Shown here: positions 1 through 64,000 of the stretch, one piece after another
Layout: every line of letters begins with the position of its first letter
Position numbering within the stretch: position 1 is the stretch's first letter
NCBI GenBank assembly: GCA_963829355.1
Contig: CAWHHZ010000008.1
Location: 296,236-360,235 of the forward strand
Direction: 5' to 3'
Origin: an uncultured Acidobacteriota bacterium
GTDB taxonomy: Bacteria; Acidobacteriota; Thermoanaerobaculia; Gp7-AA8; JAHWKK01
DNA length: 64,000 nt
Made by a program: the position numbers and the translations under genes
The notes under the pieces: model-generated
Database searches by the model: none
What the model saw: the letters and a program-made list of their open reading frames with translations, nothing else
Told to the model about the DNA's origin: nothing

Positions 1-905
1 AACCGAGCTCTCACGCGAGGGAGTATTCCTCCCGTCGACACCAGCTCAGTCCACGGGCGAGCTCCGCGATGGAGCTTAAACAAATCCGGTGTATTCAGCA
101 GGAAGCCAAGGGAGAGTACTCCGGCAAACGACAGCGCCCACAGTAGCTTCTGCCACCACTGCATACGGATTCGAAGCGTCATGGCCGCCAGTGCCGGGAA
201 TCCAAAAAGAACAACCGCGGCGGCCACCTCCCATCTGACACCGGTGAGAATGAACACACATACAGACAAGGCTCCCGCCGAGAAGGCGAACGATCTGTGC
301 AGACCCACCGCCGGGGATCCGACCCTGCCGACTCTAGCGATACAGTACGCCGCAGCCACAATCAGAAAAAACGTCACCGCCTCCTTCATAGGCTGCGTCT
401 CCCACAGGACCAGGGTCGGGGAAAACGCGATCACGACCGCGGTGATCATAGTGCCGGAGGGCCCCACCTTCGAGACCGGACAGCGACTGGCCCATCTTTC
501 AATCAGGAGCGCGATCCCCAGATATGCGAACAGGTTGAGGAGAATGGCGCTCGAGACATAGGACCCGAGCAATTGAAAGGGGACGAGAAGCTGGAGATAG
601 GTTCCATACCGGAAACCGGACAGTGCGAGGAAGGTTCCGTACCCGTTCTCGTACGCACGCTGCGCCCACGCGACATACCCATCACCGTCGATCCCCCAGA
701 ACCAGTAGCCGTCGCCCACCTGCATGGCCCGGGCGATCGGCAGGTTGAACCAGGAGATCAGGAACAGACCCGCTCCTGCCAGAGCTCTCACCGCGAAGCC
801 GAGCGCCATGATTCTGCCCACGACTGATCCTCTGGCCAGGCGGAGACCGATCCGCAGAAGAAGAGCACCTGCAGCCAGAAAGGCCAGAATCTGAACGATC
901 AGCAC
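1..905 (-). CDS. GT-C-fold integral membrane protein (Wzy/ArnT-like), 3' end beyond window
   Basis: Not in the ORF track; translated by hand from GTG at 905: MLIVQILAFLAAGALLLRIG...GIDGDGYVAWA...FSPTLVLWETQPMKEAVTFF..., open to the window edge. Many hydrophobic segments, DG..Y in the first loop and a P..W....KE motif typical of GT-C/Wzy-like proteins. Start overlaps the stop of the upstream GT4. Confidence 0.7.
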   Translation of the reverse strand, partial: MLIVQILAFLAAGALLLRIGLRLARGSVVGRIMALGFAVRALAGAGLFLISWFNLPIARAMQVGDGYWFWGIDGDGYVAWAQRAYENGYGTFLALSGFRYGTYLQLLVPFQLLGSYVSSAILLNLFAYLGIALLIERWASRCPVSKVGPSGTMITAVVIAFSPTLVLWETQPMKEAVTFFLIVAAAYCIARVGRVGSPAVGLHRSFAFSAGALSVCVFILTGVRWEVAAAVVLFGFPALAAMTLRIRMQWWQKLLWALSFAGVLSLGFLLNTPDLFKLHRGARPWTELVSTGGILPRVRAR

Positions 906-2041
906 GATGACGTTACCTTGTCGTAAAGCTCCTGATGTCGCCGCACGGCCTTTTCGAGACTGTACCCTTTCACGATACGTGTGCGGGATGCTGCTCCGAG
1001 CTCCTCCCTTTGCAGTGGGGCGAGAGCCATGATCGATTCGATGCCCCGCGCCAACTGCTCCGGCACTGCGGGATCCACGACATGATCCTTCCGTCCGACG
1101 AGTGTCGCCGAATCACCGGAATCCGTGACGACGCACGGGACACCGCAGGCCATGGCCTCCGCGATGACGTTGGGGAAGCCCTCTCCCCAGGCGGATGACG
1201 AAACGATCACATCGCAGGAGGCGTAGAAGGGTCTTGGATCGTCGAATCGACTGAGGAGACGGACGCGGCTCTCGATCCCGAGCTCTGAGATCAATCGCAT
1301 CAATTCCTCATTGTCCTCATCCACGCCCGCGCCCGCGAGAAGAAACCTCGTGTCGGCGTGTCTGCCGGCAACGAGTGCCGCTGCGTGAAGAAATGTCTGA
1401 AAGTCCTTCTTCGGGTGATATCGCGCGGCGCGCCCGACGACGAACGTCTGCGGATCGAGCCCCTGGCCCGCGCGCATGGAAACTCGCATCTCCGGGGACG
1501 GTCGGAACCACTCAGTATCGATGCCGTTCGGGATCATCTGCCACTCGTCGACTCTGTATCCGTAGTCCCGGTAATACTCCAATCCTGCCTGAGAATTTGC
1601 GACGACGACCTGCGGCCGGCGCGACATCATCCTCGAGAGGCCGTAAACGAATCGTCGCATGATCGCGCCGGCACCCGGCCCCGGCCCTGATTCCCGGATC
1701 CCCCATATCAACGGCGTCGATCGGGCAGTCATGAGCGCTGCCATCACGTTCGAATGGACCATCCAGGAGTGGACGAGGTCAGGCCGGTACGTCCTCAGAA
1801 TCGTGTGGAGACGCCAAAGAGCAGCCAGATCGCTCGCACGCCCGTTCATATCGAGCGTACGCACGGCTGCTCTACCCTCGATCTCGCCGGCCACGACGCC
1901 ACGCCCCTTCATCGAAATCACCAGATGCTCAAAGCGCTTACGGTCGGTCGCTGCAATGAGCCGCGACAGAAAACGCTGCGCGCCGTCTGCATCGAGGCTC
2001 GTGATCAGATGCGCGACGCGAATCAGGCCCTGACTATCCAC
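899..2041 (-). CDS. GT4 glycosyltransferase (WbnK-like)
   Basis: HLITSLDADGAQR, IPNGID, ARYHPKKD, EGFPNVIAEAMACGVPCVVTDSGD (EX7E). Confidence 0.92.
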   Translation of the reverse strand: MDSQGLIRVAHLITSLDADGAQRFLSRLIAATDRKRFEHLVISMKGRGVVAGEIEGRAAVRTLDMNGRASDLAALWRLHTILRTYRPDLVHSWMVHSNVMAALMTARSTPLIWGIRESGPGPGAGAIMRRFVYGLSRMMSRRPQVVVANSQAGLEYYRDYGYRVDEWQMIPNGIDTEWFRPSPEMRVSMRAGQGLDPQTFVVGRAARYHPKKDFQTFLHAAALVAGRHADTRFLLAGAGVDEDNEELMRLISELGIESRVRLLSRFDDPRPFYASCDVIVSSSAWGEGFPNVIAEAMACGVPCVVTDSGDSATLVGRKDHVVDPAVPEQLARGIESIMALAPLQREELGAASRTRIVKGYSLEKAVRRHQELYDKVTSSC

Positions 2042-3275
2042 GTGATATGCCGAGCATCTCGTCGTAGATATGGAGCGTTCTCCCTTTGACGCTCTCGAGG
2101 CCGAACTCCTCCTCGGCCCGTCTTCGACTTGCCCGTCCCATCCGCTGACGCACTTCAGGTGAGTCGATCAGCGTCCTCAAGGCGTTCGCGAGCGCCGCAG
2201 GATCTCGTTCCCGAACCAGAAGCCCATTCGTGCCAGCATCCACCACGTCGCGACATCCTCTGACGTCGGTCGTGACAATCGCCAGACCAGCAGCCGCAGC
2301 CTCGATCAGGCTCTTCGGCACACCCTCACCGTAGAACGATGGCAGACAGGCGATCGAGCTCTGACGAAGTAGATCAGGGATGTCGTCGCGCCTGCCGAGA
2401 TACTCCACCACACCCTCCCGATGCCACTCCTCGAGTTGTCTCGTACTGACCGAGTCGCGACTTCCGGGGTCCGGCTGGCCCGCGAGAAGGAATCGTACAT
2501 TGCAATCGCGGAGGAGACGTGCCGCTTCGACAAAGACACCAACTCCCTTGCTCCAGAGCATTCTCGCGTGGAGAATGACAGAGACTTCGGCGCGCGGCGA
2601 AGGAGCAGGCGAGAACAGCTCGAGATCGACCCCCGCTCCTCCGATCAGTTCGACCTGGTTCGAGCGAACCCACCCCAGACCGATGAAGGACTGCTGATCA
2701 TCCTGATTCTGAAAGACGAACCGGGTCCGGGGATGGAGTGATGCGAGACGATAGCCTACAGACATCGCGCGGTGAACCAGCCACGAGCGCCACCACCGCG
2801 TGGCGTAACTTCCTCCGATCCCTGGAACGGCATTCACGACCGCCGGGACATGACATGCGAATGCCGCCAACGTGCCGTAGAGGACGGGCTTGACCGTGAC
2901 ATGATGAACGAGGTCAGGCCGGAGCCGGCGGTAGAGCCGGACCAGAGCTGCAACTGACCGGAGCTCGCGAAACAAGCCGAGACTCGATCGCTCGAGAGGA
3001 TAGCGATGCCACCGAATTTGATCGCTATACGCTTCCTGTACCGTGTCGGGCCCGTCAGGTGTTGCCACATGAACTTCATACCCCGCATCCGCAGCAGCCT
3101 GGGCCAGCGGAAGTCGATGACTTCTGAAATATTCGAACTGGTTCACAACGAAGAGCAGCTTCCTGCCGGCTCCGCTCCTCGATAGCTCCCCGCTTTCCGG
3201 TTCGACGCATGGCTCACTGTCGACGAACCCTGTCCGCGCCTCCGTCAACCTGAGGTTCGACGCACCCACGATCAT
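2034..3275 (-). CDS. GT4 glycosyltransferase (CapM-like)
   Basis: FRSHRLPLA, HHVTVKPVLYG, FQNQDD, ARMLWSKGV, EGVPKSLIEAAA. The true start may be somewhat downstream. Confidence 0.92.
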   Translation of the reverse strand: MIVGASNLRLTEARTGFVDSEPCVEPESGELSRSGAGRKLLFVVNQFEYFRSHRLPLAQAAADAGYEVHVATPDGPDTVQEAYSDQIRWHRYPLERSSLGLFRELRSVAALVRLYRRLRPDLVHHVTVKPVLYGTLAAFACHVPAVVNAVPGIGGSYATRWWRSWLVHRAMSVGYRLASLHPRTRFVFQNQDDQQSFIGLGWVRSNQVELIGGAGVDLELFSPAPSPRAEVSVILHARMLWSKGVGVFVEAARLLRDCNVRFLLAGQPDPGSRDSVSTRQLEEWHREGVVEYLGRRDDIPDLLRQSSIACLPSFYGEGVPKSLIEAAAAGLAIVTTDVRGCRDVVDAGTNGLLVRERDPAALANALRTLIDSPEVRQRMGRASRRRAEEEFGLESVKGRTLHIYDEMLGISRG

Positions 3276-3306
3276 CTACCTCCTGCCGCCTTCCTGACTC
3301 TCCTGA

Positions 3307-3765
3307 TTAATCGATCTCTGCTGGTAGCGCAGGACCGGGAACACCACGGATAAGTGTAGGGGAGAAACGGTTCGCTTTCATGAGGAGATTCTTCGACCGG
3401 TCCAGGTCTCCCGCTCTCCACTGGTACAGAGCGGCCTCCACGATCACCTCCGGCAACACACGCTGGTCGAGGGCCTCCTCATATTTTCTCCGGGCTCTTT
3501 CCGGGGCCTCCAGAGCCACCCACCCTCGCGCCTCCAGAACATCGAGGAGTCCTCTGATGTAAGGATCCATCGGCGGCAGAGACTCCAGGGTCTCAACAGT
3601 CTCCCGGCGCTCCGCGGCCGACCGCTGTCCCTCGTCCATTCTGATCTCCGCCCACTTCGCCACCAGGTTCCCCTGTCGCTGATTCAGTACGATCTGCTCC
3701 CAGAGCAGAAGTGCAAGGAAAGCGATTCCCAGCGTCAGCGCCGACTTGATGAACTTACCTCGCAT
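3307..3765 (-). CDS. Small membrane-anchored TPR-like helical protein (partner 1 of O-antigen ligase-like gene)
   Basis: ATG at 3765 (MRGKFIKSALTLGIAFLALLLW) overlaps the ligase stop by 11 nt. N-terminal TM, then DPY...ARG...A...YEEAL...G....A....P TPR-like pattern. Confidence 0.6.
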   Translation of the reverse strand: MRGKFIKSALTLGIAFLALLLWEQIVLNQRQGNLVAKWAEIRMDEGQRSAAERRETVETLESLPPMDPYIRGLLDVLEARGWVALEAPERARRKYEEALDQRVLPEVIVEAALYQWRAGDLDRSKNLLMKANRFSPTLIRGVPGPALPAEID

Positions 3766-5062
3766 CGCTACCCCATCCGATGAGAATCGCGATCGTGCCG
3801 TACACACCCGCCAGTTGCATCGGAAACAGGATCAGCGCGGCAAGCGCAGAACTGATCAGCGCCAGAAGAACCGCCATCGCCGGCGTCCGCCCTTCGCCTT
3901 TCAACACTCTGCGAAGCGACGAGCCTCCGATCACCGCCATCAGAGCCAGTGCAGCCGCAAGTACCACGAGCCCAGCCTCGGCCGCCGTCTCCAGGTAGTC
4001 GTTGTGAACCATATCGAAGAGTTGGGCCTCACCACGATCAACGATCCCGGGGTATCGTTCCCTGACCTCGATCGATCTCTCCACATACTCGATCGGAAAA
4101 CGACCGGGGCCGATTCCGATCAGGGGCCGCTCGGCTGCAGCAGTCGCGGCGACCAGGTACGGCCCGACCCTGGATCCCGAGGCGGATCCCCACTGCCCTG
4201 CCTCCAGCTTCGATGCATAGTAGGCGATGCGCCGCGAGACGTCTCTCTGAGAGAGGAGGATTCCGACACCGAGGGCGGGCAACAAAAGCAGCACGAGGAC
4301 CCGGACGGCGACAGCTCTCCGGCTGAGGGTCATGTACATGGCAGCCGCGACCCAGCAGATTGCGGTCGCAGCCACGATCGCGGTGATCGTGGTCGTGACG
4401 ACTATGCTCGCCCCCAGGATCACAGCCGTGCCGCCACCAGCGAGCCGCAACCATCGACGATCGCTGAACAGCAGGGCAACAGAAACCGAGAATGGGATGA
4501 GCAGGTAGAGACTCGAGTCGTTTCGATTCCCGGATAGTGCGGATTTCCTCAGCATCTCCGCGTCTTCGTAGTCCGCCAGTTCCTCAACCCGGACCAGCGG
4601 GGTCCAGATGCCGGCATCTTCAACGAAGAGTACTCCCGCATTGATCAGACCCGGAAGGAGAAAGACCAGCAGTAGACGTTCGTCACGAAAGTAGCGGGCA
4701 CAATCGCGCGCGGCGAACAGGAGCGCGAATCCGGCAGCGACGTCCAGCCAGGCCCACCACGATACATCCGGCTGCGGGGAGAGGGCCGCCGAGAGGGCCG
4801 TCCATCCAACGATCACGAGGCCCAGGACCAGAATCCAGTCTCTCGAGAACATCCCGAGAGTTGGTCTCTTCGGATACCAGATCTGCGCAGCAAGGTAGAT
4901 CGTAATCAGCAGGAGTGCTGCAGAACGAACGACGAGCACTTTCGGGAACCGCCAGGCATCCCAGCCATACGGGTCGATCGTGATGGGAAGAATGATCACG
5001 GTCAGACCGAGGACGAGGCCAGCCAGGCGGTGCTGCCACTGTTTGAACGATTCTTCGGACAT
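3755..5062 (-). CDS. O-antigen ligase / O-oligosaccharyltransferase family (Wzy_C), paralog 1
   Basis: About 12 TM segments, SGNRND, RPLIGIGPGRF, FDMVHNDYLETAAEAG (WaaL/PglL His motif). Confidence 0.85.
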   Translation of the reverse strand: MSEESFKQWQHRLAGLVLGLTVIILPITIDPYGWDAWRFPKVLVVRSAALLLITIYLAAQIWYPKRPTLGMFSRDWILVLGLVIVGWTALSAALSPQPDVSWWAWLDVAAGFALLFAARDCARYFRDERLLLVFLLPGLINAGVLFVEDAGIWTPLVRVEELADYEDAEMLRKSALSGNRNDSSLYLLIPFSVSVALLFSDRRWLRLAGGGTAVILGASIVVTTTITAIVAATAICWVAAAMYMTLSRRAVAVRVLVLLLLPALGVGILLSQRDVSRRIAYYASKLEAGQWGSASGSRVGPYLVAATAAAERPLIGIGPGRFPIEYVERSIEVRERYPGIVDRGEAQLFDMVHNDYLETAAEAGLVVLAAALALMAVIGGSSLRRVLKGEGRTPAMAVLLALISSALAALILFPMQLAGVYGTIAILIGWGSDAR

Positions 5063-5186
5063 GTGGACGATCTGGTCGAGAGGATAGCGGGAACCGGAGT
5101 GGAAGTGAATCCCGTGAAACGCGGCAGCAGTCGCAGCGGGCGTCTACGAGCGACCTGGACGAAGATTGCTCGTGGGCGTTCGCCTC

Positions 5187-6056
5187 TCAAAGCACTGCAT
5201 CGGGTGTCAGCAACCAGTAGTCGGGAGGTTTCCCTGCATAGGAGAGCAACTCGAGACTGTCTTCGCGCACCTTGCCGAGCGCCCACTCAGCCGTCTGTCG
5301 ATCCCATACGGCTTCGGGAGCCGGTCGGCGCCACAGCCGTCGAAGACCTCCACGCATTCCGAAAGGCACGAGATGATGAACATTCAACCGCGCCAGCAGC
5401 GGCAGAAGAATTCGAACAACGTGATGACGGGGAGCACCCTTGTCCACGGTACGGTTGATCGCTTCGACACGCCGGTGATCCGGCCGCTTCTGCGGATCGA
5501 CTCCGAGAAAAGCGTCACAGCGATGCAGCATGTCGACGGGTGACCGCTTCAGGTCCTCGAGGAAGAGCACCAGGATCTGCTCGTCGCTGAAGTAGCGCCG
5601 GAAGGCGTTGAGATTGCGCGAGTAAAGCGTCGCGTCGACGATGCCGCTATGAGTTCTGACGGCCTCGGAAAAGGAATCCGGGAGCGGCCATCCCTTCGCG
5701 AGATTAAAGCGCCATGCAGACTCGAGCCGTTTGAGGGGATGACGCACGATGTAGAGGAGGCGAGCGTCCGGCAGAGCACGGGCAATCCTCTCCGGCGCCG
5801 ACGGATTACGCGCGATCACCGAATACTGCACACTTGCCTCACCTACCGCGAGATGATCCCGTCCCGGTTCGAAAAGAGACAGGTACCATGACCAGTCCCC
5901 ATAGTGTTCGTTCCGCTCGCAGAAGTACATCGGCTCCTTCAGAGAGGGCATGAACACGTCGGGGTGCTGTCGCAGGTAGTACCAGAGCGTCGTCGAACCG
6001 CACTTCGGGACTCCGAACAGGAGGAAGTCGGGCGATCTTCGAGAACCAGTGCTCAC
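5187..6056 (-). CDS. Sulfotransferase
   Basis: 5'-PSB GVPKCGSTTL, KEPMYF, GEASVQY, 3'-PB VRHPLKRLES. Confidence 0.9.
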   Translation of the reverse strand: MSTGSRRSPDFLLFGVPKCGSTTLWYYLRQHPDVFMPSLKEPMYFCERNEHYGDWSWYLSLFEPGRDHLAVGEASVQYSVIARNPSAPERIARALPDARLLYIVRHPLKRLESAWRFNLAKGWPLPDSFSEAVRTHSGIVDATLYSRNLNAFRRYFSDEQILVLFLEDLKRSPVDMLHRCDAFLGVDPQKRPDHRRVEAINRTVDKGAPRHHVVRILLPLLARLNVHHLVPFGMRGGLRRLWRRPAPEAVWDRQTAEWALGKVREDSLELLSYAGKPPDYWLLTPDAVL

Positions 6057-7012
6057 CTGCTCTGCTCCATCAGACGCTTGAGCTTTCTCATGACCGGCAG
6101 AATTCCGGCGATCCGGAGTAGCTGCAGGTTCACGACCAGAATAGTGCGCCTGTCGATGCCGGAACGAAGAAGCCTCAGGACGTATCGAAGCGATTCCCGG
6201 CGCGAGGCGTGGCTGAGAAAGTAGGGAGAAGCATAGAGCGATTCGAAGCAGTCGACCCCGACGTCCTCCCGAGCGACTATCCCCTCAACGTACTCGTTCA
6301 GTACTTCGTAGTGCCGCCGCGTTCGCGGATCGTCAAGACGGCGGTAGAAACGATTTTCGCCATGAATACGATAGGCGCCGAGGCTCTGGCTGATCCCGAC
6401 AACGTCTCCCACCAGGTGAGCTCCGTTGAAGACGAAGACATCCGAGCAGACTCGCACACCACTCGCTGGCAGCGGGAAGATCCTGCCGGCAACCGCTCTC
6501 GTGATCGAGATCGCGGAGCTCGGAATCGGCCTGCTGGAGAACCATCCATTCTCAGACAGTTCCCGGATGGCAGCGGCGCGCGTCGAGGTTCGCAGCGAGA
6601 TGGTTCGTCCTCCGGTTGCCGTGCCGTCTCCCGTCACGTGATCCATTCTGTGACCGATCATCAGACGGGGCTCGTCTCCCGCCCCCCGCGCGCTCAGCTC
6701 TTCGACGACCGCTGCAACTTTCCCGGGATAGAAGGAATCATCGGCATCGAGAAAACAGAGGATGTCGCCACGACTCTCCTCGACGCCCCTGTTCATCGCC
6801 GAAGCCTGCCCCTGGTTGCTCTGGAAGATCGGTCGGATCCGCGAGCCGTAGGAACGAATGAGGTCGTGAGATTCGTCGGTCGATCCATCATCGACGACGA
6901 TCACCTCTGTATCCGCATAGCTCTGGGCAAGCGCACTGTCGATCGAATCGCTCAGAAACCTCGCGTAGTTGTAGTTGTTGATCAGAATCGAAACGAGAGG
7001 CTGGGATGGCAT
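6053..7012 (-). CDS. GT2 glycosyltransferase
   Basis: MPSQPLVSILINNYNY, VVDDGSTD, FLDADD. Start moved to ATG 7012. Confidence 0.9.
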   Translation of the reverse strand: MPSQPLVSILINNYNYARFLSDSIDSALAQSYADTEVIVVDDGSTDESHDLIRSYGSRIRPIFQSNQGQASAMNRGVEESRGDILCFLDADDSFYPGKVAAVVEELSARGAGDEPRLMIGHRMDHVTGDGTATGGRTISLRTSTRAAAIRELSENGWFSSRPIPSSAISITRAVAGRIFPLPASGVRVCSDVFVFNGAHLVGDVVGISQSLGAYRIHGENRFYRRLDDPRTRRHYEVLNEYVEGIVAREDVGVDCFESLYASPYFLSHASRRESLRYVLRLLRSGIDRRTILVVNLQLLRIAGILPVMRKLKRLMEQSR

Positions 7013-7091
7013 CGGGCGTAATAGTAACGCGGAAGGATCTGGCCCATGCGCAGCCGGGGACGAAACTGTCCCGCTGATCTGCCGGCTGATT

Positions 7092-7976
7092 TCAGGACCT
7101 CTCACCAAAACTCGCCGTGAAGAAATCGCGTGCTCCCCGTATCGTCGCCCCAGCACCGGGCCGCCGGAGGATCACTCTCCTGACGAGGCGGGCCACGTAC
7201 CGGAGCAGACTCACCATGAAGGCGCCGCGACTCCCGTGCTTACGGAGAAACAGCAGATGGTTCCTCGTCATGTAGTAAGCCCGGGCCGGGGAGTCGGCAC
7301 CACCGAGGGAGCGCGATACGTGATGAAGAACCCGGGAGCGTGGCTCGATGACCACTCTGTAGCCAGCCTCGCGGGCGGCAACACAGAAGTCGATATCCTC
7401 GAAGTAGATGAAGTAATCGTCGTCGAAGCGCCCGATGCGATCAGTCACGGCTGCACGTACCATCAGAAGACATCCCGGCACCCAGTCGACCGGGAAGGGC
7501 TCCCGCGCGACTTCGGCCGGATCGACTCCATAATGGAGCGATGGCGTATAACCATCGCCTCGTATCACACCTCCCGCAGCCCACACCGTCTGCGGCGGCT
7601 CCGCGTGAAGAATGACGCCACCGCAGATCGCCACCTCCGTTTCGCCATCCATCAGTTCGACCAGTGGCGTGAGGAAGTCGGGCATGACCTCTGTGTCATT
7701 GTCGAGAAAGAGAACGTACGTGAAGTCTCGAGCGGTGGCCCACTCCAGACCCGCATTCCGTCCTCCAGAGCATCCACGATTCACATCGAGATCGACGACA
7801 TGGACCTCCGGGAAACGTTCGCGAACCACATCGACGGAGCCATCGGCGGAGCCGTTGTCGACGACTACGATCGAGGCTCTGCCGAGCTCCGCCCGTCTGA
7901 GCGACTCGAGGCAACGAACGGTATCGTCGCGCTGATTCCAGTTGAGGAGGACGATCGCAGTCGACGATTCAGTCAT
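7092..7976 (-). CDS. GT2 glycosyltransferase (rhamnosyltransferase-like)
   Basis: IVLLNWN, VVDNGSAD, FLDNDT, GCLLM, YFEDIDFC, YYMTRNH. ATGA overlap with the upstream GT2. Confidence 0.9.
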   Translation of the reverse strand: MTESSTAIVLLNWNQRDDTVRCLESLRRAELGRASIVVVDNGSADGSVDVVRERFPEVHVVDLDVNRGCSGGRNAGLEWATARDFTYVLFLDNDTEVMPDFLTPLVELMDGETEVAICGGVILHAEPPQTVWAAGGVIRGDGYTPSLHYGVDPAEVAREPFPVDWVPGCLLMVRAAVTDRIGRFDDDYFIYFEDIDFCVAAREAGYRVVIEPRSRVLHHVSRSLGGADSPARAYYMTRNHLLFLRKHGSRGAFMVSLLRYVARLVRRVILRRPGAGATIRGARDFFTASFGERS

Positions 7977-8965
7977 GACGCGGGAGGCACCGATCGGGAC
8001 CGCCTCCCGATTGGCCATCCGAGCGGAGTCCGGGCGGCGAGACGAGCCAGCAAACCGTAGATGCGGACTCCCCTTTCGAGCCCGAACAGACGGAACAGAA
8101 TCCAGGACTTCTGCGACCGTGGCGGCCGGAAATCGGGCTTCAGCGCGAGTATCCATCGAGCGACCTGAGCAGCGGTGTCAGGGAAGGCGTAGGCTGCATT
8201 GCGCAACTGCCGATAGTACAAACGCGCAAGCTTCTCGCGGCGAGCGTCGGTGAGCTCTCCCCTCTCCCGGACCACTTCATCCATCATCCTGATGACACCC
8301 GGCTGCTCGGCTGTTATGTCAGTTTTCCCCCAGCTATTCTGACAGCGTTCCTCCGTGTGATGGCACCACACGTACGAGTCCAGGTCCAGAGAGACCACCG
8401 ACTCTGCGTGAAGCGCAACACGGGAAAAATACTCCCAGTCGACGAGCAGCTTCATCCTCCGCGAGCGATGCTTCCTGGCCAGATCGCCCCGATAGAGTGC
8501 CGCTGAGTTGACGACCGTCTTGTGGTCCAGAATTGCGTCGACGATCGGGTCGAATGTCGGAACCGGGCGGCGTTTCGTGATCGTGATCTCATCTCCCACA
8601 CGATCTGCCTCGAGCATCGAGGTCACGACGATGTCGGCACCCGTCGCATCACCGAGACGCACTTCCTCCTCGAGCGTTCCGTCGAGGAGAATATCGTCGG
8701 AGTCCAGGTACTTGACCCATCGGCCAGTGGCCCGGGCGAGACCCTCGTTTCTTGCCCCGGAGTTCCCGACATTCGTGTCGAGCCGAACCAGCTTTATCCA
8801 GTCATGGTCCGGCAGCGAAAGAGGGGGATCGGAGCCATCATCGACCACGATGTACTCGACACTGAGGGAGCTGGAACGCTGCCTCGCGACTGAGTCCACC
8901 GCGGTCTCCAGCATTCGCTGGCGCCCCTTCGAAGGGGTAATGATCGTGACGTCTGGATCAGACAC
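7973..8965 (-). CDS. GT2 glycosyltransferase
   Basis: VTIITP, VVDDGSD, ARNEGL, YLDSDD. Confidence 0.9.
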   Translation of the reverse strand: MSDPDVTIITPSKGRQRMLETAVDSVARQRSSSLSVEYIVVDDGSDPPLSLPDHDWIKLVRLDTNVGNSGARNEGLARATGRWVKYLDSDDILLDGTLEEEVRLGDATGADIVVTSMLEADRVGDEITITKRRPVPTFDPIVDAILDHKTVVNSAALYRGDLARKHRSRRMKLLVDWEYFSRVALHAESVVSLDLDSYVWCHHTEERCQNSWGKTDITAEQPGVIRMMDEVVRERGELTDARREKLARLYYRQLRNAAYAFPDTAAQVARWILALKPDFRPPRSQKSWILFRLFGLERGVRIYGLLARLAARTPLGWPIGRRSRSVPPAS

Positions 8966-9020
8966 GGAGCGGATGGTACCGCAAAGAAAACGTGTCGCTG
9001 AAGTCTTTCCGGGACTCCCT

Positions 9021-10184
9021 CTAATGGAGCCGGCAGAAGCTGCTGAGAAGCGAGTCGAGGATCCCGGCGAATGCCGGTATGGCGTTCAGTTCATAACGCT
9101 GCGCAACCCTTTCGGCAGCGGTGCGGCCCATCTGCTCCCAGTCGTTCCTTCGCTCCCACGCACGTTCCATCGCGTCTTCAAACGATTGCGCTGTCGGTGC
9201 GGAGGCGAGAAATCCGGTCACGCCGTCGTCCACGAGCTCAGGATTGATACCGCAAGCCGTGACAATCGGAATTCTGCCGCAGAGCATCGCTTCGACCGTC
9301 ACCATCGGCATTCCCTCGTAACGCGAGGAAAGGATGAAGCCATGGTGACGAGCCCAGATCGAGCGCCGGTCCATTCATACCCCGCCAACTCGGCCCTTCC
9401 CTGGAGTCCGTGAAGGCGGATGAGTCCTTCGATCTGTTCCCGGCTTCCCTGGTCTTCTCCAAAGAACCGCACGATGAGGTTCCTCTTTCTCCAGCGTTCG
9501 CCGCTCGAGGACCCTCAAAAGAATATCCTGACCTTTCGAGCGGAAATGAAGTCGTCCGACACACGCCAGCGCCCATCCTCCGTCCTCGCCCGGCCAGGGA
9601 GGGAGCTCGTCGTAGGAAAGAAGAACCGGATTCGCAATCACCTGAGCGTTCTTCAGGCGGACGCAGATGTTCTCTTCGATGATCTCCCGGTTTTCGTTCG
9701 ACACGAAGAAAAGACGCTCCGCGCCCTCGAATGACGCCCTGAAGCGTCCGACCCACGATCCCTCGAACCACTCCGACCACGACGCCGCGTGGAGAACCAC
9801 CGCGTATGGGATCGACAGGCGCTGACACGCCTCGGCTGCGTAGACCGTCTCCTTGTCCTTGTGGTAGCCGCTCGAGATCAGAACGAAATCGGGTTTCTGC
9901 CCCCTCAGCCAGTGTTCGGCGGGAGAGCGGGGTACGCCGTAGCGCCTGCTGAGGATGCCGCGCAGCTTTGCCGGAATCGAGCGGCTCCTGAGCGCGATCC
10001 CGACCCCGGCCGCGTCGAGCTCCCGCAGCTGAGGTGCGGTATCGGTCCAGTACTTGTAGTTCAGCGCTACCTGATGCCCCCGGCTCTGGAGAAGTGGAAC
10101 GGTCTTGCTCCATAAAAGCTCGCTGCCGCCCCACGGTAGCCCGTCCATCGTCGAATAGATCCCCAACTTCATCTCGTTTCCCAC
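9021..10184 (-). CDS. GT4 glycosyltransferase, frameshifted (~9350-9500; probable sequencing indels)
   Basis: N-part PWGGSELLW...CVGRLHFRSKGQD (9375-10184) and C-part SRYEGMPMVTVEAMLCG (9021-9374) lie in different frames. Confidence 0.85.
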
Positions 10185-10197
10185 ATCCTCGCGTGCA

Positions 10198-11154
10198 TCA
10201 TTTGACGCCTTCCCGGACCACTCCCATTCGCACCGGTTCGGCAGCTTCCTTCCGTGCGGCAGCTTCCTCGGCCCGCCTCAGCCAGGCGGTCGTGGGACCG
10301 CCGAACCGGTCGTGGATCCTGTGCAGTTCACCGAGGTAACGGTGCGCGATATCGGTCTCCAGGTCGGAGGGCACATCGATGTCGACCTTCCTGCGATTGA
10401 ATCGCTTGGTGAGTCGCCCATCGGCCGGACGCCACTGAGGGAGATCCAGAAATTGCAGAATCGTGGCGAGGTGATGGTCGGGATCGTCGGCCAGATCGTC
10501 GTAGAAGCCAACATGGATCTGCTCTGGCGAAAAATGCTCTTCCCACCGGGCCAGATTCTCGAGATACATCCCGGACTTCCAGACATGCTCGATTTCATCC
10601 GGCGAATCGAGCAGGACTCGTCTCGCGACCTCCTCGGTTACCCGGAAGGCATCACCACCGACGTAGTTCCTGCAGTGAAGGAGCAGCTCGGACCAGAAGC
10701 GTTCGATCGGATCCCGCAGCAGGTAAATGATGCGAGCGCCGGGTACGAGCGTACGTACGTATGCCACGTCTTCGGAATCCATGGTGGCGTACGTCGGTGT
10801 AATGTCGCCGGTCATGCGATCCCCCGCGTCGGCAAAGAGCCTCATGTACCACGAAGATGTCCGAGGAAAGAGGAAGAAGTGGACGTAGAACCGGAAATCC
10901 TTCAGAAGCCGCCGCGGATGGCGGAGTGTCGTGCGGAATTGCTGGCGCCATTGTCTGAATCGCTCATCACGGCACCTTCGAAGCACGGTTCGACGATCAG
11001 CCGCTGCCTCGTTGAAGTAGCGAATTTCCTTGATCGGGGTCAGCCAGACGTCCGGATGATGCTTGAGGACGCCGTGGAGCCAGGACGTGCCACTCTTGAC
11101 GGCTCCGATACAGAGGAAGAAGCGGTCGGTGCGGCTCGGATCAGGCCCGCTCAA
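10198..11154 (-). CDS. Sulfotransferase (tandem paralog A)
   Basis: CIGAVKSGTSWL, KEIRYF, GDITPTY, LRDPIERFWS. Confidence 0.9.
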   Translation of the reverse strand: MSGPDPSRTDRFFLCIGAVKSGTSWLHGVLKHHPDVWLTPIKEIRYFNEAAADRRTVLRRCRDERFRQWRQQFRTTLRHPRRLLKDFRFYVHFFLFPRTSSWYMRLFADAGDRMTGDITPTYATMDSEDVAYVRTLVPGARIIYLLRDPIERFWSELLLHCRNYVGGDAFRVTEEVARRVLLDSPDEIEHVWKSGMYLENLARWEEHFSPEQIHVGFYDDLADDPDHHLATILQFLDLPQWRPADGRLTKRFNRRKVDIDVPSDLETDIAHRYLGELHRIHDRFGGPTTAWLRRAEEAAARKEAAEPVRMGVVREGVK

Positions 11155-11157
11155 TCG

Positions 11158-12159
11158 TCACCGCTCTCTCTGGTACTTCTCTGGGATCCGGTTTTCAAAC
11201 CAGGCAATCCTTTCCGCCTCCCGCAGCCAGTCCGTGGTTGGTCCTCCGAATCGCTTCTCGATCTTCACGAGCTCGGGCAGATATCGGCGCGCGATGAATG
11301 CCTCGAGATCGCGAGGAAGCCCCAGCGAGGTCCTCTTTTTATTGAACCGCGTTGTGAGTCTTCCATCTGAAGGGCGCCAGCTCGGCAACCCGAGAAAGTC
11401 GAGGATTCCGTCAAGGTACTCGTCCGGCCGGCGCTTCAGATCGTCGTAGAAACCGATGTGGATCTGCTCAGCCGGAAAATGCTCCTCCCACCGCGTCAGA
11501 TTCTCGTCGTACATCCCGCTCTGCCACAGGTGATCGTTTCGTTCGCTCTCATCGAGGACTACCTGACGAACGAGCTCCTCGGTGATGCGAGAAAAATCTC
11601 CCCTCACGCGGTTCTTGCAATAGAGGAGAACGTGCGACCAGAAGCGATCGATCGGGTTTCGGAGCAGATAGATGACTCGCGCGTGAGGCACAACGGAGCG
11701 CACGAACGCGACCTCCTCGCTCGAGATCGTGGCGTACATCGGCGTGATGTCACCGGTGAGCTTCTCTCCGGCTCCAACGAACAGATTGCTGTACCAGGCC
11801 GGGGTTCGCGGCAGCAGAAAGAAACGCAGATGAAAGAACGGTGCGGTTGGGGTGAGTAGTCGCCGCGGGTGCCGGATCGTCGAGGCCAACTGGTAACGCC
11901 AGTGAGCGAAGCGATGACCACGGAAGCGGCGCAGAACCATTCTGCGCTCCCTCTCCGACTCGTTGAAGTAGCGGATCTCCTTGATCGGCGTCAGCCACAC
12001 GTCGGGATGATGCTTGAGAACGCTGTGCAGCCATGTCGTACCGCTCTTGACCGCGCCAATACACAGGAAGAAACGATCGCTCTGATTTTCAGGCGTGTCT
12101 CGACCAGTCATGAACCTCCCCGGGTCCTCCCCTGAGCCTTGATCCATCTCCTCGGACAT
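11158..12159 (-). CDS. Sulfotransferase (tandem paralog B)
   Basis: CIGAVKSGTTWL, KEIRYF, GDITPMY, LRNPIDRFWS. Colinear and highly similar to 10198-11154. Confidence 0.9.
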   Translation of the reverse strand: MSEEMDQGSGEDPGRFMTGRDTPENQSDRFFLCIGAVKSGTTWLHSVLKHHPDVWLTPIKEIRYFNESERERRMVLRRFRGHRFAHWRYQLASTIRHPRRLLTPTAPFFHLRFFLLPRTPAWYSNLFVGAGEKLTGDITPMYATISSEEVAFVRSVVPHARVIYLLRNPIDRFWSHVLLYCKNRVRGDFSRITEELVRQVVLDESERNDHLWQSGMYDENLTRWEEHFPAEQIHIGFYDDLKRRPDEYLDGILDFLGLPSWRPSDGRLTTRFNKKRTSLGLPRDLEAFIARRYLPELVKIEKRFGGPTTDWLREAERIAWFENRIPEKYQRER

Positions 12160-12324
12160 ATCACTCTGATCCCGGACTTCAGGGCGGACTCCTGCTCGCG
12201 GCGCGCGCCCACTCGACTACCGAGAGATTCGTAGCTCTGAGCTTGACTCTGCTCGCCTACGACATGAAACCGAATCAGATCAACCGCGGTGATCGTTCCA
12301 GACCTCATTCATGCTGCAACGTTT

Positions 12325-13853
12325 TCACGATCCGGGCGGCACGTCCACGACATCATCCTCGCGTGCTCGATCCAGCACCACCACCACGATCAGCACCGCT
12401 GGCATCGCAATCAGCATGATCAGAACGCCGATCAGCAAGAGCCTGGCGACCGAGAGCGATCGAGCGATCGCAAAGCTCACTGGTCCAGTGATCGTGTACA
12501 GCAAACGTGAGGCATTGAGGTTCTCCGAGGCGAGTGCATAGATTTCGTTGGCCTTCTCGACCGCCTCGATCACCTGCTTCCGGGCCTGTTCTATTGTCCG
12601 ATGCGATTTGCTGACCGAGCCCGCCGAGCCCGCACTTGCCTGGAGGTCATCGAGAAGTTGCTCGTAGTAATCAATCTCAGTTTCGTACGGGACCAGCTTC
12701 AGAGATTCCTCGGAGATCCTGTCGACGAGCTCCTGCCGGTACTCCTGATCTTCAGAAAGTCCCGCCAACCGTACGATGCGATCGAGGAAAGAATCCCCGA
12801 GCTGCGGCATGATCGTCTCCCCCGCGCCGGGAGCCTGCTGGGTCATCCCTGCTCCGGAACCAGCACCTCCCTCCCGATAGAGGGCGAGCGCCTGGCGCAG
12901 AGCATCGACACGTGCAGCGGCGTCATCACGCCGCATCTGCACGTGATCGAGCTGACTCTGGACGAAACGGATCGCAGACTGCCGATCTCCCGCGTAGCGT
13001 CCCGCTCTGAACTCGTTGACGAGCGGCCGTACGTAAAGACGGACGATGTCATCGAGTCGAAGCTCCAGTTCCGCCAGTGTCAGACCTTCGCTTGTGCGGA
13101 GACCTTCGGCGCCAGGGATCGCCCGCAACGTCTGAATGTTGCGAATGATGTCCCATATGCGGGAGCGAAGCATGTCGAGTGCGACGATTGGCTCGTCGGC
13201 CTCAGCAGGCAATACCCTCGCCGATAGCACGGGGAGCTGATATCGCATCGCTCCCTTCTCCTCGGTCGCATAAAGCGCCCACGTCTCCAGCGTATCGCGC
13301 AGCACCTTCTGCACGATCTCCTGCGGAACCTGAACGCCGGAAACATCGGCGACGTAGTTCAGCTCATAACTGTTCCGGGCGAGGCTCTCCCTCTTCGTTG
13401 CGAACTCCTGCTCGAGTCGAGCGCGGTCAACAGCCGACAGCTTTGGATCGGCCAGTTTCGCCCGATATTCGTTCGTCAACTGCCGCAGTGCCTCGTTCTC
13501 TTCGACCACGAAGACCGATGCCGAAAAATCGGCGAACGGGACGAACCGTTCGAGATCGTTTCTCTCGTAGACCGTTCGCAGCACCGGAACAGCCACGATA
13601 TCCGCGGTCGTAAACGGAACACCGCTCGGATACAACCTTTCTCGGCCCCCTGAAACTCGAGTCTGAAGGCCAGCGAGGCCACCCTCTCCGACGGGGTCAA
13701 CAGATACGCTGCGATCATGCCGATCGCCAGCAGCAGGACAATCACTGCCACGCTCAGCACGATCACCGAACGTTGCCGGCGAACGCTTCTCAGAAGGTCA
13801 CGGAGGGATACGGTCTCGTACTCCTCCTCATAGTGATGTGTGTCGTCGATCAT
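12325..13853 (-). CDS. Wzz-like polysaccharide co-polymerase / chain-length regulator, frameshift at ~13635
   Basis: N-terminal acidic stretch + VSLRDLLRSV + TM1 (13476-13853), long coiled-coil periplasmic region and C-terminal TM2 (12325-13635). No kinase domain. Confidence 0.7.
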
Positions 13854-14051
13854 TGATTACTCGTTTCGGAAAGGTCGCGGGTCAATATAGCACTGGCGCA
13901 GGTCCGGCATTCACCTGGGGGCGTCAACCGCCGCTCTCCTCGGTTCGCGGCATTGTGAACGGACAGCAATCGATGGCGTCGTAACGATTCCATAATTGCC
14001 GATATGGAACTGGATGCTATCTTTGGTGGCTTCTCGGACGTCCAATTCCTA

Positions 14052-14110
14052 TGGTACAGTCGATCTCTTAGCGTGTATTCAGTGTCCGCCATCACACATC
14101 CGTGTGAGTG
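14052..14110 (+). promoter_or_regulatory. Putative extended -10 promoter plus palindromic motif upstream of fibre-like gene 1
   Basis: TGgTACAGTcgatctctt then CACACatccGTGTG. The block is conserved upstream of paralog 2 (16241-16300). Confidence 0.5.
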
Positions 14111-14152
14111 CTATTTTGGCGCCGGCAGTTTGACCGAAACAGGGAAGTTAAA

Positions 14153-15903
14153 ATGAAAAATCTGAAGATCGTCCTCCTACAGCTCTCATATGCGGTCCTC
14201 GGTCTGCCTTTGGCCGCCCAGGGTCTCTCCGAGAGTGGGCCGATCGAATCGATATCGGTCAATGCCTCGCAGATCACATGGCAGCCGCGCGCTGGCAAAG
14301 GCTGGGTCACCGTGACGGTGACGGGTCCCGGTGAATATGCTTTCACCGCATCGTTCCCTCCCGGGAAGCTTCCGATTTTCCGCGCCCTGGAGCCGGATGG
14401 AAAGCCACTTCCCGATGGATCCTACAACTACAGATATCCGAGCGGCCGTCGGGCTGTCGAAGCCAGAGCGGACAATGATCCACAGGGACTCCCGGGGAAG
14501 ATGTCGGGACATGGACCTCTATCCAGACTCAATCCGGAACGTTCACGGTGCTGGGTGGTTCGATCGTCGACTCCGGACTGCAGGAGAAGGCAGGCGCCAA
14601 ACAGGGCGGGGTCACGACGAATGCTGTTGGTCCGGTGATGGGTACCCAGCAGGAAATCAATGGAGATCTGACCGTCCATGACAGCCTCTGCGTCGGTCAA
14701 GACTGCGTGGCGAATGAGAACTTCGGTTTCGACACGATACGGCTGAAGGAGAACAACACCCGCATCAAGTTCGAGGACACCAGCAACTCCGCCAGCTTTC
14801 CGAGCAACGACTGGCAGCTGACGGCGAATGACAGTGCGAACGGAGGAGCGAACAAATTCTCCATCGACGACGTCACGAATGGCAAGACCCCCTTCACGGT
14901 CGAGGCGAACAGCCCGAATCACACACTTTACATCGACAGCACCGGAAGGATCGGCGTCGGCACGAGCACGCCCGTGGTCCAGATTCACACCACCGACGGC
15001 AACACCCCGGCCCTCCGTCTGGACCAGGATGGAAGCTCCGGCTTCACACCACAGGTCTGGGACGTCGCCGGCAACGAAGCGAACTTCTTCGTTCGCGACG
15101 TGACCAACGGCAGCAAGCTCCCTTTCAAGATCAAACCCGGTGCACCGGACAACTCGATCTACATCAACGCTAACGGTGATGTCGGAATTGGGACAGCGAG
15201 TCCCGATGAAGATCTTCACGTCAAGAAGAGCGTCAATGGCGCAATCATCGCCGAGGTGGAAAATACGAATACGGGATCTTCGGCGGTTTCGGTGATTCGT
15301 ACATCATCCGACACGGCAGGCTTCAACATGAGCTCCCATGCTGGCGCGAGAACGCTTTCGCGCTTTGGGGAGACGCTCGGCGGCTGGACCGAGATTCTCA
15401 CCTTCACCGGGAACGGAATGGCGGTCGGCACCTCCGGCGCGGTACCACTGATTCTGGGAACGAACAGCGTAAACCGACTCGAGATCGGTGGAAGTGGCGG
15501 CGTTACGGTCACCGGTGACTTCACCGTTTCCGGAGGCACGAAAAATTTCGCCGTCGTCAACCCATCTGATCCGGCAAAGGCGATCTACTACGCGGCTCTC
15601 GAGGGGCCCGAGGCGGGAACGTACTTCCGTGGTACTGCGAAGACGGTGGACGGGAACGCCGTCATCAAACTGCCCGAGTACTTCTCTTCCATCACCGAGA
15701 AGGAACGGATGACGGTCCAGCTCACTCCCGTAGGGGGATGGGGACAGCTCTACGTTGCCGAGAGCTCACCCGAGCAGGTGATCGTCAAACTCGCACCGGG
15801 ATCTGGCGATGATCTGGAGTTCCACTATCTCGTGCAGGGCGTCAGGCTTGGATACCTGGAGTACGAGGTCGAGCGCAGGAACGATCTTCCTCCCCTCAAC
15901 TGA
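14153..15903 (+). CDS. Secreted tail-fibre-like beta-rich protein, copy 1 (frameshift ~14515-14525)
   Basis: Signal peptide MKNLKIV...LPLAAQ. LCVGQDC...DTIRLKENN, repeated G.VGIGT..P...LH.. units, C-terminal GTKNF...LEGPEAGTYFRG...LPEYF...VQLTP. Aligns end to end with 16344-18089 once the frames are joined. Confidence 0.75.
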
Positions 15904-15911
15904 TCTCGAAC

Positions 15912-15945
15912 AGTGCGGACGCAACCTCGAGGTTGCGTCCGCACT
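15912..15945 (+). terminator. Perfect 34-bp palindrome / terminator-like hairpin
   Basis: agtgcggacgcaacctc|gaggttgcgtccgcact, 8 nt after the copy-1 stop, followed by a pyrimidine run. Confidence 0.7.
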
Positions 15946-16240
15946 TCTCTCCCCTGAACTGACCTCGTAAACCGACCGACCTCAGTAATCGCCATGATCA
16001 GCCATCAAAGAGATCTCGCGGCTATTGGCAGCCTTCAGTTCCTGAGACGACAGGTGAACGCCAACGAGACACCTTTTGAGGGCGGAAGCAAAGAATGGTC
16101 GAGCCGGCCAGAAACCACCGCTGTTCACCGAAATCCACCCGAGCATCCGACCAGGCAGCAGCTTTCCGGCGTCCCGATTCCATTACCTACGGGGTAGCGA
16201 CCACCGGCTATATCCTCATGGCCTGGGGGTCGGAAAATTG

Positions 16241-16300
16241 TGGTAGAGTCGGTCTCTTCATCAAAAATATTTAATGCTCGACATCTCACAATCGTGTGTG
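16241..16300 (+). promoter_or_regulatory. Putative extended -10 promoter plus palindromic motif upstream of fibre-like gene 2
   Basis: TGgTAGAGTcggtctctt then CTCACaatcGTGTG. Homologous to 14052-14110. Confidence 0.5.
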
Positions 16301-16343
16301 CCGTGGGGCATGGGCAGCCTGACCGACGTTAGGGAAATCGAAA

Positions 16344-18089
16344 ATGAAGAACTTCAAGCTTATCGTGCTGACTGCTCTCGTACTCATCATTGGGCTGCCG
16401 CTGGCCGCGCAGGATTTCTCTGCTGGCGGTCCGATCGAATCGATGTCGATCGGCGCCTCTCAGATCACCTGGCAACCTCAGGCGGGAAAAGGCTGGGTCA
16501 CCGTGACAGTCACCGGTCCCGGAGACTATTCTTTCACAGCCGAGTTCCCTCCCGGGAAGCTGCCGATCTTCAGCGCCCTTGACGATGAGGGCAAGCCTCT
16601 TCCGGATGGTTCCTATAACTACGAAATCGGAGAGCGGCCGAAAAACACCCGCACCCGAGCCGAAAACGATCCGCAGGGACTCCCGGGGAAGAGCGTCGGG
16701 AAGGGGCCTGTCTACCAGACGCAGTCGGGAACATTCACCGTCGCGGGCGGTTCGATCGTCGACCCCGGGCTGCCGGAGGGATCGAGTGCGAAACAGTCCG
16801 GAGCCACGACCGAGGCCATCGGGCCAGAAGTGGGCACCCAGCAGACAATCAGCGGTGACCTGAGCGTGTACAACAGCCTCTGCGTCGGCTTTGACTGCTT
16901 GGCTGCTGAATCATACGGTTCGGACACGGTACGACTGAAGGAAAATAATCTTCGCATCCACTTTGAGGACACCAGCACCGGCAGCTTCCCTTCAACCGAT
17001 TGGCGACTGACGGCAAACGATTCCGCCAGCGGCGGAGCGAATCGCTTCTCGATCGAGGACGTAACCGCCTCGCGGGTTCCTTTCACAGTCGAAGGCAACT
17101 CCCGCAGCCACTCGCTTTACGTGGATAGCGGCGGCCGCGTCGGCTTCGGGACGTCCACACCGGTCGTCGAGCTCCACACGAAGGACGGCGATTCGCCGGC
17201 CCTCCGCCTCGAGCAGGACGCCAGCGCAGGGTTCGCACCCCAGGCCTGGGACCTCGCGGGCAACGAGACGAGTTTCTTCATCCGCGACGTTACGAATGGA
17301 AGCACGCTACCGTTCCGCGTTTTCCCCGGTTCCCCGAGTAATAGTCTCGTGATCAAGAACGGTGATGTCGGACTGGGAACGACGAGCCCCGATGAAGATC
17401 TTCACATCAAGAAGAGCGTCAATGGCGCGATCATCGCCGAAGTGGAAAATACGAACGCGGGATCATCAGCCGTCTCGGTGATCCGTACCTCATCGGACAC
17501 GGCTGGCTTCAACATGAGCTCGCACGCCGGCGCGAGAACGCTTTCCCGCTTCGGCCAGACACTCGGCGGATGGACTGAGATTCTCACCTTCACCGGGAAT
17601 GGCATGGCTATCGGTACCTCAGGTCCGCTCCCCATGATCCTGGGAACGAATAGCGTTAACCGAATCGAAATCGGCGCAAACGGTGGCGTCACCGTTACCG
17701 GCGACTTCACCGTTTCTGGCGGGACCAAGAACTTCGCGGTCATCGACCCGACCAACAGTGCCAACGCGATTTACTACGCCGCACTCGAAGGTCCCGAAGC
17801 GGGCACCTATGTCCGGGGAACCGCGAAGACGGTAGACGGCGTGGCAGTCATCGAGCTCCCCCGATATTTCTCATCCATCACCGAGCAGGAGCGGATGACC
17901 GTCCAACTCACGCCCTTCGGTGGTTGGGGCCAGGTCTATGTCGCGGAACGTTCGCCAGAGCGGATCGTCGTGAAACTCGCCCCAGGCTCGAGCGAAGAGC
18001 TGGAGTTCGACTACTTCGTTCAGGGAATCCGGCTCGGCTACCTCGATTTCGAGGTCGAGCGCAAGAACGATCTTCCGCCGCTCAACTGA
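16344..18089 (+). CDS. Secreted tail-fibre-like beta-rich protein, copy 2 (intact, 581 aa)
   Basis: Sec signal MKNFKLIVLTALVLIIGLPLAA-Q, LCVGFDC...DTVRLKENN, GRVGFGTSTP and GDVGLGTTSP repeats, C-terminal GTKNF...LEGPEAGTYVRG domain. Confidence 0.8.
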   Translation: MKNFKLIVLTALVLIIGLPLAAQDFSAGGPIESMSIGASQITWQPQAGKGWVTVTVTGPGDYSFTAEFPPGKLPIFSALDDEGKPLPDGSYNYEIGERPKNTRTRAENDPQGLPGKSVGKGPVYQTQSGTFTVAGGSIVDPGLPEGSSAKQSGATTEAIGPEVGTQQTISGDLSVYNSLCVGFDCLAAESYGSDTVRLKENNLRIHFEDTSTGSFPSTDWRLTANDSASGGANRFSIEDVTASRVPFTVEGNSRSHSLYVDSGGRVGFGTSTPVVELHTKDGDSPALRLEQDASAGFAPQAWDLAGNETSFFIRDVTNGSTLPFRVFPGSPSNSLVIKNGDVGLGTTSPDEDLHIKKSVNGAIIAEVENTNAGSSAVSVIRTSSDTAGFNMSSHAGARTLSRFGQTLGGWTEILTFTGNGMAIGTSGPLPMILGTNSVNRIEIGANGGVTVTGDFTVSGGTKNFAVIDPTNSANAIYYAALEGPEAGTYVRGTAKTVDGVAVIELPRYFSSITEQERMTVQLTPFGGWGQVYVAERSPERIVVKLAPGSSEELEFDYFVQGIRLGYLDFEVERKNDLPPLN

Positions 18090-18098
18090 TTTCTTCAG

Positions 18099-18135
18099 AG
18101 GGCGGGGGCGGCCAGCGCTGCCCCTGCCCTGCTTT
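18099..18135 (+). terminator. Terminator-like hairpin
   Basis: agggcgggggcggc-cagc-gctgcccctgccct (14-bp stem with 2 G-U pairs) + gcttt, just after the copy-2 stop. Confidence 0.55.
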
Positions 18136-18204
18136 GGGACTTTCCACATCCGGACCGTGCCCCGAGAAACGTTCACTCCACGCCCGTGACAGGCGCCTCT
18201 CGAC

Positions 18205-19044
18205 ATGGCTGATATCGCCCGGTTCAGCCACTCGCTCCGACTCTCTGACGAAGGTATCTGGTTCGCGGACACCATCGAATCCATTTCCTACCCGCCGGAT
18301 GCAAACGACTCATGCTTCACCGTAGAGGAGGGATCGTTCTGGTTCGAGCATCGCAACCGCTGCATCACGGCGGTCGTTCGCCAGCATCCTCCCCGCTCTC
18401 ACGGTCCGATCTTCGACGTCGGAGGAGGTAACGGATTCGTTGCTAAAGCACTCGAATCGGTGGGGTTCGAAGCGGTCGTCGTCGAGCCCGGCGTGGCGGG
18501 GGCACGCAACGCCCGGAAACGGGGAATCTCCGATGTGATCTGTTCCAGCCTCAAAGCCGCCGACTTCCTGCCGGGATCGCTCCCGGCGGCAGGACTCTTC
18601 GATGTTCTCGAGCACGTTGAAGACGACGTGGCGTTTCTCACTTCTCTCCGGCGAGTCATGAACGCGAGCGGCCGGCTCTACCTCACCGTTCCCTCCTACC
18701 AGTTCCTGTGGTCGGCAAATGACGTTTCGGCGGGCCACTACCGGCGTCACACGTTACGAACCATTGAAACGACGCTGCGCCGGGGCGGCTTCAGCGTCGA
18801 TTTCGCCTCCTACATCTTTTGTCCGTTGCCGGTCGCTCTTCTGCTTACCCGCACCATTCCCTACCGAATCGGACTCACACGTCCCACGCGGAACAGAACG
18901 AGAACAGCGCGGGATCATGCCGTACGGGCGAGCGCGAGAGCGCGTTTGCTGCGGTTCCTCCTCCATTCCGAACCGGAGCGGTTGAGCAGAGGCGAGACGA
19001 TTCCGTTTGGCAGCAGTTGTCTTGTGGCGGCCTCGGCCGCTTGA
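18205..19044 (+). CDS. Class I SAM-dependent methyltransferase
   Basis: VEEGSFWFEHRN, FDVGGGNG, FDVLEHVEDD, TVPSYQFLWS..D..AGHYRRH. Confidence 0.88.
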   Translation: MADIARFSHSLRLSDEGIWFADTIESISYPPDANDSCFTVEEGSFWFEHRNRCITAVVRQHPPRSHGPIFDVGGGNGFVAKALESVGFEAVVVEPGVAGARNARKRGISDVICSSLKAADFLPGSLPAAGLFDVLEHVEDDVAFLTSLRRVMNASGRLYLTVPSYQFLWSANDVSAGHYRRHTLRTIETTLRRGGFSVDFASYIFCPLPVALLLTRTIPYRIGLTRPTRNRTRTARDHAVRASARARLLRFLLHSEPERLSRGETIPFGSSCLVAASAA

Positions 19045-19063
19045 CTCGGCGACGATCCGGGAC

Positions 19064-20635
19064 TCACGGGAATGTGATCCAGAAATCGTCATCGCTGTAA
19101 CGAATCAGCCGTGGCTCCCCGGGATCGGACGGCCGGCATGGTTCCGGATTCACGGCGTTCCGAACCTCCTCGAACCGCTCCCAGCTCGTCTTGAAGGACT
19201 TCTTATTGCGTTTAGGCAACGATTTGAAGTCTTTTGAACCGATGACCTCTTCATGGGCGTCCGCGTGCATCTCATAGACACCACATCTGCGCATCCAACG
19301 CGCGAACCCGTACTGGTATGAGAAGAGCGGAGCAATCTGCCGGGGACGTGCAAGCGTGAGCCGATTGACGGTGGACCTCGACGATCTCCACATCGTGTCA
19401 GGGACCACACTTTGAAGTGGATGCTCGAGCAGCCACTCCCGATCCTGGCCAAAATCATAAGTTCCTACGATGGCATAGTGTCCTGCTTGATGATCGAACC
19501 CTGACCCCGAAAGTACCGGCCGCAATACCATACCCAAAGCAGTCACCCACAGAAGTACATATGCGAGGACAGGACGTGACAACGCGGGAGCGTTGCACAG
19601 CGAGTCCGTCACGGTCTTCACCAGCCAGGTAACAGCGATGCCGACCAACAGCGTTCCCTCGTAACCTTCGAGTGAGCGAAGATCGAGTCTTGCTCCGGCG
19701 AGCAGATTGAGATTCGAGATGATCAGAGCACCGGCAGTCGCAGAGGCAAACACCATTCGTTCGGCGCGAAGAAGTTGCCGACGTCTCAACAGCCCGACGA
19801 TCTCCAGGATTGCCCACGAGACTCCGATGCAAACTGCGACGAATGACAGACGCGGCACATCCTCGGCGTACACGACATTCTCTCTCCAGACAGGCCATCT
19901 CGCTGCGACGATGCGAAAGCCCAGAGATACGAAGCCGACATAGAGAACAGCGGTGAGGCTTAGAATCGCAACGATCGACCGCTTGATGCGGGGTAGCCGC
20001 GATACCTCGTACGCAAACAACCCAAAAACGCACCACGCCCCAGTTGTCCAGTACAGCAGGGGCACAACGAGCCAGAACGATCGGGGGGAACGTCCGCGTG
20101 CGACCGCGACGGCTGTCAGGGATATCAGTAACCAACTCAGCTGAGGCTGTGGCGTCCTGAGGAGTGGAAGAAAGTTGTGTTGTGGCGCCACGATCCAGTC
20201 CGAGTTCAACCACGCACTCTCCGCCAGCAACTGGTTCGAAAAATTGACCGCCGGACCGAAGAAGATCGCAATGACAGAAAGGATGTAGGCGGCGACTCGG
20301 GACACGCCCAGTCGCTTCAGCACTTCTGCGACTGACAACCACATCAGGAAAGGGATCACGGAATCGAACAGGACATTCTGGGCTGCCCCGGAAAGGCCAG
20401 CGCCATGAAGAATCAGCACGATCCAGGAGGAGAACCAATATCCCGGGCGAAACTTTTGAACCCCCGCCCCCTGAAACGAGAGATAGGTGATCTCGTCCGA
20501 CGCATTGGTGTAGACGAAAGGATCCGTGCGCAAGTAGTTGACGACGGCAGGTATGCTGTACGCTGCGACGCAAATTCCAAAAAGGACGAGGCCCGGGATC
20601 AAAGCCGCGAAGCGCTTGCTCGAGGTCTCGCTCAT
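19064..20635 (-). CDS. Polytopic membrane protein, probable GT-C-type periplasmic glycosyltransferase
   Basis: About 11-12 hydrophobic segments, SDEITY acidic motif in the first external loop, soluble C-terminal domain. Confidence 0.5.
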   Translation of the reverse strand: MSETSSKRFAALIPGLVLFGICVAAYSIPAVVNYLRTDPFVYTNASDEITYLSFQGAGVQKFRPGYWFSSWIVLILHGAGLSGAAQNVLFDSVIPFLMWLSVAEVLKRLGVSRVAAYILSVIAIFFGPAVNFSNQLLAESAWLNSDWIVAPQHNFLPLLRTPQPQLSWLLISLTAVAVARGRSPRSFWLVVPLLYWTTGAWCVFGLFAYEVSRLPRIKRSIVAILSLTAVLYVGFVSLGFRIVAARWPVWRENVVYAEDVPRLSFVAVCIGVSWAILEIVGLLRRRQLLRAERMVFASATAGALIISNLNLLAGARLDLRSLEGYEGTLLVGIAVTWLVKTVTDSLCNAPALSRPVLAYVLLWVTALGMVLRPVLSGSGFDHQAGHYAIVGTYDFGQDREWLLEHPLQSVVPDTMWRSSRSTVNRLTLARPRQIAPLFSYQYGFARWMRRCGVYEMHADAHEEVIGSKDFKSLPKRNKKSFKTSWERFEEVRNAVNPEPCRPSDPGEPRLIRYSDDDFWITFP

Positions 20636-20756
20636 ACGCTACCGTGACCGCCGGAAGCCTCATATTCAAGACTCCGACCACTACCGCTTCTTTCTATCTT
20701 CGCAACCATCCTAATGAGATTGAACATCATAGAGCCGGCGGTCACGTCACGCAAAG

Positions 20757-21752
20757 ATGAATGAGCATCCACATCAGGCAGGGCTCATCTGGGCGATTAC
20801 AGGCGCCTCGGGCTTTGTGGGTACCAACCTCTCTCAGCATCTCGGAAGGCATCAAGTCCCTCTCCGACTGCTCGTGAGGACGACTCGACCGGTTGGAGTC
20901 GAAGCCACGACTGTCGAGGGCGACCTTGCCAGCCGCGCCGCGCTCTCATTATTGACGCGAGACGCCGATGTAGTTGTTCATGCCGCCGCGTACGTCCACC
21001 GACCGACTCCTTCGCACAGCGAGCAGGAGGCCTGCTGGCAGACGAACGTGGAGGGAACCCGTCACCTGCTCGACGCGATCGCGGACAATGGACGAGATTC
21101 CTTCGTCATCTTCATCAGCACCGTCAACGTGTACAAACCCGACGACGGTCCACTCAGGGAAGGATCAGTACTGGGGCCGAATTCTGTTTACGGATCGACG
21201 AAGCTCGAAGCAGAGAAACTTATTCTCTCCGCCTGCAAACAGGGTCGAATTCGGGCTGCAATCCTCCGCCCCTCTGTCATCATCGGCCCGGGAGCCCCGG
21301 GCAATGTCGGGCGACTGATCAGCATGGCGAAACGAAAGGTGTTCCTGCAGGTCGCCGGCAAAGAGGTCCGTAAATCACTGCTTCCCGTCGAAAACCTGAT
21401 CGCCGCTATCGAGGCCGTCGCTGCAGAACAGCCATCCGGTGGCATCTTCAATGTCGCCGGAGGCGATCCAATGTCGCTCTCCGAGATCCGGCAGACCCTC
21501 TCCGAAACACTCCGTACGAGACTCCTCACCATCCCCTTGCCCTTCCTGCTGCTTCGTCTGATGGAGCCGGTCTTCCGGGTCGCAGGTCCCGTCCTGCCGA
21601 CCGCGGGCCGGCTGAGAGACCAGATCCTGACCTACGCGAGACCGGTCATCGTCGACGACACGAAGCTGAGAACGGAGATCCCGTACAGCGATGAGATCAC
21701 TCCTCGGGACGCCCTGAGGCGACAGATCATCAGCGCGGTGGAGCAATCGTGA
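20757..21752 (+). CDS. NAD-dependent epimerase/dehydratase (extended SDR)
   Basis: TGASGFVG, HAAAYVH, NVEGT, YGSTK (YxxxK). Confidence 0.88.
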   Translation: MNEHPHQAGLIWAITGASGFVGTNLSQHLGRHQVPLRLLVRTTRPVGVEATTVEGDLASRAALSLLTRDADVVVHAAAYVHRPTPSHSEQEACWQTNVEGTRHLLDAIADNGRDSFVIFISTVNVYKPDDGPLREGSVLGPNSVYGSTKLEAEKLILSACKQGRIRAAILRPSVIIGPGAPGNVGRLISMAKRKVFLQVAGKEVRKSLLPVENLIAAIEAVAAEQPSGGIFNVAGGDPMSLSEIRQTLSETLRTRLLTIPLPFLLLRLMEPVFRVAGPVLPTAGRLRDQILTYARPVIVDDTKLRTEIPYSDEITPRDALRRQIISAVEQS

Positions 21753-21755
21753 ATC

Positions 21756-22994
21756 TCACCAGGTGACTTCGGGTAGCTCGCTCCCGCTGGCGACCGCCTC
21801 GAGGATTCGCTCGGTACGATCAGCGATCCGATCCCGATCGAATCGAGCCGCGAGCGCGAACCCGCGAGCTCTCATCGCTTTCAGATCCTCCGACGATGCA
21901 ATCATCACGATTGCGTCAGCCAGTGACCTCCCATCTTGCGGCTCGTAGGCGGCACCACAACGATTCTCCTCGACCAGCGTTTCCGCCTCACACCCTCGTG
22001 TCACGATCGGAGGAGCTCCCGCAGCCAGAGCTTCATAGATCTTGGATGGCATCGTCCCGGGAAGTCGGTGGCTCAGAGGAGCAAGCATTGCGTCACACGA
22101 TGCAACGATCGATCTGATCTCCCTCCGCGGACGTCCCTCAAAGAATGCAACGTTCGTCAGCCCTCGCCGCTCCGCATCCCTCTGTAAAGCCTCCTTCACC
22201 GGTCCCTCGCCCATCATCACGATCCGGACACGCGAGTTGTCGAGCAGGCGTTCCGCGGCATCCAGCACGGCCTCGAGACCCTGAGCCATCCCATGCAGAC
22301 CGCAGTAGCCAACGAGGAACGTCTCGTCAACGGCACCGAGCTCCCGACGGACATCCTCGCTTCGCAGATCGGGCGAGAAGAATTGCGTATCGACACCATT
22401 GCTGATCACCGTGACCGCCACCCGCGGGAACCGCTCGCGCACCTGCTCCATCGCTCCGGGATTCGTCAGCGCTACCGCCTCGGAATGCTCGTACGCCCAC
22501 CGTTCGAGCCAGAGCATCCCCTTCAGCTTTACCCCTCCGCTGATTCTTCCCATACGGACCAGGATATCGGGCCAGATGTCGGAGACCATCAACACCATGG
22601 GAGCTTTCAGAAGCTTGCTCAGGAATCTTCCCGACGGTGCGATGAACGGCGGCGACCCCTCCAGAAGGATCACGCCCGGCTTCATCAACCCCCACCGGCC
22701 GAACAGCAGGACCGAAACGGCAAACGAAATAAAGCTCAGCAGCCGTGGAAGCGTTCGAGTCGACTTTGAGGGATAGATCGGTATCCGAATCACCCGGACG
22801 CCGTCGATCTCCTCTTTCATCCTGATCCGACCTCGGTAACCCTCGAAGATCCGGCCGGTCGGGTAGTTGGGCATCGCGGTGAGCACCGTGAGATCGTGTC
22901 CCTTCTTCAGAAACCGGACGGCCATCTCGTGCAGCCGCGCCTGCGGCGCGCCGTACTCCGGAGGGTAATACTGCGTGATGATCAGAATCTTCAT
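21756..22994 (-). CDS. GT4 glycosyltransferase (WbuB-like)
   Basis: MKILIITQYYPPE, PNYPTG, DIWPD, HGMAQGL, MPSKIYEALAAG. Confidence 0.9.
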   Translation of the reverse strand: MKILIITQYYPPEYGAPQARLHEMAVRFLKKGHDLTVLTAMPNYPTGRIFEGYRGRIRMKEEIDGVRVIRIPIYPSKSTRTLPRLLSFISFAVSVLLFGRWGLMKPGVILLEGSPPFIAPSGRFLSKLLKAPMVLMVSDIWPDILVRMGRISGGVKLKGMLWLERWAYEHSEAVALTNPGAMEQVRERFPRVAVTVISNGVDTQFFSPDLRSEDVRRELGAVDETFLVGYCGLHGMAQGLEAVLDAAERLLDNSRVRIVMMGEGPVKEALQRDAERRGLTNVAFFEGRPRREIRSIVASCDAMLAPLSHRLPGTMPSKIYEALAAGAPPIVTRGCEAETLVEENRCGAAYEPQDGRSLADAIVMIASSEDLKAMRARGFALAARFDRDRIADRTERILEAVASGSELPEVTW

Positions 22995-23030
22995 CGTCCT
23001 CTCCGTCGGCTGGTCATTCGATTGAACCCT

Positions 23031-24640
23031 CTACCATTCGAACGTCATCCGGGAGTCATCATCGAACCTAACGGCAATCCCCGCGGCCGGTACCTCCCGC
23101 CCGAACTCGGGATGGTACGAGCCCTCGAACAGCTCGACCCTTCGGTCATGGCGCCACCGGACAGCTCCCCGCAGGCCTTCGATGACTCCATCTCCTCCAC
23201 CATTGATCTTCAAACTCATTCCCGGATGGACGTGGAAGCGGGCCACCGCAGAAGCCGACCCGCCCACACTGTCGCGGACGATCAACCGGCCTGCCGAGAG
23301 AGACCATTTGCGGGTATGAACCGCAGGAGAGGCCAGGCGAGTATAGCCGTCGTGGCTGCACGCAACCTTCATCTCCCCCGGTGACACCTCGAGCCCGAAG
23401 GGGTATGCGCGCCGCGCGACCCGGAAAGCACTCCAGACCTCCGAAGAGTCGTGACCGTCGATCGACACGGTGTTGTGGGCGGCGGTTCCCCTCTGCCGCA
23501 GGCGCTCCGCTCCGGCGCTGTAGGTCGACGTCCCGCTATTGACGAGTATCCGCTGCGAACCGATCGAGAACTCGAATGAAAGTGTGTCGGCGTGGCCGTG
23601 TCCCGGAAGGTAATCCGGCCCGATCGGGGCAACGTCAATAATTAACACCGCCTCCCCAGCCTGCATCCGGATATATCCGCTCTGCTCGAGATGATACGAG
23701 CCCATCCCCGGGCGACTGACGCCTGGACTCATGCCGAGCCGGCCTGGTAGGCATCGAGCTCGTCGGTCGTCGGCGCGACGCCGAACGCGGCGTCATTGAA
23801 AAAGGAGATCTTACCGTCGGGATGGCTCATCACGCGGAGCCAGCGCGACATTCGCGCGATCACCGCCTCCAGCGAAAGTGTCGTCCCGTACGTCCGTGGA
23901 CAGATTCTCGAGATCGAGCAGATCCTCGAGAATGATCGCGTGGTACATCGGGCTTCGCTCGAAGTGCCCCCCGTCCGGCAGCACCTGTTCGGGAAGCTCG
24001 CTGTCGAGAATCGTGCGCCCCCGGTACAGCCAGCGCTGCGCATCCGGTCCTTCGAAAAAGAACCCTGCGAAGACGAGCGCCTTGGCATTCGCCAGGAGAT
24101 GATTGCCGAGCAGGTGAAACTCGAGACGCCGTTCGAGGACCCGGACCTGATCGGCGAGGCTGTCAAGCCACTCCGGCTCCGGCGACGCCCCGGCGAGGAA
24201 CCATTTGATCCAGTTGACCACGCGAAGAGAAATTGGATACGGCTCCCAACCCGTACCAGTGGCCGCAGGGTTCTCAGCAATCCAGCGCTGGACGAGCGCC
24301 CTGTGCCACGACTCCTCTCTCGGCCGCGTCGCTCGCGCACAAGATCATCGAAATAGTGAAGGTTGTAGCGCCACAATGGCGCTCCAGTCGTCACGATTCC
24401 AGTCGTCTCTCGTTCGGACAACCTCGACACGGTTCAGGAATCGGAACTGATCTGGCCCGGTCATTCGAGGGTCTTTCGCCACGGGCTCGACCCATTCCCG
24501 CCTGCTCTCCTCCTCCTCGGGGCAGGAGAGAATTGATGCCTCCCCCACTCGAGCTGCCGGACCACACGACCACTGATCTGTTCCGGCCGCAAGTGGCGGA
24601 CGTGTTCCAGACCAGCAGTGGCCTCTTTCAGTGGATTCAC
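23031..24640 (-). CDS. Heparinase II/III-family protein, paralog 1 (several frameshifts)
   Basis: Fragments LWRYNLHYFD, LEFHLLGNHLLANAKAL, EQVLPDGGHFERSPMYH, HPDGKISFFND and GHGHADTLSFE...AHNTV are spread over several frames. Confidence 0.8.
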
Positions 24641-26780
24641 AGCTCTCGGGCGATCTCTATGGTCCTGCGACTGACCTCGAACAGCTCCTCAGCCGGAATC
24701 GGCGGAACACCGTCACCACTGACCGCGCCGATGAACGCGGCAGCGCATGCATCCTGACCCTTGTCCTGCTTCCAGAGGTTCATCGACCGGAAGCCCGGCC
24801 ACCCGAAACCACGAAGCTTCCGAAAGTTGTCGAGCTGCAGTACTCGGCCGGAGGTAAATACTTCGAGCCTCTCCTTTGGAAACGATTTGTGGCCGTTGGC
24901 GAAGTAATGAACAGTTCCGATCGAACCGTCCGCAAAGCTGAGCGAGATCGTGACGTTATCGGCAGATCATCCCCCCCGGACCGGCCGGTCGCGACGTCGA
25001 AATCTCGGATCGTCGCACCCGCGAGATATCGCAGCAGATCGATGAAATGGCACGCCTCGCCAATGACCCGTCCCTCCACCGATCGCCGGATCCTGCGTCC
25101 AGTGGCTCGAGGGGATCTCGCCGGCGTTGACCGTCATCACGAATGCTTTCGGTCCGGAAGCGCGTGGCGAGGAGCTCTCGGACCTTCACGACGTGCGGAG
25201 CGAATCTGCGGTTGAAGCCAACCATCAGGAGCGGAGGCCTGGCACCCGAGGCGACCCTGCGCTCATGCTCGTCTCGATACGACTTGCTCGAGATGCTCGA
25301 GCTCATCGAGTGTTAGTGGCGAGCGGTTTCTCGACGAACACATCCTTACCGGACTGGAGCACGCGGGCGGCCAGCATGGCGTGACTGTCATGACGCGTCG
25401 CGATCACGACTGCATCGACATCGGCTTCCGAGAGCACTGAATCGATGTCGGTCGTAACCCGCTGAAAGCCGTGCTTCCGTCCGTAATGCGCGACACCGAC
25501 CCCGCTGGTCGCGCTGACGGCCGCCAGAGTTGCGCCACTCTTTCGAAACGCCGGGATCAGAATGCGACCGGCGTAGTTTCCAGCGCCGATGAAACTCACC
25601 ACGGCTCCGTCTCGCGGGGTTGCCGGTGCGGTCTGCAAAGCCCGCGTGCGCTCCGTCACGGGGTCCGCATCGTCCCCATAGACCAGCAGAGTGCCGAGAC
25701 CGGCCGTACCAGCCGAAAGCCGTTCGTAGGCCTTCGGGGCTTCCAGGATCGAAACCCTCTGGCTGATCAACGGCTTGACATCGATCAGACCTCGCGCCAT
25801 CAGATCGAGAACGGCTTCGAAGTTTCGTTGCTCCGTCCACCGAACGAACGGAAGTGGATAGTCATGCCCCCCCTCCTCGTATTCTGGATCGTACCGGCCG
25901 GGACCGTAAGAGCAGGAGACCTGGAAGGTGAGCTCCTTCTCGTAGAAGTCTGCCCGGGACAGCTCGAGCCCAGTGACGCCCACCAGAACGATTCGTCCGC
26001 GCTTGCGAGACATCTTCGCCGCCTGCGAGACCGGTTCGCTGCTGCTGGTTGCCGCGGTCAGCAGCACACCGTCGACGCCGCGACCGTCGGTGAACGCGAG
26101 AGCTGCTGCGACTGGATCCTCTCCTTTCGCGAGGTTGACCGTCATGGCTCCGAACTGCTCGGCGAGCTCGAGCTTCGCCTCGTCGAAATCGATGCCGATG
26201 ACCCGGCAACCGTTTGCCCGGAGAATCTGGACGGCGAGGAGTCCGATCAGCCCGAGCCCGGTGACGGCAATCGTCTCTCCGAGGGTCGGGTGCAATCAGC
26301 CGGATTCCCTGCAATGCGATAGAGGCCACGACGGTGAAGGCGGCGCTGTCGTCATCAACCGCGTCGGGAACCTTTGCGCAGAGGTGTTTCGGCACTGCCA
26401 CGATCTCCGCATGCGGACCATTCGACACGACCCGATCGCCGGGGGCGAATCCTTCCACGCCCGTCCCGGCCTCGGAGACGACACCGACATTGCTGTACCC
26501 GAGAGGGAGAGGCTGGCCGAGCTTGTGCCGGACGGCGTCCACGGTCGTCGCAAGGCCATCGGTGCGCACCTTCTGGAGAACTTCTCTCACCTTGTCCGGC
26601 TGCTGCCGTGCCTTGCCGATGAATCCCAGCCTTGCCGAAATCGACGAGCATTCGCTCTGTCCCGGCCGAGAGAAGCGAGCGGCGCGTCCTGATCAGCAAC
26701 CTCCCCCGTCCTGCCTGCGGAGCCGGCACATCAGCCAGTTCGGTCTCTCCCGAGCTCAGGTTCTGCAATACCTGCTTCAT
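24637..26780 (-). CDS. Bi-domain oxidoreductase (Zn-ADH-like + Gfo/Idh/MocA), paralog 1 (several frameshifts)
   Basis: MKQVLQN...SAGTE, PLGYS...HAE, GLGLIG, FYEKEL..QVSCSYGPGRYD, ATRHDSHA..VFVEKPL, VGFNRRF, GEACHFID. Confidence 0.85.
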
Positions 26781-27996
26781 GACTGCCTCGTTCCTGCTTC
26801 TATTCTTGTTTGGGCCGGGCGGCTTCGAGTCGCCATCAGCGAGCGGTACATCTCAATAAGTGCTCTGGCCTCCGACTCCCAGTTGTAGCGATCGAGTACA
26901 GCCTTCCTTCCGTCCTGCCCCATCTTTTCACGAAGCTCCTGATCTTCGGCCAGCCGGTCGAGCGCCTCGGCGATCTTCCGCGGTTCGGTCGTGTCGACGA
27001 GAATTCCACATCTGGCGTCTTCGACGATTTCAGCCACTTCTATCGCGAAATCCGGAGCGATCACTGGAAGGCCTGCGAGCATGTAATCGAAGAGCTTGTG
27101 AGGTAGCGCGTTGATGAAGTTGTCGTGCACCGGCTGGAACACCACCAAGCCGATATCGGACGAAGCAGCAATTTTCCGCACTTCGTCGTACGGCACCCAT
27201 GGAGTGAACTCCACACGATCGCTCAACCCCAGTGCCTTCACCTCGTCCAGAAAATCCGCTTCACTACCGTCTCCAAACTGACCCACAACTCGGACGCGCA
27301 GGTGTTGGTTTTGACTGAGCGTCATGGCTTGCAGCAACTCAGGCCAGCCACGCGCGCGATTGATGGCGCCGAGGTGCAGAGCTGTAACGGACGCCCCGGA
27401 GGGTTTGTCCACACACACTGGATCGAAACCGGCAACCTCGACGTAGTTTCGAACGAGGGTTATCTTGTCGAGTTTGGGGGGAAAGTCCTTTCGGACAGAT
27501 CCTTTGGCAAAAACCAGAGCGTCAGTGAAACGCGTCAGCATTCTCATGTAAAGCCTTACAACGGTCCGAACAAACGGCTGAAATACCGGGGGCACGAGCC
27601 GTTCGGCTACATTCGTCGAATACACCTCATGGACGTCGAAGACGACTCCTCCGGCGACCTTCCACGCAGCCAGGACTCCAACCGCCCACGACTCGAGCTC
27701 GTTACAGTGATACACGTCCGCGTCCTGGGCGACCGCCAGCCGGTACAGCAGGACGAGTTGTCTGATCCGTCCCCAGAGACTCCGCCTGCCGGTGAACGGC
27801 ACGATTTCACTCCATCCAACTCACGAGGACCGCCCGGCCCGGGTGCGACGTGTGTGACTTTGAAGCCGGCATTGACGAGGCTTCTCGCCTCCTTGTAGTG
27901 CACCCGCTTGTCATCCGGGGGATGAAGCGATGACACGAAGCAGATATGGCGGAGCGATTCGGCAGCAGGGGTATCGCTGCTCTCACCGGACGTCAT
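26777..27996 (-). CDS. GT4 glycosyltransferase, frameshift at ~27800
   Basis: N-part HPPDDKRVHYKEARSL; C-part FDVHE...LPHKLFDYMLAGLPVI. Confidence 0.85.
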
Positions 27997-28969
27997 ATCC
28001 CAGCCTCCGCACGATATCTTCCCCGTGGTGGTTGACGCGCTCGATGGTCCATGCGTCGATATCCCTCTCGTAACGGTCGTTGACGTTTTTCCGTATCGGA
28101 TACCACCGGTCGCGGAACCTGCTCCCGAGAGGCAACCGGTGATGAGCGGCCGGAAGCAAATCCTCACGAAAATCGAGCCCGACGAAATCACATACCCCCC
28201 GCAGCTCTACCTCAGGATTCTCGATGAGATCCTCGAAGCGCACGACCTTCAGAGGGAGAGAGAGCGAGTCGGCATCCTCCAGCGTCGCGCGCATCGTGTT
28301 AGCGTAGTGTTCCGCACAGATGTCGATTCGCTCCTTGTAACTGATCGTGTCCTGCAGGCGTCGCATGTCTCCAGCCTTGCCCGTAGCGGCACGATACACG
28401 GACACATAAGGCTCTCTCGGTACGAGGATGAAGTGAGGGCAATACTCCTTAAGGAGCGCCCAAATCAAACCCACGCGAACACTAAACGACTGACTCTTGT
28501 CAACGAATCGGATGGTTTGATCGGCGCCGCCGAACCTGGATACACTATACCGAATCACGCGCTCCAACGACTGCTTCAACTCAGCAGTCGCATCTTCCGG
28601 GGTCTTCCTGTAATGAGGCAAGAGGTCCCGCGCTGCGAACGTCCAACTCCGGGGGGCCGTCAATATCTCGTGAGAGGGAGCTTTATAGCGGAGACCCGTC
28701 AACGCGGCAGGCAATACTGGTCCATAAACGTTCTGAAGCTCATCGGCAGCCGACCAGTAGTTGCTCCCCCCGGCCGGCCCTACGACGGAGGGATGCCGAT
28801 GTAACATTCTCGACAGCAGTGTGAGCCCGCCCCCCTGCGTCCCCAGCAGGAACACCGGTCGCGTTATGTGACAGTGCCGGTTGGCTCGATAGAAGCGAGG
28901 ATCAATGATCCATGACATCATCCTCAACGCGTAAAGACCTCGCTCGGCGCGCTCCATTGATACCCTCAT
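27983..28969 (-). CDS. Sulfotransferase-family protein (atypical PSB loop)
   Basis: PVFLLGTQGGGLTLLSRML, FVDKS, VPREPY, VRFEDLIENP...CDFVGL. Confidence 0.72.
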   Translation of the reverse strand: MRVSMERAERGLYALRMMSWIIDPRFYRANRHCHITRPVFLLGTQGGGLTLLSRMLHRHPSVVGPAGGSNYWSAADELQNVYGPVLPAALTGLRYKAPSHEILTAPRSWTFAARDLLPHYRKTPEDATAELKQSLERVIRYSVSRFGGADQTIRFVDKSQSFSVRVGLIWALLKEYCPHFILVPREPYVSVYRAATGKAGDMRRLQDTISYKERIDICAEHYANTMRATLEDADSLSLPLKVVRFEDLIENPEVELRGVCDFVGLDFREDLLPAAHHRLPLGSRFRDRWYPIRKNVNDRYERDIDAWTIERVNHHGEDIVRRLGYDVR

Positions 28970-29035
28970 GATCTCACCATCCCGACATCAGGTATCCCTT
29001 GCGTCACGGTCACGACAATGTGTACCGCTAAATGC

Positions 29036-29888
29036 CTATCGATCACGATCATAACCCAGTAGTTCCGCCGCCTCGCCCACTCCACCAAACACTGTACCCC
29101 ACGTCGTTGAGTCGAAATGGCCACGCCACTGACCGACAACGCCTTTTCTAAAGGTCCTACCCATCCCGTACATCCCCTCCGAGACAGCGGCGAGTTCGGA
29201 AGTACTCATTTGCAAGCCGATATGCTGCGCCAACGCCTCTAATACACCTCGCTGTGTTGTTTCATCTCCGCCCCCTAAGGGGCCCACCAAGTCTTCAAAC
29301 CTGATCGCGAGCACCTCCGAACGCATCAACCAACCGTTCATCAACAGAGCCTGATCTTTGATTCCCAAGAAGTGCTCCCCCTCATCTGTTAGCCCGCCCT
29401 CCGCCATAGCCAGTACTTGTTTTCCGAAATCCGCGATACGAACCATAGTTTGGTGCATGAAGTGGTCAGGACGCCTCAATGCATGATGCACTGAAGACAG
29501 CACAACATCCCTCGGGTCACGCACAATGACGATCACCCGGACACCAAGCCGGCTCGCGGCCTCCGCCAACCGAACATCAAAAGGCAAGTGTGACAAAGCA
29601 TAGCGACCCCCGAGGAATCAACCGCAGTGCCATCACGAGGCCCCGGATTTTTACACGTTTTGGACGAGCTACCCCGGCGTAGCATGTCTCGGACTCAAAA
29701 AAGACCAAGCGATTGAGAGGATGTCCTCTGAAACGAGCATTCAGCGAAAGTCCCCGGATCTCCCTGAGACCCGGCAAAAGGCGTAAAGCGCTTTCTACCA
29801 GATTCGTTCCCGATTTGGGAATGCTGGTGACCAATATCGGGGCAATACGACGGGCGCTAGGCCTCCTAACAATGGACGCGGTTCTCAT
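29036..29888 (-). CDS. Sulfotransferase domain protein, frameshift at ~29590
   Basis: SIPKSGTNL (29577-29888), then SHL, VRDPRDVVLS, RFEDL, TFRKGVVGQW (29036-29596). Confidence 0.85.
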
Positions 29889-31168
29889 AGCGATTGTCCA
29901 GGCCCGGAGGGTTTACGTGTCTGTATTCGACGCCGATTGGGACACCGCCGCCTTACCTGAACGTTAGCTGCGAACAGAAATAGTACAGCGAAGAAGGTCG
30001 CCGAGTCAGCCATATTGGTCCAGAAGTGATTCGTAACGAGCGCTTTCGACGTTACTATCAAGAAGATCGCAACGGCCGCCCAAAATAGTCCTCTATCCCG
30101 ACCTTGAGAGAAATAAGTGAGACACGGCGGACCCATGCGAGCGATCCAAGCCATCCACCCCAGGAGGGCGAATAGAACACCGTACGCTAGCGTCATGTCG
30201 AGAATAACATTATGCGTCCCAATCTCCCTGACATCATCATTGCGAATCACTTCGACTTGCTGCGGCGCACCGTAACCTACAATCACGCGACCGAGACCTT
30301 CAGCGCGAATTTCTTGAATCGCAGTCTGCCAGATACCACTTCGGCCAGAGGAAACATCTTCTCTTGCCATAATATAGGGTCTATAAAACGCTTCATTAAG
30401 ACGCACGGCAATGCCGACCGTCGCGATCGCCAGTACTCCCACCGCGAGAAGGGTCCTGAACCGGCGTGTATACACTAAGTGACCCACTGCTAGTCCAACC
30501 AGTAGCCCAGCGGCAGATCGTGAGCCCGACAGAAGAACGGCTATCACGAAGACAGCAGTGATCAAGGGTGATCGCCTACGAAACGCGCTCACCACCACCG
30601 CAATCAACTGGTAGTATCCAAACACGCCCCCTTTCAAGGGGAACCCCAGACGATGAATCGCACCTTCACTACCCAGGAAATAGACGAGCGAGGTCACCAA
30701 CAGAGCTCCTGACAATACAAGGTAAGCGTCACACGCGCCCTGCAACATGGCCGGGGTGAACAGGAATTTATTGGCAAGCAACGGTAGTACGCACAGCACA
30801 AATGCGATATGCACAGCCAGCAGTAATCCGTATGCGATATCCTCCATCGGAACTGCATTCACGACTAACGATATCGCTATAATACAGATCATCAGCGCGG
30901 CCAAGCCGACACCGCTACCGTACCTGACCTGATTTGGTATACCGTTCGACGGAAACCAAAGGAGAAGAAACGACGACACTGAATACGTGATTACCAGAGA
31001 GATGACCCGCGCAACTGACACCAGACTACTCGGAGGCTCGATAATTTGGCTCACCGTGGTAATTATGATGGGCCAAGGGCACAGCAACAGAAACAGCAGG
31101 AACCCGATCCTCCGCCCACTACTCCGGGTCGAAGCCCTGAACCGGCGACGGATGGTCGCTTCACTCAT
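29885..31168 (-). CDS. wzy: O-antigen polymerase Wzy (Wzy_C family)
   Basis: About 10 TMs, LLSGSRS, SSGRSGIW, GYG, THNVILD. Directly downstream of wzx. Confidence 0.65.
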   Translation of the reverse strand: MSEATIRRRFRASTRSSGRRIGFLLFLLLCPWPIIITTVSQIIEPPSSLVSVARVISLVITYSVSSFLLLWFPSNGIPNQVRYGSGVGLAALMICIIAISLVVNAVPMEDIAYGLLLAVHIAFVLCVLPLLANKFLFTPAMLQGACDAYLVLSGALLVTSLVYFLGSEGAIHRLGFPLKGGVFGYYQLIAVVVSAFRRRSPLITAVFVIAVLLSGSRSAAGLLVGLAVGHLVYTRRFRTLLAVGVLAIATVGIAVRLNEAFYRPYIMAREDVSSGRSGIWQTAIQEIRAEGLGRVIVGYGAPQQVEVIRNDDVREIGTHNVILDMTLAYGVLFALLGWMAWIARMGPPCLTYFSQGRDRGLFWAAVAIFLIVTSKALVTNHFWTNMADSATFFAVLFLFAANVQVRRRCPNRRRIQTRKPSGPGQSL

Positions 31169-31279
31169 ACAATCACCATAAGTTGTCGGATTCGGAGCGA
31201 TTGAGCCCGGAGATACCCCGGCGTCTCGCTTCGCCCTGATAAGAGTCCGTGCAGCCCTGCGCACTTGCCTGTACTAATC

Positions 31280-32800
31280 TCAAGACATCCTGGTCTTTCC
31301 GTCCGTATCTCGCCATTCGGCGAACGCCGCGAATTCCTTACGTAGAATGGGTATTAATCTCACCGCGAGGAGCGTCAGCGCCAACATGGCACCCAAGTTG
31401 ACCGCCACCACCATTGCTGGATTCGCTGCCTGTGCCATCGCGGCGAGAGCCAACATAAGCACAAGGCTCCCCCCGCCGATCGCAACACAATACGCTCCCT
31501 TCCATGGCGTGATCCCTACGGTTCTATACAGTGTCATCTGTCGCACCATCGTCGTCAGAACCGATCTTCCCGAATTCCCAAACACAGCTCCAGCGAGGCC
31601 GAAATACCAAATTAGGGGGACGACAAGGAGAAACTGCAATAGCGAGTCTAATGTGGCCAGCGCCAATACGGTTTTTCTTAATCGGCATGCTATGAGTACC
31701 TGGCCCACCGGTCCGGCAGCTACCTCAATGCTTTTCGCACCGAACAGCCACGCTAGGACCCAACCATTGCTGGCATACGGGTTACCAAAGTGGCTAAATA
31801 TCTGATCTCTGTTCAGAACAATCGGAGCTGCTACGGCAAGGACGATTAGGCTTAGAGAGGTTGCAAGGACTCGAAACATCTGACCAAGCCTCCGCTGGTC
31901 GTGCAGGTGATTAAGACGAACAAACTCGACGGCAGATGCCGAGTTGACCACGGTCTGAGGAAAGTCAAGAATGTTCGAAAATCGATAGGCGAGAGCAAGG
32001 ATGCCGAGACTCGAAGCAGGAAGTATAGTACCGGCGATGACGACAGAAAGCCGATTCGAAGTCTTCTGCAGAACCTGCCACAGAAAAAGAGGTCCGGAGA
32101 ATACCATGAGAACCTTAAATTGTGAGAGTACCCACGACCATGGAAGGGGATTCGTAATCTCCCGCCGGAGCATCCAGAGACCGAGAGCCGTTCCGACCGC
32201 CGTACCTACTCCCATGACCAGGAATGCGCTGGTTAAGGTCAATCCACCGAACAGGGCCAGAGGAAAGCAGAGCAGCAGCCCACCGTTTCGCGCCCCATCT
32301 ACAGCGACCAGATGCAACTTATAGCGTTCAGTGGCGCGAAAGATCGCACTCATGTTCTGATTGAGACCCTCCAGCGGAATCATGATTCCACAGAGTCTCA
32401 GGACGTCAGTCAGCTGCTCGTTATCAAACACGGCCGAGGCAATGAACTGCGCGTTCCAGTATAGAAGCGCACCCACCGACAGGGAAACCAGCCCAACTAT
32501 GAGTAGGCTGGCTCGTATGACTACATCACGACCGGCGTTGTCTCCTGATTCTATCGACGTTCCAATATACTGAATCACCCCAAAACCAAGGCCTGCCTGG
32601 CTGAGGGTGGAGAGCACCAGCAGCAAAGCCAGCCCGACCGAGTACAGTCCATATCCAGCCGCGCCAAGCGACCACGCGAGATAGAACTCGGTCGCTATCA
32701 GCGCCGCCTTTGATACGGCAGACCCGGCAGCAATCGTTTTGAGGCCACGAATCAGCCGCGCCCCAGTCGTACCGAAGCGCTTTGGGTGCCCCGGACTCAT
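31280..32800 (-). CDS. wzx: Wzx oligosaccharide flippase
   Basis: LGAAGYGLYS, 12-14 TMs, FGLAGAV. MOP-family pattern within a glycan operon. Confidence 0.85.
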   Translation of the reverse strand: MSPGHPKRFGTTGARLIRGLKTIAAGSAVSKAALIATEFYLAWSLGAAGYGLYSVGLALLLVLSTLSQAGLGFGVIQYIGTSIESGDNAGRDVVIRASLLIVGLVSLSVGALLYWNAQFIASAVFDNEQLTDVLRLCGIMIPLEGLNQNMSAIFRATERYKLHLVAVDGARNGGLLLCFPLALFGGLTLTSAFLVMGVGTAVGTALGLWMLRREITNPLPWSWVLSQFKVLMVFSGPLFLWQVLQKTSNRLSVVIAGTILPASSLGILALAYRFSNILDFPQTVVNSASAVEFVRLNHLHDQRRLGQMFRVLATSLSLIVLAVAAPIVLNRDQIFSHFGNPYASNGWVLAWLFGAKSIEVAAGPVGQVLIACRLRKTVLALATLDSLLQFLLVVPLIWYFGLAGAVFGNSGRSVLTTMVRQMTLYRTVGITPWKGAYCVAIGGGSLVLMLALAAMAQAANPAMVVAVNLGAMLALTLLAVRLIPILRKEFAAFAEWRDTDGKTRMS

Positions 32801-33798
32801 CTGTGATACCCGAGCTTACGATTCAACGTACCCGCGATTTTCTCGAATGTCCGAAGGTCGTCTTCGCTCAGCTCGGATCGCCATCTGTCATCGCGTCGGA
32901 TTTCATGTTGCTGTCTTCGGAACCTCATGGGGTTCCCGCCCAGATTGTGACGATCACTCCTGAACTCCAGCATCCGCGGCTCAAATTCGATGTCTAGAAA
33001 CCTGCATATATTTCCTACCACAGCGGGAGGGTTATCGGTCAGATCCTCGTAGCGAATCGAGAGAACCCGATTATTTGGAATAGACAGTAATGCAGCTCGA
33101 CGAGCTCGATGCTCTCGCTTCCAGATCCTGGCCGCCGTGGCCATACTCGTCCTTTCTCGTTTCATTCTGGAGCGACAAACCGCTCGACCATCTCTCAGAA
33201 GAACTATGAACCTCATGACAACGTCCGCCTGGAGATAGACTCGTTTAAAGGCACCTGGGTTCTTGGTAGAGTCAACGATAACCGGCGTATGGTGAGCCGA
33301 GCGCACCAGGCTATACAGGGAGACAGTATCTTTACCAATCCGCCGGGAGCGGTCCACCGATGCCCACAGTAAGCTTGCAAGTTTCTGCAGCCTCGTCGAG
33401 CCCAGGACCAGGATACCGTCATCGATCAGGCTCCTCGCGGGGCCCGGAGCCCATTCTTTGACGTTGTCTTTCTTCAGAACATTGAACTCCACTTGCTGCT
33501 GATGAAAATTCAGGGCGCGTCGCGGGTCGGAAACCATCAGGTTCTCGAGCGCCGGGTGGCGAGCTGTCGGCCACCTTCGCCTTGCCTCCGTCTCGACCGC
33601 CAACCAAAAAGGACAGTCGCCGACTGACTCACCACATGTACACAAATAGCCTGGGCCAGACCCTCGCAACAGAAAGTAAAGGGAGTGAACCTCTCCGAGA
33701 GATGAGACTTGACTGTGGCCGCCAAGAATCATATCGAGAAGCGTCGAACCGGAATGGCCGCTGCCGATAATATGAACGATTGAGGAGGAGGTGGCCAC
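32797..33798 (-). CDS. Sulfotransferase
   Basis: IIGSGHSGSTLL, SLGE, IVDSTK, LRDGRAV, RYEDL, HNLGGNPMRF. Confidence 0.88.
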   Translation of the reverse strand: MATSSSIVHIIGSGHSGSTLLDMILGGHSQVSSLGEVHSLYFLLRGSGPGYLCTCGESVGDCPFWLAVETEARRRWPTARHPALENLMVSDPRRALNFHQQQVEFNVLKKDNVKEWAPGPARSLIDDGILVLGSTRLQKLASLLWASVDRSRRIGKDTVSLYSLVRSAHHTPVIVDSTKNPGAFKRVYLQADVVMRFIVLLRDGRAVCRSRMKRERTSMATAARIWKREHRARRAALLSIPNNRVLSIRYEDLTDNPPAVVGNICRFLDIEFEPRMLEFRSDRHNLGGNPMRFRRQQHEIRRDDRWRSELSEDDLRTFEKIAGTLNRKLGYHR

Positions 33799-35719
33799 TA
33801 TAGAGTCGCCTCCCACCGGATGACGTTGTACACCACCCACAGCTGAAATGACTCATTCACGGTGCGGGGTCCCCTTCCGATTCTGACGCCGAGTTCCTTT
33901 ACATCCAGGAATTCCAGAGCCGATCCTTTATTACCCATGAGCAGATCCCGGAAAAGCTTGTCCCAAATCGCCTTTGAGCCACTCCCGGATCGGTAGGCCA
34001 AAGCCTGTCTTCGGCCGGTACACCGCCGCCCGCCCAACTCTCTGCGCTGCCAGACGTTTCAGAGGCTCTTTCGACACGCCATCTCTCAACTTGTACTCGT
34101 CAGGCACTCTCATAGCGAAGTCCATCAGGTCCCGGTCCAGAAACGGGACGCGCAGCTCCACCGCGTTCGCCATCGACATTTTATCCGCCCGCATCAGCAA
34201 TAGCTCAGGCAGACGTAGCTGCAAGCTCGATGAACGTCATCGTCTGCAGAAAGGTCGCGTCCGGTCTTTCACTCTTCAGTCGCTCATAGAGGGGCGCCAC
34301 CACATCGAACGAATCCATTCCACGGCGGGACTGACGAAACTCCGCGGAGAGGACCGCCTGCTTCTCTTTCTCATAATAAGCAACGGCCGATGACATGAAG
34401 AGCTCCTGCCCCTTTGCTCGTCGAAGCAGGACGTCCCGGATCTTTCTGAGCTTCGAGGATCGCCCCCCCACCACTGAGGTCACGCTTGATGCGAACTGGC
34501 TGACGCTGCGAGGCAGCACGCTCAGGGGTCGCCACATCGTCCTGTGTCGTCGCAGCATGTTGCGATAGTTGTCGTACCCGCAGAACAGCTCGTCTGCTCC
34601 CTCACCGGCATGAACCACCGTGACACCGCACTCCTTCGCCAGCTTCGTCACGAAGTAGATCGGTATGCCGACGGGGTCGGACACCGGCTCGTCCTGCATG
34701 CTCGCCAGCTCCGCGGAAGCATTCAGGAGATCGGTGTCGCTGATCCTGATCTCGTGATGATCGGTCCCGAGACGCGCGGCCATATCCTTGGCGATCGCCG
34801 CATCGTCGTGAAAGCCCGCGGCATTGTCCATCCCAACGGTGAAGGTCGACACCCTCCGGGGAGCGATAAGTTTCGAGAATGATGTGACGTTCAGAGTGGA
34901 GTCGACTCCTCCCGAGAATAGCGCTCCTACCGGGACGTCGGACATCAGCCGCTTCTCCACCGAGCGGTTGTACAGATGGGCAAGCTCTTCGTCGAGGTCC
35001 TCCCAGGAAGTCGTGAGATCCACATCAGGAAACGGCTCCCAATACTTGAACGGCTCAGAGAGCCCCCCCTTGCCTGCATCGACCACCAGCGCACTCGCAG
35101 CGCCAAGCTTGTAGATGCCTCGAATCAATGTTCGTGGAGGCGGAGCGACCAGATAGGTCAGATAATGATAGAACGCCTCGGGATCGATCTCTTTGCCCAC
35201 CTCCGGATGCCGGAGAATCGCCCTCACTTCCGAGGCGAAGACGACCCGTCCACCCACTTCGGCGTAGTACAGCGGCTTCACACCGGCACGGTCGCGAGCC
35301 AGAATGAGACGACGTGCCCCCTCGTCCCACAGACCTATGGCAAAGTCTCCGTCCAGGTGCTCGTAGAAGGACGGACCGTGAACGCGGTAGAGATATGGAA
35401 GAACCTCTGTGTCCGATTCCGAGCGAAACACGTAACCGCGGGACTCGAGATCCCTCTTCAGTTCCGGATAGTTGTAGATCTCACCATTGAACGTCACCCA
35501 CACCCTGCCATCGGGTGTGGACATCGGCTGATGCCCCGCCGCACTCGTGTCGACGATCGACAGCCGGCGATGAGCGAGCCCCACCTGCCCATGCTCCGGC
35601 ACCCAGACACCCCGGTCGTCCGGCCCACGATGTTCCATCGTATCGGCCATACTGAGGAGCAGACCGGAGCTCACCGGCTCATCGGTGCTGAGATTGACGA
35701 CTCCGACGATTCCGCACAT
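33798..35719 (-). CDS. asnB: Asparagine synthase (glutamine-hydrolysing)-like amidotransferase, frameshifted near 3' end
   Basis: MCGIVG, HRGPD, FNGEIYNY, SDTEV, SGGVDS, GEGADELF; then RADKMSMA..VELRVPFLD and RPKTGF in another frame. Confidence 0.9.
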
Positions 35720-36531
35720 CAGACCGTACCGGTTTCTCCCTGGGGCGCTTTGGTGAACTCGAAAGCCATGTACCAGCGAGTGCGCTCCGGCATCAGACGT
35801 TGCAGCAGCCGTCTTGCCCCTTCAAAACGTGCTCCATCTCTTATCTTCTGATCCCAGAATGAAACCTGAAGATCCTCATGGGGGAGCGATCGCAGCATCT
35901 CCCGTACTTCCCGCCAGCTATAGACCTTCGTGGCGTAACTCTCCTGGTGGTGATAGACGGCCCAACGCACCCCTTTCGTCAGCTTGCCTCGAAGGAGTAC
36001 ATACCGCAGGTAGAGATAGAGCGCATGAAGCGAGCGCAGGTTGTAGACCATGATCTTGACGCGCCCCCCGGGCCTGGCCACGCGATAGATTTCTCGAAGC
36101 ACGGACTGCATGTCGTCGGCATGATGGATGACACCCCAACTGTAGACCAGATCGAAGTTGTCGTCCGGGAAGGGGAGGTTCTCAGCGTTGCATTGCTGGA
36201 GAGAGGATGCCTCAAGCTCGTAAAGGCTGAGGCGAGCTGAGGCGTTCTGGATGCCTTCGTCAGTCAGATCTACACCATGAACACGCGCACCCGCTCTGGC
36301 GAATTGAAGAAAGTCCGTCCCCGCACCAACGCCGACCTCCAGCACCTCCTTGCCGCGCCACCTGCTGAACTGCGCGAAGGAGTGGATGAATGGCTCGTGA
36401 CTGTATCGAAATGCCTCGATCTCCTCGAAGTACTCTCTTGAATGCTTTGGGTGAGTCGTTCGGTCCGTTCCACAACTGGCCCTCTCCCAATAGCCACGGA
36501 CTTCTCGTTTCGTACTCGATTCGTCAGCCAT
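35719..36531 (-). CDS. Class I SAM-dependent methyltransferase
   Basis: VLEVGVGAGTD, NAENLPF.D..FDLVYSWGVIHH. Start at ATG 36531. Confidence 0.9.
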   Translation of the reverse strand: MADESSTKREVRGYWERASCGTDRTTHPKHSREYFEEIEAFRYSHEPFIHSFAQFSRWRGKEVLEVGVGAGTDFLQFARAGARVHGVDLTDEGIQNASARLSLYELEASSLQQCNAENLPFPDDNFDLVYSWGVIHHADDMQSVLREIYRVARPGGRVKIMVYNLRSLHALYLYLRYVLLRGKLTKGVRWAVYHHQESYATKVYSWREVREMLRSLPHEDLQVSFWDQKIRDGARFEGARRLLQRLMPERTRWYMAFEFTKAPQGETGTV

Positions 36532-38711
36532 GCCGGGCCTCCTCAGCTTCGTATCGTCTCGAAGCCAGCATCGCCTCCTTGAAAATCCATGTCGCGGAAC
36601 GTCCCGAACGGGCATCAGCTCCTGCTGGATCTCGCTCGAGCTGCTTCCTCATCGCACCCGCAAACTCCGCCAGACACTCTTTCTGTCCCTTGTCAGCTCG
36701 GCGCGCACCTGATCGGACAGTCTTTCCGTCGAGCTGAAGAGCGTTGAAGTCGTCGACCCGAACAGAACGTCCGTTCCCGAAGCCTTCGAAGTACTCCTTC
36801 CCGAACGCCTTGTTGCCGAGGGTCGTGTAGAGGATCGAGCAAACCGAGCCATCGCGGTAACGGAGGACGACGTTGGCGTTCGGGTTCGTGGGATCCGTCG
36901 GACCCGCCAGTGCGCTCAGTACCTGCTCCGGCTCGTCGCCGATGAGCCAGTTGGCCAGGTCGAAGAAATGCACGCCCTCTCCGAGGAGCCGTCCTCCCTC
37001 CTCTTCGGTGTTGCTCCAGTCCTTACCGAGCGATCCGACATTCACCCTCATCGACACCATGCGGGTGCCGGAGGTTCCCAGCGCGTTGCGGAATGCCGCC
37101 ATCCATGGAGAGAACCGGCGGTTGAATCCGACCCGGACGATCAGGCCGGTCCGCTCTGCGGCCTCGACGATCGCGTCTCCCTCCTCGACCGTCACACACA
37201 TCGGCTTCTCCACGAACACATGCTTGCCCGCCTCCAGCGCCTCGAGAACGAAGCGGGCATGACTCGCATGGCGGGTGGCGATCAGTACGGCCTCGATGTC
37301 GGGATTCTCCAGGATCTGGCGATGATCGCTGCCGACGAGGGGAATGTCGAAGCGGCGGCCAGCCGCGGCGGCACTCGCACCCGACCGGCTCACGATCGCC
37401 CGGACGTCGAATTCGGACGACAGCCTTTGAAGCTGTGGAAGGTGCATCCCTTTCACGTAGCCTCCGGCGCCGATGATTCCGAGCCGTACCGGCCCCTGTT
37501 CTGCACTCCCGATGACGGCCGGCGCACCGCTGACGATACTCCGGCCTGTCTCCACCGTCTTCTGCACCGCTTCGAGAGCGGGGCTGACACCGTAATCGAG
37601 CAGGACGCCCAGCGTCGCTGGATTGCCACCCTTGATCTCGGCATACGCACGGTCGGCTTCGTCGATCTCGAATTTGTGGGTGACGAGATCCGAGAGATCC
37701 AACGTCCGCTGCTCGAGCATCCAGAGAAAGTGCTCCAGGTTGCGCCCTTCGCTCCAGCGCACGTGCGCCAGCGGATAATCCTCGCCACGAATCTCGTACC
37801 GGTCGTCGTAGCGTCCCGGCCCGTAGGAGGTCGACATCCGCAGCTCGAGCTCCTTTGCGTACATCCTGCTCACGCTCCAGTCCGAGGCCGACGTCTCCCA
37901 CGATCGAGACACGACCCGACTTACGGCACAGGTCGAATGCCAGGTTGACCGGATCGTTGCTCTCAGTGGCCGCGCAGATCAAGACCCCGTCCAGACCCTG
38001 GTGGCCTGTCGCTTCGTTCGATCTGGCGATAACGTCAGTCTCACCCAACACCCAACCGTCTACATTGCCAGAGCGCTTCGCAAGCGCCACGCGCTCGGCC
38101 GACAGATCGATTCCGTACGCGCGGTAGCCCATCCCCATCAGAAGACGAACCGCAATCTGACCAATCAGCCCCAGCCCGATGACGCCGACTCTCTCCCCCG
38201 GAGTCAGCTCCAGTCGCCGGATCCCCTGCATCGCGATGCAGGCGAGAGCCCCGAAAGCGGCCTGCTCGGACGGCACACCCATCGGAACCCTCGCAGCCAG
38301 ATTACGCGGTACCGTCACGAACTCAGCGTGGGACGCGAACCCCGCCCCCATGCAGGCAACTTCGTCTCCGGGCCGGAACGGCAGGGAATCGTCGTCGACC
38401 TCGATGACCGTTCCCACGCTGCTGTATCCGAGAGGCGTGAAGTCAGACAACTTGTTCCGGACGATCTCGAATGTCTGGGCGGGACCCTGGGACTGGACGA
38501 GAGACCAGACCTGCTGGAGCCGATCGCCCGAGGAGACCGCCTTCTCGTACAGGCCGAGGATCCCCTTGCGCCGCGTCACGGCAGCCCCTTCGGTTCCGCT
38601 GCTGATCAACGAGTATCGGTTTCGCACGAGGATCGAGCCTCGAAGACGCCCGGGAATCGGTGCATCCAGGAGACTGATTTCTCCCTGGCCTGACAAGAAC
38701 GCCTGCTTCAT
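36524..38711 (-). CDS. Bi-domain oxidoreductase, paralog 2 (one frameshift ~37870)
   Basis: MKQAFL...SSGTE, PLGYS, HAEF, GLGLIG; then YAKELE..MSTSYGPGRYD, ATRHASHA, VEKP, GFNRRF, GEGVHFFD. Confidence 0.88.
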
Positions 38712-40768
38712 TGAATGGTCTCCTCCCGAGGCTCGATCTCCAGCGTCAGGGTGCTTCTGTCCGAGAGCTCCGAGCGGAGCTCCAGAGTCACAGATGGTTC
38801 GAGCTCGCCGAAGTAAGGACTGACGACGTCGTCCAGCAAGGTAGCTTCCGATGCCGTATCCCATGTGACGCCAAAGGATCGACCTGCGCCGGTCGCCTCG
38901 AGCTCCCTTTCATGGAGCTGCACATCGATCGACGGATCGAAATGGATGTAACGCCGCACGTCGTGCGACGCTTCCATCTCGAGATGGTCGTCGCAGCGGA
39001 GGCGGCCGCGATCGAGGTCGATCGTGATCTCACGTCTGACTCGCACCGGATCCGGCAGCCGCTCGAAACCCGAGTGTGAAGCTGCCACGCCCGTCCGGTT
39101 ATCTGTCCTCGGGAGTTGGACGTCTTTCGGGATCGCGGTTCCGGCGATGCGGAAGTGTCCTTGAATCTCGGCGATCTCCTCACCGTCGACGACGATTCCG
39201 TTGTGGGCGCGGGTCGTTCGAAGGTCGTCGTGCGCAGGAAAATCGCCGCTGTACAAATAGGATCCAGGATCGACAACCAGAGGAACGCCGTTCAGCATCA
39301 GCTCGAACCCGAGCAGATCATTGTGCCCGTGCCCGCCATGGCCGTTCTGCCCGACCTCACCCACGTCCACGAAGAGGTAGTTCCGTTCGTTCTTCGCGAC
39401 GAAGACCCCTCCCTCCGGAAAGAAGTGCGTCGTGTCGTTGATGGATGGTTTCGGAGTGGAGAGCCACCGTTCCGGCGCCATTTCTCCGAACAGCCACACT
39501 GCCGCGACGGACAATCCGGAGACGGTCTCTTTCAGAATCGGATCGCCGCTCATCACGGCCATGGCACTGAGGCCCGGGTCATGATCTCGAACGTTGCACC
39601 CATCGAAGCCGAAGACGACCGCATCATCGGAGTCTCCGACGATCGGACACAGTCCGTCTGGCCGGATGAAGGCTGCATTGTAGAGCGCGGCCGCGTGGAG
39701 GCGCTCCATCGACTTCACGCCCAGCGGTTTCCCGGCACGCTCGAGAGCCACGGCGGCCAGAAGGAACAGGTCGAGCACGAGGTGATGGTAGGTCGTCGAC
39801 TTCTCGAAGTTGACGCCATCCTCGAGGAACTGCCTCGCGATCTCCGCCCCAATTCTCCGTTCAGCAAAGCGGAACCATGACTTTGCGGGAGGGTAGATCC
39901 CTTCGAGCGTTCGACCGAGAAGCAGGAGCGCAACGAGCTCCGCCGCGAGGTGATTGCCTGCGTTGTCAGTCACCTCGATCGTTCGCGCGATGAACTCGCC
40001 ATGTTGGGCAAGAACCTCCAGCAGAAGTTCGGCGCCGGATCCTTCTTCCGGATCGATCTGACGAACCATATCCGCAAAGAATACGAGCTGGATCGCGCGC
40101 ATAGCGGCTTCCATCGGATACCAGTTGACGCAGTGTGCGAGGGGATTCTCCCTGTGCCAGTCGGAGAGAATCTCCAGAGCGTGACGGGTGCGCTCACATC
40201 GCTGGTCAATCGCGTCCGCCTGCGCGAGAAGGGGCAGGAACGTCAGCCGGGACAGCTCCCACGGGAACTTGACCTCCCCGGAAGCCGGAGCATTCCCGTG
40301 ATGATCGTACGACCGGAAGTAGGAGGGTGGCCAATCGCGGCCGAGGCGCCAGTCCTGGTGCCACGGGAATGAAGCCGTGCCGGGAACGGACGCCTGAAAG
40401 ACGTTGAAATCCCGGGCCACGACGGCGTCACCCAGGGCGGTCAGTCGATCGAGTGAGATCAACCCCTGCAGACGCTCCGATCGCAGTGTCGCAGCTCCTC
40501 CGGGACTGAGGGCTCCCAGCGACCCGGCGGCCCACCATTCAGCGGCCCCGGAGCGCGCTGCATCTCGCGTCTTTCGACGCAAGCGGTCCCAGCCGCCGGA
40601 CCGGTGAGCCCACTCGAGCCATAGCTCCTGCCAGCCGCGAAAGAGAATGGTTCGCGGGGACTTACTCAGTACACGACGGGGGGGCAGCGTTCGAACGTCT
40701 CGACTCGCGGATGATCCATCGGAATGCCAGGACCCGCTTCCGCCCGACTGTGATGGACTCAGTGCCAT
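38708..40768 (-). CDS. Heparinase II/III-family protein, paralog 2 (intact)
   Basis: VKFPWELSR, GNHL, DGVNFEKSTTYH, RPDG..P.VGDSDD, GHGHNDLL, VDPGSYLY, AHN. No signal peptide. Confidence 0.85.
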   Translation of the reverse strand: MALSPSQSGGSGSWHSDGSSASRDVRTLPPRRVLSKSPRTILFRGWQELWLEWAHRSGGWDRLRRKTRDAARSGAAEWWAAGSLGALSPGGAATLRSERLQGLISLDRLTALGDAVVARDFNVFQASVPGTASFPWHQDWRLGRDWPPSYFRSYDHHGNAPASGEVKFPWELSRLTFLPLLAQADAIDQRCERTRHALEILSDWHRENPLAHCVNWYPMEAAMRAIQLVFFADMVRQIDPEEGSGAELLLEVLAQHGEFIARTIEVTDNAGNHLAAELVALLLLGRTLEGIYPPAKSWFRFAERRIGAEIARQFLEDGVNFEKSTTYHHLVLDLFLLAAVALERAGKPLGVKSMERLHAAALYNAAFIRPDGLCPIVGDSDDAVVFGFDGCNVRDHDPGLSAMAVMSGDPILKETVSGLSVAAVWLFGEMAPERWLSTPKPSINDTTHFFPEGGVFVAKNERNYLFVDVGEVGQNGHGGHGHNDLLGFELMLNGVPLVVDPGSYLYSGDFPAHDDLRTTRAHNGIVVDGEEIAEIQGHFRIAGTAIPKDVQLPRTDNRTGVAASHSGFERLPDPVRVRREITIDLDRGRLRCDDHLEMEASHDVRRYIHFDPSIDVQLHERELEATGAGRSFGVTWDTASEATLLDDVVSPYFGELEPSVTLELRSELSDRSTLTLEIEPREETIQ

Positions 40769-41982
40769 ATGCCCCGGGTATCGATGACGACCTTCTCCGC
40801 AAGATCTACCGCACTGATCCGCTTGAACGCCTTGTGATCGACGAGGCCAACGATGATGTCCGCTTCGGCGACGGCTTCCTGCTGACTGACAAGCCGGATG
40901 TTCTTCCGGGCGAGAGAAGGGGGTAGTGATCGGATATACGGTTCGACCGCCAGCACTGAACCGATTCCCAGATCGACGATCCTGGCGGTAATCGAGAGAG
41001 CGGGGCTCTCTCTCAGGTCATCGATGTCGGCCTTGTACGAGAGCCCCATGCACGCGATGACCGGGTCCTTGATCCGCTCAGCCCGGGAGCGGACCCGTTG
41101 CACCACCCAGTCCGGCTTGCCATCATTGACCTCTCGCGCGGTCCTGATCAGGCGAGCCTGCTCCGGAGCAGAATCCACGATGAACCATGGATCGACAGCG
41201 ATGCAGTGGCCACCTACGCCCGGGCCGGGCTGCAGCACATTGACGCGCGGGTGGTGATTGGCGAGATCGATCAGCTCCCACACATTGACGTTCAGCCGGT
41301 CGCAGATCAGCGAAAGTTCGTTAGCGAGTGCGATATTGACGTCCCGAAAGGTGTTTTCGGTGAGCTTCGCCAGCTCCGCCGTTTCGCAACTCGTGGTCAG
41401 AACTTCTCCTGAAACGAATGCGCGATAGAACTCCGCGGCCACTTCGGTCGAGGTATCGTCGATACCGCCCACGATGCGATCATTCGTCACGAGCTCCTTG
41501 ATGATCTGGCCCGGCAGGACTCTCTCCGGACAATGTGCAATATGAACGTCACCGGCTTTCAGGTCGTTCCTCTCTTCCAGGAGCCACTCGGCGATCTTCC
41601 TCGTCGTACCGACCGGACTGGTGGATTCCAGAATCAAAACGTTGCCCGGCCTCAAATAAGGAGCGACCGCTCTCGTCGCATTCTCCACGTACTGCAGGTC
41701 GGGGACATGACCATCCTTGAATGGTGTCGGGACCGCCAGAATGAAGAGGTCCGCGGCCACCGGTTCCAGTGAGGCCCGCAGGTTGCCGCTCTGAACGGCG
41801 GATCGCACGAGAATGTCGAGCTCGGGTTCCCGGATGTGAATTTCGCCCGCGTTGATGATGTCGATGATGTCGGGGTTGATGTCGACCCCGTGCACCTCAA
41901 AACCTTTCGTTGCCAGCAGGCTTGCGGTGGGCAGTCCGATATAGCCGAGCCCGACTACACAGACTTCCTTAATCTTCACCAT
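40759..41982 (-). CDS. wecC: UDP-N-acetyl-D-mannosamine dehydrogenase
   Basis: [61 protein letters not shown]. Confidence 0.93.
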
Positions 41983-43102
41983 TCATGATCTCCTTGACGA
42001 TGCGCTGCGCAGCCAGACCATCGCCGTATGGATTGTGAGCGCGAGACATCGATTGGTATTCGGCAGGATGGTCGAGAAGCAGGTTCACCTGGGATACGAT
42101 CAGATTCACGTCCGTCCCCACGAGGCGGACAGTTCCCGCCTCGACGGCCTCCGGCCTCTCCGTCGTTTCTCGCATCACTAGCACAGGCTTCCCGAGAGAC
42201 GGCGCCTCTTCCTGGACGCCCCCCGAATCAGTCAGGATCAGATGAGCCCTGTCCATCAGGTAGACGAAGGGGAGATAGTCCAGCGGTTCGATAAGGTGCA
42301 CCCGAGGATGGGTGTCCAGAGCTGCGCGTACGGGTCCTTTCACGTTCGGGTTAAGGTGGACTGGGTAAATGATCTCTATATCGTCCCGCTCCGCCAGAGA
42401 GCCTAGCGCCGCGCAGATTCTCCTGAAACCATCACCAAAGCTCTCCCGCCTGTGTCCTGTGACAAGGATCAGACGTCGCTCCGGCGAAAGGAAGGAAAAA
42501 CGCTGGGGCAGATCGGCGACCGCGGCTGTTCCGGATCGGAGGATCTGGACGACTTCGAGCAGCGCATCGATGACCGTGTTGCCTGTCACACAGATGCTTT
42601 CGGGGCGCACGCCCTCACTCAGAAGGTTCTGTCGAGCCCCCTCGGTAGGGGCGAAGTGATAGGTCGCAATGGTACCCGTCACCTTACGGTTGATCTCTTC
42701 CGGCCATGGTGAGTAGATGTTGCCGGTCCGGAGCCCTGCCTCCACATGCCCTACAGGGATCCGCTTGTAGTAGGACGCCAGGCTTCCCGCGAGAGTCGTC
42801 GTGGTGTCGCCGTGGACGAGAACCAGATCCGGCTCCACCTCTCGAAAGACGTCACGAAGGCCGTGAAGGACGACGCTCGTAATTTCGGTGAGGTCCTGGC
42901 CCGGCTGCATCGCATTGAGATCGTGATCGGGCCGTATTGCGAACAACTCCAGGACCTGATCCAGCATCTCCCGGTGCTGCGCCGTGACGCAGACATGGGA
43001 TTCGATCTCATCGGAGGCCTCGAGGGCCTTGACGACCGGCGCCATCTTGATCGCCTCGGGACGGGTGCCAAAGACGCTCAGCACCCTCTTCGGGCTTCTC
43101 AA
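41969..43102 (-). CDS. wecB: UDP-N-acetylglucosamine 2-epimerase (non-hydrolysing)
   Basis: [52 protein letters not shown] start after AGGGGGG. Confidence 0.95.
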
Positions 43103-43192
43103 AGCGTCCCCCCCTGGCCGCACGGTTCTACACCAGCCCGCCCATGCCCAAGATGATCGCAACAGCAAACCATGTCGTACATCGTGAAAGAC

Positions 43193-43539
43193 CTAACTCC
43201 CGGATTGTTCCCGTTTCAGCATCTGATTTCTCAACCGCTCGATCTCATCGCGGAGGTCGTCGAACTCTTCCGCCTTGCGCCTGAGGAACTTGAGCGTGAC
43301 ACGCAACCGCTCCTCGGCACCGCTCGGTGCCACACGTACACGTACTGCGCTTTGCGCTGGTTATTCTTGAAATTACGGACCTTGACGAACCCTTCTCCGA
43401 TGAGTGCCTGCAGACAGTAGTTCGCCTTGCCGAGGCTCACGCCCAGCCGCCGGGCGAGATCTCTTTGAGTAATGGACGGCTCTTCTTCCAGGATCTGCAA
43501 AACCCTGTAGCTGACCTCGAAATCGATATGTTCAATCAT
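43193..43539 (-). CDS. MarR-family EPS-associated transcriptional regulator (1-nt frameshift ~43332)
   Basis: TQRDLARRLGVSLGKANYCLQAL..G.VK..NF.N..RKAQYVY. Restoring one base gives PSGAEERLRVTLKFLRRKAEEFDDLRDEIE...TAG at 43193. Confidence 0.88.
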
Positions 43540-43612
43540 TGAACGGAGCTACGGTAGAGGAAGCAACTGACCGAGTCAATCGACGCTGTCAACAATGATC
43601 AGCCGGACCTGT

Positions 43613-44329
43613 CTATCGCCTCACATTCAAATCCTTCATGAAATTACGAAAACCCTCTCCGACGCTGAAGAGCAGGTCGAGAACACTTACATCATGCCTG
43701 AATGGTGGGTGTAGCTGCTCGTACTCGGGGTAGCCGTCATAGCTCACGAACCGCAGATCGATGCCTTCCCGTTCGAACTGTTCACGGTCGAGATAGCTTT
43801 CAGCCGTGGGTCCCGTAAGATAGACGTTGGAGGATGTCAGACGGCATAACTCGACCAGCTTTCCCGTTCGATCTGAAACACTCAAGGGGAGAGTCCGCGA
43901 GAACCGTATCGGCGTTTCGATTTCCATCAACGCGCAGAGCCTTCGCAGAAACAGGGCATTGATTTCGGACAGCATCGTCATCTCCGAAGCCTGGGCGTAT
44001 AACTCTCGAATGGTCGACTCCAAAACCTGGAAATGAGGAGCAGATTTGTAGGTCTGCTCCAGGAGGCTCCAGTGCCGTCTGGCCCAAGAAGGATCGTTTA
44101 GCTCAGTATCCTGAACCAGTTGATGCAATCTTCCCCTGGTCACGACGGGAATCGTCAACCATCTGACATTCCGGAGGGGATCAGGAAACTTCACCCGGTT
44201 CCTGTTTCTCCAAGTCTGTTTTACGAACTGGACATTGTCGTAGAGGATGAATTCATCAGCCGCCCTGATGAGATCGAAGTAGCCCTTCCAGGGGATGTAA
44301 CTGGACTGCACGACTGCTAGTGTCTTCAT
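43613..44329 (-). CDS. WbqC family protein
   Basis: QSSYIPWKGYFDLI, YDNVQF...WRNRNRVK, YLTGP.A..Y, SVLDLLF. Confidence 0.92.
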   Translation of the reverse strand: MKTLAVVQSSYIPWKGYFDLIRAADEFILYDNVQFVKQTWRNRNRVKFPDPLRNVRWLTIPVVTRGRLHQLVQDTELNDPSWARRHWSLLEQTYKSAPHFQVLESTIRELYAQASEMTMLSEINALFLRRLCALMEIETPIRFSRTLPLSVSDRTGKLVELCRLTSSNVYLTGPTAESYLDREQFEREGIDLRFVSYDGYPEYEQLHPPFRHDVSVLDLLFSVGEGFRNFMKDLNVRR

Positions 44330-44463
44330 GGTCTCCGCTAAACGTATGATCAGAACAGGCCCAGCATATTAACGCGGAAGAGGCGTCAGGTAACCTGCTG
44401 CCGCAGAAATCCTCAGCCGGGAAAGGGTGGAGAGGTCCGGCGATAGGGTAAGCTCGCGAAACC

Positions 44464-45600
44464 ATGAGCAACAGAACACGATTGTTTGTCACGGGGATGC
44501 CTCGATCCGGGACAACGCTGGTCGACAAGATCCTGTCTTCACATCCCGAGATCGTCGTTCATTCCCAGCCTCTCCCGCTCCTCTACGTCGAGCTCAAGCG
44601 TATGTTCCTGAAGGAACGTTCCGAACGTCCGGATTCTGCGTCGCTCCGATACCCGTTGAATGATATGTTCGGGGAACATCATTATCCAGCGTCTCGATTC
44701 GCAAGATTCCTCAACTCACTCGATTCGATGCTCTCTCCTCTTCGGGAAATCTCGCACGCGGCCCGATCATTCTCTGGGCAACTCTCAGAATTCAAGCATC
44801 AGATCGCCACCGAATGCTCAAATCAACCTTTGAGTCAATTTCTTGATTGTTACCTGGGGGTCCTGACAGAAGATTCTCCGCGAATCGTCGGGTCCAAAGA
44901 GGTCTTCTGCGAAGAATTCATACCGTACGAGGTGGAACATCGCACGAAGGTCGTTCTGATTCTCAGAGACATCAGAGATGTGATCACGTCGCTGAACTTC
45001 GGAGAGGCTGCAATCTGGTCGGGGACGGCGAGACCCGATCTGTTCAACATCAGGCAATGGAGAAAAAGCGTCGCGTTTGCGACACGTTATGAGGCAGACG
45101 ACCGTGTCCACGTCATCCGCTATGAAGACGTGGTTCAACAACCGGTCCGGACGATCGAAGAAATCACAACCTTCCTGGAGGTTTCTCCGCTGCACCGATC
45201 CATCCTCCAGGGCGAGCTTCGAGATCAGAACGGGGAGGTCTGGGAGGGAAACTCATCTCACAGTCCTAATCCATCCATCACCAGCGACTCGATTGGACGC
45301 TATGTGCATCATTTGTCTCCAGCACGCAGGGCATGGATCGAAGCGTTGTGTCTTCCCGAATTGAGATACCTCAACTACACAGCGGAGGTCGACGTGCCGG
45401 CCGCGCTCGCGACAATCGCCAGCTACGTCGATGAGACCGCGAACACGAGAGAAGAGCTGTGCAAATACCGCTGGACTGAATCGAGAGCGTTCGAGGAAAC
45501 GGAGCGTCTGGCACTCCTTACCGAACCAAGGTTCCGTGAGGATCGCTTTCTGTTTCATGAGACATTCGACGTGTTGTCCTCCATGAGCCGGCTACCGTAG
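44464..45600 (+). CDS. Sulfotransferase
   Basis: FVTGMPRSGTTL, GSKEV, LRDIRDVITS, RYED. Confidence 0.88.
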   Translation: MSNRTRLFVTGMPRSGTTLVDKILSSHPEIVVHSQPLPLLYVELKRMFLKERSERPDSASLRYPLNDMFGEHHYPASRFARFLNSLDSMLSPLREISHAARSFSGQLSEFKHQIATECSNQPLSQFLDCYLGVLTEDSPRIVGSKEVFCEEFIPYEVEHRTKVVLILRDIRDVITSLNFGEAAIWSGTARPDLFNIRQWRKSVAFATRYEADDRVHVIRYEDVVQQPVRTIEEITTFLEVSPLHRSILQGELRDQNGEVWEGNSSHSPNPSITSDSIGRYVHHLSPARRAWIEALCLPELRYLNYTAEVDVPAALATIASYVDETANTREELCKYRWTESRAFEETERLALLTEPRFREDRFLFHETFDVLSSMSRLP

Positions 45601-45634
45601 GCGCTTCATTTTGCGCTACTCTGAAAACCACTCC

Positions 45635-46627
45635 ATGAAGTTTATCTTCCTGATTTGCACGGAGAGATCCGGCAGCAATCTCGTCACGTCCCTGATGAAC
45701 GCGCACTCCCGGGTATGCGGACCGCCGCCGACTCACCTCTTCCGGCTCTTTGGGACGAATCGCGGCAACTACGGAGACCTCTCCGTCGACACAAACTGGA
45801 GATTGCTGGGAAAGGACTTCGAGCTCAACTTCCACGCAAAATTGGGTGCTTGGTCGACAACCATTTCATCCCCCCAGCTCCTCGCACAATGCTCGTATCG
45901 CTCACCTGCCGAGCTGCTGCGGTTGACTTATGTCCAGGAGGCAGCCGCAGCAGCAGCCGACCACGTATTCGTGAAGGAAAATCATACCTACCAGCTCGCG
46001 CCCTTCCTGCTCGCGAATTTCGAGGGCTGCCAGTTCGTCTACATGGTTCGGGACCCCAGGGACGTTGCCAGCTCCTGGATCAACACTGCTACCAGCGAAG
46101 GCGGGGTCGCGAGAGCGGTCGACGTCTGGGCGCACGACCAGGAGCAGGCGCTCCTGCTCTACGACCAGTTGCGAGACTCCGGCAGAATCATCATGACCAC
46201 ATATGAAGCGCTGATCCGAAAACCGTCTGAAGTGCTGTCGATTCTCTGCAAGTCCGCGGGCCTTCAGTTCGAGGAAGAAATGCTTCAGTTCCATCATAAG
46301 GGACAGACCGTCGAGAATTCGATGAGGGTGGGAGCATGGTCCAACCTTCAGCGCCCCATCATCGCTGGAAACAGTGGCAAATTCCGTTCGGGTCTCACCT
46401 CCGTCGACATCCGGTACGTCGAGTTGCGGTGTGGACAACTGATGGATCGACTCGGCTATACGCGGTTGACTCCAACGCCGGATTCCGAGGAGCAGACGAC
46501 CCGGGAAGCGAGCGCACTGCACTCTCAGCTCAGTTCAGGACCCGGCCTTGCCGGAGCCGAGGACGAGCGCATCCGGCGCCAAACCAGGCTGACGGCAATC
46601 AGAACGGTACTGGAGAGACGGCTTTGA
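45635..46627 (+). CDS. Sulfotransferase
   Basis: ICTERSGSNL, FVKEN, VRDPRDVASS, YEAL. Confidence 0.88.
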   Translation: MKFIFLICTERSGSNLVTSLMNAHSRVCGPPPTHLFRLFGTNRGNYGDLSVDTNWRLLGKDFELNFHAKLGAWSTTISSPQLLAQCSYRSPAELLRLTYVQEAAAAAADHVFVKENHTYQLAPFLLANFEGCQFVYMVRDPRDVASSWINTATSEGGVARAVDVWAHDQEQALLLYDQLRDSGRIIMTTYEALIRKPSEVLSILCKSAGLQFEEEMLQFHHKGQTVENSMRVGAWSNLQRPIIAGNSGKFRSGLTSVDIRYVELRCGQLMDRLGYTRLTPTPDSEEQTTREASALHSQLSSGPGLAGAEDERIRRQTRLTAIRTVLERRL

Positions 46628-46647
46628 CGGCAGAGCACGGAAGACCG

Positions 46648-47607
46648 ATGTACTCCGTAGTCGTTCCGGTCTACAACAGCAGCCGATCGCTGGTCGAATT
46701 GCATGAGAGACTGCGAGTTGTCTTCGGTGAAATGGGTGATCCGTGGGAGCTCATATTAGTCGACGATGGCTCCCGGGATCATTCGGCCTGGAGCACATGC
46801 CAGGACCTGGCGCGCCGGGAGAATGTCCGGGGAGTCCGCCTGGCAAGAAACTTCGGTAAGCCCGCCGCCGTGCTTTGTGGGATCGGACTGGCTCGGGGCC
46901 AGTGGATCATCACGATCGACGACGATCTGCAACAGAGACCCGAGGATATCCCCGCTCTTCTCCGCTACAGAGACCACGATGTCGTCGTGGCAAACTATCA
47001 GGATCGCAAGCATGGGGCTCTCGCCGTCGCAGCGAGCCGCGTCACTGATGTATTTCGCCGGACGATTCTCGAGTTGCCGTGCAGCATGTCTCCACTCAAA
47101 GTTTTCAAGGCGGACGTCGCCAGGGCAATGTTGATGATCCGAACCCCCCATCCCTTCATCCCCGCCTTGATGTCGCAGGTCACCGACGACTTCCATTCCA
47201 CAACCGTCCTGCATGAGCAGAGCCTCCACGGAAACAGCCGGTACACGTTTCGGAAGAAAACGAAGCAACTGTCGAACTTGATGATCAGCAACTCGTCACT
47301 GTTGCTCCGGCTGCTGGCTCTCACAGGTACAGTTCTGGCCAGCGCCGGATTCGCCTACGCGCTGCTCGTCATCGTCAGAAAGATCGCCGGTGCTCCTATT
47401 CAGCCAGGGTGGTCATCCCTGATCGTGATCAACCTCGTGTTCGGCGGGCTGACGCTGATCGGGCTCGGAATCATCGGAGAGTATCTCATTCGAATTCTGG
47501 ATGGGCTGAGTATGCGTCCTCCCTACGTCATTCGTGAACTGGCGGGAGCCGAATCCGAAGAGAGCCCGGATACTCAGGGGGGGATTCGACTTGAGAACCG
47601 AGACTGA
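46648..47607 (+). CDS. GT2 undecaprenyl-phosphate glycosyltransferase (ArnC/GtrB-like)
   Basis: SVVVPVYN, VDDGSRD, RNFGK, IDDDLQ, two C-terminal TMs ending IIGEYL.RI.....RP.Y. Confidence 0.88.
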   Translation: MYSVVVPVYNSSRSLVELHERLRVVFGEMGDPWELILVDDGSRDHSAWSTCQDLARRENVRGVRLARNFGKPAAVLCGIGLARGQWIITIDDDLQQRPEDIPALLRYRDHDVVVANYQDRKHGALAVAASRVTDVFRRTILELPCSMSPLKVFKADVARAMLMIRTPHPFIPALMSQVTDDFHSTTVLHEQSLHGNSRYTFRKKTKQLSNLMISNSSLLLRLLALTGTVLASAGFAYALLVIVRKIAGAPIQPGWSSLIVINLVFGGLTLIGLGIIGEYLIRILDGLSMRPPYVIRELAGAESEESPDTQGGIRLENRD

Positions 47608-48754
47608 GGAGACGGGGACAGAGGGACTCGATCCTGTTCCATTCAATCGAGCTATGGTTACCGGGAGAGAGTCGGAATACCTGTCGCAAGCCATCGCCAA
47701 CCACAAATTTTCCGGCGGTGGACCGTTCTCACTTCGATGTGACGACTGGATGACGAGGGCGTTCGAGGCACAGTCTTTCACCGTGACTTCCGGAACTCAT
47801 GCTCTCGAGATGGCAGCACTGCTCGCCGGCCTCGGTCCTGGTGAGGAAGTGATCCTGCCCTCCTTCGCCTTTTCCTCTACTGCGACATGCTTCATTCGCT
47901 CCGGCGCGACTGCCGTGTTCGTTGACATCGAGCCAGAGACGATGAACATCGATCCAGCTCTCGTTGCTTCGGCTTTCACTCCACGAACAAGAGCAGTCAT
48001 TGCGCTTCACTACGCAGGCGTCGCATGCGATATGGATGCGCTGAACGAGATCGCCCGGCACACGGGGCTATGCGTCATCGAGGACGCGGCCCAGGCAATT
48101 CTCTCCACTTACAAAGGAAGATTCTGCGGAACCCTTGGTACCTTCGGCTGCTTGAGCTTTCATGAAACCAAGAACATTCATTGTGGAGAGGGTGGGGCCA
48201 TACTCCTCAATCGAGAATCCGACGTGGCGCGCGCAGAGATCATCCGCGAAAAGGGGACCGACAGATCTCGATTCTTCAGAGGAGAGATCGACAAGTACAC
48301 ATGGAGGGACATCGGCTCATCCTATGTGCTCAGCGAGCTCAATGCCGCGTTCCTTCTCGCTCAACTCGAGCATAGTGAAGAGGTCACACGAGGTCGTCTT
48401 CAGGCATGGCACAAATACGAATCGGCACTGGAGCCACTGGAGGCGCGAGGCGATCTGGAGATCATGAGGGTGCCAGAAGACAGGCGGCACAACGGCCACA
48501 TATTCTGGATCAAAACCCTTGATGCCCAGACGCAACGAATGCTGCTCGACTGGCTGCACTCAAAAAATATTGGCGCGCTGTTCCACTACGTGCCGCTGCA
48601 CGATACCGACGCCGGCCGTCGATACGGTCGCTTTCACGGCGACGACAACTACACGACGCGCGAATCATCCCGCCTCATTCGTCTCCCTCTCTACTACGGC
48701 TTCACTGGTATAGAGAGGGTCGTGGACGCGATCGACCGGTTTTTCCGCGGATAG
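47591..48754 (+). CDS. rffA: dTDP-4-amino-4,6-dideoxygalactose transaminase (RffA/WecE)
   Basis: SGTHALEMAA, HYAGVACDMD, EDAAQ, SFHETKNI.CGEGGA, EKGTDRSRFFRGE.DKYTW. Confidence 0.9.
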   Translation: MRTETEETGTEGLDPVPFNRAMVTGRESEYLSQAIANHKFSGGGPFSLRCDDWMTRAFEAQSFTVTSGTHALEMAALLAGLGPGEEVILPSFAFSSTATCFIRSGATAVFVDIEPETMNIDPALVASAFTPRTRAVIALHYAGVACDMDALNEIARHTGLCVIEDAAQAILSTYKGRFCGTLGTFGCLSFHETKNIHCGEGGAILLNRESDVARAEIIREKGTDRSRFFRGEIDKYTWRDIGSSYVLSELNAAFLLAQLEHSEEVTRGRLQAWHKYESALEPLEARGDLEIMRVPEDRRHNGHIFWIKTLDAQTQRMLLDWLHSKNIGALFHYVPLHDTDAGRRYGRFHGDDNYTTRESSRLIRLPLYYGFTGIERVVDAIDRFFRG

Positions 48755-48757
48755 TTG

Positions 48758-49729
48758 ATGTCCAATCTCAAGCGCTCCATTACACACCGCTCCACCATCT
48801 TCATCAAGGCCGCAATCTCGGTTGCCCTCCTGACTGCGATACTCGTCCGCGTCGACTGGCATCAGCTGGCCGACAGCTTCAAGAGACTCGAGCCGATTCC
48901 TCTGACCGGCGCAGTGCTCTCCTTCGCGGTCGTCGCCGGCTTGGAGGCATTGCGACTTCAGGTCGCCCTCAGAGCTCACAATCTGTCGTTCGGGGAGTCT
49001 CTTCGCCTGCATCTGATCGGCGTGCTCTTCGGAAACTTCCTTCCAGGACAAACCGGAGGAGATGTCTACCGCGTTGTCGCAATCCGGAGACTCGAACGGT
49101 CGACCGCTCGGGCGGCTTCGGTCATCGTCGTGCTACGTGGTCTCGCTCTAATGACCACACTTGCCGTGGCGATGCTCGCGGCTCACTGGATACTGCCAAA
49201 GCTCATCAGGCACCTTCCACCCTCAGTAACTCTCACGCGGTCTTTTCCGCTTCCAGTCACGCTTTCGGCTCTCCTGGCCATAGCTCTTCTCACCATCCTG
49301 CTGGCGCGAGCTCCGCGGTGGCGCGAAGGACTCTGGCGGTTCACACGTACGTTCCTCGCCGTGCTTCAATCATTTTCTCTTTCTCAACTTGCTGCTCTCG
49401 TGCTGCTCTCGGCCCTCGTCACAGCCTTGCGGGGAATCGTCCTCGCCCTGCTGTTGCACTCTGCTGCTGTTTCCATGACGATTGCGGCAGCGATATTCAT
49501 TGCAGCTCTATCCCAGTTGAGCGGCCTCATCCCATTGACTCTCTCAGGGCTCGGTATCAGAGAGGGAGTGATCGTCGGCCTTCTCACTCTTGCCGGCGTC
49601 TCCTATGAGCCTTCCGTTTTGACCGCGATCCTCGGGCGAGCTCTCCAAATCGTGATGGCGGTCGTTGGTGCGATTCTCCTGGTCTTGCCCTCTCGCCGCC
49701 CTCGCGATATCCCGGTCCCGCCCGACTAG
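48758..49729 (+). CDS. Lysylphosphatidylglycerol-synthase TM domain / flippase-like membrane protein (YbhN/AglD2-like)
   Basis: FGNFLPGQTGGDVYR, IPLTLSGLGIREG, ~8 TMs. Confidence 0.85.
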   Translation: MSNLKRSITHRSTIFIKAAISVALLTAILVRVDWHQLADSFKRLEPIPLTGAVLSFAVVAGLEALRLQVALRAHNLSFGESLRLHLIGVLFGNFLPGQTGGDVYRVVAIRRLERSTARAASVIVVLRGLALMTTLAVAMLAAHWILPKLIRHLPPSVTLTRSFPLPVTLSALLAIALLTILLARAPRWREGLWRFTRTFLAVLQSFSLSQLAALVLLSALVTALRGIVLALLLHSAAVSMTIAAAIFIAALSQLSGLIPLTLSGLGIREGVIVGLLTLAGVSYEPSVLTAILGRALQIVMAVVGAILLVLPSRRPRDIPVPPD

Positions 49730-49747
49730 TAGAGGCCTTGGCGTCCT

Positions 49748-50212
49748 CTACTCGGTACCCACCATCTTCCTCACCTGCCGCCTCATCGCCGGATCACTGA
49801 TCGATTGCCTGAAGTCAAATCGAAACGCCGCAGCCATTCGGAGCCGCTTCATTGCATCGTCAGAGTATCCGAGCTCGAGCTCGTATAACCCCAGCTCCAC
49901 CCAATGATCCAGGGGAAGCCTCCCCTCAATGGCAATGCGGTACATGTGGAGAGCCTCCTGATCTCTTCCGAGACGTCTCAGAATGCGCGCCCGGGCAAGA
50001 TCACCGCGCGCCTCGAGGTATGGATCCCACAAGGCAGGGAGGTCCAGAAGTGCAAGCGCCTCGCGCTGACGGAAGGTCTCTGACAATTGATGAGCGTTGG
50101 CGAATTTGACGAACTGGTTCTGGCGATACGGCTCCAAGACGAGTGCCCAGCCGAGGATCAGGCATCCGCCCAGCAGCGCGACGCTGAGACTACTCCTCAA
50201 TACGCTCTGCAT
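49748..50212 (-). CDS. Small membrane-anchored TPR-like protein (partner 2 of O-antigen ligase-like gene)
   Basis: N-terminal TM, LDLPALWDPY..ARG..AR....LG..QEAL..YR.AI...LG.YE.ELG. Overlaps the ligase 3' end by 23 nt and resembles 3307-3765. Confidence 0.65.
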   Translation of the reverse strand: MQSVLRSSLSVALLGGCLILGWALVLEPYRQNQFVKFANAHQLSETFRQREALALLDLPALWDPYLEARGDLARARILRRLGRDQEALHMYRIAIEGRLPLDHWVELGLYELELGYSDDAMKRLRMAAAFRFDFRQSISDPAMRRQVRKMVGTE

Positions 50213-51506
50213 GACCGAGCACCAGTCCGGAAATCATCAGATAGGAACCGTACACTGCTCCGATCTGAAAGGGAAAAAGCGTCATCGCCCCGGCAAGCAT
50301 CGCCACTGTGGACAACAGGCCAGTGTCACGAGCGATACGAGCTTCGGGATCGACAGGTCGCCATCTGTAGAGAAGAGACAGATAGAGAATGATCACGGCA
50401 GTTGCGGCAAAAAAAACCGGGAGCCCTCCTTCTGCGGCCACCTCGAGATAGTCGTTGTGAACCATGTCGAAATAGATCCATTCGCGCTCGTGAATATCTG
50501 GCACCGTCGCCACCATCTCTTCCGCGACGGCAAAGAAACGAAACGGGTACTGGCCCGGGCCCACGCCGAAGAGAGGCGCGCGAGCGATCATGTTTGCCGC
50601 ACTCATGTAAGCGACGGCGCGCCCCCCCGAAATCTCACGGAAATCTCCTTCCTCCGCGGCGCGTAGGTACTTTCCGATGCGTCTGCCCAGCTCGGCTTGG
50701 CTTCCGAGCCACCAGCTGGAGCCGATGGCCACGATGATGAGCACGGCGAGGGATGGCACCAGCATACGCCGGTGCTTGTACAACATCCTCACTGACTGCC
50801 AGAAGGCCAGGACCGCCGCTACGGCGATAGCAGTCAGTGTAGTGGATAAAAGGATACCGAATCCGATTGCAGCGCTCGCTGCGGTTCCTGCGACTCGAAA
50901 GCGCCTTGTTGATGCCAGAGCACACGAGAACGGCAGCAGCAGATACAAGCCTACATCGTCCCGGTTACCGAGAAGAGAGGCTCGCTCCAGGATGGTCCTG
51001 TCCTCGAGGGGTAAATCATCAAGCTGGGAAGGCGAGGTGAGTGGGTGCCAGAGGTTGGCCATCTGCAGAATCAGTGTAGTCGTGACGACGAGACCCGGAA
51101 GAAGGGTGACCATGAGTAACCGCACAACATCGTGCCGGCGGCCGATTGCCCGGGTGGATAGAAACAGTATCACCGCCACCAGAACATCCACGACAGCCCA
51201 GAGCGAAGTTCCGGGACGATCCGAGAGGATCGCTGAAATCAACAACCAGACGCAGATCCCTGACAACAACCAGAGGATTCGGTCGTGGGGACGTGTCCGG
51301 GACTCGGCTTTCCTCCTCCAGATCCAACCCAATCCCAGGATCAGGATCAGCAGAATCGCCAGGGCCCGCAACAACAGAACCTTCGGGAACCGGAACGCGT
51401 CGTAGCCGCTCGGGACCAGGATCAGGGGAAGCACGCCAAGTGCGACGCCCACGATGAGAATCAGCAATCGCTGCTGCAAGAGTCGAAAATCCGGCCCCTT
51501 GCTCAT
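50190..51506 (-). CDS. O-antigen ligase / O-oligosaccharyltransferase family (Wzy_C), paralog 2
   Basis: YDAFRFPKVL, LGNRDD, PLFGVGPGQY, FDMVHNDYLEVAAEGG, LFPFQ. Colinear with 3755-5062. Confidence 0.85.
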   Translation of the reverse strand: MSKGPDFRLLQQRLLILIVGVALGVLPLILVPSGYDAFRFPKVLLLRALAILLILILGLGWIWRRKAESRTRPHDRILWLLSGICVWLLISAILSDRPGTSLWAVVDVLVAVILFLSTRAIGRRHDVVRLLMVTLLPGLVVTTTLILQMANLWHPLTSPSQLDDLPLEDRTILERASLLGNRDDVGLYLLLPFSCALASTRRFRVAGTAASAAIGFGILLSTTLTAIAVAAVLAFWQSVRMLYKHRRMLVPSLAVLIIVAIGSSWWLGSQAELGRRIGKYLRAAEEGDFREISGGRAVAYMSAANMIARAPLFGVGPGQYPFRFFAVAEEMVATVPDIHEREWIYFDMVHNDYLEVAAEGGLPVFFAATAVIILYLSLLYRWRPVDPEARIARDTGLLSTVAMLAGAMTLFPFQIGAVYGSYLMISGLVLGHAERIEE

Positions 51507-51563
51507 GGGAACTGCCCTCGTGGAGGGATGGCAGTCGATGCCGGGGTTCCGCCGAAGCCATTC

Positions 51564-53500
51564 TCAGCGCACATACGCTTGAGTCATCAATGACAACGTC
51601 CCGCGATCCTTCTGTGACGCGAGCGAGCACAACTTCATCTCTTCCGGTATCAAATCCTTCAGAACCGCCATCGGTTCTTCGAGATTCGAGACGGTCGTGA
51701 GCTCCAGACGCCTGAGTATCTCGCCAACGACTTCACTTTTCGGTTGCGGTGCCTTCGTGATCACGATCTGCGGATGCTCGGTCGGAACGCTCGTCTCCCC
51801 GTCAAGACGAAGCTCCTCGAAGAGCTTCTCGCCGGGCCTGAGCCCCGTGAATCGAAGCTCGATGTCTTCGTCCTCACTCGTCAATCTGATGAGATCCTGT
51901 GCGAGATCGGCGATCCGAATCGGTTCACCCATGTCGAGCATGAAGATGTTCCTGTCGTCTCCCAGCGTCGACGCCTGGAGGACCAGGGAGATGGCCTCTG
52001 ACTGCCGGAGGAAATAGCGGGTGACCTCCGGGTGAGTCACGGTCACCGGACCGCCAGCCTTGATCTGCTCGAGGAACAGAGGCACGACACTGCCCGATGA
52101 GCCGAGAACGTTCCCAAAGCGGACGATCGTCATCCGCATCGGGGAACGTTCCGCAAAATCCAGCAGAGCAATCTCTGCCGCCCGCTTTGAAGCGCCCATG
52201 ACACTGGTGGGATTGATCGCCTTGTCGGTGGAGATCAGAACGAATCTGCCAACCTGATAGCGATCAGCTGATCTCCGCCAGCTTCACTGTGGCGAGCGTG
52301 TTGTTCCTGAAGTACTCGGCCGGATTTTCCTCGCCCAGGGGAACGTGCTTGTGAGCTGCTGCATGCAGCACGATCTCCGGCTTGATGTGATCAAACACAC
52401 GCTGAACGGCGTCGGAGTCGCAGACGTCGACCAGATGTCGTGACACGAGAGGCGCAAGCCATTGCCGCTCCGTTCTGAGTCGCTTGTCCACCTGGTACAA
52501 CGCGAATTCGCTGCGTTCCACCAATGCGAGGTGAGCCGGCTCGAATCCGAGAATCTGGAAGGCGAGCTCCGATCCGATCGTTCCTCCTGCGCCGGTGACG
52601 AGGACACGTTTCCCAGCGAACATCTTCCTGACCCGGTCACCGGGGAGCTTGATCTCCTCGCGCCGAATCAGATCCTCGATGTTGACAGGACGAAGCTGGG
52701 AAACATGCACTTTTCCGCTCACGAGGTGATCCACAGCAGGAATCGTCTTGAACTCGATGCTCGAATCGTCGAGCATCCTGACGATCTCGCGAATCCGTTT
52801 ACCGGAAGCCGTCGGAATCGCGATCAGAGCTTCGGCCACATCCATGTCTTCGATGATTTCCGGAGCGCGATCGATCGAGCCCAGAACCGGAACTCCCCGG
52901 ATCTGTGAGTTCCACTTCGCCTGGTGGTCGTCAAGAAAACCCACCACCTTCATCCCGAGCTGTGGGCGATGCTGGATCTCTCGCACAAGCGTCTCACCAG
53001 CGTCCCCGGCACCGATGATGATGACGTTTCGAGACGCTCCTCGGAAGCGATCTTTCCTCGTACGGTCCCGGAACAGCCGAACCGCCACACTGACTCCAAA
53101 CAGAGCAAGCAGCGCAAAGGCCCAGTCGATCAGAAGAGCACCTCGCGAGACCCCCCTCAACCGACTGGTGATGTCAAGCTCAGGCCCAACGAACCAGATC
53201 GCGAGCAGGATAATTTGTGCAGTGGTGAGTCCGACGACCAGGCGGATAACATCCGTGATTCCGACGTAGCGCCACCAGCCTCGGTAAAACCCAAAGAGCA
53301 AGCCCACGACGAGCTGGACGCCAACAACCAAGCGGAAGACTCGTTTCGAACCCTACGATCTGGTTCTTCGGGATCTCGAACTCGAAGCGCACCAGCATCG
53401 CAAAGACATAGCTGATCCAGAACACGAACGCGTGAAAAAGGAAAAGGATCAGCACCCGCGCGCCTGCGAGACGCTCAAGGATCTGGTCAACTCTCGACAT
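51564..53500 (-). CDS. Membrane-bound UDP-GlcNAc 4,6-dehydratase (PglF/CapD/WbpM family), frameshifts ~52260 and ~53335
   Basis: N-terminal TMs with WWRYVGITD, IIGAGDAG, TGAGGTIGSEL, HAAAHKHVP, ISTDKA, MGASKR, RFGNVLGSSGSVVP, GLRPGEKLFEEL. Confidence 0.9.
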
Positions 53501-53764
53501 CTTTAGCTGTTTTCATAGGACTGAAGAGGTGCTCAGCCTCACATTGTGTTCGGCGAAAGCAGAGAATCCGCACGGAGTTCAGATCATTCCGGCAGCCGGA
53601 ACGCATTCACCGGATGCTCGTCGCATCGGAGATCGAACGTTATTGTAGCTCAGAGGGCGGATTGACGACAGGATTTTTGCTGACGCCGAGATTCCCCCGC
53701 GAATAAACGCCGCTGCGCTCTCCATCCTTTTGAGATGGGCGCAAAATGACGATCGTCTCTCCTG

Positions 53765-54490
53765 TTGAACCGCCCCGAAACCGCGTCTCGTGAAGACGTT
53801 CATTCACTTGCCGGGGAGATCCTCGGAGGGATACCAGGTCAACCTCAGCCACGGCAAGCCCGGGACTACTTCTCCACCGCGAGAACCGTGGGCCTGGACG
53901 GTGGTCGAGTCCCTGAGGACGTTGATATCGCTCATGATCCAGTCGTCGAGCTGTCGATCGCAGAGCGGTTCGCACGCACCGATCAGCTCGAGAAGCTTCG
54001 CGAAGCAGAACCTCGTTTCTTCGCAGTTCCAGCTCTCGATCCTCGACGACCCAGCACCTCGTTCAAGATTCGCGGCAGGGACCTGCGTGTCGACTTTCTC
54101 ACGCCGGGCAGCGAAGGTGGGGTTGCAGTCGATCTTCCCAGCTTCGACGTCGCGGCGGTACCGCTTCCACACCTGGACTATCTGATGGAGCGACCCGAGC
54201 AGGCGGTGGTCCTGACCGGAAGCGGTGTTCTGGTGGAAGTTCCGTCGCCGGCACGCTTCGCCCTGCACAAGCTGTGGACAAGCCAGCAGCGACCCATCTC
54301 GGAACGCACCAAGTCGAGAAAAGACGTCGCGCAGGCCTCTTTTCTCCTGGGGATTCTGCTCGAGGACAATCAGCAGGAACTCTCACTTGCGTGGAAGGCA
54401 ACCGAAGGTCGTAGCGGAATGCGCAAAGGAATCCGGGCGGCACTGAGCTCGCTGCCTGAGAACATCTCCAAGGGCGTCCGGAGGTTGTGA
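53765..54490 (+). CDS. GSU2403-like nucleotidyltransferase-fold protein, probably N-terminally truncated
   Basis: DVDIA, VDFLTP, LPHLDYL, VPSPARFALHKL, KSRKDVAQA. Weak TTG start and no recognisable N-terminal region. Confidence 0.6.
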   Translation: MNRPETASREDVHSLAGEILGGIPGQPQPRQARDYFSTARTVGLDGGRVPEDVDIAHDPVVELSIAERFARTDQLEKLREAEPRFFAVPALDPRRPSTSFKIRGRDLRVDFLTPGSEGGVAVDLPSFDVAAVPLPHLDYLMERPEQAVVLTGSGVLVEVPSPARFALHKLWTSQQRPISERTKSRKDVAQASFLLGILLEDNQQELSLAWKATEGRSGMRKGIRAALSSLPENISKGVRRL

Positions 54491-54492
54491 AA

Positions 54493-54545
54493 GGGGCGGA
54501 CTTCGTGGGACGGGGCCGCAAGCGGCCGGGGCGGGGCCTTCGCTG
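54493..54545. repeat. GC-rich dispersed repeat family B, copy 1
   Basis: ggggcggacttcgtggg...ggggcggggccttcgc also at 55357-55408; inverted related copy at 63063-63122. Confidence 0.7.
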
Positions 54546-54546
54546 T

Positions 54547-54972
54547 TCAACCCTCCAGAGCCTGGAGGGAGGCGACGATCTCTGCTCGAAATGTCCGGAA
54601 ATCGTCGAGTCGCGTGGTGAGGAAACTGAAGACCAGATCGTCGTCGATCTTTCCGTACTCGTGGACCAGGATGTTCCGGAAGCCCTTCATGCTCTTGAGC
54701 GTCTCGGCGAGCTCGGACGAGATCAGACGTTCCCGGGCCAGCTTTTCAAAGAGATCGTTCTCTTCGGCGGGGAGTCCCAGCCGCAGTCCCGAGACCAGAA
54801 GCTGAGAAATGGTGACCACCGTCTCGACCGAAATCTGGAGCAGTCGCTCGCATGCACGCCTCTTCTCGATCTCTTCATAAGCCGTACGGTTCGCAGGCAT
54901 GATCTGATCGAGCTCCCGCAGGTATCCGTCCAGCTCGTCGAGACGGCTCGCGATTCTCTCCCGATCAACCAT
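54547..54972 (-). CDS. hepT: HepT-like HEPN ribonuclease toxin (DUF86)
   Basis: GFRNILVHEY (Rx4HxY), ERLLQISVE. Downstream of and overlapping an MNT gene. Confidence 0.88.
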   Translation of the reverse strand: MVDRERIASRLDELDGYLRELDQIMPANRTAYEEIEKRRACERLLQISVETVVTISQLLVSGLRLGLPAEENDLFEKLARERLISSELAETLKSMKGFRNILVHEYGKIDDDLVFSFLTTRLDDFRTFRAEIVASLQALEG

Positions 54973-55345
54973 TCACGACCTCGTCCAGGTACTCCCGGTA
55001 AAACGGTCTGAAGTCCTCGAAAGCCCGAATCGTGCGAAAGGCAACCTCGTACAACTGGTCCTCGTCCCTGACGTACAGCACACGTCCGTCCTTCAGGATC
55101 CGTTGGCGGACGTAGAGCGGAAGACGCTGGTAAACACGAACGTCGAGCTCGTGAAACCGCAGGTAGTCGAGCTGGGTCTGCATTCCGTCGGTGGACGGCT
55201 CGATCTCCGGTTGCAGGACCAGACACACGTCCTGATCCGAGGAAGGACGAGCCTCTCCTCGCGCAACGCTGCCGTAGAGCATCACGGCGAGAACGCGCGG
55301 GTCGCCTGCAGCGGCTTTGACGAGATCGTCGAGCATCGATTCCAT
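54965..55345 (-). CDS. mntA: MntA-like minimal nucleotidyltransferase antitoxin
   Basis: YGSVARGEARPSSDQD = GSx10DxD. The start may be ATG 55336 (leaderless). Confidence 0.88.
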   Translation of the reverse strand: MESMLDDLVKAAAGDPRVLAVMLYGSVARGEARPSSDQDVCLVLQPEIEPSTDGMQTQLDYLRFHELDVRVYQRLPLYVRQRILKDGRVLYVRDEDQLYEVAFRTIRAFEDFRPFYREYLDEVVNG

Positions 55346-55356
55346 GATAACGCGTC

Positions 55357-55457
55357 GGGGCGGACTTCGTGGGGCGGGCTCGCTGCGCTCGCGGGGCGGG
55401 GCCTTCGCGGAGCCTGTCCTGAGCGAGCGAAGCGAGTCGAAGGGCTCGGCCGGGGCG
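55357..55457. repeat. Repeat family B, copy 2, with nested CCTGAGCGAGCGAAGCGAGTCGAAGG element
   Basis: Matches the reverse complement of 63063-63122 except for a ~30-nt insert at ~55409-55442. Confidence 0.7.
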
Positions 55458-55510
55458 TTGATTGCGGTTGTTGGTGCACGTACGAGTATCGATGCTGTCC
55501 ATCTAGTTTG

Positions 55511-55586
55511 GCGGGGCGGGTTCTGCGTTGATCGTACGACAGTGGCCTTGAGCGAACGGGATGCGGACGCGCGTGATCCATGCCCC
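55511..55586. repeat. Dispersed repeat family A, copy 1
   Basis: gcggggcgggttctgcg...cgacagtggcct.ga.cgaacgggatgcg...catgcccc, repeated at 62992-63067. Confidence 0.7.
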
Positions 55587-55610
55587 GTAGTCAGCGATGG
55601 ACAGAAGCTG

Positions 55611-56027
55611 CTATTCGACGGCCGCTTCTGCGAGGAGCTCGAAGAGCTCGAGAAGATCGGCCCGTCCCTCGGTCAGTACTTCGTAGACAATGACGGGGTC
55701 GATGTCGTCGTAGAGGTGAACGATCCTGTTCCGGAAGCCGATGATCGGACCCCACCGAGTCTCGGCATCCGCAGGAAGAATGCCCCCCTCCGCGAGGATC
55801 TCGAGGACAGCTCTGCTCGTCCCGGGTGCGGGAAGCCCCCTCGCCGAAATGATCCAACTTCCGATGTCGATCGTCGCCTGGATCGTCGTCTGAAGGCGTC
55901 TGAGCGCGCTGTCGAGATTCCTGAAATCGGAGAGAAACTGATCGAGTGACTCCTGAGGGATGTGGCGGAGCTTCTCGAGGTTGTCCCTCGCCTGATCAAC
56001 CTTCGAGTGGAGCTCGCTGTTCGTCAT
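55611..56027 (-). CDS. hepT: HepT-like HEPN ribonuclease toxin (DUF86), second pair
   Basis: GFRNRIVHLY (Rx4HxY). ATGA overlap with the MNT gene. Confidence 0.88.
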   Translation of the reverse strand: MTNSELHSKVDQARDNLEKLRHIPQESLDQFLSDFRNLDSALRRLQTTIQATIDIGSWIISARGLPAPGTSRAVLEILAEGGILPADAETRWGPIIGFRNRIVHLYDDIDPVIVYEVLTEGRADLLELFELLAEAAVE

Positions 56028-56446
56028 CGACGCTCCATCGAATCCAGAACTCGTTCGATGCGCCCCCGCGTGGCAATCTCCCACGTAGGGCGGAAATCGA
56101 ATGCCTCCGTATAGGTGCGGGACTCGAAGTCGATGCGCCTGTCGCGATCGATCTCGATCAGGAGGTTCCCCCCGAGGAGTACCTCGTGTCTGACGAGTGG
56201 CCCCTGGTCATCCAGCAGGACAAGGTCGACGACACGGCCCGGCGCCAGATCCTCGAGACGACCTGCAAGATCGCCTCTCCACTTCCACCCGGGCCTGGGC
56301 GAGCTCGGATCCTTCAGTACCAGGCCGTAGTCGACGTCGCTCTCCTCTGCAAGCGCGCCCCGGGCCGCCGAACCGAAAAGATAGACGGCCGCAACCTCAG
56401 GAAACTGCTCGATGATCCGCCGCAGCCGCTCGCGATCGATCTGCAT
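56024..56446 (-). CDS. mntA: MntA-like minimal nucleotidyltransferase antitoxin, second pair
   Basis: YLFGSAARGALAEESDVD = GSx10DxD, VDLVLL. Confidence 0.88.
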   Translation of the reverse strand: MQIDRERLRRIIEQFPEVAAVYLFGSAARGALAEESDVDYGLVLKDPSSPRPGWKWRGDLAGRLEDLAPGRVVDLVLLDDQGPLVRHEVLLGGNLLIEIDRDRRIDFESRTYTEAFDFRPTWEIATRGRIERVLDSMERR

Positions 56447-56452
56447 AGGGGC

Positions 56453-56458
56453 ATTATA
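56453..56458 (-). promoter_or_regulatory. -10 box TATAAT (leaderless mntA transcript)
   Basis: Perfect TATAAT 6 nt before ATG 56446; no Shine-Dalgarno. Confidence 0.6.
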
Positions 56459-56539
56459 GAGTGCGGTCGGTGCGTACCGCTCAGAGGCCTGCACGCGCCG
56501 CTCACCGGAAGATCACAGCAGAGGGATTCCGCCCCACCC

Positions 56540-56568
56540 AGATTCCTCGCTGCGCTTCGGAATGACAG
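56540..56568. repeat. REP-like element AGATTCCTCGCTGCGCT(T)CGGAATGAC
   Basis: Imperfect hairpin of the widespread GTCATTCCGAGCGCAGCGAGGAATCT type; single copy in this window. Confidence 0.5.
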
Positions 56569-56584
56569 GCGCCAACGGACCACC

Positions 56585-56746
56585 GTCAGCCGGCGAGACG
56601 CCGACTGACATCGGACGAGACGTCCGACCCACACTGCAGAAGCGGCGTAGAAAACTGAGCGGATGGCCGACATTGTCGTGCACTGGATCACGTACAAGCT
56701 CGGGACTCGAAAAATGTCCGCCGGCGAGACGCCGGCGGACATCGGG
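56585..56746. repeat. Two REP-like hairpins (GCCGGCGAGACGCCG) downstream of the adhesin; possible terminators
   Basis: gtcagccggcg-aga-cgccgactgac-atcgg (56585-56614) and atgtccgccggcg-aga-cgccggcggacat-cggg (56714-56746). Confidence 0.65.
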
Positions 56747-56771
56747 CGGGGCGTCCGCCCTATTGCAACCG

Positions 56772-59700
56772 TCAGCTCATTCTGGTCAGCGCCACTCCTG
56801 CGAGGATGGCGGCCATCAGGAGCAGCATCCAGGTGCCGAGGGTCGGGATGTCGATCAAACCGACGGCTGCCGGGTTGATCACGAGATTCGCTTCGGCTGC
56901 GGTTCCGGCCTCGGCCAGGCCGGAGGTGATCGGACTGGTGATGTTGACGTAGACCCCTTCAACGGCATCGGCTGGCGCCTGCAGGTCGACGATGATGGTG
57001 CAGGTCTCCCCCGGTCCGAGAGAACCATTGGTCAGCGTGATCACACTGGTTCCCGTCAAGGTGGATCCGAAACCGCACACATTGTTCCTCGGCAGTCCGA
57101 CCGCGACCAGACCCGGCAGGACTGCATCGAGATCGTCGCTGAACCCTATCCCCGATACGGATGAGGTCGAATCCGGATTCACGATGGTGAAGCTCAGCCG
57201 CACCGCTCCTCCCGGAGGCGTCTCGCCGCTGAACCTCTTGCTGAACTGCAGGTAGTTGATCAGGAGATCATCCGTCGCTGCCTCTCCCTGCAAGCTCGTT
57301 CCTCCGAGCATCCCGTCGATGGGGCTCGTCATATTGATCACGGGCGGTCCCGGCGCGATCCCGGACGGCACTGCGAGAGTCACCGAGAAGGTGCACGATC
57401 CTCCGCCGGCCAGAGATCCCGCCGAGAGAGTGATCAGACTGGTTCCAGCCAGACTCGATCCGGTGCCGCAAACATCACTCATCGGCAGACCGGTTGCGAC
57501 GAGCCCCGAGAGCGCGGCATCCAGATCATCAGTGAACGTGATGTCGGTGATCGGCTCGGTCGGGTTCGGATTGGTGATCGTGAACTCGAGCTCCACGGTT
57601 CCGCCCGGAATGGCAGGATCGTCGACGAAGCTCTTGGTCAGCACGGCAGGTTCGGCGACGACCAGGTCATCCGATCCGCCTGCTGCAGATACGGCCCCCC
57701 CCGACACCGTGGCCGTGACATCGCTCGTCGTGTTGGTGTAGGTGCCGGGAGTGGCGCCCGTCGGGACGTCGAGCACCACCTGGAAGGTGCAGGAGTCACC
57801 CGGGGCGAGGGTTCCGCCGGTGAAACTGAGTAGTCCCGTTCCACTGATCTGGGAGCCAGCCCCGCAGACATCGCTGGCCGGCAGTCCCGTGGCCACAAGA
57901 CCGCTCAGAGCGGCGTCGAGATCGTCTGTGAAGCTGATCGACGTCGCATTGCCGGGCGCGCTCGCCGCGAGCGAGATGGTGAGCTCCAGAGTCGCGGTCC
58001 CGCCGGCTGCCACCGGGTCGTCAATGAACGTCTTTGTGATCGACGGCGCCTCGATGATCAGCAGGTCGTCCGACGCCGGCAACTCACTGACCGGGACGCT
58101 GCTCATGGTGGCAGAGACTGCGCTCGTGGTGTTCACGTACGTTCCGGTTGCGGCGGCGGCGGGCACCTGAAGCGTGACACTGAACGTGCAGCTTCCGCCG
58201 GGAGCGAGGACGCCGTCGGCCAGCGTGATGGTGCTCGTACCTGAAAGGGTCGAACCAGCGCCACATATGTTGGACTGAGGCAGGCCGGTTGCTACGAGCC
58301 CGCTCAACACTGCGTCGAGATCATCGCTGAAGGAGATCGAAGTCGCGTCGGCCGGAGCGCCAGCGTCGAGACTCAACGTGAACTCCACCGCGACCGTGCC
58401 GCCAGCCTCGGCGGGACCCGCAAAGGTCTTGGTCAGGACCGGGGCCCCTACAACGACCAGAGAATCGGAACCGGGCGGTCCGGTCTCGACACGGGAGTCG
58501 ACCGTTGCCGTCACGTCGCTGGTCGTGTTCAGACTCGAGCCGAGCGGCGCATCAGTGGGGAGTTGGACCGTCACGGAAAAGGTGCAGCTCCCGCTCGCCG
58601 GCAGCGTGGCACTCGTGAGTGTCAGCAGACTTGTTCCGGACAGAGTCGATCCGGCACCGCAGACGTCGTTCTGAGGAAGCCCGACGGCGACCATTCCCGC
58701 CATCGCCGCATCGAGATCATCCGTGAATGCGATGTCTGTTGCGGAGAATGCCGTATTCAGGTTCTGCAGGGCGAACTCGAGAGTCGCAGTTCCGCCGCTC
58801 TCCACCGGGTCATCCGTAAAGGTCTTCGTAATGGACACGGCCTGGGTGACCACGAGATTATCCGATAGTGCACCGATCGAGAATGCCGTTTCTTCTACTG
58901 AGGCGGTAATCTCGCTCGTGGTGTTCGAGTAGACACCAGTCCCCGCCAGCACGGGAACGGTGACCGTCACATTGAACGTGCAGGACGCTCCGGCGGTTAA
59001 ATGTCCACCCGTGAGCGTCAGGACGCTCGTCCCTGAGAGGGTCGATCCGACGCCGCAGACGTCGTTCTGAGGAAGCCCTGTGGCGACCAGTCCGGCCATG
59101 ACGGCGTTCAGGTCGTCCGTAAATGTAATGGAGTCGACATCAGCCGAGCTGCTGGTGTTCTGGAACGTGAATTCCATTGTCGCCGGTTCGCCTGGACGCA
59201 CCGGGTCGTCAGTAAAGGTCTTCGATCCGATCAGGGGGGCACCAACGACGAGCCGGTCGCTGGCCGGCCTCCCCGTAAGACCCCCGGCATCCGCGCTGAT
59301 GTTGCTCGTGACATTGACATATTCACCCGCCGCCGCGACGCTCGGAAGCTGGAGTGGAACATTAATCACACAACTGCTGCCCGGTGGGAGACTGCCGCCT
59401 GTCAATGTCAGGAGGCTCGTACCCGACAGTTGTGAGCCAGCACCACACACATCCGCAACGACACCGGCCGTCGAAACGAGTCCGGACAACACGGCGTCCA
59501 GATCATCCGTGAAGGTGATATCGGTCGCTGTATCGGTGGGATGAGCATTCGAGATGACGAAGCGGAGATTGACCGTTCCGCCGGCCACCGAAGGATCGTC
59601 GGTGAACGCCTTGGAAAGAGTCAGACCATTGATATCGAGATCGTCCACGGCTGGTGCGCCGGTGACCGCGAGTCCGGAGACGGTCGCCGCGATCGCGCTG

Positions 59701-61681
59701 GTGGTGTTCGGGTAAGAACCCGGCGTCGCGCCGGCAGGAACCTGTACGTCGACGGTGAACGTGCAGCTGTCGCCCGGAACGAGCGTGCCACCCGTGAGCG
59801 TGAGAACACTCGTTCCACTGAGCTGAGAGCCTGTTCCGCAGACGTCGTTGAGCGGAAGCCCGGTCGCGACGAGACCGCTGAGGGTGGCATTGAGATCATC
59901 CGTGAAGGTAATCCCCGTTGCGTCGGCTGGCGCGTTCTCGTTGTGCGTGATGGTGAATTCCAGAGTCGTGGCGGCGCCCGGATCGACAGGATCAGTGAAC
60001 GATTTCATGAGCTGCGGCGCGGCGACGACCTGCGCAGTGTCGCTCGCTGGAGCACCCGTCACCACGTTGCCTCCTACTGTCGCCTCGATCGGGCTGGTGG
60101 TGTTGGCATACGTGCCGTTCGAGAGTCCGGCCGCCATGTCGAGGCTGACCTGGAAGGTGCAGGACGCTCCCGCCGCCAGGTTGGCGCCGTTGACCAGGAA
60201 GGCGAACTCACCGGTGGTCGGACTGAATGGAGTGGCGGTCGATCCCGCTCCGCAGAAACCGGCGGCTGGAAGAGCGGAGACGGTTGTTCCCGCCGCGAAT
60301 GCGCTCACGTTGTCGGTAAAATTGATGTTCGTCGCGGAGTCTGTGATGCTGGTGTTGGTGATCGTGAACTCGGCCGTGACCGTGCCTCCGGCGATGACGG
60401 GGTCGTCGATGAAGGTCTTGGTCAGACGTGGAATCGGCTGCACGAAGAGCTGATCGGTGGCGGAGGACCCGCGAACGGCACTCCACCGAGAGCGGCGCTC
60501 ACAGCAGCTCGTCGTGTTGGCGTAGATCCCCGGCGTCGCTGCGGCCGGGACCTGGGAACCGTGACGTCGAACGTGCAGGAGCCTCCGGGGCGAGCGTCTC
60601 CGCCGGAAGTGTCAGAACAGGACGCCTGCTCAGACAGGAGCCGGCGCCGCAAGACGTCGCTGGCTGGAGGGCCCGTGGCGACTGAAGACCGCTCAATGTA
60701 GCGTCGAGGTCATCGGTGAACGTCATGCCTGTGGCCGTGTCGGTACGGCTCCGGTTGAGGATGGTGAAACCGCAGAGTCGACTGTGTCACCGGGCGGGAC
60801 CGGATCATCGACGAACTTTTTGACATGATCAGGTCTGCGGCCGTAACGGTCAAGCGCGGCGTTGGCGTGGCCAATCGGCCAGGGTCGCGGCCGCTAGTGG
60901 TTCCAGTGAGATCGCCGCGCAGAGTTCACGAATTCTCCTATCGAGGACGTCTCGACGCGACCGAGATCGTGCAGATAGCGCCTGAGGGAACGAGCCCCCC
61001 GGTCCACGAAATCGTGCCCGAACCTCGGACGCGGTGAGGGTTCCGCTGCAACCATTCGTCACGCCCGAAGGGTCAGCGATGACCATCCCGGCCGGCAACG
61101 AATCTGAAAAGCTAGACTTTGGGAAAAGGACGGGTTGGCACTGTTATCGATCGTGAAGGTCAGCGTCGCGCCTGGCCGAAGCCGACTGAGCTCGGTGAAA
61201 AGCTCTTGCTGAAGCCAGGGATGTTGAATTACTGACTGTCAGATCCGAGTTCGCGGGCCCGCTGTTTCCTGCCGACGACGTAAGATCTCCCGAAACATTC
61301 GAATGGGTACCTACGGCGCTGGAGGTGACATCCACCTTGACCGTGCAGCACGCCGCCGGCGGCGAGCGTTCCGCGCTGAAGCGATGATCGTTGACCCTCC
61401 CGAAGGAGCCGAGATGCGTTCCGCCGCAGGTGGAGCTTATCGCCGTCGCGATCGGAAATCATAACGCCTGCAGGCAAGGTGTCGACGAACGCTAGGTCCG
61501 AGACGATTCCGCCGCCAGTATTGTCGATCGTAAACGTGAGCGTGGACGTGCTGCCCGGTCCGATCGTGGCGGGCGAGAACGCCTTCGAGAATGCAGGCTG
61601 CGCCCAGAGGGCCGGAGCGAAAACAAGGACCGCAAAAAATGCTGCACACGAAAGTACGGCGGGCTGCTTCTGCTTCGACAT
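56772..61681 (-). CDS. Large IPTL-CTERM surface protein with ~12 DUF11-like Ig repeats (5' ~1.2 kb frameshifted)
   Basis: RBS GAGGAG and signal peptide MSKQKQ...APALWA-Q at 61681. Nine ~133-aa repeats in ORF 56772-60443 plus ~3 in broken frames. C-terminus IPTLGTWMLLLMAAILAGVALTRMS. Confidence 0.85.
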
Positions 61682-61878
61682 CGGGGCTCCTCGGTTCTGG
61701 GGGGCGGGTGAACGGACAGTTGTATCACATCAGCGAGGGGCGGGGAGAGGGGCGGGCTGGCGCGGGACAGGCTGCGCGGCGAGTTTTGGTTGCGGGTGGT
61801 TGTCTACCGGGAAGATGAGTGACACCCACGCCTGAACGACTGGGAAGACGATCGCGTGGCATGGCTGCTGAGTCTGAC

Positions 61879-61911
61879 ATCAGCCGGCGGGGACGCCGGC
61901 TGATCATCGGG
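61879..61911. repeat. REP-like hairpin, same family as 56585-56746
   Basis: atcagccggcg-ggga-cgccggctgat-catcggg, just after the epimerase stop. Confidence 0.6.
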
Positions 61912-61932
61912 CGGAAACCCGACCCCGTCAGG

Positions 61933-62943
61933 CTAGACTCCGTAATAGTCGCGGTACCAGGTGACGAAGCGGGTGATGCCGGTCTTGATGGGAGTGGCCG
62001 GCCGAAAGCCTACGTCGCGTGTCAGATCATCGACGTCGGCGTATGTTGCGGGGACGTCGCCGGGCTGCATCGGCATGTAATTGATCTCGGCCTTCTTCCC
62101 CACCGCCTCCTCGATCGTGTGGATGAAGTCCATCAGCTCCACCGGGCTGTTGTTGCCGATGTTGTAGATGCGGTACGGGGCGCGGCTGGTCCCGGGATCG
62201 GGCTGGTCGGAGCTCCAGTCAGGATTCGGCGTGGCGACATTGTCGGCGGTCCGCACCACACCCTCGACGATGTCGTCGATGTAGGTGAAGTCGCGACGCA
62301 TCTTCCCGTGATTGAAAACATCGATCGGCTCGCCCGCCACGATCGCCTTCGTGAAGAGAAAGAGCGCCATGTCGGGCCTCCCCCACGGTCCGTAGACGGT
62401 GAAGAAGCGCAGGCCCGTCGTCGGCAGACCGTACAGATGCGAGTAGGTGTGCGCCATCAGCTCGTTCGATTTCTTCGATGCGGCATAAAGACTGAGCGGA
62501 TGATCGACGTTGTCGTGCACGGAGAACGGCATGCTCGTATTGCCACCGTAGACCGAGCTCGACGACGCATACACGAGATGCTTCACGCCGTTGTGCCGGC
62601 AACCTTCGAGGATGTTCGCGAATCCGACGAGGTTCGCCTGGATGTAGGCCATCGGGTTCTGCAGCGAATACCGGACACCCGCCTGCGCCGCGAGATGGAT
62701 CACGATCTCCGGTTCATGGTCACGGAAGATCCGCTCCATCGCCTCGGTGTCGGCAACGTCGGCACGCTCCATCACGAAACCGTCGCGCGGATCGAGACGC
62801 GCGGCGCGATCTTCCTTCAGCGCCGGATCGTAGTAGTCGTTGAAGTCATCAACGCCGATGACATGGTCACCGCGATCGAGAAGCGCGTGAGCGGTGTGGG
62901 ATCCGATGAAGCCGGCGGCGCCGGTGAGGAGATAACGGGTCAT
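61933..62943 (-). CDS. UDP-glucuronate 4-epimerase (CapI/WbnF/LpsL family)
   Basis: [58 protein letters not shown]. Confidence 0.92.
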
Positions 62944-62955
62944 GCGGGGGATAGT

Positions 62956-62976
62956 AAATTGAAAATTGAAAATTGA
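62956..62976. repeat. (AAATTGA)x3 tandem repeat within the epimerase promoter
   Basis: Three exact heptamers abutting the TACTAT -10 (minus strand, 62951-62956). Confidence 0.8.
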
Positions 62977-62991
62977 AAAAGGGCGGGCTGC

Positions 62992-63122
62992 GCGGGGCGG
63001 GTTCTGCGACAGCCGAACGACAGTGGCCTCGATCGAACGGGATGCGCAAACACATCATTCATGCCCCGGCCGAGCGCCAGCGAAGGCCCCGCCCCGCGAG
63101 CGAAGCGAGCCCGCCCCCTCAC
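62992..63122. repeat. Repeat family A copy 2 joined to inverted family B copy 3
   Basis: 62992-63067 matches 55511-55586; 63063-63122 is the reverse complement of 55368-55456 without the insert. Confidence 0.7.
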
Positions 63123-63145
63123 GACGCCGACGAACGCCGGAGGCG

Positions 63146-64000
63146 CTACTTCAGCGTTCCGAGCTTCTCGTCCTTCTCGCGCCAGATCGACTCGAACCAC
63201 GAGCGGAATCGGGTGCGGAGCTCCTCGTTCTCGAGAAGATCGGGAATCGTGAGCTCGGGCGGGATCGGCCGTTCGACGACGTCGATGATCACCCGTTCGA
63301 TCTCCCCGTTCGCCATCCGCCACAGAACCCATCCTTCGCCGGGATAGATGATGGTCACATCGACGAGAGATCGGAGTCGCTCCCCTACCGTCGCCATCAC
63401 GAGCGATACACCACCGAGCTTCGGCCGGAGCAGGTGCCGGTACGGCGATTCCTGCGCGTCGTGCTTTGCCCGCGTCCGTCGCGTCCCTTCTGCGAAACTG
63501 AGAAGCGACTCGGGACGGCGGAGCCCGAAATACCTGCAGGCTCGTCTCGTGGTCGCCAGGTCGAGCTCGCGGAGAGAAGGGTCCTTCTCGATCCGCTCCC
63601 GCGGCATCCGCCGCACCATCGGCATCTCGAGCGCCCAGAGCGCAGCGCCGACGATCGGAAACCACCTCAGCTCACGCTTGGCAAAAAAGCGGATGAAGGA
63701 GGTGCGATCGATCAGAAGATCCTCGATGATCGGGATATCGAGCCACGATACGTGATTCGCCACGATCAGGTAGTTTGCGTCAGGCGTCAGTGAATCGATT
63801 CCCCTCACCTGCCATTCGACATCGAGCATCTCGTCCGAAATGCGCCGGTGCCCTCTGGCCCACATCTGAACGATCCGCTGCAGCATCCCCGTGACCGCCG
63901 CGCGGGAGCCGGGGATCAACCGCAGCAAGATCGTCAGCAGCAGCAATGTTCCGAAGAAAAAGAGGTTGAGAGCCCAGAGAGTGACGGTGACGATGCCGCG
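63146..64000 (-). CDS. YihG-like acyltransferase (PlsC family), 5' end beyond window
   Basis: ANHVSWLD (HX4D), FFAKREL.WFP, FAEGTR, SPYRHLLRPKLGG, DVTIIYP. Frame open to 64000. Confidence 0.88.
   Translation of the reverse strand, partial: RGIVTVTLWALNLFFFGTLLLLTILLRLIPGSRAAVTGMLQRIVQMWARGHRRISDEMLDVEWQVRGIDSLTPDANYLIVANHVSWLDIPIIEDLLIDRTSFIRFFAKRELRWFPIVGAALWALEMPMVRRMPRERIEKDPSLRELDLATTRRACRYFGLRRPESLLSFAEGTRRTRAKHDAQESPYRHLLRPKLGGVSLVMATVGERLRSLVDVTIIYPGEGWVLWRMANGEIERVIIDVVERPIPPELTIPDLLENEELRTRFRSWFESIWREKDEKLGTLK

Follow-up and report, generated by a model that had tools for sequence, protein, structure and literature searches.

Described systems and how the locus compares

Synechan of Synechocystis PCC 6803 (the xss cluster) is described in PMC8205485 as a Wzx/Wzy-type system whose cluster includes sulfotransferases, numerous glycosyltransferases and a PCP-like gene, while the outer-membrane export gene is placed outside the cluster. 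The locus analyzed here, a very large cluster by which an uncultured Acidobacteriota of soil type (Thermoanaerobaculia) would make sulfated sugars for its surface, is similar in these respects. It carries eight sulfotransferases (against two in xss) and, compared with the xss gene set as given in that account, adds CysD/CysNC and a WecA-type initiator within the gene run, together with WaaL-like ligase cassettes, an Arn-like branch and fibre genes. The same source calls sulfated polysaccharides scarce outside cyanobacteria, whereas the host here belongs to the Acidobacteriota. Unlike xss, our locus is known from its genes alone and not from chemistry.

For the Arn-like branch the counterparts are Arn (ArnB, ArnC, ArnE/F, ArnT), Gtr and streptococcal Pgf (PMC5856776), which in outline share with it an aminotransferase, a flippase-like protein, a GT-C transferase and a GT2 that ends in TM helices. 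In contrast to Arn, the aminotransferase here is of the WecE type and should therefore act on a dTDP-hexose, not on UDP-Ara4O. The module moreover includes WbqC, a methyltransferase and sulfotransferases, its GT-C transferase forms a separate family without a Pfam model, and its parts are found in two places of the locus.

The fibre proteins resemble the mosaic adhesive trimer (MAT) fibres of Bdellovibrio as portrayed in PMC10769870: both are chromosomal, signal-peptide-bearing, non-prophage proteins, seen or predicted as tail-fibre-like trimers with exchangeable distal domains. The likeness is structural (a weak Foldseek match to the Bd2133 fibre 8ond, E 3.7e-3, probability 0.44) with no sequence-family relation seen. 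The N-terminal domain here is Ig/FN3-like, the host is no known predator and, relative to that account, linkage to a sugar module sets the fibres here apart.

The ligase-like proteins can be compared with WaaL of Cupriavidus metallidurans (PDB 7tpg), which their family profile matches over the C-terminal 60% (E 2.3e-14), including an invariant Arg (R296) and His-Asn (H350-N351). Here, however, there are three paralogs in one genome, each with a small single-pass partner and none beside core-LPS genes.

Extent of the locus and the main pathway

The window (the whole stretch of 64,000 nucleotides that was analyzed) is the larger part of a composite surface-glycan locus of ~73 kb. The preliminary description had assigned 899-61681 to a sulfated-glycan locus; these coordinates are right, apart from an upstream continuation and split genes. 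The continuation, overlooked at the time, amounts to ~20 kb and carries CysNC, CysD, a WecA-like PF00953 protein, four GT4 and a second Wzx. CysD and CysNC (PAPS supply) are located 17-20 kb upstream, within one gene run with the locus in the window, and the initiating transferase matches the WecA model with E 6.6e-28, below the model cut-off. The super-locus is built as a mosaic: its units have paralogous copies, and GC dips are seen along it. At least 10 of its genes are split by frame changes, which are probably assembly indels because the essential murE, mraY and murD are split likewise. The genes of the main pathway are as follows.

899-2041 and 2034-3275 (899..3275), minus strand: two GT4 glycosyltransferases (Pfam Glyco_trans_1_4, E 5e-28 and 8e-31)
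5187..6056, minus: sulfotransferase 1 (Sulfotransfer_1, E 1.5e-13; PKCGST loop)
6053..8965, minus: three GT2 glycosyltransferases (Glycos_transf_2, E 3e-28, 1.5e-25 and 2.8e-21)
9238..10184, minus: GT4, broken in the assembly (Glyco_transf_4, E 6e-6 on one piece; GT4 C-terminal motif after a stop)
10198-11154 and 11158-12159, minus: sulfotransferases 2 and 3 (Sulfotransfer_3, E 8e-18 and 5e-19)
12325..13853, minus: Wzz-like protein by topology only, in two frames (N-terminal TM, long helical part, C-terminal TM)
20757-21752, plus: NAD-dependent sugar epimerase/dehydratase (family match)
21756-22994, minus: GT4 (family match)
22989..26846, minus: heparinase II/III-like and ADH_zinc_N/GFO oxidoreductase pair, second divergent copy, in several frames
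26777..27802, minus: GT4 glycosyltransferase (family match)
27983-28969 and 29036-29888, minus: sulfotransferases 4 and 5 (family match; the fifth split over frames)
29885..31264, minus: Wzy_C protein 2 (Wzy_C, E 3.8e-8), adjoining Wzx
31280..32800, minus: Wzx flippase (Polysacc_synt, E 1.7e-15)
32797..33840, minus: sulfotransferase 6 (family match)
34205..43168, minus: seven-gene row with AsnB-type amidotransferase, methyltransferase, ADH/GFO oxidoreductase, heparinase II/III-like protein, UDP-ManNAc dehydrogenase and UDP-GlcNAc 2-epimerase
44464-45600 and 45611-46627, plus: sulfotransferases 7 and 8 (family match; recurrent in the WbqC module)
51564..53485, minus: PglF/WbpM-type membrane 4,6-dehydratase in three frames (Polysacc_synt_2 halves)

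The flippase, eight sulfotransferases, two fibre paralogs and IPTL-CTERM adhesin named in the preliminary description are all found with Pfam/NCBIfam models and sequence comparison. Its proposal of a sulfated glycan made via the Wzx/Wzy route finds good support in the eight sulfotransferases and in the gene run that they share with CysD/CysNC and a WecA-type initiator. Several WecA-type-initiated, Wzx/Wzy-run units would yield a sulfated heteropolysaccharide, PAPS from the adjacent CysD/CysNC presumably being consumed by the eight sulfotransferases. The split sulfotransferase 5 retains, in different frames, an RDPRD motif and an IPKSGTN loop, both of which we take to be of the PAPS type. Wzy_C protein 2 is likely the polymerase, judging by its position beside Wzx; it bears no detectable relation to the profile of the ligase-like family. 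The topology of the 'Wzz-like' gene fits its label (the C-terminal TM covers residues 402-420, the N-terminal TM piece is in another frame), but family support is missing, as no match was found in Pfam, NCBIfam or PDB. As had been claimed, Wza/Wzc genes are absent from the window: it contains no Poly_export or Wzz family match, and those of the genome are found only on contig C9. The PglF/WbpM-type protein is 70-75% identical, over its three frames, to an intact paralog (C8:293580-295511).

Family assignments, the fold, the trimer prediction and the gene linkage described below are established in this analysis. The composite reading as a whole (a Wzx/Wzy sulfated glycan, ligase cassettes, an Arn-like branch and coupled fibres) we consider somewhat probable.

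The Arn-like branch

Embedded in the locus, and overlooked in the preliminary description, are genes for a branch that resembles Arn:

18205..19044, plus strand: SAM methyltransferase (Methyltransf_23/11), a recurrent WbqC-module member elsewhere
19064..20635, minus: GT-C fold glycosyltransferase of a new family without a Pfam model (remote homologs and structure model)
43613..44329, minus: WbqC-family protein, marker of the Arn-like module (WbqC, E 1.5e-65; single copy in the genome)
46648..47607, plus: ArnC/PgfS-like GT2 with two predicted C-terminal TM helices (NCBIfam ArnC and PgfS models)
47534..48754, plus: WecE-type dTDP-4-amino-4,6-dideoxyhexose aminotransferase (NF008687, 523 bits, cut-off 375)
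48755..49729, plus: flippase-like membrane protein, LPG_synthase_TM (Pfam E 1e-32; TIGR00374 57.3 bits, cut-off 43.2)

The GT2 matches the ArnC model (E 1.3e-46 over 9-312 of 316 positions, below the equivalog cut-off) as well as PgfS (E 6e-30) and is read, from these profiles, as a putative polyprenyl-phosphate sugar synthase. The aminotransferase shows 49.6% identity to E. coli WecE, and RmlA-like and RmlB-like genes are present elsewhere in the genome. Genes for WbqC, a WecE-type enzyme and an ArnC-like GT2 occur together in nine of 10 further WbqC loci. Homologs of the methyltransferase adjoin WbqC/GT2d in loci L043, L044, L047, L049 and L059, and those of sulfotransferases 7/8 adjoin WbqC or fibre genes in L015, L017, L028 and L042. 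Against the preferred reading counts the distance of 23 kb between the two halves of the branch in this genome.

The WecE-type aminotransferase together with WbqC would provide a dTDP-4-amino-4,6-dideoxyhexose derivative, which the ArnC-like GT2 would put onto polyprenyl phosphate; the flippase-like protein would then turn the loaded sugar outward, and the GT-C enzyme (19064-20635) would pass the single sugar to its acceptor at the outer face of the inner membrane. The identity of the sugar, the order of steps, sulfation of the sugar in this branch and every acceptor considered here are what we infer.

The GT-C protein has 144 remote homologs, and its model (pLDDT 88.6, pTM 0.90) indicates a GT-C fold transferase that is a family of its own. 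The best 18 structural matches (VIA) are all GT-C, with the next unrelated one at Z 6.4. They include Pmt4 (rmsd 4.2, 289 aligned), AglB (11.1), ALG12 (10.9), PglB (9.8) and ArnT (8.5), though the Z of 11.8 for Pmt4 is within the range that helical membrane proteins can reach by chance. The best 6 matches with Foldseek are GT-C too, at E 0.0045 to 0.057, all above 0.001. In loop 1, Asp47-Glu48 is nearly invariant among 47 sequences. In other phyla at least one module gene adjoins the family in five of 14 loci: two have a WecE-type gene immediately upstream, one has an ArnC-like GT2 alone and two have WbqC along with the others. The family is absent from all other 120 class genomes searched, and the adjacency of fibre and GT-C genes is consequently unique to this genome. 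For orphan membrane proteins in related loci, no tie to the GT-C family was found.

Fibre proteins and their linkage to the module

Two fibre genes abut the methyltransferase and GT-C genes of the module:

14108..15903, plus strand: fibre paralog A, with signal peptide, frame-shifted in the assembly (tblastn against paralog B)
16344..18089, plus: fibre paralog B, 581 aa, with signal peptide, secreted, tail-fibre-like (homologs and predicted structure)

Paralog A shows 66-74% identity to B over two frames (tblastn), and in the DNA alignment the frame shifts by a net single base near 14431-14521. Paralog B has 3392 homologs and no Pfam family. Its predicted structure combines an N-terminal Ig/FN3 fold (Z 9.8) with a phage-tailspike-like C-terminal domain (Z 9.5), and an intertwined homotrimer is predicted (model score 0.95, best control 0.00). 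Within the family the N-terminal 1-400 residues are conserved and the C-terminal domains exchanged.

The preliminary description had joined glycan and fibres through the ligases. A relation is indeed seen, though to a glycan module (WecE, WbqC, sulfotransferase, ArnC-like GT2) and not to the ligases: it is with the Arn-like branch that these secreted, tail-fibre-like trimers are coupled genetically. A fibre gene is located <=6 kb from WbqC in six of 13 genomes with both (3 families, 5 genera, differing gene orders), counts that overstate independence as related genomes are kin. Fibre genes are beside the Arn-like module in seven of the 13; in G051 the fibre gene adjoins ST7, GT2d and WecE. Against the coupling counts that WbqC is present in only ~14 of 59 other genomes with a fibre match, most fibre-bearing genomes being without it, and that outside the class module and GT-C are met with in loci that have no fibre genes. 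The fibres may be glycosylated, held in place by the sugar or simply encoded next to its genes.

It might be argued that the fibres are the acceptor: after their export, the GT-C enzyme would O-glycosylate them in a PMT- or streptococcal Pgf-like manner with one 4-amino-4,6-dideoxyhexose, which may carry sulfate or methyl groups. The best structural matches of the GT-C modify proteins (Pmt4, AglB, STT3, Pmt1-Pmt2, PglB), the GT2 also fits PgfS, Pgf glycosylates surface adhesins according to the accounts in PMC5856776 and bioRxiv 10.1101/2022.10.10.511621, and the linkage above is in line with it. Nonetheless, we regard this as rather unlikely, given that most fibre genes come without the module, that other phyla combine GT-C and module without fibres, that the lipid and glycan modifiers ArnT, Emb and Aft match the GT-C model too and that no acceptor motif was identified.

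A comparably low probability is given to the view that fibre and adhesin genes are passengers collected by variable surface-structure islands, their adjacency being meaningless. The mosaic structure points in that direction, as do fibre genes in many contexts without glycan genes (9 of 20 fetched contexts had none of the window's proteins) and the closest relative, G022, which has no fibre, WbqC or sulfotransferase matches. However, adjacency at <=6 kb (six of 13 genomes, 3 families, rearranged order) is far more frequent than chance would give in a 5-Mb genome, where one gene pair has ~12 kb in 5 Mb.

The Caulobacter S-layer and its O-antigen offer a parallel for a reading in which the fibres stay unmodified and attach, via their conserved N-terminal part, to amino sugars that decorate LPS or polysaccharide, which would retain them at the surface and lead to co-inherited genes. 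The swapped C-terminal domains, the predicted trimer with its tailspike-like distal domain and the linkage to the sugar module fit such a role, but binding is conjecture and many fibre-bearing genomes are without the module, so we hold this to be quite unlikely.

Ligase-like cassettes

The window encodes three Wzy_C membrane proteins, two of which are, by profile comparison, members of a WaaL-like ligase family, always paired with a small single-pass partner:

3307..3807, minus strand: small single-pass helical partner of ligase-like protein 1, no family match (Pfam, NCBIfam)
3755..5062, minus: Wzy_C ligase-like protein 1 (Pfam Wzy_C, E 2e-12)
49748..50212, minus: small helical partner of ligase-like protein 3 (partner homology)
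50190..51506, minus: Wzy_C ligase-like protein 3 (Wzy_C, E 5e-16)

Ligase-like proteins 1 and 3 share 37-38% identity, and the three partners (3307-3807, 49748-50212 and L039:7176-7790) are mutually homologous (E 5e-13 to 1e-4). Ligase and partner form a conserved cassette; in G022 and G051, too, a partner follows the ligase gene on its downstream side. The 'TPR' label given earlier to the partner has no family match in Pfam or NCBIfam. The earlier assignment of the two paralogs as ligase-like is supported by the WaaL match given above, which cannot tell WaaL from PglL-type enzymes. A third paralog is part of an ABC-transporter glycan locus (beside ABC_tran and ABC2_membrane), which needs no polymerase, and the label is therefore reasonable. 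The three Wzy_C proteins of the window match no NCBIfam model at E <= 0.01; this library includes the PEP-CTERM-associated O-glycosylation ligase model. Most likely, the cassettes join the finished lipid-linked glycan to an envelope acceptor, with lipid A-core as a first guess; LpxC and GT9 heptosyltransferases are encoded in the genome.

That the paralogs would instead be PglL-type O-OTases, putting the sulfated repeat-unit glycan on fibres or the IPTL-CTERM adhesin to give a proteoglycan-like coat, is very unlikely. In its favour, the Wzy_C family covers both WaaL and protein O-OTases, three paralogs each with its own glycan locus and partner exceed the normal need of LPS ligation, the GT9 core genes of the genome have no adjoining ligase gene and the adhesin is rich in Ser and Thr. 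Against it, a WzyC3-like gene and a fibre gene are near each other in none of the 27 class genomes with both, no NCBIfam ligase model is matched, the sole solved relative is a WaaL, and IPTL-CTERM proteins and exosortase H are dispersed across the genome.

Neighbouring surface and membrane proteins

56772..61681, minus strand: adhesin with N-terminal signal peptide, DUF7933 x9, DUF11 and IPTL-CTERM tail, its 5' quarter broken over frames
3..905, minus: multi-pass membrane protein without a Pfam match, running on upstream of the window to C8:296807

The system known for the adhesin type is exosortase H / IPTL-CTERM (NCBIfam TIGR04177, TIGR04174); the search of the genome revealed nothing that ties it specifically to this glycan locus. 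The adhesin ends in an IPTL signal (19.9 bits in one search against a cut-off of 20.5, 23.6 bits in another) and is 24% Ser+Thr. Its proposed tie to the glycan locus is not supported: the genome has 4 IPTL-CTERM proteins, this one included, at scattered sites, and XrtH (105.3 bits, cut-off 86) is encoded on another contig. At the opposite end, the membrane protein at 3..905 shows 44% identity to a 562-aa membrane protein encoded at C8:281983-283671.

Extent and gene content of the locus

The host genome measures 4.84 Mb in 32 contigs at about 0.60 GC, and its window was inventoried by Pfam scans of about 60 open reading frames together with one NCBIfam scan. In agreement with the preliminary description, the window encodes a flippase (a single Wzx, matching Polysacc_synt), three Wzy_C proteins and eight sulfotransferases (Pfam and motif inspection). 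Wza/Wzc capsule export genes are absent from it, as had been stated: Poly_export matches in the genome are found only at C9:17199 and C9:29447, on another contig. The supposed Wzz-like protein does have the two-helix membrane topology of that group, but a match to a Wzz family or to a PDB entry is lacking (Pfam, NCBIfam, PDB); the window contains no member of the Wzz family, and the genome's Wzz matches lie on contig C9.

Features of the locus. Bare numbers are window positions; C8 denotes coordinates on the contig that carries the window.
C8:276481-279930, CysNC (APS kinase fused to the GTPase subunit) and CysD, upstream of the window
C8:280033-281214, initiating sugar-phosphate transferase (PF00953, WecA-type, E 3e-35), upstream of the window
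C8:288371-289672, second Wzx, upstream of the window
3755-5062, WzyC1, ligase-like Wzy_C protein
12325-13853, Wzz-like protein
14108-15903, fibre A (frame-shifted)
16344-18089, fibre B (581 aa)
18205-19044, methyltransferase
19064-20635, membrane protein (523 aa)
29885-31264, WzyC2, likely polymerase
31280-32800, Wzx
43613-44329, WbqC
48755-49729, flippase-like protein (LPG_synthase_TM)
50190-51506, WzyC3, ligase-like Wzy_C protein

We further counted twelve glycosyltransferases (six GT4 and six GT2), and Pfam identifies an AsnB-type amidotransferase, methyltransferases, a UDP-GlcNAc 2-epimerase, a UDP-ManNAc dehydrogenase, a PglF/WbpM-type dehydratase and two copies of a pair made up of a heparinase II/III-like protein and an ADH/GFO oxidoreductase. 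WzyC2 adjoins Wzx and is unrelated to the profile of the ligase family, and by its position it is the likely polymerase. The idea that heparinase II/III-like proteins act as uronate C5-epimerases was dropped; a term search of PMC3068255 found no mention of heparinase.

Within the window itself no gene for an initiating polyprenyl-phosphate sugar-phosphate transferase was found. A WecA-type gene is located upstream, together with CysNC and CysD, the second Wzx, an epimerase and four GT4 genes in an unbroken run, a membrane protein of 562 aa that has a paralog in the first gene of the window, and an intact paralog of PglF (70-75% identity with the window copy). These genes share the strand of the window's locus, with no break in between. 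The whole locus is about 73 kb long (C8:276481 to about C8:349700) and combines several Wzx/Wzy units as a mosaic; it includes the PAPS supply and the initiating enzyme that the window lacks.

The window contains no tRNA gene. Its GC content dips to 0.54-0.56 over 28000-34000 (WzyC2, Wzx and sulfotransferases) and over 44000-46000 (sulfotransferases 7 and 8), against about 0.60-0.62 elsewhere; low-GC stretches are often seen for exchangeable serotype genes. Just past the adhesin, a 336-aa reading frame (61933-62943, minus strand) is similar to E. coli RffG (26% identity, E 1.5e-30) and, within the dehydratase domain, to the PglF paralog (25% identity, E 1.6e-13), so an SDR-type sugar-nucleotide enzyme is located beyond the reported end of the locus.

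Frame changes

At least ten genes of the window are read in two or three frames. PglF is spread over three frames, and the others include fibre A, one GT4, sulfotransferase 5, the Wzz-like gene, the second heparinase-like gene, the two oxidoreductases and the adhesin in its 5' quarter. A reading of these genes as pseudogenes was rejected. As a control, 18 conserved E. coli proteins were aligned to the whole genome, and here the essential murE, mraY and murD (twice) also change frame, amounting to four changes in the set of 18 (some 28 kb of coding sequence); rpoB, rpoC and secA show none in the same alignment. Given that essential genes are split at a rate close to that of the window, assembly indels are the likelier cause and the split genes are probably intact in life, even though the inspected indels are not in homopolymers, which counts against firm proof of assembly error. 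The frame-changed murE, mraY and murD lie in the dcw cluster (C7:13000-24300), and the assembly seems to have roughly one indel per 5-7 kb. An assembly this rich in indels yields fragmented gene calls, which may affect other findings on the host genome.

Ligase-like Wzy_C proteins

WzyC1 and WzyC3, which are 37-38% identical, had been labelled as ligase-like paralogs, and on sequence grounds the label is fair. A profile of the family (11 sequences) matches the solved WaaL of Cupriavidus metallidurans (7tpg, E 2.3e-14), with nothing else above the noise in the PDB, and R296, H350 and N351, presumably the catalytic positions of the WaaL periplasmic loop, are invariant in all 11 sequences. When compared with hhalign, the profile gives its only extended alignment with E. 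coli WaaL (E 0.007, 136 columns), against E 0.011 over 32 columns for E. coli WzyE and E 0.25 for E. coli Wzy. Single-sequence PDB searches with both ligase types returned no match. Longer ligase forms carrying a fusion were looked for without success, a negative of little weight.

A third paralog is encoded at C4:128032, among seven Wzy_C proteins above the cut-off in the genome. Each of the three ligase-like genes is followed by a gene for a small protein that has a single transmembrane helix and is helical towards its C-terminus. These partners are homologous to one another (E 5e-13, 2e-10, and 1e-4 to 7e-6), and a partner is also found downstream of the ligase gene in two other sampled genomes of the class (G022 and G051). 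The TPR that had been assigned to these partners was not recovered, as neither TPR nor any other family model from Pfam or NCBIfam matches them.

The third paralog shares its locus with a sulfotransferase, a sulfatase and an ABC transporter of the Wzm/Wzt type, and a polymerase would be superfluous in such a setting. This region (G000:C4:125500-141500, L039) represents a second sulfated-glycan locus, of the ABC-transporter type, and contains the sulfatase, a methyltransferase, the paralog with its partner, a beta-helix protein, a Sulfotransfer_2 protein, an 886-aa GT4 and Wzm/Wzt-like genes.

The genome possesses LpxC and GT9 genes, with no ligase gene beside either. Judged by sequence, the acceptor of the ligases may be either lipid A-core or protein.

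Fibre proteins and their genomic linkage

Fold matches and a trimer model bear out the naming of the two secreted proteins as fibre-like. Fibre B carries a Sec signal peptide, visible in its sequence. Its homologs number more than 3392 and come mostly from Thermoanaerobaculia; none is named or contains a Pfam domain. The family is present in 60 of the 121 sampled genomes of the class; often the match is confined to residues 1-400, the remainder being exchanged for other C-terminal domains. Although the monomer was modelled poorly (pLDDT 64), two domains are clear: an N-terminal Ig/FN3 sandwich (Z 9.8), and residues 486-561, which match the tip of the cyanophage Pam1 tailspike (7eea; Z 9.5, rmsd 2.0 over 72 residues). 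The Bdellovibrio fibre Bd2133 (8ond) is matched weakly (E 3.7e-3, probability 0.44).

Three copies of residues 330-581 were confidently modelled as an intertwined trimer with a score of 0.95, against 0.00 for the best control; at least 96% of contacts are shared among the three runs, at a pLDDT of at least 93. In the calibration of this score, which used two copies instead of three, the mark was attained by 20 of 30 homo-oligomers of solved structure and by 1 of 23 single chains. The model supports a homotrimer, as a prediction and not as demonstrated binding.

The preliminary description proposed that the glycan may be transferred, through the ligase/OTase modules, to the fibres and/or the adhesin. 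Conserved linkage between ligase and fibre genes was not found: a gene similar to WzyC3 lies near a fibre gene in none of the 27 class genomes that hold both. The fibres are linked to another part of the locus. Every protein of the window was compared with 20 fibre contexts, and in five (L015, L017, L028, L029 and L030) the fibre adjoins homologs of window part 43613-49729, which encodes a GT2, a DegT aminotransferase, WbqC and sulfotransferases 7 and 8. In nine of the 20, nothing from the window was detected.

WbqC is a single-copy gene found in 19 of the 121 genomes, and it lies within 6 kb of a fibre gene in 6 of the 13 other genomes that hold both (counted on an N-terminal-type fibre match), at distances of 0.65 kb (G048), 2.2 kb (G083), 3.1 kb (G067), 5.2 kb (G111), 5.3 kb (G107) and 5.7 kb (G005). 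In G051 the fibre adjoins a sulfotransferase, a GT2 and a DegT instead of WbqC. The linked cases cover three families and 5-6 genera with differing gene orders; since the linked genomes are kin, their count overstates their independence. Two unpublished genomes (G104 and G004) are included in the fibre and WbqC tallies, and no linked case rests on either.

Fibre genes can also occur in arrays: one contig of genome G020 (G020:C10:127600-175400; L021 and L022) carries at least nine genes of the family in two tandem arrays, with sulfotransferase genes and a PglF-like gene between or beside them.

The Arn-like module

The DegT protein of this module scores 523 bits with the NCBIfam model for dTDP-4-amino-4,6-dideoxygalactose transaminase (cut-off 375) and 485 with WecE (cut-off 435), and is 49.6% identical to E. 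coli WecE. After removal of a spurious N-terminal extension, the GT2 matches the ArnC model over its full length (E 1.3e-46, below the equivalog cut-off) and also the PgfS model (E 6e-30). It ends in two transmembrane helices, a hallmark of polyprenyl-phosphate sugar synthases. The LPG_synthase_TM protein at 48755-49729 adjoins the GT2/DegT pair and, going by its family match, is a flippase-like candidate for moving a lipid-linked monosaccharide.

WbqC, the WecE-type gene and the ArnC-like GT2 occur together in nine of ten further WbqC loci, often joined by a homolog of the methyltransferase at 18205-19044. RmlA-like and RmlB-like genes are present elsewhere in the genome, and a search at E <= 1e-8 found no homolog of RffC or WecF. 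Judged by gene content, the module has the outline of a three-part system of the Arn, Gtr or Pgf type, in which a single sugar on a lipid would be carried across the membrane. Among titles and the beginnings of abstracts we found nothing on the function of WbqC.

In four genomes of one genus (g10) a protein of about 640 aa with 12-15 transmembrane helices is encoded directly after the WecE-type gene of the module (L044:11969-13888, L047:5800-7785, L048:13124-15031 and L049:11494-13413). The copies are 48-65% identical and have no PDB sequence match; we consider them a candidate transferase of that lineage.

A GT-C membrane protein without a database family

A membrane protein of 523 aa is encoded at 19064-20635, next to the methyltransferase and in convergent orientation to the fibre genes. 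It has no relative in Pfam, NCBIfam or the PDB, and a word-index homolog search returned the protein itself alone; with HMMER, 144 remote homologs of the same length were collected. An AlphaFold model built with 47 homologs is confident (pLDDT 88.6, pTM 0.90). In a VIA-align comparison against 48,161 chains the first 18 rows are all GT-C enzymes, with Z-scores of 11.8 (Pmt4), 11.1 (AglB), 10.9 (ALG12), 10.6 (STT3 and ALG9), 10.5 (Pmt1-Pmt2), 10.0 (AftA), 9.8 (PglB), 8.7 (EmbA/B) and 8.5 (ArnT), and the next unrelated chain is found at 6.4. The first six rows of Foldseek are GT-C enzymes as well (E 0.0045-0.057). Helical proteins can reach such Z-scores by chance, but the uniform list and the sharp drop behind it argue against this. 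Just after the first transmembrane helix an Asp-Glu pair is nearly invariant among 47 sequences, at what we take to be the catalytic-acid position of PMT and ArnT-type enzymes.

Sequence profiles do not reach this relationship: none of 47 family members matches a GT-C model of Pfam (PMT_2, ArnT, STT3 and others) at E <= 0.01, and a profile search against PDB sequences found nothing. A language-model atlas returned DUF6798. Four other orphan membrane proteins (L015:6483-7979, L028:16205-18349, L030:5608-7458 and C8:281983-283671) show no tie to the family by BLAST or hhalign; for the one in L028 the atlas gave a lead to PMT_2 in 4 of 30 matches.

Members of the family occur in at least six phyla; a search of the remaining 120 genomes of the class found none. 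Of 14 loci in other phyla, 5 have one or more module genes next to it: a WecE-type gene directly upstream, 48-49% identical to that of the window (L056 and L060), an ArnC-like GT2 only (L057), or WbqC with the other module genes (L052 and L059). These loci belong to Pseudomonas, Dechloromonas, Aestuariibacter and a member of the Peptococcaceae. In the window's genome the GT-C gene and the ArnC-like GT2 are 26 kb apart. From the modelled fold, together with the linkage to module genes in other phyla, we read 19064-20635 as the transferase of the Arn-like module.

Proposed working of the locus

The bulk of the locus would make a sulfated repeat-unit glycan on a lipid carrier. Wzx would flip the repeat unit, WzyC2 would probably polymerise it, and the WaaL-like cassettes would ligate the glycan to an acceptor in the envelope. 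Given that Wza/Wzc are absent from the locus and that the genome has an LPS pathway, lipid A-core would be the simplest acceptor. The Arn-like branch would add a single modified 4-amino-4,6-dideoxyhexose at the periplasmic side, and the fibres may be tied to it by accepting the sugar, by being anchored through the glycan or by co-regulation. We infer every acceptor in this scheme, and protein glycosylation in particular is hypothetical.

The bold case is that the GT-C family is the transferase of an Arn-like pathway for WecE-derived 4-amino-4,6-dideoxyhexose and has been recruited in Thermoanaerobaculia to O-glycosylate or anchor trimeric fibres with a sulfated/methylated amino sugar. This full reading is unproven and we regard it as rather unlikely; if true, it would constitute a new kind of protein-glycan coupling on the diderm cell surface. 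A fibre and a defined sugar module of three to five genes can be co-expressed in E. coli, which would make the choice between glycosylated and glycan-anchored fibres directly testable.

Sulfation and relation to known systems

Cyanobacteria are known to carry sulfated Wzx/Wzy loci (the xss cluster), and the synechan paper describes sulfated glycans as scarce outside that group (PMC8205485). Like xss, the present locus, whose product is predicted to be sulfated, has sulfotransferases within the cluster (eight), and it also has CysNC/CysD for PAPS supply (C8:276481-279930). A literature search on sulfated glycans of Acidobacteriota found nothing. The Sulfotransfer_3 family is present in 64 of the 121 sampled Thermoanaerobaculia genomes; the window's genome has 9 matches, and only two genomes exceed it (16 and 11). 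Sulfated envelopes may thus be common in this little-studied lineage of soil and sediment.

WaaL-like ligases, three-part glycosylation systems, tail-fibre-like secreted trimers and XrtH/IPTL-CTERM are already known kinds. New are their combination, the cassette of ligase and partner, the GT-C family without a database model, and the recurrent link of fibres to a WecE/WbqC/ArnC-like module. The confidently modelled GT-C family and the cassette of a WaaL-like ligase with its small partner are new parts that can be tested.

Adhesin

Literature on IPTL-CTERM is scarce in our searches. The adhesin reported beside the locus was confirmed: it consists of nine DUF7933 repeats, DUF11 and an IPTL-CTERM tail, whose signal (TIGR04174, C8:353013-353084) scores 23.6 bits against a cut-off of 20.5, and 19.9 in another scan. 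Exosortase H, for which a search of the genome had been suggested, is present (XrtH, TIGR04177, 105.3 bits against a cut-off of 86). A homolog of the adhesin or another DUF11 adhesin stands beside the fibre gene in 3 of the 20 fibre contexts. These are large genes of the DUF11/DUF7933 type directly beside the fibre genes (L015:11289-13907, L023:12009-15629 and L025:11871-15098); in the window the adhesin lies 40 kb away from the fibre genes.
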